A DNA stretch of 64,000 nucleotides from an uncultured virus (IMG/VR IMGVR_UViG_3300030102_007457) (Duplodnaviria; Heunggongvirae; Uroviricota; Caudoviricetes). Positions within the stretch are counted from its first letter, which is position 1. Each line of letters opens with the position of its first letter. The translations under genes were made by a program, and so were the position numbers. Shown here in pieces: positions 1-64,000 of the stretch. The notes below the pieces were generated by a model, which was given only the letters and a program-made list of their open reading frames with translations, had not been told where the DNA came from and ran no database searches. The stretch lies in IMG/VR virus record IMGVR_UViG_3300030102_007457. The stretch is one strand, 5' to 3'.

Positions 1-633
1 GGAAGGGCACACCTCGCTGTCGAGATGGAGCACAGGGGAATCGGCAGGAAGCAGCCTCTCAGGCTCGAGGACCCGAGGGAGTACATGCAGCAGATAGGGA
101 GACAGCAGGTCAGGGCCCAGCAGGGTCAGGTCCGAACACCCGCCTCCCCCTCCATACCACAGATAAGCGGCTACTCCAAGAGGGGCATGCCTAGACCCAA
201 ACTGAAGCCCATGAGAGCACCACCAATCAACCCGCCGGTCATCGCCGGCGCACCACATCTGAACATGAGCGGAGGCACAACAGGCATGGGGATGGGAGCC
301 TCTGCTCCTCCACCACCCATGCCAATCATGGCGAGCGAGGACCTGCATTCCGGCTCCGACCTGCAGAAGCGATTCGACTGGGCCACCATTCAGCAACTTC
401 GCCACATGCTGTCGGAGAGCAAGAAACTCCTGCGCGAGAAGGAGCGCAAGAGGAAGGGCAAGGGTGACGCAGACACATCAGGTGGTGGAACCATGCTTCC
501 CAACCACCCTTCCAACGGTCCCAAGCAGACGACACGTCCCTCGGGGGCGACCGAGGATGACAAGAACGACCCACGACACTTCGGTGCTCATACCATCGGC
601 AACGACGTTGGAAGGGGCGGTCGAACGGCATGA
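1..633 (+). CDS. Hypothetical Pro/Gly/Met-rich basic protein, probably 5'-truncated by the window
   Basis: Frame is open from base 1 (first ATG at 25). Its stop overlaps the next start (ATGA at 630-633). Confidence 0.7.
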   Translation, partial: GRAHLAVEMEHRGIGRKQPLRLEDPREYMQQIGRQQVRAQQGQVRTPASPSIPQISGYSKRGMPRPKLKPMRAPPINPPVIAGAPHLNMSGGTTGMGMGASAPPPPMPIMASEDLHSGSDLQKRFDWATIQQLRHMLSESKKLLREKERKRKGKGDADTSGGGTMLPNHPSNGPKQTTRPSGATEDDKNDPRHFGAHTIGNDVGRGGRTA

Positions 634-2771
634 GACTCATTCTCAAGAAGGGGTATCCGATTCTCAAGGGTGATGGCAATCACGGTGTCCACCCTGTGAC
701 AGGGGAGGCCTTCTACTACGGCAATCCCCCGCCCGAGTTCTTCCACTCTGAGGAGAACCCGCTGAACAGAAACGGCTTCGACAGACCCCTCTTCTCGCAT
801 TACGGCGAGTTGGGGATGCCGCAGGGGGAGTTCGGTCCCGGCGAGTTCGGGGAGGCCGTGTTCACAGACGAGCATGGTGTCGAGCACAGGCACGGCATCG
901 ACGGTGTTATCCACAAGGTCGGGAGGAGGCTGAGGGAGGCTGGGCTGACCAACATAAACCCCGCCGACTTCGTCAATGAGGCAATCAGGAGATTCAACGG
1001 GGCTCACAAGAACAAGGAGGAGCACAGCCTCCCCCCTGTCGACAGCCCCGAATGGAGGAAGTTGCGCTCAATGGACTTCCAGCACTCTAGGAGTAAGTCA
1101 CAGGCCTCCGAGGCCAAGGTCAGAGGCGCCGCTGGAACGCTCGGCACGGTGTACACCAACTCGGGTAGGGGCAGCCACCCCTCACTGGGCAGGTTTCACG
1201 AGTCCTATGCCATTCCCTTCGCACCCTTCCTCGCCGCCATGATGACGGATGCGGGAGTGACTCTGAACAGAAATGACGAGGGCATCAACGTCGGTCACAT
1301 CAGCGTGGCTGACCTCTCGTTCAACCCCGCCACCGGGATGCCGGTCGGTAGCAGGAAAAGGGGGGCTCAGTCGGGGGAGACGATAGGTCCCCGTGGTGAG
1401 TTGAGTGACAACTTCCTCAACAACATGGGCGTCGACGCAGGTGTAGCCGTCGACAACCTACACTCCCATGAGATGATGCAACTCCTGCCGGATGGCCTTT
1501 ATGCAACAGGTAGAGCAGGTAGACCCACCAACTTCGCAGCATTCGGCAGCATCCTCATGTCACTCGACAAATCAAAGATGCCGAAGGAACTCCTCGACGA
1601 GGTCATCATGCAGGACGAGGGGGGACCAATCACCATGAGACAGGCTCTCTCCAATGAGACGGACGCTAATGCCCTCGCTAGGAAACTCGCTGAGACTCCC
1701 GGTGCGCTACATTTCATGATGGGTGACTCAAGTCAAGGAAACACGAAGAGGATTCTCTCAGCCCTGCGCGAGCAGGTGCCTCTACCGGAGGGCGTCACAA
1801 CCGATGACATGAGAACTCACATTAAAGCGGGCTCAGTGAGGAACGCATACCAGAAGGGAAGAGGCAAGAACAGTCACAAGGATGCTGCTGAAATCTTCGC
1901 CTACGCTCAACTACTGGAAGCCGCAGGCACACCGCTGAGGAATGCTGAGATGGAGGGCGTCAATCTCCACCCCGATGTAGAGGGGCAGAGAAGACTGACA
2001 GAGAAAGTTGCTGCTGCCATATCCCATCATCACGACCACACACCTAACAGGTCTCTACTCGACGAGGTGCCGACCGGCCCCAACACCGGCAGGATGAGCG
2101 CAGGGTTTCCGACGGCCCCCATGAGCATGGACCTGCCCCAGCATCTCGACCCGTATCATCTCAAGGAGATGGCGAGCACCCCCATAGCGGAGCCGGAGCA
2201 GCAGCCAATCAGCCCGCAGTACGCTACGGTCAGGCAGCCTGCGCCCGCGCAGACCCCTCCTTCCACTCCACCGATTACTCCCAGCGAGGAATACCGACAA
2301 GCACAAAGGGCGTTCCGCTATGCGACTCCTGAGCAGGTGCGTCGCGTGTATGTAGCGAGGAGCGGTTTGGGAGGAGAGGGAAGGGCGCCAGCGCCCACCG
2401 GTCCGATGACCCCGCAGGAGCAGAGGTTCCAGCAGACGCTGTCGGACCCCTACCAGCAGACGCTCGACCAGTATCTCCGTGGTGACTCCTCGCCGATAGA
2501 GGACAGGCTCATCAAGGCGATGGAGAATCTCCAGTACAAGGACGCCGCCAACGACGATGACATCCGCAAGCACCTACCGTCGCAGACCCTGAGCATGATG
2601 AACGAGGACGACCTCTCCTACATGGCCGAGAGGATGAGCATCACGAAGCACGACGTCCGCGCCATCCTGTTCTCCAAGGGCGACTGGCATCGCGTTGCTG
2701 ACACATTCAACATGAGCCCCACCATCGTCAAGGCAGTCAAGGTGGCTTTCGGGGGTGGTACTGATGAGTAA
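630..2771 (+). CDS. Hypothetical 713-aa protein, possible head-associated protein with a C-terminal helical/HTH-like region
   Basis: Long ORF coupled to both neighbours. Contains LILKKG, ILKGD and LIKAM motifs. Confidence 0.8.
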   Translation: MRLILKKGYPILKGDGNHGVHPVTGEAFYYGNPPPEFFHSEENPLNRNGFDRPLFSHYGELGMPQGEFGPGEFGEAVFTDEHGVEHRHGIDGVIHKVGRRLREAGLTNINPADFVNEAIRRFNGAHKNKEEHSLPPVDSPEWRKLRSMDFQHSRSKSQASEAKVRGAAGTLGTVYTNSGRGSHPSLGRFHESYAIPFAPFLAAMMTDAGVTLNRNDEGINVGHISVADLSFNPATGMPVGSRKRGAQSGETIGPRGELSDNFLNNMGVDAGVAVDNLHSHEMMQLLPDGLYATGRAGRPTNFAAFGSILMSLDKSKMPKELLDEVIMQDEGGPITMRQALSNETDANALARKLAETPGALHFMMGDSSQGNTKRILSALREQVPLPEGVTTDDMRTHIKAGSVRNAYQKGRGKNSHKDAAEIFAYAQLLEAAGTPLRNAEMEGVNLHPDVEGQRRLTEKVAAAISHHHDHTPNRSLLDEVPTGPNTGRMSAGFPTAPMSMDLPQHLDPYHLKEMASTPIAEPEQQPISPQYATVRQPAPAQTPPSTPPITPSEEYRQAQRAFRYATPEQVRRVYVARSGLGGEGRAPAPTGPMTPQEQRFQQTLSDPYQQTLDQYLRGDSSPIEDRLIKAMENLQYKDAANDDDIRKHLPSQTLSMMNEDDLSYMAERMSITKHDVRAILFSKGDWHRVADTFNMSPTIVKAVKVAFGGGTDE

Positions 2772-3510
2772 GGTGCTCGTTCGCAAGCAGTTGTTCGACC
2801 CCAAGCAGACAGCGAACAACATGGCTGCTGTCAACGACCTCAGCAGTGGGGGTGCCATAGAGCAAATAGGACTTCTCAACCTCCTTGGTGGTGAGAAGTT
2901 AATCGCTCCTGTTGCCGCAGAGAAACTCGGGTACGGTATGGACTCAGACGAGTACAAGAGGTTGAAGACAGGGGAGAACATAGGCAGGGGACTAGCCGGT
3001 GCCTACGGTGGATTCAGGACATTGGACGCACTCGCCTCCGGCAGGAGCCCGACCAGCGCGATAGGCGCCGGCGCTGGGGCCTACGGCTCAGTCTCTCCCA
3101 TAGCGCGTAATATCGGTGTACGTGCTGCCGGCAGGCGCATGAAGCCAGCAGCCCCACCAGTCGCTGTGGTAAAACCCAGCCCACTGGAAGTCAAAGAACA
3201 CGAAAACCTCCAAGACGTTAATGGGATGACCCAAATGGTCTTCGACCCCAAGTACGCTGGTCCTGCTCAACCTGCTCGACCCACGATAGCGGGGCCCACA
3301 CCCGAGGATAAAGCCGAGGGATACTTCGAGGACGAGCAAATACCGGTCTTGGCCCAGCAGGGCAATAAATCAGGCAACGTCGCAGTCACTCAACCACAGT
3401 CCAAGGGTAAGAGTCCAACCGAGGAGCAAATGAAGAGACTGATGCAAACCACAATAGACGAATTTTTAGATTCCGAGGCCAAGCAATCGGGTGCAGTGCA
3501 GGGTGCGTGA
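2764..3510 (+). CDS. Hypothetical protein upstream of terminase
   Basis: ATG at 2764 follows GGGGTGG and overlaps the upstream gene end. Gly/Ala-rich middle region. Confidence 0.75.
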   Translation: MSKVLVRKQLFDPKQTANNMAAVNDLSSGGAIEQIGLLNLLGGEKLIAPVAAEKLGYGMDSDEYKRLKTGENIGRGLAGAYGGFRTLDALASGRSPTSAIGAGAGAYGSVSPIARNIGVRAAGRRMKPAAPPVAVVKPSPLEVKEHENLQDVNGMTQMVFDPKYAGPAQPARPTIAGPTPEDKAEGYFEDEQIPVLAQQGNKSGNVAVTQPQSKGKSPTEEQMKRLMQTTIDEFLDSEAKQSGAVQGA

Positions 3511-3511
3511 T

Positions 3512-5002
3512 ATGAGCGAGGAGGGTGTCAAGCAGTTCGTCTTGGAGATGGACAGGGAGATGTCCAAGAAGTCGTTCAAGTACTTCTTCACCGAGATACT
3601 GGGATTCCACTACAGCCATCACCACGAGATGTGGGAGAAGGGGCTCAGCACCCAGAGTTACTACTGCGTGAAGGCATCCCGAGACCACGGCAAGTCCACC
3701 CTGTTCATGTCATACGCGCTGTGGCTGGCGGCGTTCAACCCCGGCACCCACATCATGATTTTCTCACACTCTCTGGAGCAGACCCTCGAGCACATGCGCT
3801 TCATCCGCAACAACATAGAGACATCACCCTGTCTGAGGGGTCTCAAGCCGGAGGGCAAGCCTTGGGCCAAGTCGTACTTCGAGTTCACCAACGGCAGCCG
3901 AATGATGGCGAAGTCGGTGGGTGGTGCCACTCGTGGTTTCCACCCCGACGTCGTCGTGTGCGACGATATCCTCTGGGGTACCAGCGGGACCGAGTTGCAG
4001 AGAACGGCAGACTGGTTCTACGGCGTCCTGCTCCCCGTTCTCCACCACACCAGCAAACTCATGATGGTCGGAACACCGTTCTCCTACAACGACCTGTATG
4101 CGGAGTTGGAGCAGAAGGACACGTTCTGCGTCGAGACGTATCCCGCTATCGACAAGAAGGGCATAGCCCTGTGGCCAGAGCGGTGGAACCTAGAGGCGCT
4201 GGAGCAGAGGAGACTGTCCATGCCAGCCATACAGTTCAGCCGCGAGTACCTGTGCGAGCCCATCCACGATGTGGCCAGCATGTTCCCGATGGACATACTC
4301 GAGGCTGCGAGGGACAGGGAACTCACCCTCATAGAGAGGGCCGAGACCAACTACAACGAACTGGGTGAGGCCGACGGGGTGTGGGGACAGCACTTCATCG
4401 GCTGGGACCCAGCCATATCCTCCGACAAGAACGCCGACTACACCGCCATGACGGTGATGCGCTACTTGGGCGACGACGACATCAAGCAGATTGTGCACGT
4501 CGTTCACGACAAGGGGCTTGGCAGCAACGCCCAGAGGAATATGATGCTCATGCTCAACAACCGCTTCAAACCTGAACTCATCGAACTGGAGGGCAACAAC
4601 TTCCAGCGCATGTTCGAGGCTGAGTTGCAGAACATGAAGGCTGACATCCCTATTCGTACCTTCATGACGACTCGCACCAAGAAGGAGACTCTGTTCATGT
4701 CGCTGCTCATGGCGTTCGAGCAGGGTAAAATAAAACTTCCATACGGCAACGAGAAGAGCAGGGAGTACACACATCGCGTGGAAGAGGAACTCAACCGATT
4801 CGGCATGCAGAAGAACGGCAGGCTGGAGAGCGTCGGCGTCAACGACGACTTGGCTATGAGCCTCGCTCTGGCCAACTGGGGGACCAAGGAGTTCAAGGGC
4901 AGCGTCATGCTTCTCGATGACATCCTACCCGGCCTAGATGAATGGATGAGAGGCAAGGACCACCGAAAATCAAATTACGGGAGCCCTTGGATGATACCAT
5001 AA
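3512..5002 (+). CDS. terL: Terminase large subunit
   Basis: Walker A-like ASRDHGKS, Walker B VVCDD, coupling motif VGTP, RNase H-fold nuclease motifs IGWDPA and NDDLAMSLALA. ATG at 3512 is preferred over the ORF-track start at 3491. Confidence 0.93.
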   Translation: MSEEGVKQFVLEMDREMSKKSFKYFFTEILGFHYSHHHEMWEKGLSTQSYYCVKASRDHGKSTLFMSYALWLAAFNPGTHIMIFSHSLEQTLEHMRFIRNNIETSPCLRGLKPEGKPWAKSYFEFTNGSRMMAKSVGGATRGFHPDVVVCDDILWGTSGTELQRTADWFYGVLLPVLHHTSKLMMVGTPFSYNDLYAELEQKDTFCVETYPAIDKKGIALWPERWNLEALEQRRLSMPAIQFSREYLCEPIHDVASMFPMDILEAARDRELTLIERAETNYNELGEADGVWGQHFIGWDPAISSDKNADYTAMTVMRYLGDDDIKQIVHVVHDKGLGSNAQRNMMLMLNNRFKPELIELEGNNFQRMFEAELQNMKADIPIRTFMTTRTKKETLFMSLLMAFEQGKIKLPYGNEKSREYTHRVEEELNRFGMQKNGRLESVGVNDDLAMSLALANWGTKEFKGSVMLLDDILPGLDEWMRGKDHRKSNYGSPWMIP

Positions 5003-5011
5003 GGTGATACT

Positions 5012-5365
5012 ATGGAGTGGGAATACTGTGATTGCTGCACGCCTATGCAACATGCATCATTCACTCTGCTAGACGGTCACTTCGAGAAGGCCAAGAAGAA
5101 GTCCAAGCCGTTCCACGGCTACAACCCCAAGAGACACCACAAGAAGGGTGGTCTCAACGCCGCTGGTCGTGCCAAGTTCAAGAGAGAGACAGGGGCTAAC
5201 CTGAAGGCGCCTGTCACCACCAAGCCATCCAAACTCAAGCCCGGAAGCAAGAGGGCCAAGAGGAGAAAGTCCTTCTGTGCTCGCATGGGAGGTTCCAAGG
5301 GACCTACCAGCAAGGACGGTAAATTAACACCGAAAGGTGCAGCGTTGAAAAGGTGGAATTGTTAA
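5012..5365 (+). CDS. Small very basic phage protein (GGLNAAGR...RRKSFCARM...LKRWNC), recalled as DUF6321-like
   Basis: AGGTGA RBS and a K/R-rich sequence. The family match is from memory, not a search. Confidence 0.7.
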   Translation: MEWEYCDCCTPMQHASFTLLDGHFEKAKKKSKPFHGYNPKRHHKKGGLNAAGRAKFKRETGANLKAPVTTKPSKLKPGSKRAKRRKSFCARMGGSKGPTSKDGKLTPKGAALKRWNC

Positions 5366-5541
5366 TGGCATTGAAAAGAGATAGTTGCTGCTGCGGCGGC
5401 GATAAGAAGAACCCCTGCAAGTGTATGGAGAAGGGCGTGATGAAATGCTCGATGAAACCACCTCGATGTCCATGCTACAGCCTGCTTCACGCACAGCGCA
5501 AGGCCGCTGACAAGTTGACTAAGATGGTGTTCGTGATATGA
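5365..5541 (+). CDS. Small Cys-rich protein
   Basis: TAATG overlap with the upstream gene and ATGA overlap downstream. Contains CCC, CKC and CPC clusters. Confidence 0.6.
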   Translation: MALKRDSCCCGGDKKNPCKCMEKGVMKCSMKPPRCPCYSLLHAQRKAADKLTKMVFVI

Positions 5542-5732
5542 CTGACTCATGTGAATGCGGACATTGCACTTCCATGGGGAAGGCGTGGGACTCTCTTGAG
5601 AAGAAACTATGTCCCGAGGGCAAGGCAGCAGCAAAGAGGAAGTTCAAGGTATACCCATCAGCATACGCCAATGGCTGGGCTGTGCAGTATTGCCGTGGAA
5701 AGTTCCGTGGTAAGAAGGGGAAGAAGAAATGA
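5538..5732 (+). CDS. Small basic protein with a KFKVYPSAYANGW motif
   Basis: Translationally coupled ORF. The PSAYA motif is recalled from uncharacterised viral basic proteins. Confidence 0.7.
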   Translation: MTDSCECGHCTSMGKAWDSLEKKLCPEGKAAAKRKFKVYPSAYANGWAVQYCRGKFRGKKGKKK

Positions 5733-5785
5733 ATACCACCTACGTTCAAGACTCCAATGAGTACACCGTCTTCTGGGGTGAATGA

Positions 5786-6145
5786 ATGGAACGATGCACT
5801 TGCCATGACACCCTTGTCGTCAAGAACCTCAATCGATGGTTCAAGGAGAAATGGGTCGATGTGTCGAGGAAGGACAAAGACGGCAAACACCCACCATGCG
5901 GTAGGTCGAAGGCCAAGAAGTCAAGCAAGGGGTATCCGAAGTGCAGACCGTCAGTGAAGGTCAGCAGCGACACGCCGAAGACATCACGCTCCATGTCGAC
6001 CGGGCAGAAGAAAGCAGCCACCAAGAGAAAGAGAGCCAAGAAGCAGGGTGTCGGTGGGAAACCCACCATAGTCAAGAGCACACCTATGGATGATGCTTGG
6101 CAGATTCTCAAAGCGCCTTCTGTATTGTCAAGGGTACAGGAGTAG
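5786..6145 (+). CDS. Small basic protein with RWFKEKWVDV...CGR...YPKCRP motifs
   Basis: GGGGTGA RBS. The motifs are recalled from uncharacterised viral proteins. Confidence 0.75.
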   Translation: MERCTCHDTLVVKNLNRWFKEKWVDVSRKDKDGKHPPCGRSKAKKSSKGYPKCRPSVKVSSDTPKTSRSMSTGQKKAATKRKRAKKQGVGGKPTIVKSTPMDDAWQILKAPSVLSRVQE

Positions 6146-6154
6146 TTAAGTAAA
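6146..6154 (+). promoter_or_regulatory. Putative archaeal TATA box (TTAAGTAAA) for a leaderless transcript
   Basis: AT-rich box 21-29 nt upstream of ATG 6175 in a GC-rich background. Confidence 0.45.
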
Positions 6155-6174
6155 GGTCAAATGAGGGGTCAAGT

Positions 6175-7395
6175 ATGTGGGGCAGCGCTTTTCTCAATGA
6201 CTCCTTCCAAATCACAAAGTCAGAGCCTACCACATCGGAGAGACCAGTCATAAAGAGCATGTTCTCCATAACCGGTGAAGGTTGGTTCGAGACACACTTG
6301 GGGTGCACTGCTGCCGACTTCGTCGACAAGTTGCGCAAGATGAGGAGGAGCAACAAGGAATCCAAGACCGAGATTGACACTATCATAGAGGATGTCAGGA
6401 CCTTGAAGGCCCTCGAGGTCAAGGCCACTCTCGATTCGATACACTGGGCTGGTGATAGGTATGACACAATTCGCAATCTGGGTCTCTCCGACAGGGACCT
6501 CAAGAGCCTGCGTAGATTCTCGGACTCCAGACAAGTGGGTCTCATACAGGCCTGCAACTTGTGGGAAAACGCGGACTCTGCGCTGAAATCACTCGACGAG
6601 TTCGAGGATGTCTGGGGGGACGAGGAGCAGAGAGCATGGGCGGGCGCCATGCGCAACAAGACCGAGGCTCGCAAGATGTGGCGCTCCACCCTTCATCAGG
6701 CAGACACCCTGAGTACCAAGGACAGGGAGACACTGTCCAAGACCGCTGAGATTCTCTCGTTGGAGGGTCCTCTCAGTTCACGCTCGCTACATGAGCGCCT
6801 GATGGAACACGGTTCTGTGCACAAGAGCATGACACCCTCCAAGTTGTCGAAACTACTCAAGATGTACGGGGATGACGAGGATATCACAGCAGGTGCGTCC
6901 AGAGGCACATTCGTGAAGATGATGGGGGATGGTTTGATTCTCAAGGACCCGATGGCATACGCCGCCGGCTTCTTGGACGCGGACGGATACATCACAATAA
7001 CAGGCAGGGGTGAGGCTCGTGCAGGTTTCGTCGCAACGGGCGACAGAGGTAGGGCTCACTGCGAGCAATTGCACAAGACCCTCGACTGCGGAGTGCTGCA
7101 GTTGAATCAGAAGATTCACAAGAACAGCACCAGAAGCCAGCACAGACTTCAGTTCTACTCCAAGGCCCACGTCGAGAAACTCCTCAAGGGCATTTTACCC
7201 CATCTGAGGATGAAGGACACTCAGGCCAAGGCCGTTCTGCAATACATCCATGAGGAAGACCCCCTTCGCAAGGAGCAGTTGATGCGCGTAGTGCGCTTCT
7301 CGAATTGGAAGGATGATACTAAGAAGGCTGAGAATCTCCTGAGCGAATGGGAGTGCACTGTGGATGATATCACCAAATGGACGGAGGGACTTTGA
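6175..7395 (+). CDS. Protein with a C-terminal LAGLIDADG endonuclease-like domain and an N-terminal helical/HTH region
   Basis: AYAAGFLDADGYITI motif followed by a typical downstream pattern (LHKTLDCG...LLKGILPHLRMKDTQA). Confidence 0.85.
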   Translation: MWGSAFLNDSFQITKSEPTTSERPVIKSMFSITGEGWFETHLGCTAADFVDKLRKMRRSNKESKTEIDTIIEDVRTLKALEVKATLDSIHWAGDRYDTIRNLGLSDRDLKSLRRFSDSRQVGLIQACNLWENADSALKSLDEFEDVWGDEEQRAWAGAMRNKTEARKMWRSTLHQADTLSTKDRETLSKTAEILSLEGPLSSRSLHERLMEHGSVHKSMTPSKLSKLLKMYGDDEDITAGASRGTFVKMMGDGLILKDPMAYAAGFLDADGYITITGRGEARAGFVATGDRGRAHCEQLHKTLDCGVLQLNQKIHKNSTRSQHRLQFYSKAHVEKLLKGILPHLRMKDTQAKAVLQYIHEEDPLRKEQLMRVVRFSNWKDDTKKAENLLSEWECTVDDITKWTEGL

Positions 7396-9149
7396 TGGCA
7401 GATGAAGAAAGCAGAGTCAGTCGATTCCTATCCGCCCTAGGGAGACCGTTCCGAAGGAGAACCACACCGCAGCCCCAGATGCCCCTCTACACCACCGGCA
7501 TACAGGAGCCGGTTCTGGCACAGGGAATAACAATACCAGCGTTATTCGCAGTATCACGCGAGAATCTCATACTACGCACAGTGCTCGCCAAACTCAATCA
7601 GGAGGTATTCAGGAGAGGATACTACTGGGAGAAGAAGTTCGAGGTCAAGTGCACAGAATGCGGTGAGGAGTACAAGCACGAGGTGGAAGCCTGCACTCTA
7701 TGCGAAGGAGCGGTGAGAAAGTGCGACGTTGATGAGGTAATCTATCCCAAGTGGTTGCTCAATCAGGAGAACTCCATGGAACAGTCATTCATGAATGTCC
7801 TGCAAGAGATAGAGCATGACCTGAACGTTGTTGATGATGCTTTCCTAATCCTAGTCAAGGAGTACTTCGTTGATGAGGAAACCTCGGAGATAATGTTCTA
7901 CAGGGTCAAGGAGATAATCAGGGGAGACCCGATATTCATGCGCATAGTATCTGACAAGAGAGGAGTCAGAGGAGGCAGATACAAGGTGTGTCCCATTCAC
8001 CGCGACCAAGTCTCATATCCCGGTCAGGACGACCCATGTCAGGTATGCGGCTCCAAGATGGAGGACGCCCACTATGTCAACATGGCCGGTAGCGGAAAGA
8101 CCCAGTACTACCTCAAGGGCGAGGTGCTGCATGTCAGCAAGTACAATCCTTCCAAACTCTATGGGAAGAGCCCTGTCAATACCATGTGGAGACAGGCAAT
8201 GACACTAACAGCGATGGACAATTACATGTACACCGCATATCAGAAGAGGAGGATACCCAAGGGAATCATATCGGTCACCACTGACAATCTAGAGTCGATG
8301 AAGTCATTCTGGAAAGCAGTCGACGAGAAGATGGAGAGAGACCCCCACTACGTACCGAAGGTCGGTATAGAGTCTGCCACAGGCAGGGGTGGAGTCAACT
8401 GGGTCAAGTTCATGGACACCATGGAGGAGATGCAGTACACCGCTGTCAGAGATGAGATAAGAAACAGAATCGCAGCGTACTTCGGTGTCTCTGCAGTATT
8501 CATGATTGACAACGGTAAGAGCGGAGGCCTCAACAATGAGGGCATGCAGATACTCGTGACCAACAGAGCAGTCGAGTTCGGTCAGAAGGTGTACACCGAA
8601 GTGCTCTTCCCACGCATGCTCAAGCAGATGGACGTGCATGACTGGAAACTCACACTCTATCCGAACGAGGAGGAAGACGAGATTACCAGACTACGCAGAG
8701 ATGAGATGGAGGCCAACCTCGCTCAGCGCATGATGATGCTCGGCTACAAGCCAGAGTTGATGCAAGAGGGCGAGAGGGACATCCGATTCGTCTATCGCAA
8801 GCAAGCCCCAGAGATGGAAGGGGCCCCTCCTGCTGGGGGAGCACCACCTATGGGCGGTATGCCACCTATGGGCGGTATGCCACCTATGGGCGGTATGCCA
8901 CCGATGATGGGCGGCATGCCAGCCAGAGGCATGCCAGCCGGAATCATGCAGCAGGTCATGCCGCCGTCCCAACCGGGCGGCGAGGGAGTCGGCATCAGGA
9001 CTCCAAGAGGTCCGGCGAGTCCACAACAGCGCTCATCAATGGGCTCAGGAGCACCTTTCTCCAGCGTCCAACAGCGAGGAAGACCTAACACTCTAGGGCA
9101 GAATGTCTCCAATGCCCTACAGAACGCCAGAAGGCCTCGTGGAGCATAA
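7395..9149 (+). CDS. Portal protein with Zn-finger-like insertions and a low-complexity C-terminal tail
   Basis: Position between terminase and protease. Portal-like motifs include DLNVVDDAF, EVLHV...LYGKSPV, IPKGII and IAAYFGVS. TGATG overlap at the start. Confidence 0.88.
   Translation: MADEESRVSRFLSALGRPFRRRTTPQPQMPLYTTGIQEPVLAQGITIPALFAVSRENLILRTVLAKLNQEVFRRGYYWEKKFEVKCTECGEEYKHEVEACTLCEGAVRKCDVDEVIYPKWLLNQENSMEQSFMNVLQEIEHDLNVVDDAFLILVKEYFVDEETSEIMFYRVKEIIRGDPIFMRIVSDKRGVRGGRYKVCPIHRDQVSYPGQDDPCQVCGSKMEDAHYVNMAGSGKTQYYLKGEVLHVSKYNPSKLYGKSPVNTMWRQAMTLTAMDNYMYTAYQKRRIPKGIISVTTDNLESMKSFWKAVDEKMERDPHYVPKVGIESATGRGGVNWVKFMDTMEEMQYTAVRDEIRNRIAAYFGVSAVFMIDNGKSGGLNNEGMQILVTNRAVEFGQKVYTEVLFPRMLKQMDVHDWKLTLYPNEEEDEITRLRRDEMEANLAQRMMMLGYKPELMQEGERDIRFVYRKQAPEMEGAPPAGGAPPMGGMPPMGGMPPMGGMPPMMGGMPARGMPAGIMQQVMPPSQPGGEGVGIRTPRGPASPQQRSSMGSGAPFSSVQQRGRPNTLGQNVSNALQNARRPRGA
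8844..8897 (+). repeat. Three perfect 18-bp tandem repeats CCACCTATGGGCGGTATG (PPMGGM) in the portal tail
   Basis: Read directly from the sequence; a degenerate fourth copy follows. Confidence 0.95.
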
Positions 9150-9152
9150 GTG

Positions 9153-9160
9153 TAATTAAG
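9153..9160 (+). promoter_or_regulatory. Putative TATA box (TAATTAAG)
   Basis: AT-rich box about 30 nt upstream of ATG 9189. Confidence 0.4.
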
Positions 9161-9188
9161 ACAGTATGTATACGGAAGGGCGAGCACG

Positions 9189-9545
9189 ATGGATTTTGCG
9201 AAGATGGACCCCATGGCTAGAAAGATGAATGTGCATGCAGCAGCGCTTTCTGACGCACTTGAGACAGGGGACGCCGAACTCGCAAAATCACACATCAGTG
9301 AAATCCTCAAAGTAGGTGACTTCATGCTTGAGGACATCAATATGTCCATCACTAAATCAGATGATGCACCATCAGGCATCAACCAATTCGTAAATGGAGT
9401 ACCGGTCATCAAATACAACGAGCGTGGTACTAAATTCAACCCTGACAACAGGACCAAGCAACTACCCGGAACCATCATCTCCTCCAGAACCAACTCGAGG
9501 ATGAGACCTCATACAGGCACCTTCGGTGGATACAGACCCCAGTAG
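9189..9545 (+). CDS. Hypothetical head-region protein
   Basis: ORF in the head operon with an ITK|SD motif. Confidence 0.75.
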   Translation: MDFAKMDPMARKMNVHAAALSDALETGDAELAKSHISEILKVGDFMLEDINMSITKSDDAPSGINQFVNGVPVIKYNERGTKFNPDNRTKQLPGTIISSRTNSRMRPHTGTFGGYRPQ

Positions 9546-9553
9546 GTGCTTAC

Positions 9554-9895
9554 ATGAGCGAGGAAGAGAACACCACCGAGCGACTCATGAGTGCTCTCAT
9601 CTCCAAGATGGAGTCTATGGACAGCGACATAAGGTCTGTTCGCAATGAGAATGTCCAACTTCGCAAGATGGTGGAGAATCCAGCAGCCCTTCTCAAGAGA
9701 GCCGGGTATGTCCGCACTAACACACCGCTCTCCATAGACATGCTGGATGACCCGTTCAGAAACGATGAGACAGTCCTCAAGTCAGAGAGCAATGCAAAAT
9801 TAGACTCCTTCACCAATGAAGAGGTGCATGAGATGTCATGGGAAGAGATACACGAGATGGCCGCTCAACACAAAGAAGTAAGGGAGTTGTACTGA
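9554..9895 (+). CDS. Hypothetical coiled-coil protein, scaffold-like
   Basis: AGGTG RBS. Its C-terminus EMSWEEIHEMA resembles the protease/scaffold C-terminus SMSWDEVHNLA. Confidence 0.8.
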   Translation: MSEEENTTERLMSALISKMESMDSDIRSVRNENVQLRKMVENPAALLKRAGYVRTNTPLSIDMLDDPFRNDETVLKSESNAKLDSFTNEEVHEMSWEEIHEMAAQHKEVRELY

Positions 9896-9897
9896 AA

Positions 9898-10521
9898 ATG
9901 AGACCTATACCAAGCCCAGCCTCCAAAGAGGCATACGAAATGCTAGAGAAAGCACAATCCCTCCTCGAGAAGGCCATGAAAACATGCCCTTCATGCGGTG
10001 GTAAGATGGAGAAGGGGTCCTGTGTCAAGTCCCAGTGTGTGTCCAAGGCAGAGGGTAAGTGCCCTAGTTGCGGCGGCAAGTTGGACAAAGCCGGTGCCTG
10101 CATGATGAAGAGTAGTTGTAATTCTATGGCAAAGTACGGTACGATGGAGAAGGCCAGCATGGCTGAGAAGGACAAGTACTGCATGAAGAGATTCGGCAAG
10201 AAGTACTCAGAGTGCTCTGATAAGCAGAAAGCAGAATGTGACGAGGCTCACGGTAAGGTAGAGAAAGGGGAGCAGCACAGGATACAGACATTCGGCACCA
10301 CGCCTGATGTCTCTACATTCCACATCGAGACAGGTGGTAACACCTACCACCAGCAGTACAACACCAACAACACACTACTGGAATCGGAAGCCGTCACCAA
10401 CAAGGGCGCCACTAGCCAGAGTTACAACTTAGAGGCTCTCGGTGCGAAGACCAACACACACGACAGAGCAGTAGAGACTCACGAGATAGATACCGGGATG
10501 TCTGGTAGAACCAGCGTCTGA
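9898..10521 (+). CDS. Cys-rich protein with two CPSCGGK repeats
   Basis: ATG at 9898 follows GGGAG. Repeated CPSCGGK(M/L)xK motifs and many xEK|[A/G] motifs. Confidence 0.75.
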   Translation: MRPIPSPASKEAYEMLEKAQSLLEKAMKTCPSCGGKMEKGSCVKSQCVSKAEGKCPSCGGKLDKAGACMMKSSCNSMAKYGTMEKASMAEKDKYCMKRFGKKYSECSDKQKAECDEAHGKVEKGEQHRIQTFGTTPDVSTFHIETGGNTYHQQYNTNNTLLESEAVTNKGATSQSYNLEALGAKTNTHDRAVETHEIDTGMSGRTSV

Positions 10522-10531
10522 GGTGTTCTAG

Positions 10532-10672
10532 ATGTCTTTCGTCCGTGTTATCAGGAAAGCCAGAATGGCCCCCTGTGCAGCATGCGGAGTCAACCCCATG
10601 GAGGGTGAGAGAACATGCGGACTCGGTAACCACCCTATCGAGGGGTGCAATGATTACAGGCCGGTGCAATAG
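10532..10672 (+). CDS. 46-aa Cys-rich microprotein (MSFVRVIRKARMAPCAACGVNP...), absent from the ORF track
   Basis: Hand-translated. It has a GAGGTG RBS, fills the gap between genes, and contains CxxC...C...H...C. Confidence 0.65.
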   Translation: MSFVRVIRKARMAPCAACGVNPMEGERTCGLGNHPIEGCNDYRPVQ

Positions 10673-10682
10673 GTGGTAGCGT

Positions 10683-13600
10683 GTGTATGAAGACGCTGCT
10701 GACTTATTTGTGAGAGCACGTGACGCTCTCATCGATTCAGTCAAGGACGACATAGACATAGAGTCCTCGATATCCGACTACATACTGGCCAAGGCCAATC
10801 TGGAGGCGCACGACTTCACGCCCGGACACACTTGGCGTGAGATACTCTGCGACACTCTGGTCAAGAACGAAGAAGATGGCTTCATCCGACCGGGCAAGTT
10901 CGAGGCTGAGATGAGAGCCATAAGGAGGAGGAGGCACAAGGGTCATCTTCCCACGGAACACAATCACTGGTCAGGCAGAGTCATCAACAGCAGGGACAAA
11001 CTCCCCATAGGTGTGACTCACGGCCTGCCAATCGACGTTCGTGCGGACTTCGAGAGATACTACGGCAGAGCGGACGAGCATATCTTCTCATCCCTATTCG
11101 ACCCCCTTGAGAAGAAGTCGATGACGAAGGGCATACCTAGGAAGATTGAACTGCTCGCAAGGAGATTCCTCCCTGACGAGGACGGGAACTCCCGCGCCAA
11201 GCAGGTGAAGGATGCCGAGAGGCTCATCGAGGACTGGATGAAGAAGACCAACAGCCCTCATGTCAGGGAGAACAAGCAGGGTACCTACTCATACCCCTTA
11301 CTCGGTCCACTCGGCGACTCAGCGGACCAGTCCATACTCAGCCACGAGCACGACCTCTACGAGAGGGACTTCAGGAGATGGAGCGAGGAGAATGAGCAGG
11401 GTGAGGACAACAGGGAAATCAGGGAGAAGCACTTCAACGCGAGAGCACGGGACTGGATGGACAAGGACAACAAGGCTACCTTGGAAGCAGGTATGACCGA
11501 GGAGGAGAGAGGGCTTGTTGAATTCTATCCCGATTCACCAGAGGCCAAGGAGATAATGGAGAGGGATAAGTCAATCTCCAACCACCCATCATACCTCAAC
11601 CACCTCTCATTCATGCTGGGCCTAGAGTGGCTCTCGCCGGAGGAGCGCACCAAGGTCATAGAGCACATATCACCCGGCAGTCACGGTAGCGACTCCAAGG
11701 AGCAGCACGTGAAGTTCGACGACGGTACGCGCCTTCCGATGGGTCGCCTCAAGAGGAATATGAGAATGAGAGGGACCAACGCCCTCAGTCATGTCAGGCG
11801 AGGACCGAAGGCAGGGCCCCATAACGTCGCACCGGTGTGGTCGCAGAACCTACCATCCGACCCGCCAGACAAGAGAGCGCTCTTCTCAGCACTGGAATCA
11901 GCCTATGTCGATAAAGAGGGGGAGGTCACCTTCGACAGGAAAGAAGCGGACAGCAAGGGTCACAGCAGACTCATGGATGTGGCGATGAGGAACCTGCATG
12001 AGGCCTTCGGGGTGAACACGGACGACCCGAAGGACGAGGTATTCATGCACCTGCCAAATATAGACTCACGCGGTCTATCCAGATTCAATGAGGATGAGAT
12101 GATGGATGAGATGAAGACTCTGACAGCATCCAAGAAGAAGGGCAACGTCGTTCCCAGAGACAACCTGCTGCACGCTCTGGGCTTCAACTCGAAGGGGGAG
12201 GAGACACCAGTAGGGGAGCATGGGTATCCAGAGCACTCAGGTCCCCTCATCACAAACTCTCAACTGCAGTCCCTGCTCAGGAAGGAGAATGAGAACGTCT
12301 CGTTGAGAGACAGGCAGAGAGAGGTTCAGGACATTCTGTCCATGTTCAGCACCAACGTCGGCTTCAAGGACACTGAAGCCATACCGGAGGAGATTCAGAA
12401 GGCTATGGATATACTCGGTGGGAAGCATCTCGCCCATGACTTCGCCGCACCCTATCTGGAGGGAGGACACGCAATCGACCAGCACATATACGCCACCAAG
12501 TTGCATGACCATCATCAGATGGATAATGAGAGCCTCATCGCCTCAGTCAACCGTCAGAAGGAGAGCATCGTTCCCCAATCAATCAACATGGGCCTATTCG
12601 GACATCTGATTAGACCCGAGGCAGAGGCTCCTCTAGGACCTCATTACATGCAGCACATGTCCAACTTCCTCGGTGGAGACACCGGCAACCACGCTCTCTC
12701 GTCAGTCACCTCATCGGGGATAGCAGCACTCATCCATGGACTAAGACAGTCAGAAGTGAATAGCAAGTTTGGCAGGAAGATGGGCATAGACCAGATGAAT
12801 AACATGTTCGTGGATGCAGCCAACGAGGGTACTAGGAAGAACATACCATACGGCAAGTCGCTCGATATGCTGGCTCCCAAGGAGATAGACAGCGATAAAC
12901 TCGATGTGGGTGAAGATAGCATCTCGCAAACCGACCTATTCGCAGGCGGCGGTTCTGTCAAGAGAGAACAAGAGCCTGTGATACACACCTCCGGTGAGCA
13001 GAATAGGAACAAGATAGAGGCGATGAGGCTGGCCATGCTGCTGAGTTCGAGCGAGCGATTCCCAACCTCGGTGTCTGCCCATGACTTCCCAGACTCCTCC
13101 ATGCTCGACTACAACAAGAGATACGGCAATCTGGATGAGGAGGGAAGGGTGCTCACGGGCCGGAACAGACCAAAGAAGTCCAGACACATCGACCAGTTGA
13201 ACCTGAAGCATCAATACGACATACACTCAATCAACCAAGTCGCCAAGCATCTAGCGACCCTCCTGCCGGAGGAGGCGCTCGACCCCAGCAACCCTTCATT
13301 CGATGCCAACGTGCGAAGGCTGTTCCACGATGCCGAGCGTGCCATCCACATCTTGCCGAGCGAGTACTGGGAGAGTGTGGGAGTGAGGCCCCTGACAGCG
13401 GACTACATGGTGGAGAATCAAACACAGACAGCGGAGCCGGTCTACCCATCACTGAGAGAGCGTCTCACCACCGGCGGAGGGGTGCCAATCACCAGACTCT
13501 CAGACGCATCCGAGATAGCGGAGCAACTCGGCTTTCCCTCCGACGAGGCACATACTAAGCATATCCAATCCTACCTAGACACGATACCCGATGATGATGT

Positions 13601-16283
13601 CCACTTCATACAGTCGAATCACAATCTCATCAAGGAACATGGCGATGTCATGGGTATAGACTCATCCATGTACGACTCGCATCTCGACGACCATCTCAAG
13701 GAGCAGCACGGTCATGGTGCAGGTGCGGGAGACGCTCCCCTTCAGGCGGAGATGAGGAATCTCAAGAGCATGAGAAGCAGAATGGAGAAGAGAGTGAGGG
13801 AAGGCGATGATTCCTTCACTCCCCAGTTGATGCAGATTGAGTCTAGAATCTCAGAAATAGAACCCCTTCTGGAGAGGGAGAAGGAAGTCACGGGATACGA
13901 CGCCCTCCATAGCAGAGCAGCACGGCACCTCGAGGAGAACAGAGCAGACAGGGCGAGCATGGTGCTTGAGAGGCTGGCCAGAAAAGTCGGGGTCGATGTG
14001 GACGCGTCCAACCCCAAGCAGGCACTGGAGTCAATCGGCGACAGTATATCCGAGATGCGCGGCGACTTGGGGTACGGCAGACAACTGCACGGTCACAGCG
14101 AGGCCGTCCAAGGAATCTTCAACAGAGACAGGAAGGAGCAGCATGCAGCCTTCGGCCTCAGCAGGATTCAAGCGCCGGTGGACCCAGATACGAAAAACAC
14201 CTCTTTCATGAGAACCGGTCAGAAGGAATTGTACAGGAGGGGCAAGATGACAAACAAGCACAACCAGACCCTCCACAACCTGCGTGACTTGGTGGTGTAT
14301 GACCCGAGCAATGACACCGGCGCTGACGAGAGCACGAAGTTCGACACCCAGAGAATTTCATTCAACGCCCAACCGGCAATGCCCTTCGGCGCAGGCGGGG
14401 CGAGTATGATGCATTACTTCACAAGCGCTTCTAATAACAAGCAGTTCGGTCACTCTGTGCGTCCCACACACGGCTTCGAGTTCGGAGACACGCCGGAGGT
14501 CGGGACCGAGACATTCGACCAGCGGCTCTCATCAGTTCCCCAGCACATGATATCAGCGGCTCTAGGACCCGATATCGCTGACTCCTATATCAGAAACGGT
14601 ATGGACGGCGTCTACCCGATTCCCGAGTTCGAGCCACCTGCACTCAGAGGTGGAGCCACGGGTGTTCCAATGACTCAGGACCCGAACGTCGGCAAGAGCA
14701 TAGAGGACGCTGGACTGTATGCCACATACCTGCTAAACCCCGACCTCATCGTCAAGGCCGATTCCTCACCGGAGTGGATTCCACCCATCCGCCCCATGCA
14801 TCGTATCTTCAGGCTCAGGGACTTGGATGAACTCAGGGGCTTCACAGGTAGTTGGGTCGTCTCCAAGTGGTACGAAGGCGACAGGATAGTCCTGACCAAG
14901 AAGAAGAACAGGGTGAAGGCGTTCGACGAGGACGGCGGTCAGAGGGCAATACCCGACTGGGCCAAGAGCGGCGTCAAGAATCTCGGCGAGAAGGACTGCA
15001 CCTTGGACGGCATCCTCGGCAAGGACACACTCCATATCATAGACATACTGCACTATGACGGCACCGACATCATGGATATGAACGTCAGAGAGAGGTTCAA
15101 GGTTCTCAGAGGCCAGTACGACAGCCATGAGCAGGTGCTGCTATCAGGCCCCCATGACACCCGCTTTACCGACGAGGAGGGTCTGGAGGATGCAGTCAAG
15201 ACATTGCAGTCCGAGCACAGGACCCTCCTTCTCAGAGACGGCAAGAGCACATACATGCGCGGTGAGAGGAGACATCCCAAGTGGGTGGTGCTGAGACCCA
15301 ACAGGGACATCAACCTCATCGTGCTTGACAGGAGGGGCAATGGCCCCTACACATACAGGCTCGGCGCAGGTCCGCTGCTGGATGGGGACGGTCTCGACGA
15401 CAGAGCGGTCGACCACGACGGCAAGGTGTATCTCGACGCTGGCACGGTATCCAGTCCCAAGCCCTTCGAGGAGGGTGACATAGTACGCGTGAGGTTCTCA
15501 GGCATCAAGAGGGAGAAGAAGGGGGGTCGTGACATATTCACAATCAACCCGTCGAAGTTGGTCGGCGAGGGAGAGGGCGAGTCCAGCGTGTCGATGGAGA
15601 CTCTGTCACTGCTCGCCAAGAGTTTCCCACCAGTCCACCTCGCACACGGTATAGACATAGAGGACAGAGCGATAGTCGTCACCCTCCCCACGGAGAGCCA
15701 AGTCACTTACACACTCGAGAAGAGCAGCCTAGGCCATTGGGTTCACTCACCGACAACTCCGCTCTCGGACATGGGCATGGATACTTACAGCATAGAACTA
15801 TCCGAGAGCCTCAAGCCCTTCTGGGGAGAGGTTGCCAGTATGATGCTGAAGGGTAAGATTGAGCGCCAGAAAGAAACTGAGAGCGAAGTAACCCCATCAG
15901 AGGAGCAGCAGGAGCACCACAGGCGCAAGGTGGAGGGTGAGAGCGCAGGTATAATCAAGCCCGGAGACAAGAACATCCTACTCAAACCCAAGATGAAGAA
16001 GGCGCTGGAGGTCCTCGAGAGGGCTCTCGACGTGCTCGAGAAGGAGCAGATGTTCAACACCACAGGAGCCAAGGGTCTTGGTATCGACTTGGGCGGAGGG
16101 ACACAGAGCCCTAGGGGCCCAACGAGACTGACCTCGGAGATGTCGCTCCCCGACTGGGACATGAAGGAGAGACCAGAGGAGGACCCGGAAGAGGAGTATC
16201 CGAAGGCGAGAGAACTCAGGAGAAGGAAGAAAGGCTCTAAGTCAAGCGATTCTGAACATAAAACTAATCCAGAGCAGGAATAA
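10683..16283 (+). CDS. 1866-aa protein: large unknown N-terminal region plus an ATP-dependent DNA ligase-fold domain (adenylation and OB) with degenerate catalytic motifs
   Basis: PIRPM, WVVSKWYEGDR, LDGIL, IIDILHYDG, ERFKVL, LLLRDGKSTY..GERRHPKWVVLRP and an OB-like region occur in ligase motif order. Confidence 0.85.
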   Translation: MYEDAADLFVRARDALIDSVKDDIDIESSISDYILAKANLEAHDFTPGHTWREILCDTLVKNEEDGFIRPGKFEAEMRAIRRRRHKGHLPTEHNHWSGRVINSRDKLPIGVTHGLPIDVRADFERYYGRADEHIFSSLFDPLEKKSMTKGIPRKIELLARRFLPDEDGNSRAKQVKDAERLIEDWMKKTNSPHVRENKQGTYSYPLLGPLGDSADQSILSHEHDLYERDFRRWSEENEQGEDNREIREKHFNARARDWMDKDNKATLEAGMTEEERGLVEFYPDSPEAKEIMERDKSISNHPSYLNHLSFMLGLEWLSPEERTKVIEHISPGSHGSDSKEQHVKFDDGTRLPMGRLKRNMRMRGTNALSHVRRGPKAGPHNVAPVWSQNLPSDPPDKRALFSALESAYVDKEGEVTFDRKEADSKGHSRLMDVAMRNLHEAFGVNTDDPKDEVFMHLPNIDSRGLSRFNEDEMMDEMKTLTASKKKGNVVPRDNLLHALGFNSKGEETPVGEHGYPEHSGPLITNSQLQSLLRKENENVSLRDRQREVQDILSMFSTNVGFKDTEAIPEEIQKAMDILGGKHLAHDFAAPYLEGGHAIDQHIYATKLHDHHQMDNESLIASVNRQKESIVPQSINMGLFGHLIRPEAEAPLGPHYMQHMSNFLGGDTGNHALSSVTSSGIAALIHGLRQSEVNSKFGRKMGIDQMNNMFVDAANEGTRKNIPYGKSLDMLAPKEIDSDKLDVGEDSISQTDLFAGGGSVKREQEPVIHTSGEQNRNKIEAMRLAMLLSSSERFPTSVSAHDFPDSSMLDYNKRYGNLDEEGRVLTGRNRPKKSRHIDQLNLKHQYDIHSINQVAKHLATLLPEEALDPSNPSFDANVRRLFHDAERAIHILPSEYWESVGVRPLTADYMVENQTQTAEPVYPSLRERLTTGGGVPITRLSDASEIAEQLGFPSDEAHTKHIQSYLDTIPDDDVHFIQSNHNLIKEHGDVMGIDSSMYDSHLDDHLKEQHGHGAGAGDAPLQAEMRNLKSMRSRMEKRVREGDDSFTPQLMQIESRISEIEPLLEREKEVTGYDALHSRAARHLEENRADRASMVLERLARKVGVDVDASNPKQALESIGDSISEMRGDLGYGRQLHGHSEAVQGIFNRDRKEQHAAFGLSRIQAPVDPDTKNTSFMRTGQKELYRRGKMTNKHNQTLHNLRDLVVYDPSNDTGADESTKFDTQRISFNAQPAMPFGAGGASMMHYFTSASNNKQFGHSVRPTHGFEFGDTPEVGTETFDQRLSSVPQHMISAALGPDIADSYIRNGMDGVYPIPEFEPPALRGGATGVPMTQDPNVGKSIEDAGLYATYLLNPDLIVKADSSPEWIPPIRPMHRIFRLRDLDELRGFTGSWVVSKWYEGDRIVLTKKKNRVKAFDEDGGQRAIPDWAKSGVKNLGEKDCTLDGILGKDTLHIIDILHYDGTDIMDMNVRERFKVLRGQYDSHEQVLLSGPHDTRFTDEEGLEDAVKTLQSEHRTLLLRDGKSTYMRGERRHPKWVVLRPNRDINLIVLDRRGNGPYTYRLGAGPLLDGDGLDDRAVDHDGKVYLDAGTVSSPKPFEEGDIVRVRFSGIKREKKGGRDIFTINPSKLVGEGEGESSVSMETLSLLAKSFPPVHLAHGIDIEDRAIVVTLPTESQVTYTLEKSSLGHWVHSPTTPLSDMGMDTYSIELSESLKPFWGEVASMMLKGKIERQKETESEVTPSEEQQEHHRRKVEGESAGIIKPGDKNILLKPKMKKALEVLERALDVLEKEQMFNTTGAKGLGIDLGGGTQSPRGPTRLTSEMSLPDWDMKERPEEDPEEEYPKARELRRRKKGSKSSDSEHKTNPEQE

Positions 16284-16294
16284 TACATTGCCGC

Positions 16295-16304
16295 TTCATA
16301 TATG
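16295..16304 (+). promoter_or_regulatory. Putative TATA box (TTCATATATG) for the protease-capsid operon
   Basis: AT-rich box about 30 nt upstream of the protease start. Confidence 0.5.
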
Positions 16305-16330
16305 TAGTATGACAAGACCAAGTGTGATAT

Positions 16331-17701
16331 GTGTTGTCACAACCACTACGTGCAACAGGGGAGTCAAATCTTCGGTTGCTCAAGGGTGGTGACCTCGTCG
16401 TCGCTGGATATGCCAGCGTCGAAGTGGTAGACAAACAAGGCGACAAAATAACCAAGCAAGCACTCAAAGACGCATTCAAGAAATACATGGAGGACCCGAA
16501 GTTCAGAAACGTGCAACTAGCGCATTCAAACATACAAGTCGGGGAAGTAATACCATCATACACTGATAACGAAGGGAGGTTCTGGAAAAGCGAGGTTGAC
16601 GATGTCGGGATGTTCGTGGTAGTATCACTGCGAGACGACATCGAGAAAGCAAAGGAAGTCGCTGCGGAAATCAGGAAGGGAGCCCTTCGTGGATTCAGCA
16701 TCGGTGGTCAGGCATTCAAAAGAGTGAGGAAGTCGGACCCCGAGCATGGAGACTACCAAGAAATCAGCAAGTTAGAACTACATGAGATTACAATCTGCGA
16801 GCGAGGCATCAATCCAGAAGCGACGTTCAAGATTCTTAAAGAAGATAAAAAACAAAACAAGGTGACAAAAATGACAGAAGACAATGACGTAATGACGCAA
16901 ATGACAGACGTTCTTTCACGTCTAGAAGGTCGTCTAGATGCATTTGAGAAAGGCATGCCTGCTGGACTCAAAGAGCACATGGAAGACAAGAAGGACGACA
17001 AGAAAGAAGAGAAAGATGACAAGAAGAAAACCGAGGACGTTGAAAAGTCCGAAGAGTACTCTGATGTCATCTCCTCAGAATATCTCGATTGGATGGAGAA
17101 CACCCTCAAGTCCGCTGGTGTGGACGTAACAGGTGCTCGAACCCACTTCGACGATGTGGCAAAAGGTAACCTAGGCTCAGACCCCAAAGTTATCGGAGAC
17201 GGTGGTTCCTACTTCGGTGGGCAAGCACCCGGTAGAGAGACTGAAGACGGCAAGCCGGAAGTCCCCAAGGCCGAGTTCGGCGCTGGTGGCAAGGGCAAGA
17301 AGTCCAAAGTCGCAAAATCCGACTACCTGACCCCAGACGCTGTTTCCTCCGCTGACGTGGAAGCCGCATACGAGGTATACAAGGCCGCTATGCTCGAGGC
17401 AGAGTTGAAGAAATCCCTAGAAGGGGAATTCTCATCCCGCTACGAGTCAGAGCGCAGTGCTGAACTCACCAAGGCTGCAGCCCTAGAGTTCGACGCACGC
17501 GGTCCACTTGACGAGATACAGAAGTCCATCGCCTCTCTAGCAGAGCGCGTCGAGGCTATCAGTGCTCCAGCAGAATCCGGTGAGACAATCACCAAGTCCG
17601 CTGCTGTTCCATCCGTAGATGTTCCCTCCACTGCTGACCTAGCGTCAATGTCGTGGGACGAGGTGCACAACCTCGCAACAAAGGCCTTCAGGGGGGCCTG
17701 A
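16331..17701 (+). CDS. HK97-type prohead protease fused to a C-terminal scaffold region
   Basis: VAGYAS, DKQGD, catalytic-His region QLAH, GFSIGG (catalytic Ser), LHEITI and GINPEA, followed by an acidic coiled-coil tail. Confidence 0.9.
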   Translation: MLSQPLRATGESNLRLLKGGDLVVAGYASVEVVDKQGDKITKQALKDAFKKYMEDPKFRNVQLAHSNIQVGEVIPSYTDNEGRFWKSEVDDVGMFVVVSLRDDIEKAKEVAAEIRKGALRGFSIGGQAFKRVRKSDPEHGDYQEISKLELHEITICERGINPEATFKILKEDKKQNKVTKMTEDNDVMTQMTDVLSRLEGRLDAFEKGMPAGLKEHMEDKKDDKKEEKDDKKKTEDVEKSEEYSDVISSEYLDWMENTLKSAGVDVTGARTHFDDVAKGNLGSDPKVIGDGGSYFGGQAPGRETEDGKPEVPKAEFGAGGKGKKSKVAKSDYLTPDAVSSADVEAAYEVYKAAMLEAELKKSLEGEFSSRYESERSAELTKAAALEFDARGPLDEIQKSIASLAERVEAISAPAESGETITKSAAVPSVDVPSTADLASMSWDEVHNLATKAFRGA

Positions 17702-17724
17702 ATAAGCAACAGAGGTGATTATGA

Positions 17725-18855
17725 ATGGCACGAGATTACGTACGAACAATAACAGACATGGAGCGCTACTACTACGGCGCTGGAAACGCAATGGGATACT
17801 CCTACTCAGGCAGTGAACTATTGAAAGCGGATGCACCAATGCTGTCCACGACTGCTGGTACATACCAAGCAATCTACGGGCGCAAGGTCTGGTCGCAGTT
17901 GAACCAAGAGTTCAACGCCTTCAGTATCCTACCAAAGAGGCCTTGGGACAGGTCGGGATGGAGAGTCATCACCGGTAAGCCCAACGGCGGAGCACTCCAC
18001 GGCGGCGTAGCAGAGAACGGCACTCTTCCTGAAACAGTGAAGCCTGTCTTCCAGCACGTTGCTGCAAAGCCCAAGACGATTGCACACACCTTCGACATGT
18101 CGGAGACCGCAATCTTCCTCGCCGACAAGGACGACGGCCTCGGAGACATCCGAGCAGTCATGAAGGAAGAGATGGGTAAGCACCACGCTGAGATGGTCAA
18201 CAAGATGCTCCTCACGGACGTCACGACCACTGCTGGAAACAACTTCGAGTCTCTGGACCGAGTTACGACTGGTAACACGAGCATGGCAGCAGGTCAACAC
18301 TTTACCGCTGGTGAAGAGGACATCTACTCCATCGACAGGAGCGAGAACACATGGTCCTTCGCTGAGGACAACGCTAATGCAACCAGCACTAACAGGACAC
18401 TCAGCCTCGACCATCTTGACACGCTCTTCCAGCAAATCTGGGAGCGCGGTGGAAACCCGAAAGTCATCCTAACCGGATATGACACTCTGATGAGACTACA
18501 GCAACTGCTACAGTCCCAGCAGAGGTTCATGGAGGAGAAGAGAGTGACCCCCACCTACAACGGTGTGAAGGGTGTTCCCGGTATGGAAGCCGGATTCATC
18601 GTTGCCACATACAACGGTGTACCAATCATCCCGACCAAGGACATGCCGAAAGATGGTATCAGCAGGATGTACTTCCTCGACACAGACTACCTATACTTCA
18701 GCACTGCAATACCAACGCAGTACTACGAGAGTGGAATTGAGACAGGCGACCCATTCGCCATCAACAGGCTCGGTCAGGAAGGACTGTACCGAACCATGGG
18801 TGAGATGTGGACTACTTTCTTCGGCGCACAGGGGAGTGTGAGGGACCTCCAGTGA
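17725..18855 (+). CDS. Major capsid protein (HK97 fold, halovirus/magrovirus type)
   Basis: Follows the protease and has a GAGGTGA RBS. Motifs include IYGRKVWSQLN, ILPKRPW, FESLDR, YNGVPII and YFLDTDYL. Confidence 0.9.
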   Translation: MARDYVRTITDMERYYYGAGNAMGYSYSGSELLKADAPMLSTTAGTYQAIYGRKVWSQLNQEFNAFSILPKRPWDRSGWRVITGKPNGGALHGGVAENGTLPETVKPVFQHVAAKPKTIAHTFDMSETAIFLADKDDGLGDIRAVMKEEMGKHHAEMVNKMLLTDVTTTAGNNFESLDRVTTGNTSMAAGQHFTAGEEDIYSIDRSENTWSFAEDNANATSTNRTLSLDHLDTLFQQIWERGGNPKVILTGYDTLMRLQQLLQSQQRFMEEKRVTPTYNGVKGVPGMEAGFIVATYNGVPIIPTKDMPKDGISRMYFLDTDYLYFSTAIPTQYYESGIETGDPFAINRLGQEGLYRTMGEMWTTFFGAQGSVRDLQ

Positions 18856-18893
18856 GGTCTCAGGTAGGAGATAAATAGGTAAGGTGAAGAAAC

Positions 18894-19307
18894 ATGGCAG
18901 AAGAACTAACAATTGACACGACAAACAGCACAGCATCGGCAACCATAGTTGGAGCATGGGAACTCAGAGCGGGTTCACATGACACGACAGAGCATCTAGC
19001 AAGAGGGAGCACATATCCGGGTAACTTGGATGCTTTCAAAGCCCTAAACGGCACTGACAGCGCTTCTGGAGATGCAGCAAACGGATACGACCCAGCACCA
19101 AAGATGGCGCTAATCAGCGTCACTGGCGGGCAAGATGGTGAGACCATTATCCTACAAGGTGGAATCAGCAGCATCCTATCAGTGTTCACAACCGACACTG
19201 GAACATCAGCAGTAGCAGTTGGGGCAAGCGTAAGCAGCCTCACAATCACGCTACAGTACCTAAGTGGGTCAGCAAACACGACCAACGTAATGGTGATGTA
19301 CAACTGA
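18894..19307 (+). CDS. Putative capsid decoration or minor virion protein
   Basis: AGGTGA RBS, beta-rich Thr/Ser/Ala composition, directly after the MCP. Confidence 0.7.
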   Translation: MAEELTIDTTNSTASATIVGAWELRAGSHDTTEHLARGSTYPGNLDAFKALNGTDSASGDAANGYDPAPKMALISVTGGQDGETIILQGGISSILSVFTTDTGTSAVAVGASVSSLTITLQYLSGSANTTNVMVMYN

Positions 19308-19317
19308 GGTGATTGAA

Positions 19318-19722
19318 CTGCCTACAGTGCGTTACAACGGACCGTCTTTCTACAGACGGAGTCCTGACGCGTATACGCGTGATTTCACTCGGGGTGAAGT
19401 TAGGGATGTCTCACAAGCATGGGTCGACCAATGGCGTCGACTCCTTGTGGCACCCTACTTCTCCCTAGAGGGAGACGAGGCACCAACAGCAGACGAAGGT
19501 GAAGACGGCATACCTGACGAGTCGTGGCGACGTGGGGACATCTCCGCGTGGCTCAACTCTCAGGGTGTCGAATTCGCCGCATCGTCATACAGGACGAAAA
19601 CGAAACTGCTACAACTCGTCGACCAGCATCTGAACCCACCAGCCCCGGAACCGGAGCCAGTGGTGGAGGATGAGGTAGAGGCAGTCGTAGAGCAACAACT
19701 TGAAGAAGAAACACAGGAGTGA
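19318..19722 (+). CDS. Hypothetical virion protein with a HeH/Rho-N-like motif and acidic tail; probable CTG start
   Basis: GAGGTGA RBS 5 nt upstream of an in-frame CTG. WRRGDISAWL...TKTKLLQLV resembles helix-extension-helix motifs. Confidence 0.7.
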   Translation: MPTVRYNGPSFYRRSPDAYTRDFTRGEVRDVSQAWVDQWRRLLVAPYFSLEGDEAPTADEGEDGIPDESWRRGDISAWLNSQGVEFAASSYRTKTKLLQLVDQHLNPPAPEPEPVVEDEVEAVVEQQLEEETQE

Positions 19723-19729
19723 TTAAAAC

Positions 19730-19996
19730 ATGGCAACAGTAACAATAGACCCAAGACCGACAGTATTAGGCAATCTAATGATGGTAACAGGAAGTTTCAC
19801 GGCAGACGGAACATCGCAGACCGTATCTCTAGGCGACCATCTAGCAACGATTGATTCATTCACCATAATGCCAGTAAAGGCATCAGTAGTAGCAACACCA
19901 ATTGTTACAATCGACACTGACCCGGTGACTGATATCCTACTGACAGTGGTCAATACTGAAGACTACAGGTTCATGGCACTGGGTCAGCGCTCTTGA
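19730..19996 (+). CDS. Small beta-rich virion protein
   Basis: GGAGTGA RBS and operon position. Confidence 0.7.
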   Translation: MATVTIDPRPTVLGNLMMVTGSFTADGTSQTVSLGDHLATIDSFTIMPVKASVVATPIVTIDTDPVTDILLTVVNTEDYRFMALGQRS

Positions 19997-20009
19997 GGCG
20001 GTGACCTAG

Positions 20010-20228
20010 ATGGCACAGGCAGTAACGGTTCTCGGACCCTATCCACCTAAGCAGTTTGACAAGGCCGGCACGGCCTACGTCGGTGGAGCGGATAACTCGA
20101 GCGCGACTCTGAACGCGAGGATGACCGCTGATGTGGCTGCTCTTAGCGGCACACCAGCGAACATAATCTCAGTTGAACCAATCGCAGTCTTAGGCAACGT
20201 CTATCTCGTGGTTTATCAGAAGGCGTGA
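20010..20228 (+). CDS. Small hypothetical virion protein
   Basis: GGTGA RBS and operon position. Confidence 0.7.
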   Translation: MAQAVTVLGPYPPKQFDKAGTAYVGGADNSSATLNARMTADVAALSGTPANIISVEPIAVLGNVYLVVYQKA

Positions 20229-20237
20229 TAACGCTTG

Positions 20238-20276
20238 TTGGGTAACATCTATCTTGTAGTCGGGTCCTTCTCGTGA
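20238..20276 (+). pseudogene. Orphan in-frame duplicate of the 3' end of gene 20010-20228 (LGNIYLVVGSFS*)
   Basis: Matches LGNVYLVV at 20190-20213, with mostly synonymous differences. Confidence 0.6.
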
Positions 20277-20288
20277 TGAGGGGAGACT

Positions 20289-20588
20289 ATGGGGTTCGAG
20301 TTACGCACGCTTGAAATCGACGACCTGTCAGTCGCTCAGAAGACCAATGTCCGATATGCAGCAAGCATCGGGGAGGGTAATGTTCTCTCAGAGGACAAAC
20401 CCCTCGCCGGTGTGACATCAGAGCAGCGCACACGTAACAAGAACGTAGGCGACGTGCTCAACATAGGCGCTGGCACGCGCTGCAAGCACTGTGGATTCCT
20501 ACACTTCATGTGGAGGGAGACATGCGGTGCATGCGAAAAGCCGATGGAGTACAACATGGCACACAGAGACGAGGAGGCGAGACTCTAG
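20289..20588 (+). CDS. Zn-ribbon protein
   Basis: CKHCG...CGAC motif and a GAGG RBS. Confidence 0.75.
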   Translation: MGFELRTLEIDDLSVAQKTNVRYAASIGEGNVLSEDKPLAGVTSEQRTRNKNVGDVLNIGAGTRCKHCGFLHFMWRETCGACEKPMEYNMAHRDEEARL

Positions 20589-22154
20589 ATGCCACAGGTG
20601 TTCAGCCCCGGTGAGCCTGAGACAAGGCCCCTCGACCCCGATGCCATTGTCTACACCACGCCGCAGAAGGTGGCCGACCTCCTCGAGATAGGACCACAGG
20701 ACGCTGTAGCAGTGAGCGCAGATTCAGAGAGCACTGGGGTTTTCGTGTCTGGTGCCAATTATCGCAGCATCGGGTTCGCTGTGGGAGACACGCTACTCAT
20801 CTACAGCGATGCAGACCCACTCGGCCTAGAGCGGACCATCACGACCATCACATCGACAATCAACGGCGTGAAACTTGGCTTCTCATCATCCATAACAGCA
20901 GCGGACTTTCAGAGCGCTGACAACACCTTCGTCCAGAACACAGCGTCCTTCACCAACGGTAGGACGAGGGGCGTCACGCATGACAAGGTGAAGCGCCTCA
21001 TCCTTCGTTCGCAGGACAGGATAGACAACATGACTCACAACTCGTGGAGACCGAATCTGGTCGCTGCCGAGTACATCAACTTCGACACGTACAAGCCGTA
21101 CAGGCGTCGATACTACACCGACTATGTCGGCACCACGCCGCTCCTATTCCGCAACGTGCAGCAGATGCTTCGCATCGAGTTGTGGCAGGGCGACGACTAC
21201 AGGGAGATTGGCGCCTCCGAGGCTCGCCTCAAGATTCCAGACAGCGTACGTTCCCTCTCAGGCTCAATCGTCATGTCTCCCGGCAATGGGAGCGCCGCTA
21301 CGCTGACGATAGGTACTGCATCCAACCAATGGAGAGCAGACTTCGACAAGATAACCACAGCACAGAATCTCGCTGACCTCATCAACAAGGAAGACAGAGT
21401 TAGTAAAGGCAAAGTCACTTTTAGTCCTGTATTTACTTTGGAGGGAAGCACCGACCAGATAGGTGTGCATCATGAGTTCCTAGCGACTGCCAACGCAGAC
21501 TACGGTAGCGGCCATGTCAAGATTTCCAGCATGAGGTCCACACAGGCCGGTGAGGTGTGCAGCATCGTCACCACTGAGAGCAACATAGAGATATCACAGA
21601 CTCAGATAAACACAGCCACCTTCAGCAGCCTTGACAGCACGACCATTACCGTTGACAGCACGAATGGGTTTGCAGACGCAGGTGTAGTCGTTGATGCCAG
21701 CGGCGACGTCTTCAGTTATACCGGCAAGACAGCCACAACCTTCACCGGTTGCACAATCGTGGTTGGCTCTGCGCTCTCTGACATAGCAGGTGCACTTACT
21801 CAACACCTCATGCAGGTCGACTTACAGGGTGGTAGTTCCAGCGGTGACAGAGGTAGGCTCCGTGACTATTGGCTAGACCACGAGATGGGCATAGTCTACT
21901 TCAACAACTCATACCCGTTCTTCGAGTGGAACGCCGTCAAGGTCGCGTACATCTACGGTGAGAGATACGTCGAGAAGGCCATCGAGGACATCTGCACCAA
22001 GATGGTGGCCATCGAGTTGCTGCTCAGCGACGACAGGAGCGTCCTCATACCAGAGGGCTCGCAGAACGTGGACCTCGCATCCAAGATTCAACTCTACCGT
22101 CAGGACATCGACAGGATGCTACCACGTTACATCGAGGTGATTGCCTTTGAGTAG
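20589..22154 (+). CDS. Putative head-tail adaptor with large beta-rich insertions
   Basis: Adaptor-like pattern: YTTPQKVADLL at the N-terminus, SQDRIDNMT, and VKVAYIYG...AIEDICTKMVAIELL at the C-terminus. Confidence 0.65.
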   Translation: MPQVFSPGEPETRPLDPDAIVYTTPQKVADLLEIGPQDAVAVSADSESTGVFVSGANYRSIGFAVGDTLLIYSDADPLGLERTITTITSTINGVKLGFSSSITAADFQSADNTFVQNTASFTNGRTRGVTHDKVKRLILRSQDRIDNMTHNSWRPNLVAAEYINFDTYKPYRRRYYTDYVGTTPLLFRNVQQMLRIELWQGDDYREIGASEARLKIPDSVRSLSGSIVMSPGNGSAATLTIGTASNQWRADFDKITTAQNLADLINKEDRVSKGKVTFSPVFTLEGSTDQIGVHHEFLATANADYGSGHVKISSMRSTQAGEVCSIVTTESNIEISQTQINTATFSSLDSTTITVDSTNGFADAGVVVDASGDVFSYTGKTATTFTGCTIVVGSALSDIAGALTQHLMQVDLQGGSSSGDRGRLRDYWLDHEMGIVYFNNSYPFFEWNAVKVAYIYGERYVEKAIEDICTKMVAIELLLSDDRSVLIPEGSQNVDLASKIQLYRQDIDRMLPRYIEVIAFE

Positions 22155-22521
22155 GCCGTCGTTCGAGACGAAACTGCTGCTCAAGCAAGTTACTGACCAC
22201 TTCAAGACCAACGACGAATTGCAGAAGCAACTACACGATGCCTTCTCACAAAGCCCTCAGCCTCAGAGGGAGAGGATAGAGCAGGAGGAGCGCTCGCTCT
22301 CCGATATACCGGATGGTGGAGAAGCAGATGAGGGTACTATCATGAGGATAGAATCCAGAATGGTCACCGAGAACTCCAGTTACAACAATTACAACCTAGA
22401 CTTCAAGGGAGGAGCGATAGTGCCAGACACACAGTCGTACCTCAGAAAGGTGGAGGACAACAGTGCCATACGCGCATTTGAGAGAAAGGTGGTGAGGAAG
22501 CGTGGTCGCAACATTCAGTGA
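22141..22521 (+). CDS. Hypothetical neck-region protein (start TTG at 22141 or 22147)
   Basis: GAGGTGA RBS; overlaps both neighbours. Confidence 0.6.
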   Translation: MPLSRPSFETKLLLKQVTDHFKTNDELQKQLHDAFSQSPQPQRERIEQEERSLSDIPDGGEADEGTIMRIESRMVTENSSYNNYNLDFKGGAIVPDTQSYLRKVEDNSAIRAFERKVVRKRGRNIQ

Positions 22522-22951
22522 GGGAATAAATCTCGTCATCGATACCCTCATCGATAACTGGAACAGGGGCAACACCGACGGCTTCAAGCCAGTCATCATC
22601 GACGTGGCCGATGTCAGCCCCGAGACCGGCAAGCGACTCGATATGCGAAACAGGGACTACGTCATCGTGTTCGAGACGGCGCACAATGAGGAGACACCGG
22701 AACTCCTCTATGACTTCGTCACCACTAGGATAAACATCACACTCGATGCGAGAACCATGAGGAGTCGTCGACATCAGCAGTTGATGGAGAACGAGATTCG
22801 CAGAATCATTCACACCAAGAGGAAGGGAGACGGCGTTAACATGGACAGGCTCGTGTACAAGACCCGTACTGACTTGTCCGACAGAACCAAAATACTCTTC
22901 AGAACCACGTTCCAAGTAGAAGTTGTTATCTTCTCCGAACTCATCCCATAG
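22502..22951 (+). CDS. Putative tail terminator/completion protein
   Basis: About 150 aa with an alpha/beta pattern, immediately before the major tail protein. Confidence 0.55.
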   Translation: MVATFSEGINLVIDTLIDNWNRGNTDGFKPVIIDVADVSPETGKRLDMRNRDYVIVFETAHNEETPELLYDFVTTRINITLDARTMRSRRHQQLMENEIRRIIHTKRKGDGVNMDRLVYKTRTDLSDRTKILFRTTFQVEVVIFSELIP

Positions 22952-22959
22952 GTGTAGAC

Positions 22960-24954
22960 ATGCCATCGACAGTGTACAAGGGAGATTTGACCGAAGTCAC
23001 ATTCGGTCACGAGACGGGTGTGGTTCTCCCACATGACTACGAAGGTTCATTCAAGTTCATCGCCAAGGCAGCGAGCCGTGACCTCGTGAAGGACACCAGC
23101 ATCATCACCTTCAGCGGTGGTGCGGCATCTACCCCTGTCAACAGTGGCATACTCGCATTCCCAGTCGGTATGCTCGTAGGCTCAAAGGTCGTCTTCAGCA
23201 TCAAGAGCACCAGTCCCAACTTCAGCACTGATGATGACTTCTCCGTCTCTGGTCGTTCCTACACCATCATCAAGCACGCCGTCGCTGGGGGTCTCACCGA
23301 ATTGACCATCACACCTGCCTTGAAAACTGACCACAGCAGCGCAAAGGACTCAAAGGCGGACGACGTCATGGAGATACTACCCTTCGCAACACCATCGATG
23401 GACGTATCAATGACCTACAGCGCCACAGCCTCGGGCAGCGCAGAGCGAGTCCTGACTGACCAGTTCGTAGGACTCGTCAACACAGTATCACTACCGGAGA
23501 CGAGAGTCGACCTCAAGAGGTACCACGTCGTTGGCTTAGGTCGTGACGTGGCTGTTCAGGTTCCGGGTAGGTTCCTCAACACGGGTGGTAGTTTCGAGTC
23601 CAACATGCATAATGCCAGATGGATGTACTACTGCCTCGGACATGAGGCGACCTCCGCCACTGGTGGAACGCTTCAGACGGGAGGGGCCACGTTCCTGACC
23701 AATGGTGTGATTTCACAAGGCGACTCCTCATTCAAGTATGATGGAGGGTCATCTGCCCCAACGATAAGCGGTGCAAGCCCAGCAACAGTCGGTGCTGGTG
23801 ACTATGTCATAATCGTTGACACCAATACCACCGACATCAAGACCTACAGGGAGACCGCGAGTGATGGCACATGGCCCACCAATGGAGCCAACTCTATACT
23901 GAGCAAGGCCGTCAAGCAAGAGATACGCAGGATTGTGGCCATATCAGACTCCTCCGGGTCAGGTAGGATATGGGTCGATGACCCTCTGAACTTCTCCCAT
24001 GCCGATAACACCAGCATCAAGTTCCTGAAGTACGAGGCTGACAGTACGAGGGGCAGCCCCCACATGACCACCACGAACACCAACTACGGACTGATAACCA
24101 ACCCGGTCGAGCGCATACTATTCTCACGTACTAATATCCCATCGTTCGCCATGGAGGTCAGTGTAAGGAGGAGAGACACTGACAGCAACGAGGGGACGAC
24201 TGATGGGTCGAACAGCGACTCCAAGCAACTCACACGAGTCTTCCGTGGATGCAAGGTGACCAGTTTCAACCTCACAGCGGACACCGACGCAGCACTGAGG
24301 CTGACCGTCGACTTCGACTCAGCGCTCGTCTACACGGACACCGGCAGGCTCGAGGGCACCAAGGGTGACAGGTACGACACTCACAGGCTCTTCGAGGACA
24401 CCGCCAACAACGAGGTGAAGCGCAAGGAGTCTGGTATCGCCAAGAGGACCCAGAAGCCCTTCATGTTCTACAATGGGATTATTACAGTGGCAGGAGTACA
24501 GGTCGGTCAAGTCGTCAGTTTCAATCTAAACGGTACCACTGGCGTCCAGCAGTACTACACCATCAGCGGCGCGAACGTCGCCGACTCTAAGGAGGACCAA
24601 GTCCCCTTCGCTGGCACGCGCAACCCATCCCTCGCAGTGGAGGGCAAGACGGAGTACGACTTGGAGATGGAGATTATCGTTGACGACCCTGTCTTCTACC
24701 ACAAGATGAGGAGAGCAGTAGACCACTACGACGACGACACCAGCGATACCACTGACGCCGATATGATACGACTGTCATTCACCAAGCAAGGAGCAGGTGC
24801 AACGAGAGAGTCAATCGACATCGTCATGGACGACTACTTCATCGTAGAGGCCCCATTGCCGATACCCGAGGACAAGGGCCCTCTACGCTCCACACTGAAG
24901 ATACTTCCCAAGACGGTTCACGTCATAGCCAAGGACACGTTGATGCACAGTTGA
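22960..24954 (+). CDS. Major tail (tube) protein with inserted accessory domains
   Basis: VTFGHET at the N-terminus, FAMEVSV, RVFRGCKVTSFNL, PFMFYNG and GKTEYDLEMEI resemble siphovirus/halovirus tube proteins. Confidence 0.7.
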   Translation: MPSTVYKGDLTEVTFGHETGVVLPHDYEGSFKFIAKAASRDLVKDTSIITFSGGAASTPVNSGILAFPVGMLVGSKVVFSIKSTSPNFSTDDDFSVSGRSYTIIKHAVAGGLTELTITPALKTDHSSAKDSKADDVMEILPFATPSMDVSMTYSATASGSAERVLTDQFVGLVNTVSLPETRVDLKRYHVVGLGRDVAVQVPGRFLNTGGSFESNMHNARWMYYCLGHEATSATGGTLQTGGATFLTNGVISQGDSSFKYDGGSSAPTISGASPATVGAGDYVIIVDTNTTDIKTYRETASDGTWPTNGANSILSKAVKQEIRRIVAISDSSGSGRIWVDDPLNFSHADNTSIKFLKYEADSTRGSPHMTTTNTNYGLITNPVERILFSRTNIPSFAMEVSVRRRDTDSNEGTTDGSNSDSKQLTRVFRGCKVTSFNLTADTDAALRLTVDFDSALVYTDTGRLEGTKGDRYDTHRLFEDTANNEVKRKESGIAKRTQKPFMFYNGIITVAGVQVGQVVSFNLNGTTGVQQYYTISGANVADSKEDQVPFAGTRNPSLAVEGKTEYDLEMEIIVDDPVFYHKMRRAVDHYDDDTSDTTDADMIRLSFTKQGAGATRESIDIVMDDYFIVEAPLPIPEDKGPLRSTLKILPKTVHVIAKDTLMHS

Positions 24955-24963
24955 GGGATTAAG

Positions 24964-25596
<633 letters not shown>

Positions 25597-25890
25597 GAAA
25601 CGACATGAGATACAAGTGGACCCCGACGACCCAGAGGTCGTGATGGAAGTGTGGGTGCGCGACATGACGTTCTTCGACGTGCAGAGAGCAGCACAGAAGA
25701 TGTTCATCGTTGAGAAGGGCAACATATCATTCGACCTCGACGCATACTGGCGTTACGCCTTCGACAACTTCGTCACACGAACGAACCCACACCTATCCTC
25801 GGATGAGATGCTGAACCTCTCTGCCTACGTAGGCGAGCAAATCAGCGCTCATCTCCCAAAGCCGACTGAGTTGGCGGAGGCGATACAGGG

Positions 25891-25897
25891 GGATTTT
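25891..25897 (+). promoter_or_regulatory. Putative -1 programmed ribosomal frameshift site G_GAT_TTT
   Basis: Correctly phased at the chaperone 3' end. The -1 frame is open (GGA TTT TAC CAA GGC GAA CAG ATG) into ORF 25912-26193. Confidence 0.7.
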
Positions 25898-25911
25898 ACC
25901 AAGGCGAACAG

Positions 25912-26193
25912 ATGAGGGTGCAGAGGTTCCTGTCGAGCGGCAAGGTCGAGACGACAGAGGACATCTCACTGCAAACTCAACTGTTCGCCTATATCGTGGC
26001 CAAGCACTATGGTGTATCGCTGACAGAGGTATTGAATATGGAGAGGGACGTGTTCAAACAATCGCTCGTCTGGGCCATGGCGGTCGATGACGAGCAGGGC
26101 AAGGAGAGGAAACGCGTGAACATGCAGGAGAGGACAGGGAACGAGACCATAACGCTTGACTACTCATTCCTACAGATGGAGGATGGGTTCTGA
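25912..26193 (+). CDS. Tail assembly chaperone, second part (gpT-like; probably made as a frameshift fusion)
   Basis: In the -1 frame relative to the upstream gene. VAKHYGVSLTEVLNM is typical of gpT-like helical segments. Confidence 0.65.
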   Translation: MRVQRFLSSGKVETTEDISLQTQLFAYIVAKHYGVSLTEVLNMERDVFKQSLVWAMAVDDEQGKERKRVNMQERTGNETITLDYSFLQMEDGF

Positions 26194-26765
26194 TGGTGCT
26201 ACCGATAATCAACGCCATGCAGTCACTTCAGGGCCTGCTCACCACAATCTCTGGTGGTCTATCGAGCATCACTGGTGCAATCAGCGGGATAGGCAGTGCC
26301 TTCTCAGGTGTGTTTAGCACCCTCGGTGAAATGGCCTCAAATGCCTTTGGTGAGATAACCGACACCATTGGGGGTGTGAAGGACGAGGTGGAGGACAAAC
26401 TAGGTTCGGCATTCGGCTTCCTCAAGGGGAAGTTCGATGGCATCTTCGACAAGAAGAAGGTCGAGGAGGCGATGGCCCCGGTGTCCCAATTTAAAACTGC
26501 GATGGAAATATCCGAAACTGGTTACGCTGATGCCATAATCAGGGGCAAGATACAGCAGGAGCAACTCGCCGCGAGTGCATCGGCCAAGCAACAGGCGGCT
26601 GACGTCGCTGCTATCCAGAGCAAAGGCACGGTCAACGTCACCGTGAACGCGGGTGGTATAACTGATAGGTCGGACAAGAAGCAGATGGCACTCGAGATAG
26701 GCAATGAGATTCAGAGGGAACTGGCTAGATACAACGCCGGTCTGACGAGGGCACCGAGGTTATAG
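26193..26765 (+). CDS. Very short tape-measure-like protein (190 aa)
   Basis: Canonical position, Gly/Ser/Ala amphipathic repeats with periodic Phe, and a TMP-like C-terminus VNVTVNAGG...IGNEIQREL. Confidence 0.6.
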   Translation: MVLPIINAMQSLQGLLTTISGGLSSITGAISGIGSAFSGVFSTLGEMASNAFGEITDTIGGVKDEVEDKLGSAFGFLKGKFDGIFDKKKVEEAMAPVSQFKTAMEISETGYADAIIRGKIQQEQLAASASAKQQAADVAAIQSKGTVNVTVNAGGITDRSDKKQMALEIGNEIQRELARYNAGLTRAPRL

Positions 26766-26767
26766 AC

Positions 26768-27967
26768 ATGGCAGCAGCGAACGGCACACCAATCAGGCTC
26801 GTGCAGGACAATGGCAACCTCATCGAACTCAATGCCACCAACATCGCCTTCACGGTCGACAGAGGCGTGACCCCTCACTCACTACCTGCCCTTGGTGGTA
26901 GGAGGTTCAGCATAGACCTCAACAAGAACAAGTCCCTCATCGTCGTGGAGGGTGTATTCACGGATGATACTCAGGAGAGTGGTGCTAGGAGAGCATCTGG
27001 CCTCATCGACTTCTCGGTATCACAGAGAGGCGCTAACGAAGGTGACTTCAATCACGTCTTCAACACCAACAACAACATCGACAACCTCCTACTCAACAGC
27101 GACAACAGAGTCAGGCTGAGGAACTCCGCTGGTGATTTCTTCAACCTCTACTTCGAGCATACAGCGGGGACGCCGGGGTACAACACGGTGACCGACAAAC
27201 TGCGCATCAAGAGCACTGATGGTACTAGAATCACCGCAGTTCAGTTCACGCAGGGAGTCGCTGACTGGATAAACAACGACGTGACGGACATCTCAGCGAC
27301 CGTGGTGAACAGCCTACTCAACCAGAACTCGCTCGGGCTCAACAGCGCTCTGCAGATAACACAAGACTCTGCTGGCACTGCTGGTAATCACTTCTCCTTT
27401 CCTGAGTTCCTGTTCCTGAATAGTGGTGCCTACAACGGGAGAAAGAGGAGTCCACACGTGGAGGGTTTCAGCGGTGGTGTCAATTCCACTGCCAAGAGCG
27501 CCGGTGACAAGGTCATGGACCTCTACGGCATCATGAACAACTCAAGCAGGAATATTCCTGCAGTATCAATAGGAGGTGCTGCTTCTATGGTTGCTGCAGC
27601 AGGAGCAACTCTTGCTACGGGAGGTCTGTCGTTATTCGCTGCCATCGCTTTTGGAGGTCTAGCAGCCAACTCATTGGCAGGTGACCATGACTACATCATC
27701 GGCATCCAGATACCCTACAACTCCAAGGTACAGGCTGGTGGTGACACCTACGTCGCCCGGAACTTCTTCATGCCCACTGGGAACAAACTGAAGGCTGAGG
27801 ATAAGGGGAGCGAGGGAAACACCCTACCTGCCAGTACGACCTTCGACACTGGTGACAACTTCACTGGTATACAGGGCACTGTCACCAAGATGGATACCTT
27901 CTACGACGCTGGTGAGAGTGTGTATGGGTTCAGGATGGACTTCTCACCTATCGACAACATGATTTGA
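26768..27967 (+). CDS. Putative distal tail/tail-tip protein with a hydrophobic hairpin insertion
   Basis: Follows the TMP-like gene. The N- and C-terminal beta segments resemble a Dit/tube-like fold. Confidence 0.55.
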   Translation: MAAANGTPIRLVQDNGNLIELNATNIAFTVDRGVTPHSLPALGGRRFSIDLNKNKSLIVVEGVFTDDTQESGARRASGLIDFSVSQRGANEGDFNHVFNTNNNIDNLLLNSDNRVRLRNSAGDFFNLYFEHTAGTPGYNTVTDKLRIKSTDGTRITAVQFTQGVADWINNDVTDISATVVNSLLNQNSLGLNSALQITQDSAGTAGNHFSFPEFLFLNSGAYNGRKRSPHVEGFSGGVNSTAKSAGDKVMDLYGIMNNSSRNIPAVSIGGAASMVAAAGATLATGGLSLFAAIAFGGLAANSLAGDHDYIIGIQIPYNSKVQAGGDTYVARNFFMPTGNKLKAEDKGSEGNTLPASTTFDTGDNFTGIQGTVTKMDTFYDAGESVYGFRMDFSPIDNMI

Positions 27968-27978
27968 ACGGTGAAGAG

Positions 27979-30900
27979 ATGGCTGTGCTGGGGAGAACGA
28001 ATCACGCATTCTTCTTCGATGGCGTCAGCGACAGCATCATCATACCACAGGGCAGGCACACCAAACTCGGTGACCTCACACCTGACGGTAAGACCATGTC
28101 AACTCTGCTCTCGAGCAACCCTAGCGGCTCCCAGACCTCCACGTTGACGAGCGGGCTGTTCGGCAACCAGTTCTGCATAGAGGCTTGGGTGCAACCGGAC
28201 TGCGGTGGTATCATTGTTCAGAAGCAGGACCAGTTCTCACTGAGCATAGGCAACGTAGACACCCCCGGACCAGCGGTCTTCACCGTCACGCTCGACAGAC
28301 CCACGGGTATCGAGGTCGTCAGACTAAGCACAGCAGTCGAGGAGACCAACGGGTATGACGGAACCGTCTACCCACCCTCCACCTTCGGCGGACCGCACGA
28401 TTCCTACAATCGCTTCAACTCTTCATACGACGACGCGACCTCACTCAACATCAATCACAGGCCACTCATACACGTCGTCGCTGCTCTACGTAGTAAAGAC
28501 GTGGTCCTTTACATCAATGGTGAGTTGATGGTCAAGAAAGCGCTCAGGGACAGCGGTTTCACACTCAACAAGAGCGACCATCATATCTTCGTCGGTGGTA
28601 AGGGAGGCCAGTTCAGGGGAATCATGGAGGGTCTGCACCTCTCCAACAGGTTCACAGATTCGTTAATCAACAGGAACTCACCACTCGTCGATGAGAACAC
28701 CCTCGTGCTCTACAGGTTCGAGGAGCCTATCTCTCCCATACCCGGCACGTACAAGACGAAGCATTTCGGAACCCTCAGTGGTTCTGACCCTCATCCATCT
28801 AAAACGAGAATCACCTTCGCCAATGCATCAGATGCAGCGACGCTCGCATCAGCGCTCACCGGAAAGACCGTCACGACGGGCGACGTCGATTTCACCGCCT
28901 CTCCCTACTCATCGGGCAACTACAAGGTGTTCGATGCCCACTCCAACCCCGGCTCCACCTCCACGAGGAGCGTTCCCCATGTCCCCTACAACCTACTCAT
29001 CAACGCAGGCGCAATCAACCCCAACACCAAGAAGCCCAATCAGACTCCTCCAGAGAGGGTGAGGCTGCTTGCTATCAGGGACATCCACAGCAGCCCCTAC
29101 ATGGTCGTTTCCAGCATCCATCTCGATTTCGTGCACGGCACGACCGACGGTCTCAGAACTGTGTTGTTCGCTAACCCTAGAACAACAGACACTGACGACT
29201 TCTTCGTAGTCATAACCGGCGATATACTCATTGACGGTGGTACAGGCGCCCCCTACCAGCCTCTGCACTACGCCACCCAGATGATAGACAGGACCGGTCA
29301 GATGATTATCGACGAGGGACCGTTCGAGAGACACGGTATAGTGTACTCAAGCAGGATGTCCACGACCGACGTCGACACCGACAACCCGTTCGCAGTAGCG
29401 TGGGACACGACAGTAGTCGACGAGAAGTTCAAGATTGGACACAGCGGCAGGCACACGCTCAATCACGTCGAAGGGCATGCCTTCATGCGCCTGCTCCCAG
29501 ACCCCAGCGAGGAAATCATCAACCAGACGATAGATGCTGGAGTCGACACAATCGACGTGTATTATGATGCTGCATTAAAAGGAGTAGAGAACCAGATAGG
29601 AATAAACGCCAGAGTGGACATTCTCCAGAACACCGGTGACTTCACCATCAATGATATTACTAGCACCAGCGAAGTAAATACCATAGTGAGTAACGGTCTA
29701 CCCAGCGATAGCAAGGAAATCATAGCCATAGGTGGTAGCGCCCTTGACATCCTACCGTTCATGCTCAGGGGACCGGTTCCCACTGAACTTCCCTCAGTGG
29801 CTGCTGATATAGATAGCGAGACTAGGAGATACCATCTCAGGCCCAGCAGGAACTCGAGAGTGGCTATGCTCCACGTCCCCAGCCTGTCAACCTCCAATCT
29901 CGCACCCTTCGTCGAGGTCCACTACAACGCCATCGACATCACCGGCAAGTCGATGGAGGCCACTGGCGATTCTGGAACAGCGACCCCATACCTCATGGTC
30001 GAGAAGACCGTGCCTGCTGGCGCCACCCCGGTCGGGGGAGGCAGCACCGTGTACGACGTCATCAACACGGCCATCGGCAATGGCAATCTCACTCTACACG
30101 CGCCCGGTGGGTACATCGAAGTCACCATGAGCAACTCGGATTTCAACAGCGTCATCTCCAAGCCCAATTCCCTCGTCGGTGATACGAGCGAGGGGTACGA
30201 GTCGGATGACGAGTTGGACGAGAGATTCACGCCCTTCTCCGAGGGTGCAGTCAACTACACACCGAGGACACAGCCCAACCCAATCCGCACCGCTCAACCG
30301 AACACCCCTCCCAAAATCGTCACGGCGAGTCACACCACCAGCGACACTCACGAGAGCGTCTTCCACCGAATGCTCATCAACACCGTGTCGAACAGCAAGC
30401 AGAAGACGCTGACTGACAAGACCATCTACTCGAGGAGAGAGCCATCGACGGTGGTCTCAAGCCCATCGAACGGTGAGTTCGACAGCGGCAGCACGTCCAG
30501 CAACACACATATCCACGAGTTCTTCGATGTGATTGACAATCACCCGATTACCGATAGCAATATTTCCAACATGAGAATATACCTCCAACCCAGTGACCGC
30601 AGGAGAGTCAACCAGATGGCTCATCTAAGGAGCACGCTGGATGATGTTACCGAGCCCAATATCACGACCCTACTCTACCACATGAGCAGGGCGAGGGTGC
30701 GGTCCGTGGAGGAGAAGGAGAGCAACGGTGTCAAGAGCACAGTGATTCAGTGCCGTGGTCTCAGCGAGGCAGCAGTCAGCAGGACCGTCTCCAAGACCGG
30801 CGCAGGTAGTCCTGATTCCCATATCGTGAAGGAGATAGAGCCCAACGCGCCAGTGGTCACCGTCACGCTCGGTGGCCCCGGTCAGGGTGCATCCGACATC

Positions 30901-33900
30901 AAACCCACATACGACCCCAGCCCTCTATCCCGCCTTCCCTTCTCCACGCAGAGAGGATACCACGTCAGGACCGAGAGCGTGGCGTACAGCACAGCCAAGG
31001 TTGCCACGCTCAACGTCAAGCCGATGAACAACGAGTCTCCCAACATGGCGAGTTGGGGAACCTACGGCTTTGCGAAGAAGGGACGCGTGTACCTCGATGA
31101 CGGTGCAAGTGCCCTCTATGACGCCAAGAACGGAACGGCTTTCACTTTCACTGACAGATTCACCTCGTCCTGCAATGTGGCTGGGTCTGCCGCTATCACC
31201 AACATAGCATCCGGTACCTCCAACCTCGTGGTTGGTATGTTCATCAACAACGGTGGCTTCACCAACGCTAGGATACAGAGCATAGACTCGAGTAGCCAAG
31301 TCACGGCTGACACCGGTACGAGCGTGACTGCCACTGGTGTCTCCATCACATTCACCCATAACGTCAACTCCAGTTCCCAGACACAGCGCTATCTGGATGC
31401 CAACGGAACCAACTACGGCACATTCGACAATTGGCTCAAGGCAACGGGCAGGGCGTCCAACGTCACATTGGGAGCGACTGCCGACCCAATCACAGTCGTC
31501 CTGTCATCGGAGCCAGACTTCGGCACCGAGTCACTCAGCGAGGATGGCAGCACCGTGAACGACCGCATGTTCCAAGGGGGCGGCAAGGACGTCAACCATG
31601 ACTACCAACTCGGCACCCAGTACGCGAGCACCAGAGCGCTTGTAGAGATACCCATATTCACGAAACAAGTCTTCGACGACGACATCGCAGGTGTGTTCCC
31701 CGGACCTGACAACTCCCTGAGACTCAGCGTAGACGCCACTTACACCGCGCACACGTGGAACCCCACGCCAGTGGGCAGGCGTCCGGGCTCGCCGTTCAAC
31801 AGCGACAGGGCCAAGCACTCGGCCTACGCCCTCGCAGTCAGCAAGAGGAACACAGGTAGGAGGGCATTCATCAGCAAGAACATAGTGGTGGATGGAAGCA
31901 ACCTGCAACTCCACGTCAGTGACATCACCATCTTCCCATCCTCATCCGCCATATCAGGCGCTTACACCGAGAAGTATCAGGGGATAGACAACAGACCTAG
32001 GTTCAGAAGGGTGTTCTTGGAGAGCGGCGCTTGGGCCCTCTACACGGAGGCGAATGCAGGTGGCTACCTCGTCATACCCGACAAGGAATGGGCCATGACG
32101 AGGCAGTTCAGAGAGGAGATGAAGGTGGGGATGCCGGTCTTCCTCAGTGGCGGAGTCCCGAGCGAGTCGCTCACACCTATCGGAGACGAGCCGTACACCC
32201 CCAGCGTCGCATATGAGAATCGCTCCGAGCACTACCACGACACTGCCAGTGTGAAGACGCAGGGCGGCAATGTCGACTACGGGCTCAGGCAATACGTCAG
32301 TGCAGTCGAGTTCAAGGCCGGTCCTGAGAGCAACCCCCACGCTGCTCGCATCGTCCCCAAGAGGGCGACTGGTGTGATAGCCACAGTCAGGGGCTTCGTC
32401 GATGACGCTGGGCCCGGTGGTATGGGGATAGCAATCGTGTCACTATCATCCGATGAGGACTTCTCCACGTTCCCAGACTTCGGCTTCGACAGCCAGACGT
32501 CCCTCGACTTCAGCGTAGGAGACTTCCTCTATGAGGTGGAGTTGGACGACGCCGGGACGACGAGGAGGCTGCACTACTACGGTAGGATAAGAACCGCTGA
32601 CAGCCATGACGTGCCTGCCAACTCCATCGCGCTCGGCTTCTACAACCCAAGTGCTGGGTCCGTACCTTCGTATCTGACAGAGGGGAACCGCATCACCCTC
32701 AGCAGGAGGAGCAGGGCCATCCTCAACTTCGACAGGTCGAACATAAACGCCGTCAACAACGCATCAATCTTGGACGAGGAGTATGACGCATACTGCATAG
32801 AGGCTACTGGATGGACGGCGACCGTGGTGTCTGGTAACTCAACACTGACCCTAGCATCAACGGCCACCACCCCACTGACATCCAACACGCTCGGTCCCAA
32901 TCTCAGGAAAGGCGACCACATATTCATCAAAGACATCAATGGTAAGTTGAATTCCATAGGTATAGTATCGAAGATGACGACGAGGGACCTCTCTGGCTCC
33001 ACTGATTACACAGTCACACTGACAGGCACCTCACCATCATCCCTCTCTGGTACACTCTTCATCTCATTCAGCAACGCCTTCGTGGAGGACCCCGATGCCA
33101 TACTCAACAGGACATGGGTCTACCCATACGCCTCTGGCGGCTTCAGGAACGGAGACACCGTATGGTCGAACATGACGCTCAACAACCCACACGCCATGGA
33201 GGGACTCTTCGCCAAGAGCAGGGGAGTCCTGAACGAGGCGAGGGTATGGAAGGGATTCACAGGCGGCGCTGCCACGCTCAGCGACGAGCCTCGCAGCAGC
33301 GTGCCACTGGAGAACTTCCTCATCGGCAAGACATGCATAGAGACTGCTCAGAACTACGCACAGCACGTGAACAAGACCATCGAGGAGAACTACAAGGCGC
33401 TGGGCCTCAATGCCTCCGACGCACCCACGGTGGCATACGTCGACCCATACCTCGCTGATGACGACCACACTCGAGTGCTTCTCTATGACGTGGCCCATGA
33501 CAGGGAGTTCATCGCCTTCCAAGACATCTTCATGCAGGTGCAGACAAGTGCCAAGAACGCCGAGATAGGGTGGCCGAGGAAATTCATCAAGGACGGCTCC
33601 CTGATTGACTTGGCAGAGTACGTTGCCACCAACACAGGGGGAGGACCATCTTGGGCTACCACTCAGATAGACGTTGCTAACGGGTTCCCCTCGCAGAATC
33701 CCTACCTCCGTTCCACCCAGCAGTCCAAGTTCATCGAGTCAGCCTACGCCCATGACGTCGCCAACAGGATAGGTACAGACGTGCTGACTCCCCTGTCAGG
33801 TAGTTTGCCCTCGAGCATGGCAGCATCGTCAACCAGCGCGACCTCCCCATCGATATACGGTAAGGCGCATGGACACCACTCCCACACGGGTTACTCACTG

Positions 33901-36900
33901 TCAGGTGGTCTCTCAGACTACGCGCTTGGTGACAGTTCGCAGATGAGGACGTCGGATGAGACGGTGCTGCCTCTCTTCGCCACAATCAAGCACGAGTTCT
34001 CCAGAGTCAGGTCTTTCGATGACCTCTTCGTCACTGAACTCAAGAAACTCAGGAAAGGCACATCCAGTGCTTCTCTGAGAGAGCCCAGCACATTCCACGA
34101 CACTCCAGACGGCACACGGGTCATCCCCGCATTCCTCGCTCTCAAGGGCATTAGAGCCAACACCCTCGACCTCACCTCCCATGAGGAGAGCAGGTTGCAG
34201 CACCTACCGCAATGGAAGCAGATGGAGTTCATCAGGAGACTGGACATAGACGTCGGCTCCCTGTCCCTCGCAGAGGATGTCACAGACATAGAGAGCGCAG
34301 CCCATGAGATGGTTCGTATCATCAATCAGGCTGGTGCGACCAAGGCAAAGCGGGTCTTCGATGCCAACACCACCGGCAGTGCACACGACCCCGCCCCTTG
34401 GTGGGACGCTGGCGACGCATTCGAGTCGAGTGACAGGGGCACTCACATGGGCTACCTCAGAGCGCACATAGGGAGGCAGGTTCAGGATTTGGACGGTAAC
34501 CCCGGATACACCGTCGTTATTCACAGCACCGTTCCCGGTGCGAGCGGCAGGAACTTCTGCGTATGGCTCGACAACAGCAAGGGTCAGTCGCCCTACAGGC
34601 CCCAGTTCATCGTGGGTCACGGTGGTAGGTGGAGGAACTTCTGGGGCATGCCAGACGAGATAGAGAACGAGAATATGCACCCAGCACCATTGCCACTCAA
34701 CAAGCACGGTAGGCCGTTCGCGCCAATCACCACGCTCCATCAGTTGATAGATGTCGAGTTGACGGGAATGGACTCGGTGCCATCGCTCGATTTCTCATCA
34801 CGTGACAACAACACGGAGTCGCCTGTCCTCAGAGCGATATCCAACGCGGTGGGTGGCTCTGGTAGCAACACGGTCGCCGCTGACTCCTTCGAGCCCAAGT
34901 CCACTGACAAGAGCCTAGTAGAGGGACTCAGAACCGGCACTAACGCTGTCGGCAGGGTCAACTTCGGTGGCTTGGTCAAGGCAGGAGTCCCCGGCTGGTC
35001 ACCAGTCGCAGGACAGTGGGGCATGGGCCCGAAGGGCAACGACTCCTTCGCAAGGCGATACGGCAACAATACTATCACCACGTACGGGGACTACGTACCA
35101 GCAGCCGACATCAAGGAGGAGAAGTTCGGCACATCCCCCGTCTATGGCATAAGGATGACCGACCACAGGGGGAAGAACCACACCGTCCGTCTCATCTACA
35201 GGCAGATGGGACAACCCTTCGCAAACGAGAACACCATCCTACCGAGCACGATAGAGGACGAGGTCTGCATCTTCTTCGATGACAGGACCAACTCACAGGG
35301 AGGCTTCACCATAGGTGGGCACATGGTCGGTCAAGGTGACGCCACAGGCAGGATGACCGGCTTCTCCGGTGACACGGAGAAGGTCTTCTACGGTGGCAAG
35401 TGGAATCCCGTCGCCGCCCGTGATGTGGCCATCAAGTGCGACGTCACATACCTCCATGCGTCGAAGACACTCGAGGTCGTATTCGCAGACCCATACGACA
35501 CCTCGAGCACACTCACTCACCCTGACATGCTAGGCTACCTCGGTTTCCCCAAGAAGGACGGTAGGGTGCAGATTACGGACTCAGCGGGGAACGGGAACAC
35601 AGGGCTCACTCTCTCGTACACGTCGAGGAGCACGAACGATGCCTCTGGTGAGCACCGCTTCCAAGGGATAGAGAGCGAGTTCACGTCTGACCAGTCTCTG
35701 ACTGCGAGACTGATATCACCCACGATGAACTGGACCACCCTCATCACTGACGAACTGATGGCGGTAGCGACAGCAGCGGCCATCAACAACCACGGTATAA
35801 ACAACCCAGAGGGAGTAGTGTTCGACTGCAGGGACATGTATGCAGCCAACGGTCAGACCTTCGGGGAGATGGGCGTCAGAGCAGATGCCATCAGAATCAG
35901 GGCCTACAACCCAGATAGATTCGTCAAGCCGATAGCCCAGTTCTTCACAGCGAGCATACACCCCGACTTCGGCATCAAGGCCGCCCACCTCGAGTACGGC
36001 GAGGTCGAGAAGACGGACGCCGGCTCTGATGGCGTCTGGTCGTTCGGCACCTCGAGGGCGAACACGGACGGCAACATAGACGCAGGTAGGGACATAGACT
36101 GCGGATACGTCCCCAATACCCTGCTCCAAGTGACGAGCAAGGCGAACGGTCCCAACACGAACACGAGGACCCCCCTGCTCATCGACTCATTCAACGAGGA
36201 GGTCAACGGGACGCTGATAGAGAACTGGTCGAGGAACCTGAGAGGGAGTCAGTTCACCGACCACAGCGGTGACCATATACTGCCCTGCGTCAGCAACCCG
36301 ATGCTGCGATACACCAGTGTAACCACTGCTTCTCAAAGGATATTTATCGACACCAACACTGCACAAGACGAATTATGGGGCTTCCTCGCTCCTGCCACCC
36401 TAGCGAACGGAACAGTCCCCTCGTTCGGTGAGAGGAAGAAAATCTACCTGTTCCCAGAGGCCAGTGCAGTCGTCGAAGGTCACTCAGGTAATGACCAAGG
36501 CAATGTGAGGAACTTGAAGACGTTGATTTGGGACAACGACACTGCCACCTCGGAATGGGTCACAGCATTCGCCGGTGATGGGACATCAGGAGACACCACG
36601 GACACCGCCTATCACACTGGTGTGATATCTCACTATGGCAATCTCAGGAGTACCGAGGTATGCGGCCTCCGCTCGCTCGGCAGCGTGGACTCGAGTCCCA
36701 TACACCACTTCCGTGGTGGGAGGAGCAGCGTCGACAACAACGTGCCCGTGTTCTTCGGCGGTGGTTTCAGCGGTGTGGTGCTCGACGTCAACGATGGTAC
36801 CATGAACGACTACTCGGAGTTCTACACCCATCCCTACGCTGCTGGCCCAACTGGTGTGTCAGGCATACAGAACGCCAACGAGATTGTCACCAGCCATGCC

Positions 36901-39900
36901 ATCCTCGATGCCAACGCCATGCTCTCATTCTTCCCCGGCACCGCCCTGCTCAACCAGCACCGTGGCAGCATCATGCCACCTGCCCACAACAGGGACAACG
37001 TCCTCTCCCCCGACTTGGACAACTCCACTGGTAGCATCAACAGCGGTCACCCCAACAGCGCACCATACACCGCAGGGGTGGTCGTGCAGAAGCCAAGCCC
37101 ACTGGTCCTGCGCTTCGCCCATCCCACGGCTAGGTACGACGACCACATAACCAGCACCGAGAACAAGACGACATACATCATCTTCGGACCCGGACAGCCC
37201 TTCCCATTCACGCAGGAGGTCGCTGATAGCAGCAATATGACGGGGGCTGACTCAGTGCACCCACACACTGGTGCCGTCCTGACCGTGGGCAACACTTGGT
37301 CGAAGGTGCCCGGAAACATAGTCCCCAATCCCATAGAGAACCAAGACGGGAACTACATGCCGGAGGACGCTGATTATCACAGCGCCTACCACGCCTTCCA
37401 CTGGCGCACCCCACTCAACTGGGAGCCAGCCACTGGCAAGCCACTCTCCCTCTACTCGAAAATAAAACAGCGACCGGAGAACGGCAGAATGTACGGGCAG
37501 TACTTCAATGACGACAGTATCAGTGCTAGTTTCAGTGCCTCGGACCTGACCATAAGGAGGGGCATGCCTCTCAGGCACAACCCGCTCCTTGGATTCGGCA
37601 TAGCCACTGGCGCCGACATGGTGTGGCACATGGACGGTGGATACCACCCCGGTGGTCACTGGATGGACAACCAGATTGCAGTCAACCCCAGCCACCCCGA
37701 TGGGGACACCACCCTGTCCGTGTGGGGACCGACGACCCAAGTGCATCCCACGGCCTTCCGTGTCGCTGGTATGCTCACCACGAAGGTGCTCGGCTACACA
37801 GCAAGCGAGGGGCAACTCGTCGCCGCTGACGTCGACAGCGAGTACATCATCGTCGATGCGACACGCTGTCAGAACGGCGAGGAGTTGGCTACGGTGGTCG
37901 GTGCTGCCATCAACACCTTCCCCGGCAAGGGCGCTCTCAAGGCGATGGGAGGGACGCACATGCCCTCCATGGGCAACGCCATGAGGCAGGACAGGTACGG
38001 CTGGGTCGAACTCGAGACGTTCAGCGCGTATCAGATATCGACCGACCCCTACTACGTCGAGTACTCCAGCAGCACCCACACCACACAGGACAAGTTGGAG
38101 CAGATACCGGCATGCGGGTGGATAAAGGCCAGTACCAGCGGCTCTGCTGACGTACCTGCTTGGGGCTGCTATCACTCGAGGGAGGTCTTCGATGACAGTG
38201 GCACTTGGAAGGTCAGGTTCTACCTCGCGCCAAACAGGATAACCAACACTGAGAAGTTCGAGTCCTATGTCACGCTCAACAACGGCTCAAGCGCCGTAAC
38301 CAGCCTCGCTGGAGGGAGCGGGACTGGGTCCATCTACGTATGGAGCAAGGCTGGTGTCCACCGCTTCAACAACGTCGCAAGCACGACACGCGACCACATG
38401 TGCCAAGCCCACTTCTCAGGGCTCGTCGATGCCGTCGACAGGACGAGGCCCATAGGCTCAGTGGGCTGGCATGGTGAGCGATACTCCTACCTCAACAGCC
38501 TACGCGTCGACACCGAGGGCTATGGTGCTGGTCTAGGTGCTTGGCACAGCGAACTCGGCTTCTCCCCATACGGCAGCGCATCCAGCGTACTGAGCGGCTT
38601 TGGCGGCATACCCACCACAGCACCTCTTCCACGCTCACCCGAGAGCACACCACCCGTGGACGGCCTCGGTAGCGCACTGATGACCTACGTCAACAACCCA
38701 TACTCCTCGTACACCTACACCACGAACAGCCTCTCCTACTCCCGCAAGGACACCGATGACAATGCTCCCCATACCCTCCATGCCAAGCCATCCCACTACG
38801 ACATAGCGGACACTTTCCCAGAGGAACTCGTTCACCCACAGGGACTGTTCAGCAAGGCGTTCATCGTAATCGCATGCGAGTCGGAGTTCGCCCTGATAGC
38901 GAAGAAGGACAGGGACTCATCCACCTGCGTCGGTGACATGCTCATGGTCAAGGGTCAGGGGTCTCCATCGCTACGCTACGCTGGTACCACGAGGTGGGAC
39001 GAGAGGTTCCACGCCCAAGACCGCTTCATTGCACCAGCGCACGCAGGCCCGAACGTCGAGGCTCTGATTGTGAATGACACTGCTCTAGAGACCGACTCCA
39101 CCGACACGGGTGTCTATACGTTCCACACGGGCAGCGTGACTGACCTGCGTCTTGAGAACGCCACTCCCGACAGGGCCAAGACCGGGGACTTGGTCACGGA
39201 CCTAGACTTCTCCCTTGGCTCGAAGAACTTGGAGACCGGCATCACCGCAGAGCGAAACGTCGTGCCGGAGTTCTATACCAGCGGTTCGTACACGTCTGAT
39301 GGGGACTTCCCCACTGACTTCTGGAAGGGAGACATACTCGCATACGACCTGTACAAGAGGTCATCAGCCCTGAACTTCTCCACCGAGCACATCGTCTGGA
39401 AGAGGATGGACGGCGGTAATCTCTCACTGCCCGCTCTCAACGCTAGGGGGCTCGGTGCGGTGCCTTGGACCACGAGGGTCGCCAGCAGCACGGCTCATAC
39501 GAGCGGTGAGAAGTTGTATGGCAACGTCCGCTTCTCCTTCGAGACCACCAACAGCGCCATGATGCCGGTGCTGCAGGCGCAGGAACTCTCACACCCGCAA
39601 CTCGCTGATAAGCATGATGAGACCATTGGTGGTATCCTCACTATCCCCAACGAGGAGATGCAGTTCGACGAGGCGGTCGTTGTCGATGACTCAGGTCAAG
39701 AGCATACCCTGCAGGGTGGAAGCCCGCTCGGTACCGTGATACGCTCGTTCATGGTGCTCAAGGACAGGGGAGTGGAGGGCAACGCTCCAGCCTTGGCCAA
39801 CAGCGGCAACACTCCCTCCATGATGGTGCAGTTGCCAGACCCCGACACCATACCCGGAAATATCGTGGTCCGCTCCGGCTTCGACCCGGTGCAGGCTTAT

Positions 39901-42900
39901 CAGACTGAGTCATTCGGCAGCGGTGGAATGCTGCACGCCGACCTCTCGAATACCCATACAGGGCACTTGTTCGACTCCTCCGTCTCCTCCCCTAGGAAGG
40001 GGCCGACCTACGAGGACCACAACTGGGAGCATATAGACAGCATCAAAAACGTCAGCAGGACAACCGGGTGGGAGAGGGCCACTGGTAACAACCCGCTCAA
40101 ACTGTCATACGAACTTCACGACAGGTCACTGTTCTTCCACGTCACGAAGATGGGACACAGCCACACGCATCGCTATCCCACCACCTACACCCATGCGAAC
40201 GGTGTGGAGAATCAGGCGCTCAACGTCTCATCTTGGGACGCCTCGACCAGCGTACTGACCGTTGATGCCACAATCAACGCCAGAATATACGACGCATCCT
40301 TCGGAACCAAGGAGGTCAAGGACGACAGGCGTTTCATACGCATCTTCAACCCGACGACCGAGGAGAGTGTCGTAGCATCCTACACCGGAATATCCGGTAC
40401 TACTTTCACCGGCATAGTAGGTGATGTGGACTTCACTGCTTTCATAGCGGCGCAGACTGTCGCCAATCTAGATGTGGTACCATCCTACTACGTTCCCGCA
40501 GGAAGCGCCCGCTTCTTCGCAGCACAGAGGCTCAGAGACCACGCAGAGGTGAGTGGCGCCTCACCCGACATGGCTCATACCCACTACATGGACGGTAACG
40601 CGAACACGCTTGCTCACACCCGATACACCAAACCGCAACTCACCCCGATGCCGTTCCCGAGGATGGGTCATCACTACGTGACACCGACCATGCCCATGCT
40701 ACCGGGACACTGGGCCCACCCAGCCTACCAGTCCATATTCAAGAGGCACTTGGCAGAGAGAGCATCCACGAGGGGCTACAGGGACAGGGACCTCTTCGAC
40801 AAGGAGAAGACGACTACGTCGGTCAGTTCGGACATCTCTACCGACGTCACAGACTACATGAGCCCACTCGAGCCCGAGTTGTTCTTCAGCGGCGTGTCGG
40901 CGCCCGTGGCACCAAGCGACATCCATGGTGGTGCATTCACATTGATGTTCGAGACCAAGGTCAAGTGGGATGGGTATGGAGTCCTTGGCAGCAGGGGCCA
41001 TGCAGGCATCATAAACAAGGCAGGAGGACACACCATAGTTCTCGAGGCAGCCAACAACTACACCCTACAGGCCCACTTCCCAGACCCGAAGGAGGTAGGA
41101 GCCTACCAGATAGTCATACAACCCAACGTGCACAACACACAGTTGGTGGGATACCACTTCTACTCATCCGCGCAGAAACTAACGGGACAGCAGGTCAATA
41201 CCGTAATCGGCACCGAATACGTGGCTGGGGTAGGAGCGCTCGTACTCTACCTATCCGATGCAACCCAAGCAGACGTCAGGGGATGCGAGATATTCATCAA
41301 CGAGGTAATACTGGACCATGACGCTGACTTCGGCAAGCATTTCACCAACATACCACCATTGTCGCTGTACAACGCTTTTGGCATAGAATTGACCGAGAGT
41401 CCATCATTCACACGCAGGGCTTTCCCATATACACCCATGATGAGCAAAGCCACACCCGGATATACATTGAACATACCTTGGTGGAGTATATTGCATAGTG
41501 TGGCACCTGATGATGGTAATTCAAGTGGTTTCAGACATATATCTCAATATACCCCATATAATTACTACGATTTCTCAAGAAGTACACTAGGTAGTATAGG
41601 TAATCAATTGACAATTGCAGGATATCCATCGATATACCCTGACATATATTCGCATATATTACAAAATACATCCCTAAGTCCAACATGTACCGTGATAAGT
41701 ACATCAGGTAGTAGTCCTAATATCACAATAAACGTTGATGATGCCTCACTATTCCCAGAGACGCCATACTACAACCACAAACTGGAGTACACCGATTCCA
41801 ATGGAAAGAGGCAGGTAGCCACCTATACAAGGCGCAGCGGGCTACAAAGCGGTACTGTGAACGAACCCAAGACATTCACCGGGGTAACTACCACTGGTAC
41901 AATAACAACAGGTATGGAATTGAGACTAACTAGGGCATATGACAATCTACCTGCCAAGGATGTATTCACAGATACGAATAGAAGTATAATTACAAAGATA
42001 CTACCACAGTTGAAGAAAGGTACCAAGGATACTGTTGGATTACATGTACCAGATGCATTCCTATGTATGTGGCATCCAAATCTAGGTAGGCCGTATACAT
42101 TCTACTCTGATTCGAGCAGGACATGGGGTGGAACCACCACCGATAGGGCGGTTGACGCAGCCCAGTACAACATAATGCCCGACCACTTCCAGACCATCCA
42201 CTACCACGATGTCGTCTATTCGATGAGCCACGGCCCATTCGACCTGCGAATCAAGACTCCTGACGACGGTAAGGACGGCTCAGTCGTAGCGGCTGACTCG
42301 GACCACAATCAGGCAGGTGTGAATCAGGCGGGCACCAACATCATGCTCAACAGGTTCTGGCCCTGTGGTACCAGAGGAGGACCTCAATCAAGCCGCCCTG
42401 ATGCGTTTATGCAGGCCTCTGCCAGTTGGATTATACCTAGGGCATACGCATCGGACGACCTGTATCGATGGAAGGACAACAGCACCATAGACGCCTCATA
42501 CTCCAGAGGAGCGGGCATCGTCAAGGAGAAACTCGCCACAGCCAGTACCCACAGACTACCGTATGGCTACCGTATCGCTGTACGTCAAGCCTGCAACAGA
42601 CCCCGTTGGGGACTGATACCAACCCGTGCCATCCTCGAGGACGCGATGACCGGAGTCTCAGCGACCACCGTTGGGTACAGGTCCGGGCCTCTCGTCCAGT
42701 TGGAGACGAGAGCGTGGACGTACGCAGGTGGGGACACCGACTCAAACTCCACCTTCCCCAACACCTACGTCGGCGTGATGGAGAGACTGACCAACTTCTC
42801 AGCCATGCTCGGGATGGACAAGTACGAGTTCCAAGTGAGACACAGCGACGGTAGGAGGATGACTCGTCCATTCGGCTCACCAGTCAGAACGCTGAGGAAC

Positions 42901-44550
42901 AGCAACAAGGTAGAGAGGGACTGGTGGGGTGATACCGAAGGAAAGGCCATTACGAGGCTCTCAGAGGCCGCGCAGTACTATCTGGTGGATTGGTGGGGCA
43001 ACACCCGTGGAGAGGACGTAAGGCGTGCTCCAGTGCGTGGATTCGGTATCAGACCCGCATGGGACTGCGGAGACGCCTATGAGTACGACAGAACCAATGG
43101 TAGGACTCCCTTCCAGAGAGTCTACAATAACGGCAACCCAATCTTCAACCTCAAGAACGTCGTGAACTCGAGTGGTCAGGTCAGCGTTACCAGCAACTTC
43201 ACGATACCGAGGTTCGGTGGGCGCTTGAACTCGGATAACACCAACGTAGTCACCGTCCTCGTCGACGTCTTTGCCCCGACCAACGCTCTGAGAGTCGGCG
43301 ACATGGGGAACGGCAGGGGAGTCAGGTACCCCACCATGTTCAACGAGGATGTTCTCACCGACCTTTCCACCCCCGTCCACACCACTGGTCTCGTTCTCAG
43401 CCACAACACAGCGGAGCCCCTGTTCGGTGATGGTTTGATACGCCCCCGTAACGACGTACTGCAAGCCGATGAGGTCAAGCGTGGGATAAGCGCGAGGCTA
43501 GGTGTGGCCGAGGATGGGCTGCTCAAGCCCGAGGCTGTTGTGAGCGACAGGGTGGAGCAGGTCGTGGGAGACTCACCCCACAAGGACGTCATATCGAGGT
43601 CCTCACCGAGGATAGGAGTGGACGCTGAGAACTTCGAGGAGTTGGAGAAGTCCCATATCATCATCAACACAGAGGCGCACAGCCTTCACACGGACCGCAA
43701 CGTAGGACAGAGGACAGTGCTGCAGGGCGCCCACATGCCCGGAAATCAGAGCCTAGTCGACGCGAACTACAACTCACTCCTCTTCAGCGACACGAACGGC
43801 ACCACTAACTCCGTGCTGAAGTTCAGCCATACGTCGAACATGCGTCCTATGGGCGGGGACTACATACTCGAGGCCAGAGCGTTCGCTGGACTCTTCGACG
43901 ACACCGGATGGGGAGTGAACTCACTCACCGGGGCGAATAAGACCTCCAACCCGTATCAGGACGTAGTGACGTACAAAACCGACGGAGTTCGCAACAACGA
44001 CACCGACTCCACTGTGAGGTTCCTTCTGCGCCCCAACAGGGTCCTCGACCGATTCCACGTCGAGATGTACAGGCCGAAGACCACCGCCGTCAAGCAGTCG
44101 GATGGTGACTACTTCCAAGCCACGGCAGGTGGCAAGTACGGCATCTTCACCTACGAGGCGACTGGTAGGACACCCTCCAGCAACTTCCCTGACACACGCT
44201 CGACCCCGGACACCAAGGGACCATACGTACCCATAGTCTACATGAACACCAGCAACGGCGGCTCCGCTGACCAGATACCGACCTCCCACGGTCCCAACTT
44301 GGGAGGAGTGGCAGTGACCAACTTCGATACCTCGTTGACGAGCACCGTATGCAGGCTCATCACCTCAGAGAACACGTTACAACACCACAGGAGCGACGCA
44401 CCAAGGAGAAGGACAGCAGCCCAGACCGATGACCCGGTGAAACGCAAGGACTTCTCCATCAAGCCAAGATACAGCCAGACTCTGCACCCCAAGGGCCACA
44501 AGGGTGATGTGACGTTCGGCACCTCCGACCACAGTGGTGATGCTGCATGA
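27979..44550 (+). CDS. Giant 5523-aa virion protein with an N-terminal LamG/concanavalin-A-like domain
   Basis: Uninterrupted 16.6-kb ORF with a GGTGA RBS before ATG 27979. LamG-like motifs: FCIEAWVQP, LYINGEL, IFVGG..FRGIMEGL, LYRFEE. Confidence 0.85.
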   Translation: MAVLGRTNHAFFFDGVSDSIIIPQGRHTKLGDLTPDGKTMSTLLSSNPSGSQTSTLTSGLFGNQFCIEAWVQPDCGGIIVQKQDQFSLSIGNVDTPGPAVFTVTLDRPTGIEVVRLSTAVEETNGYDGTVYPPSTFGGPHDSYNRFNSSYDDATSLNINHRPLIHVVAALRSKDVVLYINGELMVKKALRDSGFTLNKSDHHIFVGGKGGQFRGIMEGLHLSNRFTDSLINRNSPLVDENTLVLYRFEEPISPIPGTYKTKHFGTLSGSDPHPSKTRITFANASDAATLASALTGKTVTTGDVDFTASPYSSGNYKVFDAHSNPGSTSTRSVPHVPYNLLINAGAINPNTKKPNQTPPERVRLLAIRDIHSSPYMVVSSIHLDFVHGTTDGLRTVLFANPRTTDTDDFFVVITGDILIDGGTGAPYQPLHYATQMIDRTGQMIIDEGPFERHGIVYSSRMSTTDVDTDNPFAVAWDTTVVDEKFKIGHSGRHTLNHVEGHAFMRLLPDPSEEIINQTIDAGVDTIDVYYDAALKGVENQIGINARVDILQNTGDFTINDITSTSEVNTIVSNGLPSDSKEIIAIGGSALDILPFMLRGPVPTELPSVAADIDSETRRYHLRPSRNSRVAMLHVPSLSTSNLAPFVEVHYNAIDITGKSMEATGDSGTATPYLMVEKTVPAGATPVGGGSTVYDVINTAIGNGNLTLHAPGGYIEVTMSNSDFNSVISKPNSLVGDTSEGYESDDELDERFTPFSEGAVNYTPRTQPNPIRTAQPNTPPKIVTASHTTSDTHESVFHRMLINTVSNSKQKTLTDKTIYSRREPSTVVSSPSNGEFDSGSTSSNTHIHEFFDVIDNHPITDSNISNMRIYLQPSDRRRVNQMAHLRSTLDDVTEPNITTLLYHMSRARVRSVEEKESNGVKSTVIQCRGLSEAAVSRTVSKTGAGSPDSHIVKEIEPNAPVVTVTLGGPGQGASDIKPTYDPSPLSRLPFSTQRGYHVRTESVAYSTAKVATLNVKPMNNESPNMASWGTYGFAKKGRVYLDDGASALYDAKNGTAFTFTDRFTSSCNVAGSAAITNIASGTSNLVVGMFINNGGFTNARIQSIDSSSQVTADTGTSVTATGVSITFTHNVNSSSQTQRYLDANGTNYGTFDNWLKATGRASNVTLGATADPITVVLSSEPDFGTESLSEDGSTVNDRMFQGGGKDVNHDYQLGTQYASTRALVEIPIFTKQVFDDDIAGVFPGPDNSLRLSVDATYTAHTWNPTPVGRRPGSPFNSDRAKHSAYALAVSKRNTGRRAFISKNIVVDGSNLQLHVSDITIFPSSSAISGAYTEKYQGIDNRPRFRRVFLESGAWALYTEANAGGYLVIPDKEWAMTRQFREEMKVGMPVFLSGGVPSESLTPIGDEPYTPSVAYENRSEHYHDTASVKTQGGNVDYGLRQYVSAVEFKAGPESNPHAARIVPKRATGVIATVRGFVDDAGPGGMGIAIVSLSSDEDFSTFPDFGFDSQTSLDFSVGDFLYEVELDDAGTTRRLHYYGRIRTADSHDVPANSIALGFYNPSAGSVPSYLTEGNRITLSRRSRAILNFDRSNINAVNNASILDEEYDAYCIEATGWTATVVSGNSTLTLASTATTPLTSNTLGPNLRKGDHIFIKDINGKLNSIGIVSKMTTRDLSGSTDYTVTLTGTSPSSLSGTLFISFSNAFVEDPDAILNRTWVYPYASGGFRNGDTVWSNMTLNNPHAMEGLFAKSRGVLNEARVWKGFTGGAATLSDEPRSSVPLENFLIGKTCIETAQNYAQHVNKTIEENYKALGLNASDAPTVAYVDPYLADDDHTRVLLYDVAHDREFIAFQDIFMQVQTSAKNAEIGWPRKFIKDGSLIDLAEYVATNTGGGPSWATTQIDVANGFPSQNPYLRSTQQSKFIESAYAHDVANRIGTDVLTPLSGSLPSSMAASSTSATSPSIYGKAHGHHSHTGYSLSGGLSDYALGDSSQMRTSDETVLPLFATIKHEFSRVRSFDDLFVTELKKLRKGTSSASLREPSTFHDTPDGTRVIPAFLALKGIRANTLDLTSHEESRLQHLPQWKQMEFIRRLDIDVGSLSLAEDVTDIESAAHEMVRIINQAGATKAKRVFDANTTGSAHDPAPWWDAGDAFESSDRGTHMGYLRAHIGRQVQDLDGNPGYTVVIHSTVPGASGRNFCVWLDNSKGQSPYRPQFIVGHGGRWRNFWGMPDEIENENMHPAPLPLNKHGRPFAPITTLHQLIDVELTGMDSVPSLDFSSRDNNTESPVLRAISNAVGGSGSNTVAADSFEPKSTDKSLVEGLRTGTNAVGRVNFGGLVKAGVPGWSPVAGQWGMGPKGNDSFARRYGNNTITTYGDYVPAADIKEEKFGTSPVYGIRMTDHRGKNHTVRLIYRQMGQPFANENTILPSTIEDEVCIFFDDRTNSQGGFTIGGHMVGQGDATGRMTGFSGDTEKVFYGGKWNPVAARDVAIKCDVTYLHASKTLEVVFADPYDTSSTLTHPDMLGYLGFPKKDGRVQITDSAGNGNTGLTLSYTSRSTNDASGEHRFQGIESEFTSDQSLTARLISPTMNWTTLITDELMAVATAAAINNHGINNPEGVVFDCRDMYAANGQTFGEMGVRADAIRIRAYNPDRFVKPIAQFFTASIHPDFGIKAAHLEYGEVEKTDAGSDGVWSFGTSRANTDGNIDAGRDIDCGYVPNTLLQVTSKANGPNTNTRTPLLIDSFNEEVNGTLIENWSRNLRGSQFTDHSGDHILPCVSNPMLRYTSVTTASQRIFIDTNTAQDELWGFLAPATLANGTVPSFGERKKIYLFPEASAVVEGHSGNDQGNVRNLKTLIWDNDTATSEWVTAFAGDGTSGDTTDTAYHTGVISHYGNLRSTEVCGLRSLGSVDSSPIHHFRGGRSSVDNNVPVFFGGGFSGVVLDVNDGTMNDYSEFYTHPYAAGPTGVSGIQNANEIVTSHAILDANAMLSFFPGTALLNQHRGSIMPPAHNRDNVLSPDLDNSTGSINSGHPNSAPYTAGVVVQKPSPLVLRFAHPTARYDDHITSTENKTTYIIFGPGQPFPFTQEVADSSNMTGADSVHPHTGAVLTVGNTWSKVPGNIVPNPIENQDGNYMPEDADYHSAYHAFHWRTPLNWEPATGKPLSLYSKIKQRPENGRMYGQYFNDDSISASFSASDLTIRRGMPLRHNPLLGFGIATGADMVWHMDGGYHPGGHWMDNQIAVNPSHPDGDTTLSVWGPTTQVHPTAFRVAGMLTTKVLGYTASEGQLVAADVDSEYIIVDATRCQNGEELATVVGAAINTFPGKGALKAMGGTHMPSMGNAMRQDRYGWVELETFSAYQISTDPYYVEYSSSTHTTQDKLEQIPACGWIKASTSGSADVPAWGCYHSREVFDDSGTWKVRFYLAPNRITNTEKFESYVTLNNGSSAVTSLAGGSGTGSIYVWSKAGVHRFNNVASTTRDHMCQAHFSGLVDAVDRTRPIGSVGWHGERYSYLNSLRVDTEGYGAGLGAWHSELGFSPYGSASSVLSGFGGIPTTAPLPRSPESTPPVDGLGSALMTYVNNPYSSYTYTTNSLSYSRKDTDDNAPHTLHAKPSHYDIADTFPEELVHPQGLFSKAFIVIACESEFALIAKKDRDSSTCVGDMLMVKGQGSPSLRYAGTTRWDERFHAQDRFIAPAHAGPNVEALIVNDTALETDSTDTGVYTFHTGSVTDLRLENATPDRAKTGDLVTDLDFSLGSKNLETGITAERNVVPEFYTSGSYTSDGDFPTDFWKGDILAYDLYKRSSALNFSTEHIVWKRMDGGNLSLPALNARGLGAVPWTTRVASSTAHTSGEKLYGNVRFSFETTNSAMMPVLQAQELSHPQLADKHDETIGGILTIPNEEMQFDEAVVVDDSGQEHTLQGGSPLGTVIRSFMVLKDRGVEGNAPALANSGNTPSMMVQLPDPDTIPGNIVVRSGFDPVQAYQTESFGSGGMLHADLSNTHTGHLFDSSVSSPRKGPTYEDHNWEHIDSIKNVSRTTGWERATGNNPLKLSYELHDRSLFFHVTKMGHSHTHRYPTTYTHANGVENQALNVSSWDASTSVLTVDATINARIYDASFGTKEVKDDRRFIRIFNPTTEESVVASYTGISGTTFTGIVGDVDFTAFIAAQTVANLDVVPSYYVPAGSARFFAAQRLRDHAEVSGASPDMAHTHYMDGNANTLAHTRYTKPQLTPMPFPRMGHHYVTPTMPMLPGHWAHPAYQSIFKRHLAERASTRGYRDRDLFDKEKTTTSVSSDISTDVTDYMSPLEPELFFSGVSAPVAPSDIHGGAFTLMFETKVKWDGYGVLGSRGHAGIINKAGGHTIVLEAANNYTLQAHFPDPKEVGAYQIVIQPNVHNTQLVGYHFYSSAQKLTGQQVNTVIGTEYVAGVGALVLYLSDATQADVRGCEIFINEVILDHDADFGKHFTNIPPLSLYNAFGIELTESPSFTRRAFPYTPMMSKATPGYTLNIPWWSILHSVAPDDGNSSGFRHISQYTPYNYYDFSRSTLGSIGNQLTIAGYPSIYPDIYSHILQNTSLSPTCTVISTSGSSPNITINVDDASLFPETPYYNHKLEYTDSNGKRQVATYTRRSGLQSGTVNEPKTFTGVTTTGTITTGMELRLTRAYDNLPAKDVFTDTNRSIITKILPQLKKGTKDTVGLHVPDAFLCMWHPNLGRPYTFYSDSSRTWGGTTTDRAVDAAQYNIMPDHFQTIHYHDVVYSMSHGPFDLRIKTPDDGKDGSVVAADSDHNQAGVNQAGTNIMLNRFWPCGTRGGPQSSRPDAFMQASASWIIPRAYASDDLYRWKDNSTIDASYSRGAGIVKEKLATASTHRLPYGYRIAVRQACNRPRWGLIPTRAILEDAMTGVSATTVGYRSGPLVQLETRAWTYAGGDTDSNSTFPNTYVGVMERLTNFSAMLGMDKYEFQVRHSDGRRMTRPFGSPVRTLRNSNKVERDWWGDTEGKAITRLSEAAQYYLVDWWGNTRGEDVRRAPVRGFGIRPAWDCGDAYEYDRTNGRTPFQRVYNNGNPIFNLKNVVNSSGQVSVTSNFTIPRFGGRLNSDNTNVVTVLVDVFAPTNALRVGDMGNGRGVRYPTMFNEDVLTDLSTPVHTTGLVLSHNTAEPLFGDGLIRPRNDVLQADEVKRGISARLGVAEDGLLKPEAVVSDRVEQVVGDSPHKDVISRSSPRIGVDAENFEELEKSHIIINTEAHSLHTDRNVGQRTVLQGAHMPGNQSLVDANYNSLLFSDTNGTTNSVLKFSHTSNMRPMGGDYILEARAFAGLFDDTGWGVNSLTGANKTSNPYQDVVTYKTDGVRNNDTDSTVRFLLRPNRVLDRFHVEMYRPKTTAVKQSDGDYFQATAGGKYGIFTYEATGRTPSSNFPDTRSTPDTKGPYVPIVYMNTSNGGSADQIPTSHGPNLGGVAVTNFDTSLTSTVCRLITSENTLQHHRSDAPRRRTAAQTDDPVKRKDFSIKPRYSQTLHPKGHKGDVTFGTSDHSGDAA

Positions 44551-45977
44551 CCTTGGTTGACGACGACGCTGGTCAGTTCAACGTCAGCCTAGATACTACC
44601 ATGAACGAAGTAAGGAAACCAGTGTTCGTGGACAATGCGCTCCACCACGCCCTCCTGTCCTCCCAGACAAGCAGCAAGAACAAGGTCACCATAGAGAAGC
44701 GCAACAACGCCACGTACACGGTAGCCTCATCGAACAGGTACACCTTGGCAGAGGGCAACAGCACAGTCCAGATGACTCACACCAGCCGTCCCGGTCACAA
44801 TTACGAAGGAGCCCCATTCTTCTCAGGCGAGAGGATATCAACCACCACCAAACCCTCGATGCTGCTCTATAACTCAAACCAGCCCAAGCAGCAGAGGCTC
44901 AAGGGCTCCTCCTTCGTCACCAGCGACAAGGGCATCACACTCAACCTACCCAACATGCAAGGCCTATCATTGAACGACATAGGCTATACTGGGGGTGATG
45001 TCCACTTAGGCCAGTCAATCGATGTCGGTCTCAGAACCACCGACCTAGCGATACAACTCGGTAGGGAACTGACTGGGACACTGACGTCAGTCAATCTGTC
45101 CCTACCGAGAAAGGTAACGTCCACGAATACCGATAGGAGGAAGCACAGTCTCAAGTTCTTCGCTCAGGACTTCAACCAGATACCGATTCTCCAAGCCATG
45201 AAATTCATCTCAAGACAGGACGGCAGAGTAACGTACTTCGATAGGTTCGGCAACCTACTCTTCGTTCCCTTCAATCTGTCAGAGGCCGGTAGAGCGCTAG
45301 ATGAGAACATCAGGCTAAGAGGGCAGCACACCAACCCAGTCGATAACATGGAGAACAGGGTCACCGTACAAGGGTCGCCGTTGGCCCTCAACCTCAAGGC
45401 CGAGGTCACCATGGACGACAGGGCGAGGCAGCAGGGCTCCTTCGACTTCGACATACAGCAGGCGAACCAACCGGTGTTCGATACCAGCATCAAGACTGAG
45501 GCGGCGGCTAGGAGGCTCGCTAGGATGATACTCAGAGCCAACAACATATCCTCCGGTGCCATTACCACCGAGGGTCACCCCAACGCTTGGGACTTGAGAC
45601 CCGGTGTGATGGTGGTCTTCAAGGGCAAGAGGCACGTCATCATGGAGGCCGTTCACAGATTCTCCGAGAAGGAGTCGGACTTCGTCTTCCTGTCACTAGA
45701 CACGGGCATAGAGGGAGTGCTGCAGGGGATAGCGGATGGTGGCATCAGCGCCGCCTACACTCAAGCGTACGACGAATCGGAGCAGGTGACGAGAGAGGAG
45801 ATAAGCCTCTTCGACGGCTTAGAAATAGTGATAACCCCGATAACAGTGACGAGAACAGTGTCGCCAAGCGGGTTCATCATCGGCAAGAACATGACGAGAA
45901 GCACGATTGGTCTAGGGAACGAGTCTATAGGAACCAAAAAGTCAGACTCACTTATCATGAGGAGTGATGACGTATGA
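44547..45977 (+). CDS. Putative baseplate hub/tail-tip protein
   Basis: YFDRFGNLLF, NRVTVQG, IKTEAAARRLARMIL and DLRPG patterns typical of hub proteins; ATGA overlaps at both ends. Confidence 0.65.
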   Translation: MTLVDDDAGQFNVSLDTTMNEVRKPVFVDNALHHALLSSQTSSKNKVTIEKRNNATYTVASSNRYTLAEGNSTVQMTHTSRPGHNYEGAPFFSGERISTTTKPSMLLYNSNQPKQQRLKGSSFVTSDKGITLNLPNMQGLSLNDIGYTGGDVHLGQSIDVGLRTTDLAIQLGRELTGTLTSVNLSLPRKVTSTNTDRRKHSLKFFAQDFNQIPILQAMKFISRQDGRVTYFDRFGNLLFVPFNLSEAGRALDENIRLRGQHTNPVDNMENRVTVQGSPLALNLKAEVTMDDRARQQGSFDFDIQQANQPVFDTSIKTEAAARRLARMILRANNISSGAITTEGHPNAWDLRPGVMVVFKGKRHVIMEAVHRFSEKESDFVFLSLDTGIEGVLQGIADGGISAAYTQAYDESEQVTREEISLFDGLEIVITPITVTRTVSPSGFIIGKNMTRSTIGLGNESIGTKKSDSLIMRSDDV

Positions 45978-46321
45978 CGGCCAGTGACACGTTGAAGAGG
46001 CTCATGATAGACACCATAGCCAGCAACATCAACGAGGTCGTGCTCGGCTTCGACGGTACTCCATCCACCTCGAGCGACGGCTCTGCTGGGAGACCAGCCA
46101 TCACCCTGACACCCACCGTGACGGTCATCGACGACGCCACTCTCCTCATCGAGGCAGATATTCCCACCAGCGAATCATTCGATGACTCCTTGAAGGAGAT
46201 ACACGTTCAACTACGTGACACCAATGGCAACTTCACTCCCATCACCCGCCACACCATACGACCTATCAGCAAGAACTCGACCAACGAGGTCAAAATACAA
46301 ATGCTAATCGAGGTGCGATAA
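45974..46321 (+). CDS. Putative fibre-attachment/collar protein
   Basis: LKEI...ITRHTIRPISKNSTNEVKIQ resembles tail-collar proteins; directly precedes the fibres. Confidence 0.55.
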   Translation: MTASDTLKRLMIDTIASNINEVVLGFDGTPSTSSDGSAGRPAITLTPTVTVIDDATLLIEADIPTSESFDDSLKEIHVQLRDTNGNFTPITRHTIRPISKNSTNEVKIQMLIEVR

Positions 46322-46322
46322 A

Positions 46323-48701
46323 ATGGCTAACTCACTGTCTGGACACACTGCTGGAACTAACGACTCACTGAAAGACGGGAGCCATATTCTGAGCCCTAGC
46401 CTGACCAATATCTACGAGGGTCTCAGGGGCAACGGCATCATGCTCCTGCAAGACGGGATAGCGGACAACAGCGACAGGAACACACCAGCCAATCTCCCCG
46501 GCGCCATGGTCGTCAAAGGCGGCACCTCCCACGTCTTGACAGTCACTGGTGGGCATGTTGTCATCGACAACGTCGTCTACTCGTTCGCCGGTGGACCGGG
46601 AGGCACTCAGGATGTGACAATCAACAAGGCGTCGAGCAACGTGCACAAGAACGGCTCGTTCACAGCGCTGACTAGTGGGCAGGAGTGCCTGTTTGTCGTA
46701 TACCTCTGCACCGACGGGGACGCACAGCACATCCACTTCGAGCAAGGGACAGCCGTGACGGCGTCCTCCGCCTACCCCACCACACCCTCCGGCTTCCTGT
46801 CTGACCCGGACTCATCACTCACCGTCAAGCAGAGTATCGTGCTCGCCACGCTCAGGGCCACGTTCAACGGGTCTGCGTCTGGTACCAACACAGGGACAGA
46901 CGGTCTTGATATTACCATCAGCCAAGTAAATGACAAGAGGCATTTCCTACGACCAAGCCCCCTCTACCTCGTGCCCATGACCGGTGACTCTAGCGCAAGC
47001 GTGAACTCTAACGTGGCCCTCGACAACTTCCACAGCAGTTCCTCCATCGAGCAGGGAGACTTCTCCGGCTCCGACTTGGGAGCCCTCTGGATGAGCAGGG
47101 GCCCTGATGACGCCGGCCAGTCAGAGACGAACGACGTGCTCTACTTCTCAGGTTATCAGGACGGTGCTAGGAGGACGTTCAGGCTCGGACCCGAAAAGTT
47201 GGTCACCGTGGTAGGTGGGGGGACCAAGACCTTCACCTTCGACGGTGGCACCGTCTTCAGGTTCAACACGAACACGGCGACCAATCTCAACCCATCTGGG
47301 ACTTTCCCCTCCGGGCACATGGTCATCATCTCCAACGCAAATTCAGCGGGACAGGCCAACCTCATCTTCGACACCACTGGCCTCAACGACACCATCACAC
47401 CCACCGAGTCGAGTATCTACGTCTATTCGGGGAGTAGTTGGGTCAGGGTCTTCGAGGGCTCGAGCGCTGCGACTGGCTCCAACGGTGTGTCGGGCAGGGT
47501 GCAACTCAGCGATGGCTCCGGCGCATTCACCAGCGCAGCCAACCTGTCATTCAACACGAGCAGCAACGAACTCACCGTGGATGGTAAACTAACGGTCACG
47601 GGGCTCATCGACCCCACCGGCCTAGAACTCACACCTCAGTCGAGCAACCCCGTTACCGGTGCGACGGCTGGCAACACCCTGTGGCTCGACAGCGGGAACT
47701 CGAACGCGCTCATGCAGGGGTCGACGAAGGTCCTTGTCCAAGGGGATGCCGACAACAGCGACTTCTCGCTCGTCGGCCTCAATGACACACCCGCCAACTT
47801 CACATCGGCGGCTGGTAAGTTACTCAACGTCAATTCAGGGGCCAACGCCGTCGAGTTCTCCACACTCTCATCGCTCCTCAACACCGACATGGGAGGCAAC
47901 TTCACCATAGGCAACCAGTCGAGTGACACGGCCACGTTCTCCGGCGACCTGACCGTATCGGGCAACCTCACTGTGAGCGGCACGACCACCACCATCAACA
48001 CGGATACGTTGAGCGTGGCAGACAACATAGTCGTCCTCAACAGCGATGCGACTGGTGCGGCAACCGCGAGTGCTGGAATCGAAATCGAGCGTGGCGACGA
48101 TACGAACGTCTTCTTCCAGTGGAACGAGACCAACGACAGGTGGCAGTTCAACAACCCGCTGTACGTCAATACCACGCTGAACGTCATCGGGACGACAACC
48201 GTGGCAGGGCTCGTCGGCACTGGCGACCTCCAGATAGACACAGACACCCTCTTCGTCGACGTCAGCGCAGACAGGGTGGGCATCAACCAAGCCACTCCAC
48301 TCGCACCACTCCACATAGGCAATACAGCCACGACTGTCGGGACTGGCTTCGGCAACGGACGGGCAACCACCTCGAGCAGCAGCACCGGCACCTCAATCGA
48401 TATCACGCTCTTCAACAGAGACAATTTCAGGGCGGCTAAGTTGCTGGTGGAAGTAGAGAACCAGACCGATGACATCAACGAAACGGCGGAAATGATTCTC
48501 ACCCACAACGGCACGGACTCGTCATCAGCGACGGGAGCGACCCTGACCACCTTCGGCGTGGTGCAATCGGACGTGAACCAAACCGTCCAAGCATCGTATG
48601 ATGCTGCTATAAGTGGTAGCAACGTTCAATTGGAAGTCACCCCTACGGCCAACAGTAAGGTAATCGTGGTCAAGGTGGCATGGCACGCTTTAACAAGGTG
48701 A
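46323..48701 (+). CDS. Tail fibre protein 1 (proximal)
   Basis: GDLTVSGNLTVSGTTTTINT and DNIVVLN...AGIEIERG fibre motifs; GAGGTG RBS. Confidence 0.8.
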   Translation: MANSLSGHTAGTNDSLKDGSHILSPSLTNIYEGLRGNGIMLLQDGIADNSDRNTPANLPGAMVVKGGTSHVLTVTGGHVVIDNVVYSFAGGPGGTQDVTINKASSNVHKNGSFTALTSGQECLFVVYLCTDGDAQHIHFEQGTAVTASSAYPTTPSGFLSDPDSSLTVKQSIVLATLRATFNGSASGTNTGTDGLDITISQVNDKRHFLRPSPLYLVPMTGDSSASVNSNVALDNFHSSSSIEQGDFSGSDLGALWMSRGPDDAGQSETNDVLYFSGYQDGARRTFRLGPEKLVTVVGGGTKTFTFDGGTVFRFNTNTATNLNPSGTFPSGHMVIISNANSAGQANLIFDTTGLNDTITPTESSIYVYSGSSWVRVFEGSSAATGSNGVSGRVQLSDGSGAFTSAANLSFNTSSNELTVDGKLTVTGLIDPTGLELTPQSSNPVTGATAGNTLWLDSGNSNALMQGSTKVLVQGDADNSDFSLVGLNDTPANFTSAAGKLLNVNSGANAVEFSTLSSLLNTDMGGNFTIGNQSSDTATFSGDLTVSGNLTVSGTTTTINTDTLSVADNIVVLNSDATGAATASAGIEIERGDDTNVFFQWNETNDRWQFNNPLYVNTTLNVIGTTTVAGLVGTGDLQIDTDTLFVDVSADRVGINQATPLAPLHIGNTATTVGTGFGNGRATTSSSSTGTSIDITLFNRDNFRAAKLLVEVENQTDDINETAEMILTHNGTDSSSATGATLTTFGVVQSDVNQTVQASYDAAISGSNVQLEVTPTANSKVIVVKVAWHALTR

Positions 48702-48705
48702 TAAC

Positions 48706-50763
48706 ATGGGTACAGAGCGCGATTTCAAGGTAAAGAAAGGACTGAGGGTAGAAGACGGCGACATAACGCTGGCCTCCGACCACAGCGTCTTCGCTGGTAC
48801 GTTCAACACGAACGTGACAGCAGCGAGGCTCACGCTGTCAGGCACGACGCTGGCTGCTCTTGGTGACAATAACGATATCAACATCAACATCAATCCGAAG
48901 AACAACGGTGCAGTGGTCATCGACGGCGCTGTGGAACTCGGTCACGCCAGTGACACGACGATAGCCAGAGCATCCAGCGGTGTCATCTCAGTGGAGGGCA
49001 GCAACGTCATAATGGCATCGAACGATGTGAGCGCTCTAACTGACTCGACATCAGCATCGATAGGCATCGGTACGATAGAACTCGGTCACGCCAGCGACAC
49101 CACGATAGCCCGCGATAGCGCAGGCGTGGTGACAATCGAGGGTGCTGAGATAAGGACGGGAACCGTTCCAGTGAACAAAGGAGGAACAGGCGCTACAACA
49201 CTCACGAGTGGTGGGATACTCCTTGGCTCTGGAACTGGCGCGATAACCGCCATGAGCGTTCTTGGTGACGGTGAGATGATTGTCGGTGACGGCACTACTG
49301 ACCCGGTTGCAGAGAGCGGTGCTACTTTGAGAACATCCATTGGCGTGGGAACGGGAGACAGCCCCGCATTCACCAACCTCACCCTTTCCGGTGACCTAGT
49401 GGTCACAGGCGACCTCACAGTCAACGGTGCTACCACCACCATATCAACGACGAACTCAGTCGTCGAGGACTCCTTGATTGAACTCAACACTGGTGCTACC
49501 AGCAACTCAAACGACTTGGGATTCATATTCGAGCGTGGTAGTACTGGCAACAATGCCGCCATCATATGGGACGAGAGCGCAACTAAGTTCGCAATGGGGA
49601 CTACAACCAATACAGGTGCGGACACTGGCAACCTCACCGTAGCCACAGGCACTCTGGTGGCCAACATCGAGGGGAACTTGACGGGAACCATACAAACTGC
49701 CTCCCAGACTAACATAACAGGCATAGGTACCATATCCACCGGTACTTGGAACGCCACTGACATAGCAGTCGCACACGGTGGTACTGGTGCGAGCACTGAG
49801 TCAGCCGCTAGGACCAACTTAGGACTGGCGATAGGAAGCGACGTACAGGCACATGATGCCCAACTCGATGCTATCGCCGCTCTAGCGACGACTGATGGTG
49901 GAGTCATCATAGGCAACGGGTCCACCTTCGTGCTGGAGAGCGGAGTCACTCTGAGGAACTCACTTAATCTTGGTATCAGTGACTCACCCCGATTCACAGG
50001 CATAGAGTTGGGAGCACCAGCCGACACCACCCTGACTAGGGCAAGCGCTGGTGACATGAACATAGAGGGCAACATCGTCTACCGCGCTGGTGGTACCAAC
50101 GTGGCCATCGCCGATGGTGGTACGAATGCCGACAACGTATCTGACGCTAGGGACAACCTAGGTCTGACCATAGGAACGAACGTGCAGGCCTACGACGCTC
50201 AACTCGCCACGCTGGCTGGATACACCTCCACGCAGATAGGCTTCCTCAACGTCAGCACCGCTGGTACCGTAGAGGCCAGCAAGTCCGTGGTCGTCGATGC
50301 GAACAAGGACATAGGGAGTTTCCGCAACCTCACAGCCACTGGGGCGTTGAAGTCCGATGGGATGCAACTCACAGGTGGTGCGAACTCCGCTGCTGACTCA
50401 GGCACCGTCGTCGCAGAGTTCGACGTCTCCGAGGCACAGGTGGCCACGAACAGTGCGGCCACCATAGCCAGTTACGAGTTCGGCACCTACAGGACGGCCA
50501 AGTTCCTCGTTCAGATAGGCAGGGTGGATTCGAGCGAGCAGTTTGATTGTATGGAAATCCTCGTCACCTACGATGGTGGCTCAGCACCCAGCGGTGATAG
50601 TGACATCTTTATGACAACGTACGGGTACATTACCACGGGAGCGAGCGACCTTGGGACGTTCAACGCAGTGAAGGGTAGCAGTACCATCGACCTGCAGTTC
50701 ACCCCCGCAACGTCAGGAGGAACATACGAATACAGAGTGGTAAAATCACTCCTAATCAAGTGA
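48706..50763 (+). CDS. Tail fibre protein 2
   Basis: Fibre motifs GGTGA...ARTNLGL and GDLTVNG; ELGHASDTTIAR repeats; AGGTGA RBS. Confidence 0.8.
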   Translation: MGTERDFKVKKGLRVEDGDITLASDHSVFAGTFNTNVTAARLTLSGTTLAALGDNNDINININPKNNGAVVIDGAVELGHASDTTIARASSGVISVEGSNVIMASNDVSALTDSTSASIGIGTIELGHASDTTIARDSAGVVTIEGAEIRTGTVPVNKGGTGATTLTSGGILLGSGTGAITAMSVLGDGEMIVGDGTTDPVAESGATLRTSIGVGTGDSPAFTNLTLSGDLVVTGDLTVNGATTTISTTNSVVEDSLIELNTGATSNSNDLGFIFERGSTGNNAAIIWDESATKFAMGTTTNTGADTGNLTVATGTLVANIEGNLTGTIQTASQTNITGIGTISTGTWNATDIAVAHGGTGASTESAARTNLGLAIGSDVQAHDAQLDAIAALATTDGGVIIGNGSTFVLESGVTLRNSLNLGISDSPRFTGIELGAPADTTLTRASAGDMNIEGNIVYRAGGTNVAIADGGTNADNVSDARDNLGLTIGTNVQAYDAQLATLAGYTSTQIGFLNVSTAGTVEASKSVVVDANKDIGSFRNLTATGALKSDGMQLTGGANSAADSGTVVAEFDVSEAQVATNSAATIASYEFGTYRTAKFLVQIGRVDSSEQFDCMEILVTYDGGSAPSGDSDIFMTTYGYITTGASDLGTFNAVKGSSTIDLQFTPATSGGTYEYRVVKSLLIK

Positions 50764-50788
50764 TGGACAGTGAAATCATGGTGATACA

Positions 50789-53700
50789 ATGGCAACGAAC
50801 AGAGACTTCAAAGTAAAAAACGGATTAATAGTAGCAGAAGGAATTACTGCTTCTACTGAGATACAAGGCAATCAATTCAGATTATCCAGTGCGTCGAATA
50901 GAATAGGTCTTCCAGCAACAAACGAGGTTGCTGTATTCACAAACGGCAGCGAGAGAATACGCTTTGATTCTTCAGGTAATGTCGGAATAGGCACTACAAG
51001 CCCCGGACACAAGTTAGAGGTCAATGGCTCCATTGCTGCTACAACAGTAACAACCGGAGGAACACAAGACCTGACTCTAGATACAAACGGAGGAACAAAC
51101 TCCGGTTCGATAAAGATAGTAGATGGTGCAAATGGAAACATAGAGTTGGATAACAATGGTTCGGGGCAAGTGGTATTCAAGGGTAATTCAACGAAGGGTT
51201 CCGGTCAATTTGTACTAAACTGTGAAGTCAACACTCATGGTATAACCATCAAAGGGCCACCACATTCTGCGGGAGCATCATACACATTGACATTACCTGA
51301 TGATGATGGCAACTCTAACCAAGTTCTAAAGACGGATGGTTCTGGTAATCTCAGTTGGGTTGACCAAAGTAGTGGTGGTTCTCCCGGTGGTTCAGATACT
51401 CAGGTGCAATACAACAACGGTGGCTCCTTCGGCGGTATTGCAGGATTCACATTCACTGACACATCAGGCTCAGAGCAGTTCCTATTCTCCGATACCAGCG
51501 ATACCGCACTTGTGAAAATAGTTCAGGAAGGAACAGGAGCAGCATTTCAGGTGCATGATGCTGGCAGCGACACAAGCATCTTCCAAGTCAATCAAGTAGG
51601 AACAGTGGCAATAGGATTCAATACTTCAGGCGGTGGAGGATATGGTAAACTACAGGTGAATGGGACTAACTATTCAACCGCTCACGGTGCAGAGGCAGGA
51701 AGTGCCGGTAGTCCATCATTCCAATTCGTAGGCGACCAAAACACAGGTATGTTCAGTGGAGGCACTGACATCCTAGGTTTCTCCACAGGTGGTACTGAGA
51801 GATTGGCTATTGGAGCGGCTGGTGAGATACTAATCGGTGGAACTGCCGCTGGAACTAGTGGTCAGGTATTGACTTCAGGTGGCTCCGGCGCAGCAGTAAC
51901 ATGGGAGGATGCCGGAGGTGGTGGCGGCTCTCCTGCTGGTTCTGATACGTTTATTCAGTATAATAACGGAGGTTCCTTCGGTGCTACTACACTTGCATTT
52001 GACGATACAGCAGGTTCAGAGCAGATTCTACTTGATGACACAAGTGATGTTGCTTTGATGAAGATAGTACAAAGAGGAACAGGTAGTTCATTCGAGGTAC
52101 ATGACCAAGCATCTGATTCCACTGTATTCCAAGTTAGTTCTTCAGGAGGAACAAGTATAGGGTTAGGTGCTGGTTCTGGTGCTGGTTCTGATTTATTATT
52201 CGTACAGGGAAGGTCATCGAGTCAGATATGGACAGCATCAACAGATGGCAGTGCATCTGCTCCTGTGTTTACTCGTAGAACTGATTTGAACACTGGTATG
52301 TATTTCGTGGGTTCTGATAATATCGGCTTCACAACAGGTGGCACTCTAAGAGCGGATATCAGCGATAGTGGATTATTGCTAGGTGGTTCAGGTGCTAGAG
52401 TCACAACAATACTAGATGAAGATAACATGGCTACTAACTCTGCCACTGCTCTAGCAACTCAGCAATCGATTAAGGCTTATGTCGATGCCAACTCAGGAGG
52501 CGGTGGCGGGAGTGATACTGATGTCAACGTCAGTAACCTAACTGCTAGATTACCGCAAATCACTGAGAGTGTCACGATAGGTGATGCGACAGATGTGACT
52601 GTCACCACTTCAGGTGATTTGACCGTGACTGGTGACTTGAACGTATCAGAAATAGTAGACCCCACAGGCACTGGCAACCTGAAACTACGAGCAGGTGGTA
52701 GTACCATCAACATCCTAGATGGTGGGGTAGCAAATCATATCAATATCACTCCTGCTAGTGGTCGTTTGAATCTATTCGCAGAGACAATTGCTATTGGTGA
52801 GGCAGATTCAACAATAACAACCGGAGGAGCGTATGATTTAACAATAAATACCAACACTGGTACTAACTCAGGAGCAATCAAGATTTTCGATGGTGCTAAT
52901 GGGAATATAACACTCACACCAAATGGCACAGGGAATGTCTCTATTGGAAATTTCACATTCGATGCTGACCAGTCAGTAGGGAGTGGTCAAGACAATTACG
53001 TTCTGACATACGACCACTCAGATGGTCAAATCAGTTTGGAGGCAGCAGCAGGTGGTGGTGGCGGTTCTCCTGCTGGTTCAGACACTTTCATTCAATACAA
53101 TAATGGTGGTTCTTTTGGTGCTACTACACTTGCTTACACCGACACATCAGGTGCAGAACAATACAAGATAGACATATCATCAAGTGAAACCCCGTTTGTC
53201 ATAGTGCAGACTGGTGCTGGAAATTCGTTTGAAGTACATGATGCTGCTGACCCTGATAATAACAGATTTCAGATTTCTAACGCAGGAAATGTCACAATAA
53301 AGGCTTTGAATGGCGGGGGTTGGGGTGAAGCGTTATATGTCGGTGGAAATATAATAAGTAGTAGATATAAGGCTGAACAAAGTTCTGCTTCTGCCCCTGC
53401 ATATGTCAGTGCGTATGATACAAACACAGGAATGCTTTTCCCTGCTGCTGATAACCTAGGCTTCTCAACAGGTGGAACTGAAAGATTTAGATTTGGCTCT
53501 AGTGGTGAGATACTAATCGGTGGAACTGCCGCTGGAACTAGTGGTCAGGTATTGACTTCAGGTGGCTCCGGTGCAGCAGTAACATGGGAGGATGCCGGAG
53601 GTGGCGGTGGCGGTGCATCACTCGCCAACGGTGTAAATAACAGAGTAGTCACTGCAACAGGTGCAAGTGGTCTGAATGGAGAAGCCAATCTGATATTCGA

Positions 53701-55945
53701 TGGAAGCAAATTAGGGATAGGAACCTCAAGTCCGGGCGCGTCTCTTCATGTATCAAAGACATTGACAGGAAATGATGCTACTACTTTAGCAGGTGCAGAG
53801 GTATTCAAGGTTGATACAGTAGATGATGGCTCATCATCCGATGGCCCCGGATTCCAAATCAGGCTTGAGTCAACAAACGACCACAATGGAGCCAACTACG
53901 AGGTTGCCATAATAGGAGATGGTGGAGGACAAAGAAAGAAGAACATCTTCGGAAACTACGGTTTCCATGAGTATTGGCTCGCTGGCAACGCTGATGGAAA
54001 GAAGCCGATAGCGTATCTGAAAGCAGATGGTAGCACAAGTGCGGGTGCAACCCAATACGGTGTGTTCCGCCTCTTATCCACGGCTACTGCTTGGGCAGCA
54101 AACAACTTCAACCCAAGTGGAGAGACAACTGCATTACAACTCAATGCAGGTGGAAACTCATACTTCAATGGTGGAAATGTCGGTATAGGCACTGCGAGTC
54201 CAACTGGTGTTTTGCATGTCACTGCTGCCGATACTTCGGCAGAGGCATTCCGTGTCGATATAACAGATAGTGACAGCACTGCTGACTCCACGCCATTCGT
54301 TGTTGATGGTAATGGAAGGGTCGGCATAGGCACTGCATCCCCCGATACTGGGGCAGCCCTTACGCTCAATGGCGATGGAACTTCATATGAGGGATTAGTG
54401 TTCCAAGTTGCAGGTTCAAAGAAATTCACAATGTCTTCAGACGGTTCTGCCTTTTACATGGACAGTTCGATAAATACAGGCAACGTCAATATGAGAGTAA
54501 GGGACTCAGGTGGAAATCTAAGACCTGTTTTGGGATTAGAGGGCGATGGTTTCAGAACAGCAATCGGACACAACGGAACAAGCGGCTCTAGCCTCAGTCC
54601 TCAAAACACATTACAAGTCAACGTAGGTGACGAGAATGGAGTTCAAGACAAGGACGATGGTATTCTTCTTCTCAATAGCGACCTCTCAATCGCAGCGAAT
54701 GATATGATTGGTGGTATAGGTTTCGCCACTAGAGATGGAAACATACCAAGCAGCGTCAGAGAAGCAGCATGTGCGATTGTCGCTAGAGCGAGGGAAGACC
54801 ACACTACTACCGAGAAGGGGGGATACATGGAGTTCTTATATTCACCAGCGGGCAAGGATGATGATACAGTCAGCAGCATCGGCATGACACTCATTGAAGG
54901 TAAGTTAGCCGTCAACAACGGTGGGTTGCATCCATTGACCACGATGACGCTATATCATAGTGGCTCGGACTTCAATGACGGTCTTACTATCATAAGAAAT
55001 GACACAAGTGTCTCTGATGGCGATTTGCTTGGAGCGATTGGTTTTGATGCTAAGGATGGCAATGCTCCCTCAAGAGCGACAGAGGCATCTGCTGGTATTG
55101 CTGCTTTTGCTGCTGAAGACCACAGCACAGGTGACAAGGGTGGAGACTTGGCATTCTTCACATCACCCATTGACCAAGATGATGATACTGCTTCTGTTGA
55201 GAGAATGAGAATAACATCTGAGGGTAAGGTCATTATCGGTGATACTCCAAATTTCACTTCACAGCATGATAGTATATCTAAATTCACAATCCAAGGAACA
55301 GATGCGGGAATGCTCATAGAGAAGCACGATGATTCTGCAAGTGGTGGGCCTACTCTTTCACTTTACAGATACTCAGCATCAGAGGCCGATGGTGACTTGA
55401 TTGGGCAGATAAACTTCAGAGGTGAGGGGTCAACAGGAAACCCATCAACATACATGGCTATCAGAACTGAGATAGAAGACACAACTGAGGGAACGAAAGA
55501 CGGTTCATTGATTATTAGAGGATTGGTTAACAACTCACAAACTGATTTTGCTGAGATAAACTCAGCAGGTCTTACGCTAAATCAAGGGGCATACAACACA
55601 GGCAATGTATCTAAAGATGCTAATACAGTATCAGGTTCTAGTTTGGCTGATGGAAGTTCTGTGACGTTATTCACTGTTCCAGCGACAACAAGAGGATTCA
55701 AAGCGACTATATTCTTCAAGGACACAAGCAACACCGAGTATCAGATAGAGGAAATAATGGGATATAATACAGGTTCAGGTGTTGACTTCACATCATTCGG
55801 TCAAGTCTTCAGCGGTGCTGCTGCTATCGGTTCCTTGGATGCCACAGACAGCAGCGGCACAACTCTAATTAAATTCACAAATGGTCAAGGAGGCGCGATT
55901 AACTATCAAGCGACCATTAGTGTGACACATATGGACTTAAGTTGA
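50789..55945 (+). CDS. Tail fibre protein 3 (1718 aa, modular, AT-rich)
   Basis: GNVGIGTTSP, ERMRITSEG, QYNNGGSFG and TLTLPDDDG...QVLKTDGSGNLSW fibre motifs. Confidence 0.85.
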   Translation: MATNRDFKVKNGLIVAEGITASTEIQGNQFRLSSASNRIGLPATNEVAVFTNGSERIRFDSSGNVGIGTTSPGHKLEVNGSIAATTVTTGGTQDLTLDTNGGTNSGSIKIVDGANGNIELDNNGSGQVVFKGNSTKGSGQFVLNCEVNTHGITIKGPPHSAGASYTLTLPDDDGNSNQVLKTDGSGNLSWVDQSSGGSPGGSDTQVQYNNGGSFGGIAGFTFTDTSGSEQFLFSDTSDTALVKIVQEGTGAAFQVHDAGSDTSIFQVNQVGTVAIGFNTSGGGGYGKLQVNGTNYSTAHGAEAGSAGSPSFQFVGDQNTGMFSGGTDILGFSTGGTERLAIGAAGEILIGGTAAGTSGQVLTSGGSGAAVTWEDAGGGGGSPAGSDTFIQYNNGGSFGATTLAFDDTAGSEQILLDDTSDVALMKIVQRGTGSSFEVHDQASDSTVFQVSSSGGTSIGLGAGSGAGSDLLFVQGRSSSQIWTASTDGSASAPVFTRRTDLNTGMYFVGSDNIGFTTGGTLRADISDSGLLLGGSGARVTTILDEDNMATNSATALATQQSIKAYVDANSGGGGGSDTDVNVSNLTARLPQITESVTIGDATDVTVTTSGDLTVTGDLNVSEIVDPTGTGNLKLRAGGSTINILDGGVANHINITPASGRLNLFAETIAIGEADSTITTGGAYDLTINTNTGTNSGAIKIFDGANGNITLTPNGTGNVSIGNFTFDADQSVGSGQDNYVLTYDHSDGQISLEAAAGGGGGSPAGSDTFIQYNNGGSFGATTLAYTDTSGAEQYKIDISSSETPFVIVQTGAGNSFEVHDAADPDNNRFQISNAGNVTIKALNGGGWGEALYVGGNIISSRYKAEQSSASAPAYVSAYDTNTGMLFPAADNLGFSTGGTERFRFGSSGEILIGGTAAGTSGQVLTSGGSGAAVTWEDAGGGGGGASLANGVNNRVVTATGASGLNGEANLIFDGSKLGIGTSSPGASLHVSKTLTGNDATTLAGAEVFKVDTVDDGSSSDGPGFQIRLESTNDHNGANYEVAIIGDGGGQRKKNIFGNYGFHEYWLAGNADGKKPIAYLKADGSTSAGATQYGVFRLLSTATAWAANNFNPSGETTALQLNAGGNSYFNGGNVGIGTASPTGVLHVTAADTSAEAFRVDITDSDSTADSTPFVVDGNGRVGIGTASPDTGAALTLNGDGTSYEGLVFQVAGSKKFTMSSDGSAFYMDSSINTGNVNMRVRDSGGNLRPVLGLEGDGFRTAIGHNGTSGSSLSPQNTLQVNVGDENGVQDKDDGILLLNSDLSIAANDMIGGIGFATRDGNIPSSVREAACAIVARAREDHTTTEKGGYMEFLYSPAGKDDDTVSSIGMTLIEGKLAVNNGGLHPLTTMTLYHSGSDFNDGLTIIRNDTSVSDGDLLGAIGFDAKDGNAPSRATEASAGIAAFAAEDHSTGDKGGDLAFFTSPIDQDDDTASVERMRITSEGKVIIGDTPNFTSQHDSISKFTIQGTDAGMLIEKHDDSASGGPTLSLYRYSASEADGDLIGQINFRGEGSTGNPSTYMAIRTEIEDTTEGTKDGSLIIRGLVNNSQTDFAEINSAGLTLNQGAYNTGNVSKDANTVSGSSLADGSSVTLFTVPATTRGFKATIFFKDTSNTEYQIEEIMGYNTGSGVDFTSFGQVFSGAAAIGSLDATDSSGTTLIKFTNGQGGAINYQATISVTHMDLS
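51820..53604 (+). repeat. 102-bp direct repeat (51820-51921 and 53503-53604) with one mismatch, inside fibre 3
   Basis: Aligned by eye; single synonymous C/T difference at 51889/53572. Confidence 0.9.
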
Positions 55946-55954
55946 GGTGATTGA

Positions 55955-56695
55955 ATGGGAAGACAGCCTTTTAGACAGATGAAAACAAATGCAACAGCCA
56001 AATCAGCAGATGAGTCTGCAAGTGTGACATTACCGGGTCATGGAGTGAACATAAGCAGAACACCTGATTCAAATGTCTCAAGCATACAAAATGCCATGAT
56101 ACCAGTGTCGCCGGTAAGTGGAACAAACAGTTTCGGGTCCACTGACTTCTTCTATTTCGCTAGAAGAATTTGGTTTGTCCCAATGTATTCAGCGTGTGGT
56201 GGGGTTATTGAGCATCTGATACCATACAGCGCAGGTGAGAATGGTGTTGCAGATACAGATGACTGGAAGTTTGCCATATACGATAATGGCAATGATGGAT
56301 TACCTAAGACATTGATATCGAATACAATGCAATGGACTCCCGATAGCAGTTACAACCCGACCTATCTCGATGTCACTAACACAAGTGGTGGAGAACTGAC
56401 TCTAGATGCAGACAGATGGTACTGGTGGGCTGCTTTGGGTGCAAGTACCAGCAATGGAGGTAATATCCCAATGGGTTCTTATTCCATGAATCGCGGTTAT
56501 CAAACACAAGTCCCTTGTGCAAGCGGAACACCATTTGGGGTATTATATTGGAGTGCAGGAAGTCGGACATCATTCGATACACCGTTGAATATGGTTGCCA
56601 ACAGCACTGAGTTCAGGTCAATGAGCGAGAACAACACACCTCGTTGGTTCTTCCAATACAAGATAGAGAGCGATTTCGGATTCAAGGGAGCGTGA
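55955..56695 (+). CDS. Aromatic-rich beta protein, candidate distal receptor-binding protein
   Basis: GAGGTGA RBS; lies between the fibres and the fibre chaperone. Confidence 0.6.
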   Translation: MGRQPFRQMKTNATAKSADESASVTLPGHGVNISRTPDSNVSSIQNAMIPVSPVSGTNSFGSTDFFYFARRIWFVPMYSACGGVIEHLIPYSAGENGVADTDDWKFAIYDNGNDGLPKTLISNTMQWTPDSSYNPTYLDVTNTSGGELTLDADRWYWWAALGASTSNGGNIPMGSYSMNRGYQTQVPCASGTPFGVLYWSAGSRTSFDTPLNMVANSTEFRSMSENNTPRWFFQYKIESDFGFKGA

Positions 56696-56699
56696 TAGT

Positions 56700-56978
56700 A
56701 TGCCGGGTAGAGAGTGGTTCTTACAGCAGAAGAAGGATGAGAACGGCGAGTGGCAATTCACTAGGGTTCTCACAGAGGAAGAGGCTAGAGAGCAACTTAG
56801 AATGATAAGACAGAGTTTCTTGGAAGAGACTGACATGTGGACATACATGGATAGATGGAATTCATTGACCGATGCTCAACAAGCAGAATTAACAACATAC
56901 AGACAAGCATTGAGGGATATACCATCATGTGATGACCCGTTCAATCCACCATTTCCAAGTAAGCCAAGTTGGGTATGA
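56700..56978 (+). CDS. Tail fibre assembly chaperone
   Basis: LRMIRQSFLEETD...YRQALRDIP...FPSKP matches the phage fibre assembly chaperone pattern. Confidence 0.85.
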   Translation: MPGREWFLQQKKDENGEWQFTRVLTEEEAREQLRMIRQSFLEETDMWTYMDRWNSLTDAQQAELTTYRQALRDIPSCDDPFNPPFPSKPSWV

Positions 56979-56995
56979 TTAACAACCCACACCTG

Positions 56996-57193
56996 CTAAT
57001 AAAGGTCATGACGATTGAACACATGCATCTGTATCATTATGCAAATAAACACAATGTTGGTGTAGAGTATTAGCAGACTCTTCAGGTCAACTCCCTGCTG
57101 CGTCACGAATGAAGTCATGACGATAGTATATGCTATCAGAACCGATGCTATCAGAAAAGTACCTATTGAATGCTGAGCATTGCTGAGTCCCAT
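56996..57193 (-). CDS. Small membrane protein with two hydrophobic segments
   Basis: IGTFLIASVLIAYTIVM and LLILYTNIVFICIMI; TAATG coupling to the upstream ORF. Confidence 0.6.
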   Translation of the reverse strand: MGLSNAQHSIGTFLIASVLIAYTIVMTSFVTQQGVDLKSLLILYTNIVFICIMIQMHVFNRHDLY

Positions 57194-57315
57194 TACTTCA
57201 TCCTCAGAAGCGTCATCAAGACAGTCATGAAACGATTTGTGCGTGGTTGCTCTATGTGTATATCTTCCATAGTCTCACTAGCCCACTCATTGAACCACTG
57301 GCAGTTTCTCTCCAT
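57193..57315 (-). CDS. 40-aa microprotein (MERNCQWFNEWASETMEDIHIEQPRTNRFMTVLMTLLRMK), absent from the ORF track
   Basis: Hand-translated. TAATG overlap, with a TATA-like TTAATTTA 24-31 nt upstream. Confidence 0.55.
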   Translation of the reverse strand: MERNCQWFNEWASETMEDIHIEQPRTNRFMTVLMTLLRMK

Positions 57316-57359
57316 AGTGTAGTTTCTGCACCGGCTTGTAAATTAACATTGTGTATAGA

Positions 57360-57453
57360 AGGGAGGAAAACGGAGTGTGGCGAAAGAGATTCCACATTGT
57401 GTGTAGGATGCATGAATAGAAGCAATCCCCGTTTTTACTACACAAACCTCCCT
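57360..57453. ncRNA. Candidate structured RNA or DNA element with nested stems and a possible pseudoknot
   Basis: Complementary pairs AGGGAGG/CCTCCCT, AAAACGG/CCGTTTT, AGTGTGG/CCACATT, GGATGC/GCAATCC and TGTGTAG/CTACACA within one intergenic gap. Confidence 0.5.
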
Positions 57454-57492
57454 GTTGACACCATAACTATTTTGCACGTAGCCAATGATGCC

Positions 57493-57666
57493 TCAAGTCT
57501 GACTTCTGAACGCTGAGTCTTTCCATATGTGACCGCACTCCTTGCACTCCCACAGGTACACTCGTCGCTTTGAACCATTCTGATAACGACCAGACAGACG
57601 GTGCGGTATGTGCTTGTGACCGCAGCCACGGCACGACACGCGCAACTTGTCCATCAGCCGTCCCAT
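57493..57666 (-). CDS. 57-aa TFS/TFIIS-C-like zinc-ribbon protein, absent from the ORF track
   Basis: MGRLMDKLRVSCRGCGHKHIPHRLSGRYQNGSKRRVYLWECKECGHIWKDSAFRSQT; TAATG overlap with the thermosome stop. Confidence 0.75.
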   Translation of the reverse strand: MGRLMDKLRVSCRGCGHKHIPHRLSGRYQNGSKRRVYLWECKECGHIWKDSAFRSQT

Positions 57667-59168
57667 TACTCGACAGGCCTCCTGCTCACGATGTCATCTA
57701 TGCGAAGTATCGCTGTGGTGACCTCGGTGGCACTGAGGACAGCCTGCCTGATGAGCATGCTGGGCTCGAAGACCTCCTCATCCTTCATGTCGATGATACC
57801 ACCGTCATTCACGTCGGGGCCGTAGTTCAATGAATCGTTCTGCACCTTGTTCCTCATAGCGAGTACGATGTCGAGCGGGTCGAATCCAGCATTCTCTGCC
57901 ACTGTAGCAGGTATAATCTCCAGAGCATCGGCGAAAGCCTCGATTGCCATCTGAGCCCTGCCTCCTATAGTGGCAGCGTGATTCCTCAAGTGAGCGGCCA
58001 TGGCAACGTAACTGGACCCTCCACCACACACGACGCGGTTAGTGTCCTTGACTATCGACACCACACCCAGTGCGTCATCGAAGCCTCTCTCCACCTCGTC
58101 CAGTGTGGATTGCGTGGCACCTCGTAGAACGAGTGTCGACTGTTCGCTCTCAATACTACCAGCCACGAATAGATATTCGACGTCGTTGTGCCTCTGCTTG
58201 AGCAACTTGACGTGTGCTGATGATTCAGCGTCGTCCACAGTCTGTGATATAGGTATACCAAGAGCAGATGAAAGAGCACGCATGGCGCTCTCAGGCAGTC
58301 TCCTGACCACACCGATGCCGTTCTTCTTCAGGAATGCGCAGACGTTGTCATGAACACCGTCCCTGACGAACACTACACCACGCCCACCCATTGCCGAGAC
58401 TATCTTCTTGGCTTTGGTGAGCAGGTCGTCCTTGCCCGCTTGCTTGAACTTGCTATATGAAGCAGCATCTATCTGCACCTGCACATTGTCCTCTGACTTC
58501 TCCATCTCCAATCCTGTGTTGATTAGTAGGGCACTGGTATCTTCATCATGGTCGTACTCCAGAACGAAGTCCTTGCTCATGATTACACCATTGAACAGAT
58601 ACGAGTCCTCGAGGCTGCCACCCGGCAGGCTGACGACCCTCACCTTGTCAGCATCACCAGCGCGTATGACCGCGTCAACGCACAGTTGACTGACTATGTC
58701 AGTAGCGGTCTCGAGCGTCTTGCCTGTTATAGCCGTCTTAGCAACGCTCTTGAGAGTCTCCTCAGCAGCATCGAAGGCAATCTTCTCCTCAAGATAGGTA
58801 GTAGCCATCTGAGCGGCTTCATGGTACCCCTTGCATACGACGTTGGGATGTAGCCCTTTCTGGAATAGATTCTCGCTGTTAGCCAGCAGTTGACCAGCAA
58901 GTACTACTGTGCTGGTAGTACCATCGTAGCACAGGGCCTCCTGAGTCTTGGCTATTTCCACCATCATCTTGGCACCCGGATGAGCGACATCCAGTTCCCT
59001 CAGTATGGTGGCACCGTCGTTGGTGACTATGACATTACCCGCTCCGTCAACCATCATCTTGTCCATACCCATCGGACCGAGGGTGGACTTGCACGTCTCG
59101 ACTATCGTCTTAGCAGCCCTGATGTTGAGTTTCTGCGCTGTTGAGCGCTGCTCCTTGCTCTCGCTCAT
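57666..59168 (-). CDS. ths: Thermosome (group II chaperonin) subunit, virus-encoded
   Basis: STLGPMGMDKM, VTNDGATIL, DGTTS, LRGAT..LDEVER, FADALEIIP..AENAG and ILRIDD motifs. Confidence 0.95.
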   Translation of the reverse strand: MSESKEQRSTAQKLNIRAAKTIVETCKSTLGPMGMDKMMVDGAGNVIVTNDGATILRELDVAHPGAKMMVEIAKTQEALCYDGTTSTVVLAGQLLANSENLFQKGLHPNVVCKGYHEAAQMATTYLEEKIAFDAAEETLKSVAKTAITGKTLETATDIVSQLCVDAVIRAGDADKVRVVSLPGGSLEDSYLFNGVIMSKDFVLEYDHDEDTSALLINTGLEMEKSEDNVQVQIDAASYSKFKQAGKDDLLTKAKKIVSAMGGRGVVFVRDGVHDNVCAFLKKNGIGVVRRLPESAMRALSSALGIPISQTVDDAESSAHVKLLKQRHNDVEYLFVAGSIESEQSTLVLRGATQSTLDEVERGFDDALGVVSIVKDTNRVVCGGGSSYVAMAAHLRNHAATIGGRAQMAIEAFADALEIIPATVAENAGFDPLDIVLAMRNKVQNDSLNYGPDVNDGGIIDMKDEEVFEPSMLIRQAVLSATEVTTAILRIDDIVSRRPVE

Positions 59169-59419
59169 TGTTCATCCCTTACCTTGTAAGCGCCATCCTT
59201 GTACTCCTGCCAGAGTTTGGATATCTCTGCGACGGGAGTGCCCTTGTGGTGCGAACGGAAGGCGCTCCATGATAGACCCTCGAGGTACTTGACGTTCCTC
59301 TCTTTCTGAATCTCCATCAAGGCCTTCTTCTCCTCCTCCGCTTTCTCAAGCAGGATGTCAATATCACTGCTTTTGTCTTTCTTTCTTCCGAATATTCTTC
59401 TCAACCATTTCAATATCAT
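59165..59419 (-). CDS. Hypothetical 84-aa protein
   Basis: ATGA-coupled at both ends. Confidence 0.65.
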   Translation of the reverse strand: MILKWLRRIFGRKKDKSSDIDILLEKAEEEKKALMEIQKERNVKYLEGLSWSAFRSHHKGTPVAEISKLWQEYKDGAYKVRDEQ

Positions 59420-59577
59420 TCTTCTTCATCTCCCTTATCATCCAAGTACGGCCATTTTATCTGCGTGGCGACCTTTGAAGCCACCATCTGTATATCGACC
59501 ATGGAGTGTCCTTTCGTTATCATGTTGAGGAGAAGGTGCAAAGCGCCCTTCAGTTTCCTCTCTTCCTGCTCATTCAT
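59416..59577 (-). CDS. 53-aa hypothetical protein (MNEQEERKLKGALHLLLNMITKG...), absent from the ORF track
   Basis: Hand-translated. GGTGA RBS upstream and ATGA overlap downstream. Confidence 0.6.
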   Translation of the reverse strand: MNEQEERKLKGALHLLLNMITKGHSMVDIQMVASKVATQIKWPYLDDKGDEEE

Positions 59578-59582
59578 CTCTT

Positions 59583-60191
59583 TCACCATTCAATTTCAAT
59601 CTCCACCGTGTCTCCGGTTTCAAGTGAACGTGATTTGACAATGCCATACTCCTGCATGTACGCGTATAGGTCGTATGTGAGTTTGGCATCCTTGAGACAG
59701 TAGTCAGCCACCTCGTTGTACTTTCCCTCCTTCCAAGCGGATGGGGCCTCCACACTCTTCATGCTCTTGTCCATATCGAGCGTCTGTCGACACAGCATGG
59801 ATAGGTCCGTGGCAACCTTACCGTGAAGCATAGAGGCCTTGTGCACGATGTTCTTGGTGTCTATTATTGACTCCTTCTTAGCCATCGCGTCACCTGCAGC
59901 CCAGCAGTCTAACGAGTCTCTTATGACCGGTAGGTCAAAATTGAGAATATTATGGCCTAGTAGTTTTCCTCCCTTTTCGATATGTCCTGCTATGTGGTCC
60001 CCTACATCTCTAGGATGGAGGTCCAGACTATTCACACCGTCCAGTTCTATCTCCTGCTTGGAGAAGACAGTACCCTCGGTACCATCCCATGTCGCTATCA
60101 CACTCGGTTGGAACAGTGTTCTGTTGTTCCACCCACCTATGTCATAGGAGTAATTCTCAGTCTCTATATCGAGTGATAGTATGTCAGTCAT
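59583..60191 (-). CDS. DEDD/DnaQ-like 3'-5' exonuclease (RNase H-like fold)
   Basis: ExoI LDIETE, ExoII GHNILNFDLP, ExoIII YCLKD. GGTGA RBS before ATG 60191. Confidence 0.85.
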   Translation of the reverse strand: MTDILSLDIETENYSYDIGGWNNRTLFQPSVIATWDGTEGTVFSKQEIELDGVNSLDLHPRDVGDHIAGHIEKGGKLLGHNILNFDLPVIRDSLDCWAAGDAMAKKESIIDTKNIVHKASMLHGKVATDLSMLCRQTLDMDKSMKSVEAPSAWKEGKYNEVADYCLKDAKLTYDLYAYMQEYGIVKSRSLETGDTVEIEIEW

Positions 60192-60222
60192 GGTATCACC
60201 TAACACTCCGTCAATCAAAGTC

Positions 60223-61620
60223 TTACTCTTTCTGTTCCTTGAGTTTCAGGTATACTACCTTCTTTTCCTTGGTCACCGCGAACATGTCCTTCGCGTACTT
60301 TGAGAAGTGATTCCAAGCAGTACCACGAGTGACATTGGCCTGCTTCTCATATACCCTGAGCATGGCCTCTTTCCTTCTCCAGCCCTGCCCCCTGCTATCC
60401 TCGAAATCAACAGCATCGGTATTCTGGTAGGAAAGCGTGAACTTGTTCCTGTACTCGCTGACCTCGGTCTTCTTGAAACCGACTTCAACTTCGTCTTCCA
60501 ACCACAGTATGAGATTCTTGGTGAGGTCGTACAGTATGTCCTTCGCCATGTCGACGTGGTCTCCTGTCACCTCCCATACACCTTCAATCATAGCCATATG
60601 AGTAGCGAATATCACGGTATAGTTCTCAACCGCTGGCATGAACGATGCTACAACCTCGCTGATACCGGGTGCCAAACCGTTCAGCAGTGTGTAGTAATCC
60701 TCTATGGCATCGTAACATGCGTTGTAGAAAGTGTCATCCGCTGAGAACATCTCATGCATGTGAGCCTGAATCAACTCCTCCTGCTGTGCTCTAGGCATTG
60801 ACTCCCACTCCGTGAATGGTATCTCTGATAGATTGAGCAGTCTGTCGCGGAGCCTCTTGGTGAGGTTGTTGAAGTAGTCTGTGATTTGACTGTAGTTCAC
60901 GCTGACCTTCGGCATCTTCTTGTAAGCCGAGTTCATTCTAAGCATACTGACATTCATTCTCTTCTCAGTGTTCCATTCTGCCCAATACAGAAGCACCCTC
61001 TGGAAGATACCCTTCGTAAGCACATAGTCCTTGACGCCCTTCGGGGGGAACGTGGTTATCCACATCGACACCAGAGACTCAGTCTCAATCCTACCAGCCT
61101 TGGTGTGCTTGACGAGCGTGTTGTTATTGCTGCCCACCGGGTTGCATGCTGATTGCAGGTACAGGACTGTCTCCTGACTATGCTTGTTAGGGCTGAGAAT
61201 AATACTTCCCTCATCAAAGTTCAATGCCTTACGTCCGTTCAGCAGTCCCTCCTTCAATGTCTGAATCTTCTCTCCATGCTCGTCCTCGCTCTCCTCCCAT
61301 CCACCGATGAGAGCAGCGTCTGTACCGGTGGTGTACATGTCAGTAGGTATGGATGAGTCACGTGCGACATCACCGACGAACTCCCATGCCACTGACTTGC
61401 CGGTCCTCGATGGTTGAATCCAGAATACGTGCACACGTGGGTCGAGGTGACTCGGTCCCCATGGAATCCTCACGAACGGCACTGCTGCCTGTCCCTGCAG
61501 GAAGAAGAACGACAGCATCCCCGGTATGTCGTTGTCTATCGACGTCTCTCTAAAGTGTTCCAGATAGCCTTGGAAGATGGGGAACTTCTTCACAGCCTCG
61601 TACTCAGTGTAATCTCTCAT
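60223..61620 (-). CDS. MCM-like AAA+ ATPase/helicase lacking the canonical N-terminal domain
   Basis: Walker A PSRTGKS, YTTGTDAALIGG (MCM-like), Walker B LNFDE, Arg-finger region IFQR, VTGDHVDMA. Confidence 0.7.
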   Translation of the reverse strand: MRDYTEYEAVKKFPIFQGYLEHFRETSIDNDIPGMLSFFFLQGQAAVPFVRIPWGPSHLDPRVHVFWIQPSRTGKSVAWEFVGDVARDSSIPTDMYTTGTDAALIGGWEESEDEHGEKIQTLKEGLLNGRKALNFDEGSIILSPNKHSQETVLYLQSACNPVGSNNNTLVKHTKAGRIETESLVSMWITTFPPKGVKDYVLTKGIFQRVLLYWAEWNTEKRMNVSMLRMNSAYKKMPKVSVNYSQITDYFNNLTKRLRDRLLNLSEIPFTEWESMPRAQQEELIQAHMHEMFSADDTFYNACYDAIEDYYTLLNGLAPGISEVVASFMPAVENYTVIFATHMAMIEGVWEVTGDHVDMAKDILYDLTKNLILWLEDEVEVGFKKTEVSEYRNKFTLSYQNTDAVDFEDSRGQGWRRKEAMLRVYEKQANVTRGTAWNHFSKYAKDMFAVTKEKKVVYLKLKEQKE

Positions 61621-61644
61621 ATTTTTGACCTCGTGAGAGACCCC

Positions 61645-61652
61645 ATATATAT
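61645..61652 (-). promoter_or_regulatory. TATA box (ATATATAT) for a leaderless transcript
   Basis: 25-32 nt upstream of ATG 61620 on the - strand. Confidence 0.55.
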
Positions 61653-61683
61653 CTTGTGTCCGATTACTCGTCTATACATTTGA

Positions 61684-62382
61684 TTATCTCTTGACCTTCC
61701 TCTCGATATGCATGGGCTCTTCGCTGGTCAGAGCCTCTATCACACGCCCTCTCAGGACTGGGCCGAGCCCCTTGACCTGCTTGAGGGCGTCAGGATAGCA
61801 CATTTCCTCTATGCTGCCGCACTTCTCCAGAAGTTTGTCGACCATGTCCTTGCCTAGTCCGGGTATGGTGAGAAGCATGTCAGCGCGTATGTCGTTGCTG
61901 GCAACACGCCGCACTGTTCTCGCACCGTGGCTCGATGCTGGTTTGTGCAACTTGTCATGTAGTTTGATGATGAAAAGAGCAGCCTCGCTGGTGTTGGGTG
62001 TGTAGAATACCTGACACTCGAAATCAGCCATGATTCTGGCGAGGGTGCCTGTCAACTCGTTCTGAACACGAGAGTACGTTATCCTCCGTCCATTATTCTT
62101 TGCCATGGCGACGTACTTGTCAATGGTGCCATGCACGACGAGGAAGAACCTAGGATAGTTTACATCCATGTTCTCCAGTTGACGCCATAGGTGACCGCTA
62201 TGGCTGGATTGGAAGAAGTCACTCAGGCTCTTGGCCTCGACACACGCCTCTCCGAGGACGTAGTCCCCGACAACCAGAGACTGCCTGTTGACTATCAGAC
62301 CAGCCTTCTCGGCCTTCCTCAGCACTGAGTCGCAGAGCATGCCTCGCTCATTGGAATCAATGATTAGGTTGGGCTTAGGCAC
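61684..62382 (-). CDS. ERCC4/XPF-family nuclease with a C-terminal (HhH)2 region
   Basis: IIDSNE, GDYVL...VEAKSLSDF (GDxnERK variant), LLTIPGLG and VKGLGP. Confidence 0.88.
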   Translation of the reverse strand: MPKPNLIIDSNERGMLCDSVLRKAEKAGLIVNRQSLVVGDYVLGEACVEAKSLSDFFQSSHSGHLWRQLENMDVNYPRFFLVVHGTIDKYVAMAKNNGRRITYSRVQNELTGTLARIMADFECQVFYTPNTSEAALFIIKLHDKLHKPASSHGARTVRRVASNDIRADMLLTIPGLGKDMVDKLLEKCGSIEEMCYPDALKQVKGLGPVLRGRVIEALTSEEPMHIERKVKR

Positions 62383-62605
62383 TTTTCTTACCTCCGTGAA
62401 AGTGACAGTAATTAGGGTGTTTCCTATACTTTCTCATGGCACATCTCTTACCCTTCTTATTGACGTGCTCGCATCTGTCGCCGTTCTTCGGTCTCACCAT
62501 GCACTTGTTGCAGATGCCTGAGTAGGATGACCTGCTCTTCACGTTGTTCGATGACCTCGGTCCACCGCACTCGGAGCATCTCTGACTGAAGTTGTGCTTT
62601 TTCAC
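62375..62605 (-). CDS. Small basic Zn-finger protein
   Basis: CSECG...CNKC and C-x8-C-x10-CxxH; overlaps both neighbours. Confidence 0.7.
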   Translation of the reverse strand: MKKHNFSQRCSECGGPRSSNNVKSRSSYSGICNKCMVRPKNGDRCEHVNKKGKRCAMRKYRKHPNYCHFHGGKKSA

Positions 62606-63711
62606 ATCATCCCCTCCGCAGTTCCATCGTAGAACTTACACCTTCCACTACACAGACCATCTGATATGATTGTCCTGCACATCCCTGCATTGTAACCACT
62701 ATTACCACTGCCTCCGTATACTATGCTCTCGACTTGTCCTCTTGTGTAAGACTCGTCGAAGTCGACCCATCCCTGCTCTGATATGACCTGCGTTATGAAA
62801 TCGACATGCTTCTCTTTCTCCTCATCCTTGACGCTATCCGGTGGGAAGAACCATCTCAGTCTGCTTGCCATGTAGGATGCGAAATGTAATCTAGCCCTGT
62901 GTGTAGGGTTACCCTCACCCATCGCTGATTGCGCTAGACAGGGTAGAATGGTCAACCCATCGATGGATATGTCAGGTAAATCTACAATCTCTTTTCTTCT
63001 GGCTGTGAATATCTGCTTCCTCTCTGGTAGTACTATGCTCAGTGGTTTATTTCCATGTTGGATGTATCCACCGATTGATTCCTGTGCGTTGTCTATCAGT
63101 TCATCATGAGACATGTTCATCAGATTATGACTGTCCATCGGCACGCTCCAGCAGCCTCTCTTGCTGTTGTATGAATTGGGTATGCGTATCATACCCGCTG
63201 TGTCGAATGCCACAGTGGGGTCGTTGCTGTACAGATTGAGTTCTTTATGCCATTTGGAAAGCACCATCCTTCCAGCGTCTTTCACACGAGTAACGTCGAA
63301 TCCGTTGCTGGGGGTGAATACCGTGTCAAGAGGAATCCACACATGAAAGCCTCCCCCGCTGAACCAGATGAAGTGCATCGTATCCTCTTCAATGAGATAC
63401 TTGTGTAGGCGTTTTACTTGCTCATGCATCTCATCGAAGGGGATATCCTTACCTCTCTCACGGAAGTTCTTACAATCGAAGTCGCATACGAAGTGTCTGA
63501 TTATTGGAGTGTTGTAATCCACACGATGATTGCGAGGAGGAGTGAGTGCACGATATCCGTACGCTGTGAAGTAGACATTGCCACTTCCATTCTTACCCCT
63601 CCAGTAGCGCTCGAGACTATCCCAGTCCTTGACTAGCCTTCTGTATCCCTTCTGGCCGTCAGAACCTATCTCGAGCACTTCCCTTGGGAAGTCCAAGGTG
63701 ATGAAACTCAT
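62602..63711 (-). CDS. Archaeo-eukaryotic primase, PriS catalytic domain fused to a PriL-like C-terminal Fe-S domain
   Basis: DFD, SGGGFH and IRIPNS catalytic motifs; LPCL...HRARL...C..I...GLC.GRC PriL-CTD pattern. Confidence 0.88.
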   Translation of the reverse strand: MSFITLDFPREVLEIGSDGQKGYRRLVKDWDSLERYWRGKNGSGNVYFTAYGYRALTPPRNHRVDYNTPIIRHFVCDFDCKNFRERGKDIPFDEMHEQVKRLHKYLIEEDTMHFIWFSGGGFHVWIPLDTVFTPSNGFDVTRVKDAGRMVLSKWHKELNLYSNDPTVAFDTAGMIRIPNSYNSKRGCWSVPMDSHNLMNMSHDELIDNAQESIGGYIQHGNKPLSIVLPERKQIFTARRKEIVDLPDISIDGLTILPCLAQSAMGEGNPTHRARLHFASYMASRLRWFFPPDSVKDEEKEKHVDFITQVISEQGWVDFDESYTRGQVESIVYGGSGNSGYNAGMCRTIISDGLCSGRCKFYDGTAEGMM

Positions 63712-63720
63712 CGTATCACA

Positions 63721-64000
63721 TCAGCGTAGTTTTTCTACTTCGTTCTCGATAGATGTCAGTAGGGTCCTTGTCAACCCACCTGATAACTCTGGAGTTAGAA
63801 ACTGCTTGTTGACGGTGATGTCGAAGTGATGAACACCATCGACCTTGTCAATCCCTATCTCACCATAGTCATGCAGGGTGTGTTGGTATGTCTTGTATAT
63901 TCTCAACTCGCTCCTACCAAGGGCACCAACCTGTACCCTACAGGACACACTTGGAGCGAGATACCTTAGTACCTCGTCAAATATGGCAATCATCGTTCTC
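63721..64000 (-). CDS. Hypothetical protein, possibly 5'-truncated by the window
   Basis: ORF of at least 90 aa at the window edge, co-oriented with the replication genes. Confidence 0.55.
   Translation of the reverse strand, partial: RTMIAIFDEVLRYLAPSVSCRVQVGALGRSELRIYKTYQHTLHDYGEIGIDKVDGVHHFDITVNKQFLTPELSGGLTRTLLTSIENEVEKLR

Follow-up and report, generated by a model that had tools for sequence, protein, structure and literature searches.

The gp5 capsid protein of phage HK97 is matured by the gp4 protease, which cuts it at FNK↓S (residues 103/104; arrows mark known or predicted cuts) and degrades the delta domain. In T4, the comparison system for a prohead core, the components are gp21, gp22, gp67, gp68, IPI-III and Alt, with a capsid targeting sequence; the genes run in the order 20-67-68-21-22-23, and gp21, which belongs to a different protease family, cuts after Glu in L/I-x-E. 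The scaffolding protein of the P22 type ends in a C-terminal helix-turn-helix domain which binds the coat. For the giant phages, an excerpt of one article gives 14 sites in 9 proteins of SPN3US, with the motif A-X-E, and 19 proteins each for phiKZ and 201phi2-1 (PMC10052503). An excerpt of another lists P1 DarB (251 kDa) as a head protein, immediately ahead of Prt and Pro (PMC9024508).

The window analysed here is a stretch of 64,000 nt from the uncultured virus IMGVR_UViG_3300030102_007457. It is of the group-A magrovirus type and includes a thermosome gene, in agreement with the archaeal affiliation given in a preliminary description, and its major capsid protein (MCP) and the one of halovirus HVTV-1 share 33% identity. 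That description reported a recurrent hydrophobic-x-K↓[A/S/G] motif in the head region. Judging from the sequences, the motif most likely marks the cuts of an HK97-type head protease in the scaffold, in the leader of the MCP and in a few proteins encoded nearby. A lysine cleavage code with about four to seven extra substrates, mostly core or scaffold-like, is probable; a dozen-protein cargo system is not what the data show. The motif was scored as [ILVF]-x-K-[ASG] (P3-P2-P1-P1'), and expected counts were derived from 2000 shuffles per protein, which retain the composition of each protein and so provide a Lys-matched background.

Protease and scaffold are fused in a single protein (16331..17698, + strand). 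Residues 1-175 (16331..16855) constitute a prohead serine protease domain, which matches Pfam PF04586 Peptidase_S78 with 40.5 bits (cut-off 21, E 3.9e-10) and the PHROG head maturation protease. BLASTP against HK97 gp4 yields 25% identity (E 2e-5), S123 pairing with gp4 S114, and D34, H65 and S123 are invariant among 26 sequences, in keeping with the HK97-family assignment made earlier. LLK↓GG (K18) is a candidate N-terminal cut in this domain, the motif being present in 23/23 nr sequences. All the sites previously listed were found in the sequence, but ILK↓ED (protease K170), where P1' is E, falls outside the [ASG] class, and the ORF that contains IRK↓AR (10532-10672, 46 aa) is unannotated.

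The scaffold part, residues 176-456 (16856..17698), carries conserved K↓[ASG] sites at K207, K278, K329, K351, K361, K381, K398 and K422. The whole protein holds 15 motifs versus 2.6 expected, and 22 nr homologues hold 241 versus 47.3. Nine columns of the alignment have an invariant K, with variation only within residue class at P3, P2 and P1'; at K329, 13 distinct tetrads occur in 23 sequences with K unchanged. If every predicted site were cut, scaffold fragments of 10-71 aa would result. In the AF2 model K207, K239, K313, K329 and K422 fall within or next to segments of pLDDT <50, K207 falling exactly at a predicted helix end, while K351, K361, K381 and K398 are within long helices and K86, K106, K116 and K134 within the protease fold; going by this model, some motif copies need not be accessible to the protease. 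The nr alignment further delimits a C-terminal module (17588..17698, + strand) composed of ITK↓SA (K422), a 20-residue spacer, MSWDEVH and two short helices (434-438 and 442-454, pLDDT 76-80). The two helices are the best-conserved portion of the scaffold tail, and we propose that the module serves as a capsid-docking tail.

The MCP (17725..18855, + strand) is divided by its one motif copy, K34↓A35 (1 versus 0.8 expected), into a leader of residues 1-34 (17725..17826), ending in ELLK↓AD at a conserved motif column, and a motif-free mature part of HK97 fold, residues 35-376 (17827..18855; PF17236 SU10_MCP, phrog_24667 E 5e-60). The leader motif is present in 11/11 close nr homologues. Among 120 relatives at 30-56% identity, the site column has K in 88 and R in 14, P3 is L/I/F/V in 90 and P1' is A in 65, S in 11 and G in 2, the full motif being found in 66. 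The leaders of these relatives contain 101 motifs versus 12.2 expected, and their mature parts are depleted (69 versus 117.1). Leader length ranges from 23 to 85 aa among the 40 relatives listed, and the motif column is the border between the length-variable and the conserved parts. Model confidence (AF2) is 54-68 pLDDT for residues 1-30 and 89.4 for the mature part, and the model matches 7f38_A (Z 21.3) and HK97 1ohg_A (Z 17.6); HK97 chain residue 119 is aligned with model residue 49, which places HK97 S104 near model residue 34. In HK97 gp5, used as a positive control, 5 motifs were counted versus 1.42 expected, 4 of them in the 103-aa delta domain, and the maturation site fits the motif. 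The parts of the earlier interpretation concerning probable cleavage after Lys as in HK97, and motif copies in the MCP leader and the scaffold, are supported.

The 11 ORFs which precede the protease gene (630-16283) contain 29 motifs versus 14.3 expected (z=4.0; 0/2000 shuffles reach 29), compared with 27 versus 23.0 (z=0.9) in 21 downstream + strand ORFs and 8 versus 6.1 in six minus-strand ORFs. The upstream enrichment, and the earlier remark that the motif is rarer in tail genes, therefore hold against Lys-matched shuffles, but its recurrence in most upstream genes was overstated. The excess is confined to five of the 11 ORFs (630-2771, 6175-7395, 9189-9545, 9554-9895 and 9838-10521), which were picked out after data inspection and account for 18 motifs versus 4.26 expected, whereas the remaining six, TerL and portal among them, show no enrichment (11 versus 10.03). 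ORF 25-633 gave no motif signal, and ORF 2755-3510 has zero motifs in the window. The crude rate per lysine, 0.087 in the upstream ORFs versus 0.070 in the rest of the window, does not differ significantly (Fisher p=0.43), so that the upstream result hinges on the composition correction. A site within the first 40 residues was found in 8/13 head-region proteins versus 3/28 others (Fisher p=0.0014).

The crude rates and the six ORFs without signal favour a reading in which the substrates are the scaffold and the MCP leader only, as in HK97, and the upstream copies are inherited helix features, such as helix ends and amphipathic helices, in small helical proteins which the protease never meets. 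The position of K207 at a helix end suits it too, as does the 2.15-fold enrichment of [ILVF]-x-K-[ILVFM] in the candidate families, by which helical periodicity contributes something to the counts. Motif counts in homologues are, moreover, phylogenetically non-independent through common ancestry. We nevertheless consider this reading unlikely. R, E and Q at P1 would suit helices equally, yet in the window no enrichment is seen with R, E, D or Q at P1, with the motif reversed or with its spacing shifted. In the candidate families, chosen post hoc and pooled, the ratios with K at P1 are 5.6 (A), 3.3 (S) and 2.5 (G) at P1', and with R at P1 only 0.86, 0.74 and 0.75.

It is the comparison of homologous sequences that decides the question. 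At 36 conserved motif columns of the alignments, K does not change and P3, P2 and P1' vary within class, and these columns frequently fall inside gap-rich linkers; columns with many different tetrads persist in the gap-rich, otherwise variable linkers of 9189-9545, 9554-9895 and 630-2771, which speaks against inherited helix features. Enrichment is kept in nr homologues for about five upstream families only. It is not kept for TerL (3491..5002, + strand; phrog_38 E 3.5e-64), a motif-free negative case (0 versus 1.28 expected; 6 versus 25.9 in 21 nr homologues), nor for the portal protein (7377..9149, + strand; phrog_18178 E 2.5e-62), with 2 motifs versus 1.23 expected and 40 versus 35.4 in homologues.

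Part of this signal comes from three small proteins whose genes lie between those of the portal and the protease. The 113-aa product of ORF 9554-9895 (+ strand) has a scaffold-like tail at residues 74-113 (nt 9773-9892), consisting of VLK↓SE (K76), a 20-residue spacer and MSWEEIH. Residues 74-106 align with scaffold residues 420-452 by hhalign (92%, E 6.6e-7), and [ST]W[DE][DE][IVL]H occurs, in six frames, in these two tails and nowhere else. By sequence, then, the C-terminal module of the scaffold, predicted cut site included, is common to ORF 9554-9895, a feature newly seen here, and its identical spacing is hard to reconcile with copies that the protease never meets. K76 keeps the motif in 40/47 nr sequences with 16 tetrads, within a gap-rich linker, and homologues contain 100 motifs versus 12.5 expected; the protein is a candidate for a second scaffold protein or a component of the prohead core. 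The 118-aa product of ORF 9189-9545 (+ strand), with conserved sites ITK↓SD (K56) and LAK↓SH (K33), is a candidate core protein: K56 is K in 48/48 nr sequences and keeps the motif in 43/48, with 18 tetrads and next to a gap-rich stretch, and homologues hold 91 motifs versus 19.7. ORF 9838-10521 (+ strand; 227 aa, more likely 207 aa from 9898) encodes a CxxC zinc-ribbon protein, its Zn-ribbon matches scoring under the Pfam cut-offs, with five sites (K38, K45, K70, K84 and K143), 5 motifs versus 0.82 expected in the window and 117 versus 26.5 in homologues; the five columns keep the motif in 19-30 of 34 nr sequences. With several sites each, the three proteins look like degradable core or scaffold proteins, not cargo trimmed to mature domains.

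Enrichment of the motif was also observed in other lineages. The portal-to-MCP genes of HVTV-1 hold 18 motifs versus 6.9 expected and its tail genes 4 versus 7.2, with gp119 at 5 versus 1.44 and gp114 at 3 versus 0.5; the corresponding stretch of its MCP reads ...MSK↓AD, and all three strict motifs of this protein are in the first 70 residues. Among seven loci of distant MCP relatives, L164-L168 have at least one enriched ORF in the roughly 3 kb that precede the MCP (for example, 11 versus 2.8 expected in L167 and L168), the signal is weak in L169 (6 versus 3.0), and L170 has no enriched ORF within that distance. In vir519 (Methanofastidiosa host) there is no motif enrichment and the MCP site is absent, so the code is lineage-limited; the presumed scaffold of this virus, Lys-rich and helical, has 1 motif versus 2.4 expected, which again counts against a by-product of helical composition.

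Larger upstream proteins bear on the reading of the preliminary description, in which about a dozen non-capsid proteins are packaged and trimmed to virion-resident domains, like T4 internal or phiKZ/SPN3US ejection proteins. A 713-aa protein (630..2771, + strand) begins with a 13-residue leader ending in ILK↓GD (nt 630-668) and has C-terminal sites at K629, K683 and K701, with 6 motifs versus 1.29 expected in the window and 79 versus 33.3 in homologues. The K13 motif is conserved in 20/20 nr homologues (24-83% identity) with 12 tetrads; family profile and Atlas searches returned no match for the protein. The 1866-aa head-module protein (10683..16283, + strand) shows no overall enrichment (6 versus 5.1), and LAK↓AN (K37) and IVK↓AD (K1358, nt 14754-14756) keep the motif in 7/7 nr sequences, and K1646, K1680, K1723 and K1773, a C-terminal cluster, in 6/7. 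K1358 sits about 90 residues before a DNA-ligase-like nucleotidyltransferase domain (approximately residues 1450-1563, nt 15030-15371), which matches PDB DNA ligase 4eq5_A (E 4e-5) and PF01068 clusters (Atlas feature score 0.94). Packaging of this protein is a guess from its position and the two conserved sites.

Between TerL and portal, a 406-aa conserved protein (6175..7395, + strand) has a homing-endonuclease-like C-terminal half (phrog_5046 E 2.5e-9, residues 259-367), which would be odd to package, and is a weak candidate substrate (4 motifs versus 1.58 expected, p=0.07; 213 versus 81.4 in homologues; VHK↓SM at K217 with the motif in 36/45 nr sequences). A 119-aa Lys-rich DUF5872 protein (5786..6145, + strand; PF19197 E 4e-12) carries IVK↓ST and PMDDAWQILK↓AP (residues 100-109, nt 6083-6112), with 2 motifs versus 0.72 expected. 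The latter includes a W-x-h-h-K tag, which no other long open frame of the window contains, and in related loci the tag has 26 occurrences in 10,247 ORFs, 10 of them N-terminal. A second match in the window, at nt 19947, lies one residue past a stop. The 117-aa Lys-rich DUF6321 protein (5012..5365, + strand; PF19846 E 1.4e-17) is another weak candidate substrate, with FEK↓AK (K26) as its one motif (versus 0.63 expected), kept in 4/5 nr homologues. ORFs of loci L158 and L159 display ...AW..[MI]K↓AKKKSK ahead of a basic stretch shared with this protein.

The frequent N-terminal sites of head-region proteins, the conserved 13-residue leader, K1358 ahead of the ligase-like stretch, the W-x-h-L-K tag on ORF 5786-6145 and at the N-termini of related-locus ORFs, and the precedents of SPN3US, phiKZ and 201phi2-1 in the excerpt of PMC10052503 are all in favour of packaged cargo. 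Against it, only about five families keep their enrichment, and TerL, 2755-3510, 25-633 and portal do not; the three small proteins, with two to five conserved sites each, would be expected to yield short peptides and thus be fragmented, not matured into domains; and an all-against-all profile comparison revealed no leader common to the candidates, 9554-9895 and the scaffold being the sole passing pair. We hold a cargo of a dozen trimmed proteins to be improbable, while the protease family, scaffold and MCP leader of the earlier interpretation are retained. A non-scissile role for the motif, in docking or recognition (for example, as part of an amphipathic helix binding the capsid interior or portal) or as a Lys-modification site, is very improbable. 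The W-x-h-L-K tag does end in an identical hydrophobic-x-K, and several copies lie within predicted helices, but the motif agrees with the cut established by experiment in HK97, is over-represented in MCP leaders and depleted in the mature parts, and stands at the border of length-variable and conserved MCP parts.

As a whole, the locus is probably best explained as a magrovirus head module with an S78 protease cutting after Lys; motif statistics, conservation pattern, homologies and folds are directly established, and from them we infer every cut and any packaging. The scaffold-fused protease would cut after Lys in [L/I/V/M/F]-x-K↓[A/S/G], P2' often being D or E. The scaffold, docked to the MCP via its C-terminal two-helix tail, would co-assemble with it; once activated, the protease would chop the scaffold at about eight to nine conserved sites into peptides of at most 71 residues, which could exit the shell, and may also destroy itself. 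Removal of the 34-residue MCP leader at K34↓A35 would release a mature HK97-fold subunit which avoids the motif. The products of 9189-9545, 9554-9895 and 9838-10521, which carry the code, fit best with a role as core or auxiliary scaffold proteins of the prohead and would be broken up, 9554-9895 having a copy of the scaffold tail with its putative cut site at the identical 20-residue spacing. The 713-aa protein (K13) and the 1866-aa protein (K37, K1358) may be true processed passengers. Such a code would extend a known phage maturation rule to a marine archaeal virus.

Among the known systems, the giant phages phiKZ, 201phi2-1 and SPN3US (gp175/gp245 proteases) likewise cut the propeptides of many head proteins at a short motif, long ones several times, but they differ in Glu specificity, protease family and bacterial hosts, and their cuts were measured by mass spectrometry whereas those proposed here are predicted from sequence. 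P1 DarB is similar in that a very large enzyme-bearing ORF adjoins the portal and protease genes; it is not homologous to the 1866-aa protein. The T4 prohead shares the logic of a single protease and a three-residue code for scaffold, MCP leader, small core proteins and passengers, as well as small core genes between the portal and protease genes. The all-against-all profile comparison revealed no counterpart here to its common N-terminal targeting sequence, the sole shared address seen being the scaffold C-terminal tail on ORF 9554-9895. HK97 gp4/gp5 provides the same S78 protease family, capsid fold and a cut which fits the motif, and the predicted mature MCP N-terminus lies at the equivalent fold position. 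Differences from HK97 are the archaeal host, the fusion of the scaffold to the protease instead of the MCP, whose leader is only 34 residues long, and the presence of the code in small proteins encoded separately and perhaps in two large ones; HK97 is not known to have extra substrates of such kind. The scaffold ending in two short helices can be likened by architecture to the P22 type, binding to the MCP being proposed. The closest cultured relative is the head module of HVTV-1 (portal, gp113-gp116, protease gp119, MCP gp120), whose MCP leader is about 100 residues long and whose large ORFs are other proteins, one annotated as 'zeta toxin', but which has the identical gene order, with large ORFs between portal and protease, and likewise restricts the motif copies of its MCP to the N-terminal leader.

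The motif [ILVF]-x-K-[ASG], with a cut assumed after the lysine (P1; marked here by a slash), is a real feature of the head module of this virus and, judged from sequence, is most likely the cleavage code of its HK97-type prohead protease. The mechanism itself, cutting at lysine by a protease of this type, is already known. A caudoviral structural block occupies the plus strand from 25 to 56978 and encodes TerL (3491-5002, phrog_38 E 3.5e-64), the portal (7377-9149, phrog_18178 E 2.5e-62), an S78 prohead protease fused to a scaffold (16331-17701, PF04586, 40.5 bits with a cut-off of 21) and an HK97-fold major capsid protein (MCP; 17725-18855, PF17236 50.8 bits with a cut-off of 24.1, phrog_24667 E 5e-60). 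The haloviruses HVTV-1, HCTV-1 and HCTV-5 have capsid proteins with 32-33% identity to this MCP. The minus strand encodes a thermosome subunit (57666-59168, Cpn60_TCP1 E 5e-129) and, at the right end of the window, an ERCC4 nuclease. The halovirus-like head module, archaeal replication block and thermosome gene place the virus in magrovirus group A, whose uncultured members are described with this combination in the available part of PMC5434244. Searches of IMG/VR returned 329 protease-related and 201 TerL-related stretches, from which 160 loci were retained for homologue work.

Other features of the window lie outside the head module. On the plus strand, the tail region includes a single 5528-aa ORF (27964-44550), which gave no Pfam match when scanned in two halves, and a SAP-domain protein (24964-25596, PF02037 E 2.7e-10). 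At about 52000-58000 the G+C content is 0.45-0.47 against about 0.55, over a 1718-aa ORF (50789-55945) and its neighbours, which may represent a recently exchanged host-recognition region.

All the motif sites cited in the preliminary description were found in the sequence, with two caveats: ILK/ED is present but has E at P1' and thus falls outside the motif, and IRK/AR sits in a 46-aa ORF (10532-10672, plus strand), a Cys-rich frame with CxxC pairs. Expected counts were derived from 2000 shuffles per protein, keeping lysine and the remaining composition. The protease-scaffold holds 15 copies against 2.6 expected and the MCP one against 0.8, while the 11 ORFs of 630-16283 hold 29 against 14.3 (z 4.0; 29 was reached in 0 of 2000 shuffles), so that enrichment over a lysine-matched background is present upstream of the protease. 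The counts were 27 against 23.0 for the 21 downstream plus-strand ORFs and eight against 6.1 for the six minus-strand ORFs. Twelve control patterns, in which P1 was R, E, D or Q, P1' or P3 came from another residue class, or the motif was reversed or its spacing shifted, were flat in the scaffold and upstream set, except for K[ASG] and [ILVF]-x-K, whose rise is expected since they are parts of the full motif. The upstream excess is held by five ORFs (630-2771, 6175-7395, 9189-9545, 9554-9895 and 9838-10521; 18 against 4.26), the remaining six having 11 against 10.03. As a simple fraction, lysines in motif context do not differ between the upstream ORFs (0.087) and the remainder of the window (0.070; Fisher p=0.43); tail proteins contain more A, S, G and hydrophobic residues, and their motif expectation is therefore higher. 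Furthermore, 8 of the 13 head-region proteins carry a site among their first 40 residues, compared with 3 of 28 others (p=0.0014).

Homologues of the upstream ORFs were taken from the 160 loci at a coverage of at least 70%, reduced to below 90% identity and aligned, and families with fewer than five homologues were dropped. The five ORFs all kept their excess: 79 motifs against 33.3 for 630-2771 (19 non-redundant homologues), 213 against 81.4 for 6175-7395 (44), 91 against 19.7 for 9189-9545 (47), 100 against 12.5 for 9554-9895 (46) and 117 against 26.5 for 9838-10521 (33), these sums not being independent events. Enrichment is lacking, or turned into a deficit, for ORF 25-633 (7 against 9.9), ORF 2755-3510 (0 against 5.9), TerL (6 against 25.9 in 21 non-redundant homologues), the portal (40 against 35.4) and, taken overall, the 1866-aa ORF at 10683-16283 (38 against 32.8). 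The scarcity in the homologue counts of TerL and ORF 2755-3510 may reflect avoidance by proteins meeting the prohead, or chance in a conserved family. Most tail families showed no enrichment, and one, 20589-22154, had 46 against 23.1.

The form of this conservation is more telling than the sums. In the 630-2771 family, a 13-residue leader ends in h-x-K/[GAS] (h, hydrophobic) in 20 of 20 sequences of 24-83% identity, using 12 different tetrads (P3 to P1'). The motif is kept at K56 of 9189-9545 in 43 of 48 sequences (18 tetrads) and at K76 of 9554-9895 in 40 of 47 (16 tetrads), and both lysines adjoin gap-rich, otherwise unconserved stretches. Across eight families there are 36 columns where half or more of the sequences show the motif; their pooled logo has L38 I27 V18 M9 F7 at P3 and A49 S29 G23 at P1', with E or D favoured at P2'. 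When the candidate families, picked post hoc, were pooled, K followed by A, S and G reached ratios of 5.6, 3.3 and 2.5, and R at P1 gave 0.86, 0.74 and 0.75. The ratio was also raised (2.15) where a hydrophobic residue follows K, so helical periodicity contributes something.

Several of these ORFs have features of their own. ORF 630-2771 gave no usable feature match in the Atlas search, and its structure rows had TM values of at most 0.22. The 9838-10521 product is a Cys-rich CxxC protein with two CPSCGGK repeats; its translation probably begins at the ATG at 9898, immediately after the stop of 9554-9895. ORF 6175-7395, between TerL and the portal, is conserved in 105 related loci and is similar to homing endonucleases in its C-terminal half (phrog_5046 E 2.5e-9), where it has a LAGLIDADG-like GFLDADGYI. 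It has the look of an endonuclease fusion that has become fixed, and perhaps domesticated, and not of an occasional insertion.

The protease is assigned to family S78 by PF04586 (E 3.9e-10 over residues 23-172) and by matches, at E 5e-15 or weaker, to PHROG families of head maturation proteases. BLASTP aligned it with HK97 gp4 at 25% identity (E 2e-5), placing S123 on gp4 S114 and H65 two columns from gp4 H65; H65 and S114 are the catalytic residues of gp4. D34, H65 and S123 are invariant among 26 sequences, four of them only 20-23% identical, and the catalytic His and Ser of S78 are both present. The HK97 capsid protein gp5 has five motif copies against 1.42 expected, four of them within its 103-residue delta domain. 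One of the four is FNK/S at residues 103/104, the known HK97 maturation site. According to the accessible part of PMC9024508, gp4 takes off about 104 N-terminal residues of the capsid protein.

In the scaffold family, 22 non-redundant homologues hold 241 motifs against 47.3. Lysine occupies K18, K207, K278, K329 and K351 in 23 of 23 sequences, as it does K86, K106 and K116 within the protease fold, and K398 and K422 in 22 of 23. The flanks vary within residue classes at most conserved-lysine columns, with 13 different tetrads at K329. Cuts at the conserved sites would give pieces of 10-71 residues. In the low-confidence AF2 model (pLDDT 60.7), K207, K239, K313, K329 and K422 lie in or beside disordered segments, K351 to K398 in long helices and K86 to K134 within the protease fold. 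The idea that every copy is cut was dropped, since the sites differ in accessibility and some copies in the fold and the long helices may, on this model, be out of reach.

For the capsid protein, a plain homologue search was of limited range, its best 120 listed MCP homologues all being at least 84% identical. A representative search gave 514 relatives, of which 119 of the 150 listed were aligned and 31 short or partial ones left out. At the column of K34, the candidate cut being K34/A35, K is found in 88 of 120 sequences and R in 14, with K one column later in 20 more. The P3 residue is hydrophobic (L, I, F or V) in 90 sequences; at P1', A occurs in 65, S in 11 and G in 2, and 66 have the full motif. 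The leader preceding the site measures 23-85 residues among the 40 sequences listed. Counted up to and including the site, the leaders contain 101 motifs where 12.2 are expected, and the mature parts 69 where 117.1 are expected. The alignment thus describes a site conserved at the predicted leader/mature boundary and a motif avoided in the shell. The AF2 model of the MCP (pLDDT 89.4, pTM 0.85) is uncertain only at residues 1-30 and, together with PF17236, identifies the HK97 fold; it matches 7f38_A (Z 21.3, rmsd 2.9, 286 aligned) and HK97 1ohg_A (Z 17.6, rmsd 3.6, 253 aligned). Since model residues 49-376 lie on 1ohg_A residues 119-383, HK97 S104 falls near model residue 34. The conserved motif and this agreement lend indirect support to a predicted cut after lysine at the start of the N-arm.

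For a targeting peptide shared by passengers, as in T4, an all-against-all hhalign comparison of 13 head families yielded one clear pair, residues 74-106 of 9554-9895 and 420-452 of the scaffold (92% probability, E 6.6e-7); comparisons among the other 12 families gave no match above 25% probability. In both proteins the motif, at K76 and K422 respectively, is followed 20 residues on by MSW-[DE]-E-[VI]-H, a pattern unique to these two in the six frames of the window. The scaffold tail is modelled as two short helices, the most confident AF2 part outside the protease domain. We read it as a predicted capsid-docking end copied onto a second small protein, and this shared tail is the strongest hint that one or more of the upstream proteins enter the prohead. 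Another short pattern, W-x-h-L-K, is found in a single long open frame of the window, close to the end of ORF 5786-6145, and in one spurious frame; the related loci contain it 26 times in 10,247 ORFs, 10 times at N-termini. The variant W-x-x-h-h-K had two matches in the window, both in unrelated minus-strand frames. ORF 5786-6145 (DUF5872), which carries PMDDAWQILK/AP, and ORF 5012-5365 (DUF6321), both on the plus strand directly after TerL, encode small, very Lys-rich proteins. In two related loci (L158, L159), a DUF6321-like basic stretch follows an AW..[MI]K/AKKKSK junction inside longer ORFs.

Beyond the close relatives, the portal-to-MCP genes of HVTV-1 sum to 18 motifs against 6.9 and its tail genes to 4 against 7.2. 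The HVTV-1 MCP has MSK/AD at the matching place, as judged by eye; tblastn pairs residue 6 of the window MCP with its residue 75, and its three strict motifs all fall within the first 70 residues. Seven loci (L164-L170) around MCPs related to a distant representative, P0188, were scored over the ORFs that lie up to about 3 kb ahead of the MCP. At least one such ORF was enriched in L164-L168: 6 against 1.5 and 4 against 1.2 in L164, 4 against 1.1 in L165 and L166, and 11 against 2.8 in L167 and L168, which are alike. L169 was weak (6 against 3.0) and L170 had no enriched ORF in that interval. The methanogen-derived vir519 showed no motif enrichment and its MCP lacks a site, and its protease, if any, is probably of another specificity. 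This Methanofastidiosa virus (L163) has a 799-aa pre-MCP ORF (11851-14250), Lys-rich with an acidic coiled-coil tail, holding one motif against 2.4. A related-locus search from another distant MCP, P0227, found nothing. The code is enriched in L164-L168 and HVTV-1 but not in L170 or vir519, and is therefore widespread rather than universal in this MCP clade. No description of cut sites in magroviruses was found, judged by titles and abstracts, in the literature searched on magrovirus cleavage and prohead proteases, nor cleavage data in the available parts of PMC4284463, PMC3950731, PMC6471424 and PMC8651126.

The preliminary description had proposed that about a dozen non-capsid proteins are packaged and cut into mature domains, as in T4. 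As stated, this is unsupported. Four proteins drop out as candidates: TerL, the portal and the products of ORF 2755-3510 and ORF 25-633. The scaffold and the MCP leader are strong cases as candidate substrates; the three small proteins (9189-9545, 9554-9895, 9838-10521) and the 630-2771 leader are good candidates; the case is weak for the 1866-aa protein, for 6175-7395 and for the two small basic DUF proteins. In the 1866-aa ORF, all 7 non-redundant sequences keep the motif at K37 and K1358, and 6 of the 7 keep it at four C-terminal sites. Some 90 residues downstream of K1358 there is a stretch resembling ATP-dependent DNA ligases (E 4e-5 to 4eq5_A; a feature score of 0.94 to PF01068 clusters in the Atlas), a nucleotidyltransferase region at about nt 15030-15371 on the plus strand. 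Such a domain is unusual in a head gene.

Packaging of the 1866-aa protein is a guess. A broader scheme, which we consider rather improbable, is that the scaffold tail serves as a portable capsid address copied onto a separate protein, while large enzymes are brought into the head by short leaders ending in Lys, which are later cut off. The address would consist of the cut site, a 20-residue spacer, MSW-acidic-acidic-V/I-H and two helices; the candidate enzyme cargo would be the 713-aa protein of 630-2771 and the 1866-aa protein with its DNA-ligase-like domain, the ligase-like part being released through a predicted cut at K1358. If true, an archaeal tailed virus would for the first time be inferred to have an enzyme-cargo system, driven here by an HK97-type protease.

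Magroviruses are abundant and uncultured, so sequence is the only route to their assembly. Once tested, the code would fix the ends of the mature capsid protein and scaffold, predict for the orphan ORFs of the head module which ones encode transient core proteins and which have products that may reach the host, and name semi-specific peptides for proteomics to seek. It would also show the HK97 lysine rule, known from bacteriophages, serving multi-substrate processing in archaeal viruses. Among known systems, the 1866-aa ORF, by its place between portal and protease, resembles gp113 and gp115 of HVTV-1 and, from what the accessible part of PMC9024508 describes, DarB of P1.

Follow-up and report, generated by a model that had tools for sequence, protein, structure and literature searches.

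Three consecutive fibre genes (F1, F2 and F3) in the 64,000-nucleotide stretch of IMG/VR record IMGVR_UViG_3300030102_007457 analysed here (the window) probably encode the segments of one fibre, which to judge from their sequences would be held together by an iterated coaxial joint of the gp9/gp34 type, with the product of the following gene, G4, at the distal end. The gp9/gp34 joint at the baseplate of T4 is known; its serial use between fibre segments is, on our best reading, what is new. A preliminary description of this DNA had suggested that each fibre is attached by its N-terminal peptide (here called the plug) to the C-terminal domain of the preceding one (the socket). This putative docking now draws support from the kinship of the domain with gp9, from the adjacency of the two elements at 45 of 45 gene starts and from the order in which they occur along rows of fibre genes.

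Organization of the fibre gene row

The structural genes of the 64-kb window include those for a terminase, a portal, a protease and an HK97-type capsid protein; genes for Cpn60_TCP1 (E 5e-129) and ERCC4 were found as well, together with a primase-like gene. Thermosome subunits are described for magrovirus groups A and D in the part of the report by Philosof et al. considered here (PMC5434244), and the source of the window is a probable magrovirus-like head-tailed virus of marine archaea. In the portions of the magrovirus literature that were searched, PMC5434244 included, fibres are without mention.

The fibre genes and their immediate neighbours are listed in Table 1. The stop of F1 and the start of F2 are 4 nt apart, and a GGTGAT-like ribosome-binding site lies ahead of each of the starts of F1, F2, F3 and G4. 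Along the row the G+C content falls from 0.58 to 0.45, with values of about 0.45-0.46 over 52-56 kb. The central repeats of F2 are common to 4161 relatives, and the F3 gene contains internal DNA repeats. In two other lineages (G002 and G003) the small gene ahead of F1 has a homologue of 114 aa that shares its ...LKRLMIDTIASNINE... start and also lies directly 5' of an F1-like gene; Pfam and PHROG scans of the 115-aa gene returned no match. In both of these lineages an ORF in the same position as the 476-aa gene precedes the pair, and the product of the 476-aa gene is probably a baseplate-side component.

Table 1. Features of the fibre gene row and its flanks in the window
Feature	Position	Strand	Description
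476-aa gene	44547..45977	+	Just 5' of the 115-aa gene and F1; only a weak PHROG match, to a family with no assigned function
115-aa small gene	45974..46321	+	Conserved; directly 5' of F1
F1, fibre segment 1 (792 aa)	46323..48701	+	Own N-terminus; C-terminal socket domain
F1 C-terminal gp9-like beta-sandwich domain (last 115 aa)	48354..48698	+	Proposed socket for F2
F2, fibre segment 2 (685 aa)	48706..50763	+	N-terminal plug, repeat shaft and C-terminal socket; tail-fibre PHROG match
F2 N-terminal plug peptide	48706..48771	+	MGTERDFKVKKGL..GD..
F2 C-terminal gp9-like domain	50416..50760	+	Placed by family HMM and alignment; proposed socket for F3
F3, fibre segment 3 (1718 aa)	50789..55945	+	N-terminal plug, long repeat shaft and diverged C-terminal socket; tail-fibre PHROGs
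F3 N-terminal plug peptide	50789..50854	+	MATNRDFKVKNGL...
F3 C-terminal gp9-like domain, diverged subtype	55598..55942	+	Leave-out profile match; proposed socket for G4
G4 (246 aa)	55955..56695	+	Conserved MGRxPFR N-terminus; proposed distal tip or cap
Tfa-like tail-fibre assembly chaperone (92 aa)	56700..56978	+	PF16778 and PHROG matches

A gp9-like domain at the C-terminus of each fibre protein

The three C-termini, which had been noted as related from their sequences, are homologous and represent a single domain some 110 aa long. A profile built from C-termini of the F2 family only, with F1 and F3 left out, was run against three targets and matched F1 at residues 683-779 (31.7 bits, E 1.9e-11 for the three targets) and F3 at residues 1610-1716 (30.5 bits, E 4.3e-11 for the same three); the likeness of the domains is therefore one of homology and not of chance. 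G4 was not matched by this profile (-4.2 bits), and pairwise BLASTP among F1, F2 and F3 did not detect the likeness of the C-terminal domains.

Several comparisons connect the domain to the C-terminal domain of T4 gp9. Residues 683-773 of F1 match positions 409-496 of the profile phrog_967 (E 3.1e-6), the family to which T4 gp9 itself belongs (E 3.1e-149), and the same part of the profile was matched by 10 of the 20 short domain-bearing representatives examined, while the F2 and F3 domains are linked to gp9 through the family profile only. When an HMM of at least 158 domain sequences was run against all six-frame ORFs in 64 kb of T4, the gp9 C-terminal domain was recovered (E 1.2e-4, 16.2 bits) as the sole match below E 0.39. 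The AF2 model of the domain (pLDDT 80.2, pTM 0.75) has eight strands arranged as an antiparallel beta-sandwich, and the first-ranked Foldseek match to this model was T4 gp9 (1qex_A, E 2e-5, 23% identity); a gp10 structure is absent among the fold matches listed. By these profile matches and by the predicted fold, the socket domain is related to the C-terminal domain of T4 gp9.

The relationship is a distant one. PF23618 (T4_gp9_10_C) covers residues 169-272 of T4 gp9 (E 1.1e-42) and went unreported on the F1 domain even at E <= 10, and a search of PDB sequences with the alignment profile of the domain gave no match (best E 0.23). Going by the profile evidence, the F1-F3 domains are relatives of gp9 that lie beyond Pfam's current model. 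Neither PF07880, which represents the N-terminal coiled coil and the middle domain with which gp9 binds the baseplate protein gp7, nor any other Pfam family was found in F1, F2 or F3. As the phrog_967 match is limited to its C-terminal part, the three are fibre proteins equipped with the socket domain only and not full-length gp9 orthologues.

The domain is widespread, with 754 representative clusters among 1.84 billion proteins, and presumably trimeric. Its carriers mostly do not start with a plug of their own, which is missing in 136 of 149 representatives and present as the strict motif in the other 13. Tandem arrays inside single fibres were also encountered (seven copies in L140, three in L139), so the domain is not just a one-to-one socket for a plug.

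The N-terminal plug peptide

The near-identity of the F2 and F3 starts was confirmed, as 11 of the first 16 residues are identical, and the genes and peptides quoted in the preliminary description lie where it had placed them. The same codon is used at only five of the 11 identical residues, and a search for a direct DNA repeat at the F1-F2 and F2-F3 junctions found none. Together these two observations indicate that the likeness has been kept at the protein level, and a recent DNA duplication as its source was rejected on the same grounds. Over about 20 residues the plug follows the consensus [RK][DN]F[KR]V[KQ]xGLxVxxGD. F1 begins differently, as had been described; its type of N-terminus (SGHT...SPS.TN.YEG) is kept in seven homologues and presumably serves as the baseplate anchor.

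The plug weakly resembles the N-terminus of T4 gp34. The start of gp34 (..REFRAEDGL..) was the top-ranked match of a plug HMM in the T4 frames, at an E-value of 0.25 and with the same distance from the initial Met, and N-termini of the gp34 family (..KFRAxxGLDAxG[DE]K..) scored 4.5-6.6 bits against this HMM, a level equalled or bettered by three of 173 decoy fibre N-termini. Word-based searches returned only close T-even relatives of gp34 (67-98% identity), so that no deeper profile of its N-terminus was obtained. Searches with the N-terminal 70 aa of F2 yielded nothing by tblastn of the phage collection and nothing meaningful among PDB sequences.

Adjacency of plug and socket genes in IMG/VR

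To follow up the earlier suggestion that genes starting with the plug be surveyed for their position behind genes ending in the domain, DNA patterns for plug-encoding gene starts were run over IMG/VR. The pattern M[GA]Tx[KR..]DF[KR..]VK hit 38 unique sites on 36 contigs, every one of them a real gene start, and the upstream gene ended in the socket domain at all 38, at a distance of 4-117 nt. The domain HMM detected 37 of these sockets and the alignment profile the remaining one (L198, E 1.4e-7). A second pattern, MTERDF.V, gave ten matches, seven of which were true fibre-gene starts with a socket gene upstream (7/7), while a socket gene preceded none of the three chance matches. All 45 unique plug starts thus stand directly behind a gene ending in the domain. 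Grouped at <60% socket identity, the junctions make up 13 clusters, and the rule is kept in all of them. The base rate, determined on 158 loci selected for neither motif, was eight of 364 non-redundant fibre-gene junctions. One looser plug-like start (..NNFRVKSGL.., L049) had no socket gene upstream or elsewhere on the fragment that carries it (30 kb, 17% complete).

Part of the co-occurrence of plug and socket, as well as of the agreement between socket clade and partner described below, reflects descent, because adjacent regions are inherited together.

Order of plugs and sockets along fibre gene rows

Maps of six other lineages (G002-G005, L205/L219 and L004) were read to the last fibre gene, and all six follow the same order, with a first gene carrying a socket only, middle fibres with both plug and socket, and a last gene carrying a plug only. 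In G002 and G003 an F1-like gene with a socket is followed by one gene with both elements and one with a plug only; G004 and G005 proceed directly from socket to plug only, and the L205/L219 contig has three segments. G006 carries a socket, two successive genes with plug and socket, and a plug gene that is cut at the end of the record. The same scheme was found in the distant lineage L086, where both the socket (hhalign 91.9%, E 6.9e-7) and the plug (MANEFIARKGL) are diverged; its row begins with an adaptor of 223 aa, about as large as gp9, on which this socket is again present (96.2%, E 2.3e-9).

On a tree of the sockets, the type of the partner changes 11 times compared with a mean of 30.7 after shuffling, a result that is descriptive only because kin share labels. 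A 2268-aa fibre of L018 was considered as a possible F1-F2-F3 fusion of the 'Rosetta stone' kind and rejected, as its likeness is limited to the distal part, which is F3-like (82% over the last 239 aa), and to a short motif of the shaft in common with F1 and F2. Not being a clean fusion of the three, it lends no support to a chain.

The distal cassette

The idea that G4 might cap the chain has gained ground from the gene neighbourhoods: in all nine loci with a visible upstream gene, G4 follows a gene with an F3-type socket, and the socket domains partnered with G4 form one clade (eight rows, support 100/99). The MGRxPFR residues at the start of G4 are invariant in nine homologues, down to an overall identity of 16%. 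No family match was obtained for G4 in Pfam and PHROG scans, and its AF2 model (pLDDT 44.8) was unusable; in the protein atlas it falls into viral clusters with weak leads to Mtd_N and lectin-like proteins (scores <= 0.85). From its conserved start and its position in the row, G4 is probably a distal tip protein.

The gene after G4 scores 35 bits on PF16778 (Phage_tail_APC; curated cut-off 26.6; E 1.2e-8) and also matches six PHROG tail-fibre-assembly families, including phrog_8716, phrog_4912 and phrog_188, and by these matches its predicted product is a Tfa-like tail fibre assembly chaperone. A gene of about 90 aa, known there by size and position, comes next after G4 in eight of eight fetched loci (L166-L173).

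The close relative G001 differs from the window in this region. Its F1 and F2 sockets are identical to those of the window at 105 of 110 and 106 of 110 residues, and its F3 shaft is 81% identical, yet the F3 socket, G4 and the chaperone have been swapped as a set, leaving an unrelated C-terminus. Because they are exchanged between close relatives, these three elements are likely to be the part concerned with host recognition.

Proposed assembly and alternative explanations

In the arrangement that we favour, F1, F2 and F3 would follow one another within a single long, segmented tail fibre (or complex of fibres), each ending in a gp9-like beta-sandwich socket. The N-terminal peptide of about 20 residues would plug into the socket of the preceding segment, F1 holding F2 and F2 holding F3, while the diverged socket subtype of F3 would accept G4 instead. 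G4, with its conserved start and variable body, would probably form the distal tip and be made with the help of the Tfa-like chaperone encoded next to it. Subtype-specific pairs of plug and socket would set the order of assembly and stop the two-ended F2 from polymerising with itself. For such a fibre we infer physical contact between plug and socket, coaxial geometry, a trimeric state, specificity of the pairs and the role given to G4.

The alternative that survives best, which we nevertheless regard as unlikely, takes the domain only as a trimerisation or folding cap or as a glycan-binding tip and has the plug anchor F2 and F3 separately to a baseplate or adaptor site, resulting in parallel or branched fibres. 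The gp9-like C-terminus of RaK2 gp529 is interpreted as a trimerisation aid in the part of PMC10253068 used here, and the ECOD group 'gp9 C-terminal domain-related' appears among carbohydrate-binding C-terminal modules of receptor-binding proteins in a preprint, likewise drawn on in part (10.64898/2026.05.12.724579). The position of the domain at the extreme C-terminus behind many other N-termini and the existence of tandem arrays also fit such a role. It leaves unexplained, however, why plugs stand behind sockets in 45 of 45 cases against a base rate of 8/364, and it offers no account of the plug-less first and domain-less last gene of each row. A receptor-binding tip would, moreover, be expected to be the most variable part, but the F1 and F2 domains are near-invariant between close relatives whose distal cassette is swapped.

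Much less probable is a reading of the pairing as a footprint of descent or recombination, in which plug and socket mark a conserved cassette boundary for the exchange of fibre modules and the proteins make no contact. Fibre modules are mosaic, the G+C content drops along the row, and the distal cassette has been replaced in G001; the grouping of the socket tree by partner type is also what kinship alone would give. Against this, the absence of a junction repeat and the use of the same codon at only five of 11 residues speak for selection that acts on the peptide rather than on a sequence used for recombination, the rule is obeyed throughout the 13 clusters although their sockets are <60% identical, and the socket is homologous to a domain known to hold a fibre N-terminus. 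An origin of the resemblances in chance or in the low complexity of these Ser/Thr/Gly-rich fibre proteins, as their compositional bias and the failure of pairwise BLASTP on the C-terminal domains might suggest, can be dismissed, since the leave-out profile places both other domains correctly (E ~1e-11), the AF2 fold is confident and 754 clusters match in 1.84 billion proteins.

If the proposed plug-and-socket joint exists, sequence alone would tell how many segments a fibre has, in which order they stand and how they are connected, also for uncultured viruses whose virions have never been seen, among them probable viruses of Marine Group II archaea. The gp9/gp34 connector, in T4 a single joint at the baseplate, would become one instance of a coupling module that is general and can be reused, and the distal cassette would be marked as the likely host-recognition part. 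A wider reading, which is quite possible although we would stop short of calling it probable, is that a plug-and-socket grammar governs the fibres of many marine viruses, abundant viruses of archaea among them. It would comprise gp9-derived sockets in several subtypes, each accepting only one type of plug (MGT..DF.VK, MAT..DF.VK, MGRxPFR or MAQ..N.G..NDGTGD). Under such a grammar gene order would equal segment order, self-polymerisation would be prevented, tandem sockets would be branch points and host range would change through swapped distal cassettes bearing a plug.

Comparison with known systems

A literature search of limited coverage found no description of a gp9-type joint used serially within a fibre. 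The same fold occurs at the extreme C-terminus of the tailspikes RaK2 gp529 and Klebsiella Kp9 gp42 and of those of Acinetobacter phages Fri1, AM24 and vB_ApiP_P1, where, according to the parts of the literature examined, it is a terminal domain of enzymes and is interpreted as a trimerisation or glycan-binding module; a matching plug in the following gene is not reported for these tailspikes in those same parts.

In complexes of the CBA120 type, one receptor-binding protein binds through conserved modules at its N-terminus to a small trimeric domain that belongs to a second one, in a modular and exchangeable way; the docking domains are located close to the N-terminus of an anchor protein and yield side branches. 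Such branched complexes, in which the docking domains resemble T4 gp10 and the N-terminal anchors are conserved (for example in CBA120 TSP1-4), are treated in the part of PMC8825819 considered. In the fibres studied here, by contrast, the domain is C-terminal and the order of the genes points to a linear series.

Another parallel is with T4, where gp9 is the 'socket protein' connecting baseplate and fibre, on which the long tail fibre is mounted coaxially, and where this fibre attaches 'via the N-terminus of gp34' (PMC10253068; both points from partial sources). Solved assemblies with homologues of both gp9 and gp34 are available (PDB 9f4a; 9x3r for T4 gp34). As in gp9/gp34, the socket is a homologous C-terminal eight-stranded beta-sandwich (as modelled here), and its proposed partner is the N-terminus of a long-fibre protein. 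Unlike in T4, the socket sits on fibre segments of 685-1718 aa, which have no gp9 N-terminal and middle domains (PF07880), and would recur two or three times along the series; socket and plug genes are direct neighbours, in contrast to the roughly 63 kb that separate genes 9 and 34 of T4, and the host is probably an archaeon. The likeness extends to the long tail fibre of T4 as a whole, in which gp34, gp35, gp36 and gp37 are separately made proteins arranged end to end in gene order, an arrangement proposed here from the order of the genes. To judge from gene lengths, the two chains are 3195 aa (here) and 2908 aa (T4) long, and both have a chaperone gene at the distal end. In contrast to gp34-gp37, a single type of joint, derived from that of gp9/gp34, would be repeated along the fibre described here.

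Shared ends of the fibre genes

The preliminary description held that the second and third of three successive tail-fibre genes (F1, F2 and F3) begin alike and that all three end in a related domain, and both observations were borne out. Eleven of the first 16 residues of F2 and F3 are identical (window consensus [RK]DFKVKxGLxVxxGD), and similar fibre genes carry the same conserved N-terminal peptide of about 20 residues, here called the plug. Only five of these 11 residues share a codon between the two genes, and neither the F1/F2 nor the F2/F3 junction was found to have a DNA repeat, which argues that the peptide was kept by selection on the protein. A GGTGAT-like ribosome-binding site precedes each gene start in the fibre row. 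The likeness of the F1, F2 and F3 C-termini was undetected by pairwise BLASTP; a profile of 14 F2-family C-termini alone, searched against three targets, matched F1 (683-779, 31.7 bits, E 1.9e-11) and F3 (1610-1716, 30.5 bits, E 4.3e-11) and did not match G4, the small gene after F3.

The AF2 model of this C-terminal domain of about 110 aa, the proposed socket, consists of eight strands (pLDDT 80.2), and its best Foldseek match was T4 gp9 (1qex, E 2e-5, 23% identity). The F1 domain matched positions 409-496 of the profile phrog_967, 'baseplate wedge tail fiber protein connector' (E 3.1e-6), to which T4 gp9 itself belongs (E 3.1e-149), and the same part was matched by 10 of 20 short domain-carrying proteins. 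Every six-frame ORF in 64 kb of T4 was compared with a domain HMM made from at least 158 domain sequences; the gp9 C-terminal domain was retrieved with E 1.2e-4 (runner-up E 0.39). The window's domain is a distant member of the gp9 family, because the narrower Pfam model PF23618 gave no match to it. At E <= 0.001 the family comprised 754 representative clusters. In the 150 best of these the domain lay nearly always at the extreme C-terminus, in proteins of 62-3331 aa.

Plug genes behind socket genes

Comparative evidence supports the earlier reading that each N-terminal peptide docks on the C-terminal socket of the previous fibre. IMG/VR was scanned with two degenerate DNA patterns encoding the plug start. 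The first, M[GA]Tx[KR..]DF[KR..]VK, returned 38 unique sites in 36 contigs, all of them starts of long ORFs, and in 38 of 38 the gene upstream has its stop 4-117 nt ahead of the site and ends in a socket (37 by the domain HMM at E <= 1e-21, locus L198 by the domain profile A1 at E 1.4e-7). The looser second pattern, MTERDF.V, gave ten matches, of which seven were real fibre starts, all behind a socket gene; the other three, in short or internal frames, were due to chance and none lay behind one. Peptide-starting genes thus did follow domain-ending genes in 45 of 45 cases (13 clusters at <60% socket identity), against a base rate of only 8 terminal sockets upstream in 364 non-redundant junctions. 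The latter came from 158 fibre loci, retrieved by way of the central repeats and unselected for either motif; in two of these eight the next gene carried a plug. Among the 42 matches listed, 12 plug genes have a socket of their own and 19 complete genes lack one; the remaining 11 run off the end of the locus.

Several observations complicate a strictly one-to-one joint. The socket is much commoner than the plug, a strict plug start being present in only 13 of 149 domain-carrying representatives, while others begin gp37-like (..IKLKRS..GELA.N..) or Mtd_N-like (..LQFRRG..). Single fibre proteins in L140 and L139 carry seven and three tandem domain copies; these could be shaft modules, or branch points with several sockets. 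L140 also has a second plug type, with three consecutive genes starting MA[QK]Q..N.G..(A)NDGTGD.., each following a socket-ended gene and the third (603 aa) without a socket. Downstream of the 52 unique terminal sockets with a visible next gene in all fetched loci, themselves a selected set, we counted 40 plug-type starts (including one loose match and three mis-started variants), eight G4-type, three L140-type and one of none of these. In L049, which has a loose plug-like start, a socket gene was not found within the 30-kb fragment (17% complete). In tailspikes, the same fold is read in the literature as serving trimerisation or carbohydrate binding. This evidence argues for a probable general trimeric end-module that was recruited to serve several plug types as their socket, and does not argue that the plug-socket pairing is spurious.

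Gene order across lineages

The order of parts recurs in other records. In G001, F1 (socket) is followed by F2 (plug and socket) and F3 (plug, unrelated C-terminus). G002/G003 have an F1-like gene of 811/793 aa (socket), then MGTIKDFRVKQGL of 1169/1158 aa (plug and socket) and LGT[NK]KDF.VK.GL of 913/798 aa (plug only), and the L205/L219 contig has 889 aa (socket), 782 aa (plug and socket) and 1146 aa (plug only). Shorter rows are found in G004, where a 1525-aa gene with socket precedes a 915-aa plug gene, and in G005, where a 421-aa adaptor with gp37-like start and socket precedes one of 1709 aa. In G006, socket-bearing genes of 989 aa, 1068 aa (..KFFYVHNGL) and 1573 aa (..KNFFVHNGL) precede MATNNDFKVKNGL of at least 1542 aa. 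The chain scheme recurs with diverged parts in the far more distant L086. Its 223-aa adaptor and the first following fibre (866 aa) have at their C-terminal ends a domain related to the socket (hhalign 91.9%, E 6.9e-7; the two copies against each other 96.2%, E 2.3e-9), and both fibres after the adaptor start with MANEFIARKGL.

The first gene of the row has no plug in every map and the last has no socket in the six maps read to the end, which is exactly what an end-to-end series predicts; neither a receptor-binding role of the domain nor parallel attachment of the fibres to the baseplate predicts it.

A proposed distal cassette

The F3 socket is a diverged subtype, and a G4-type gene follows an F3-type socket in nine of nine loci with a visible upstream gene (the window, L015, L018, L166-L169, L171 and L173; L170 and L172, whose upstream gene lies beyond the record, stand outside this count). 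The start MGRxPFR is invariant in nine G4 homologues with overall identity down to 16-23%, a pattern typical of proteins in which a docking N-terminus is joined to a variable body. The AF2 model of G4 (pLDDT 44.8) is too low for a fold. Compared with G001, the F1 and F2 sockets are identical at 105/110 and 106/110 residues and the F3 shaft is 81% identical over 478 residues, while the last ~120 residues of F3 have been exchanged, as have G4 and the chaperone. Along the fibre row G+C declines from 0.58 to 0.45. In window 50001-58000 it drops from 0.55-0.59 upstream to 0.45-0.47 over G4, the chaperone and most of F3, which fits a distal cassette gained by recombination. The F3 socket, G4 and chaperone probably belong together as a distal cassette that can be exchanged, with G4 as the tip.

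The internal DNA repeats of F3 indicate a shaft of repeated units of ~180-560 aa. In several relatives the fibre module ends in a conserved small gene of 104-118 aa (start MALRI.Y.T..GI.C..AHC..), of which no counterpart ORF was found at that place in the window.

Gene content and probable virus type

A structural module of head-tail virus type lies on the + strand of the window, and ERCC4 nuclease and primase-like genes on its - strand. Together with the thermosome-type chaperonin, this combination fits magroviruses of Marine Group II archaea, making that assignment likely; a thermosome subunit is described for magrovirus groups A and D (PMC5434244). The nearest record is G001, with 27% of sampled words common to both, and the chaperonin ORF is also present there. 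The giant ORF is kept in relatives L003 and L004, as 5'-open frames of >2000 aa.

Features of the window and of related loci
Feature	Location	Strand	Length	Remarks
Large terminase	3491-5002	+
HNH endonuclease domain ORF	6175-7395	+	406 aa	between terminase and portal; phrog_5046 E 2.5e-9
Portal	7377-9149	+
ORF between portal region and prohead protease	10683-16283	+	1866 aa	no Pfam or PHROG match
Prohead protease	16331-17701	+
HK97-type capsid protein	17725-18855	+
SAP DNA-binding motif protein	24964-25596	+	210 aa	inside tail module; PF02037 E 2.7e-10
Giant ORF	27964-44550	+	5528 aa	TTG start; between tail genes and fibre row
F1	46323-48701		792 aa
F2	48706-50763		685 aa
F3	50789-55945		1718 aa
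F3 internal DNA repeats	51733-53611			long repeats, e.g. 164 nt at 88% identity, 1683 nt apart; 113-nt pair, 1137 nt apart
G4	55955-56695		246 aa
Tfa-like tail-fibre assembly chaperone	56700-56978		92 aa	after G4; PF16778 E 1.2e-8
Group II (thermosome-type) chaperonin	57666-59168	-	500 aa	Cpn60_TCP1 E 5e-129; directly beyond fibre module, on the opposite strand
Seven tandem domains	L140:1417-5373
Three tandem domains	L139:6046-9351
Second plug type, three genes	L140:172-8994
MALRI-start gene	L167:6947-7261
MALRI-start gene	L170:1269-1583
MALRI-start gene	L173:2071-2415
MALRI-start gene	L212:10616-10942
MALRI-start gene	L213:10684-11040	revcomp

Comparison with known systems

No paper on serial gp9-like socket/plug fibre segments was found in the literature outside subscription journals, and the magrovirus papers searched contained no occurrence of 'fiber'. 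Among known systems the T4 gp9/gp34 joint comes closest; in it the long tail fibre is described as attaching 'via the N-terminus of gp34' (PMC10253068); PDB entries 9f4a and 9x3r contain gp9 and gp34 homologues. The T4 gp34 N-terminus reads ..KREFRAEDGLDAGGD.., and KFRAxxGLDAxG[DE]K is retained in gp34 of T-even relatives. Residues 6-19 of gp34 were the top-ranked match of the plug HMM among all T4 frames, yet only at E 0.25, and three of 173 decoy fibre N-termini scored at least as high as the gp34 family. This likeness is a lead that fits the model, short of shown homology.

A gp9/gp34-type joint between successive fibres is, in our estimation, quite probable; contact, geometry, stoichiometry and pair specificity are properties that we infer for it. 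The window's fibres are not gp9 orthologues, as they lack both the N-terminal domain and the middle domain of gp9, and carry the gp9 socket as the C-terminal part of fibre segments, where it would be used in series. The resulting chain of 3195 aa is similar in length to the T4 gp34-37 fibre (2908 aa, from gene lengths), which uses other joints.
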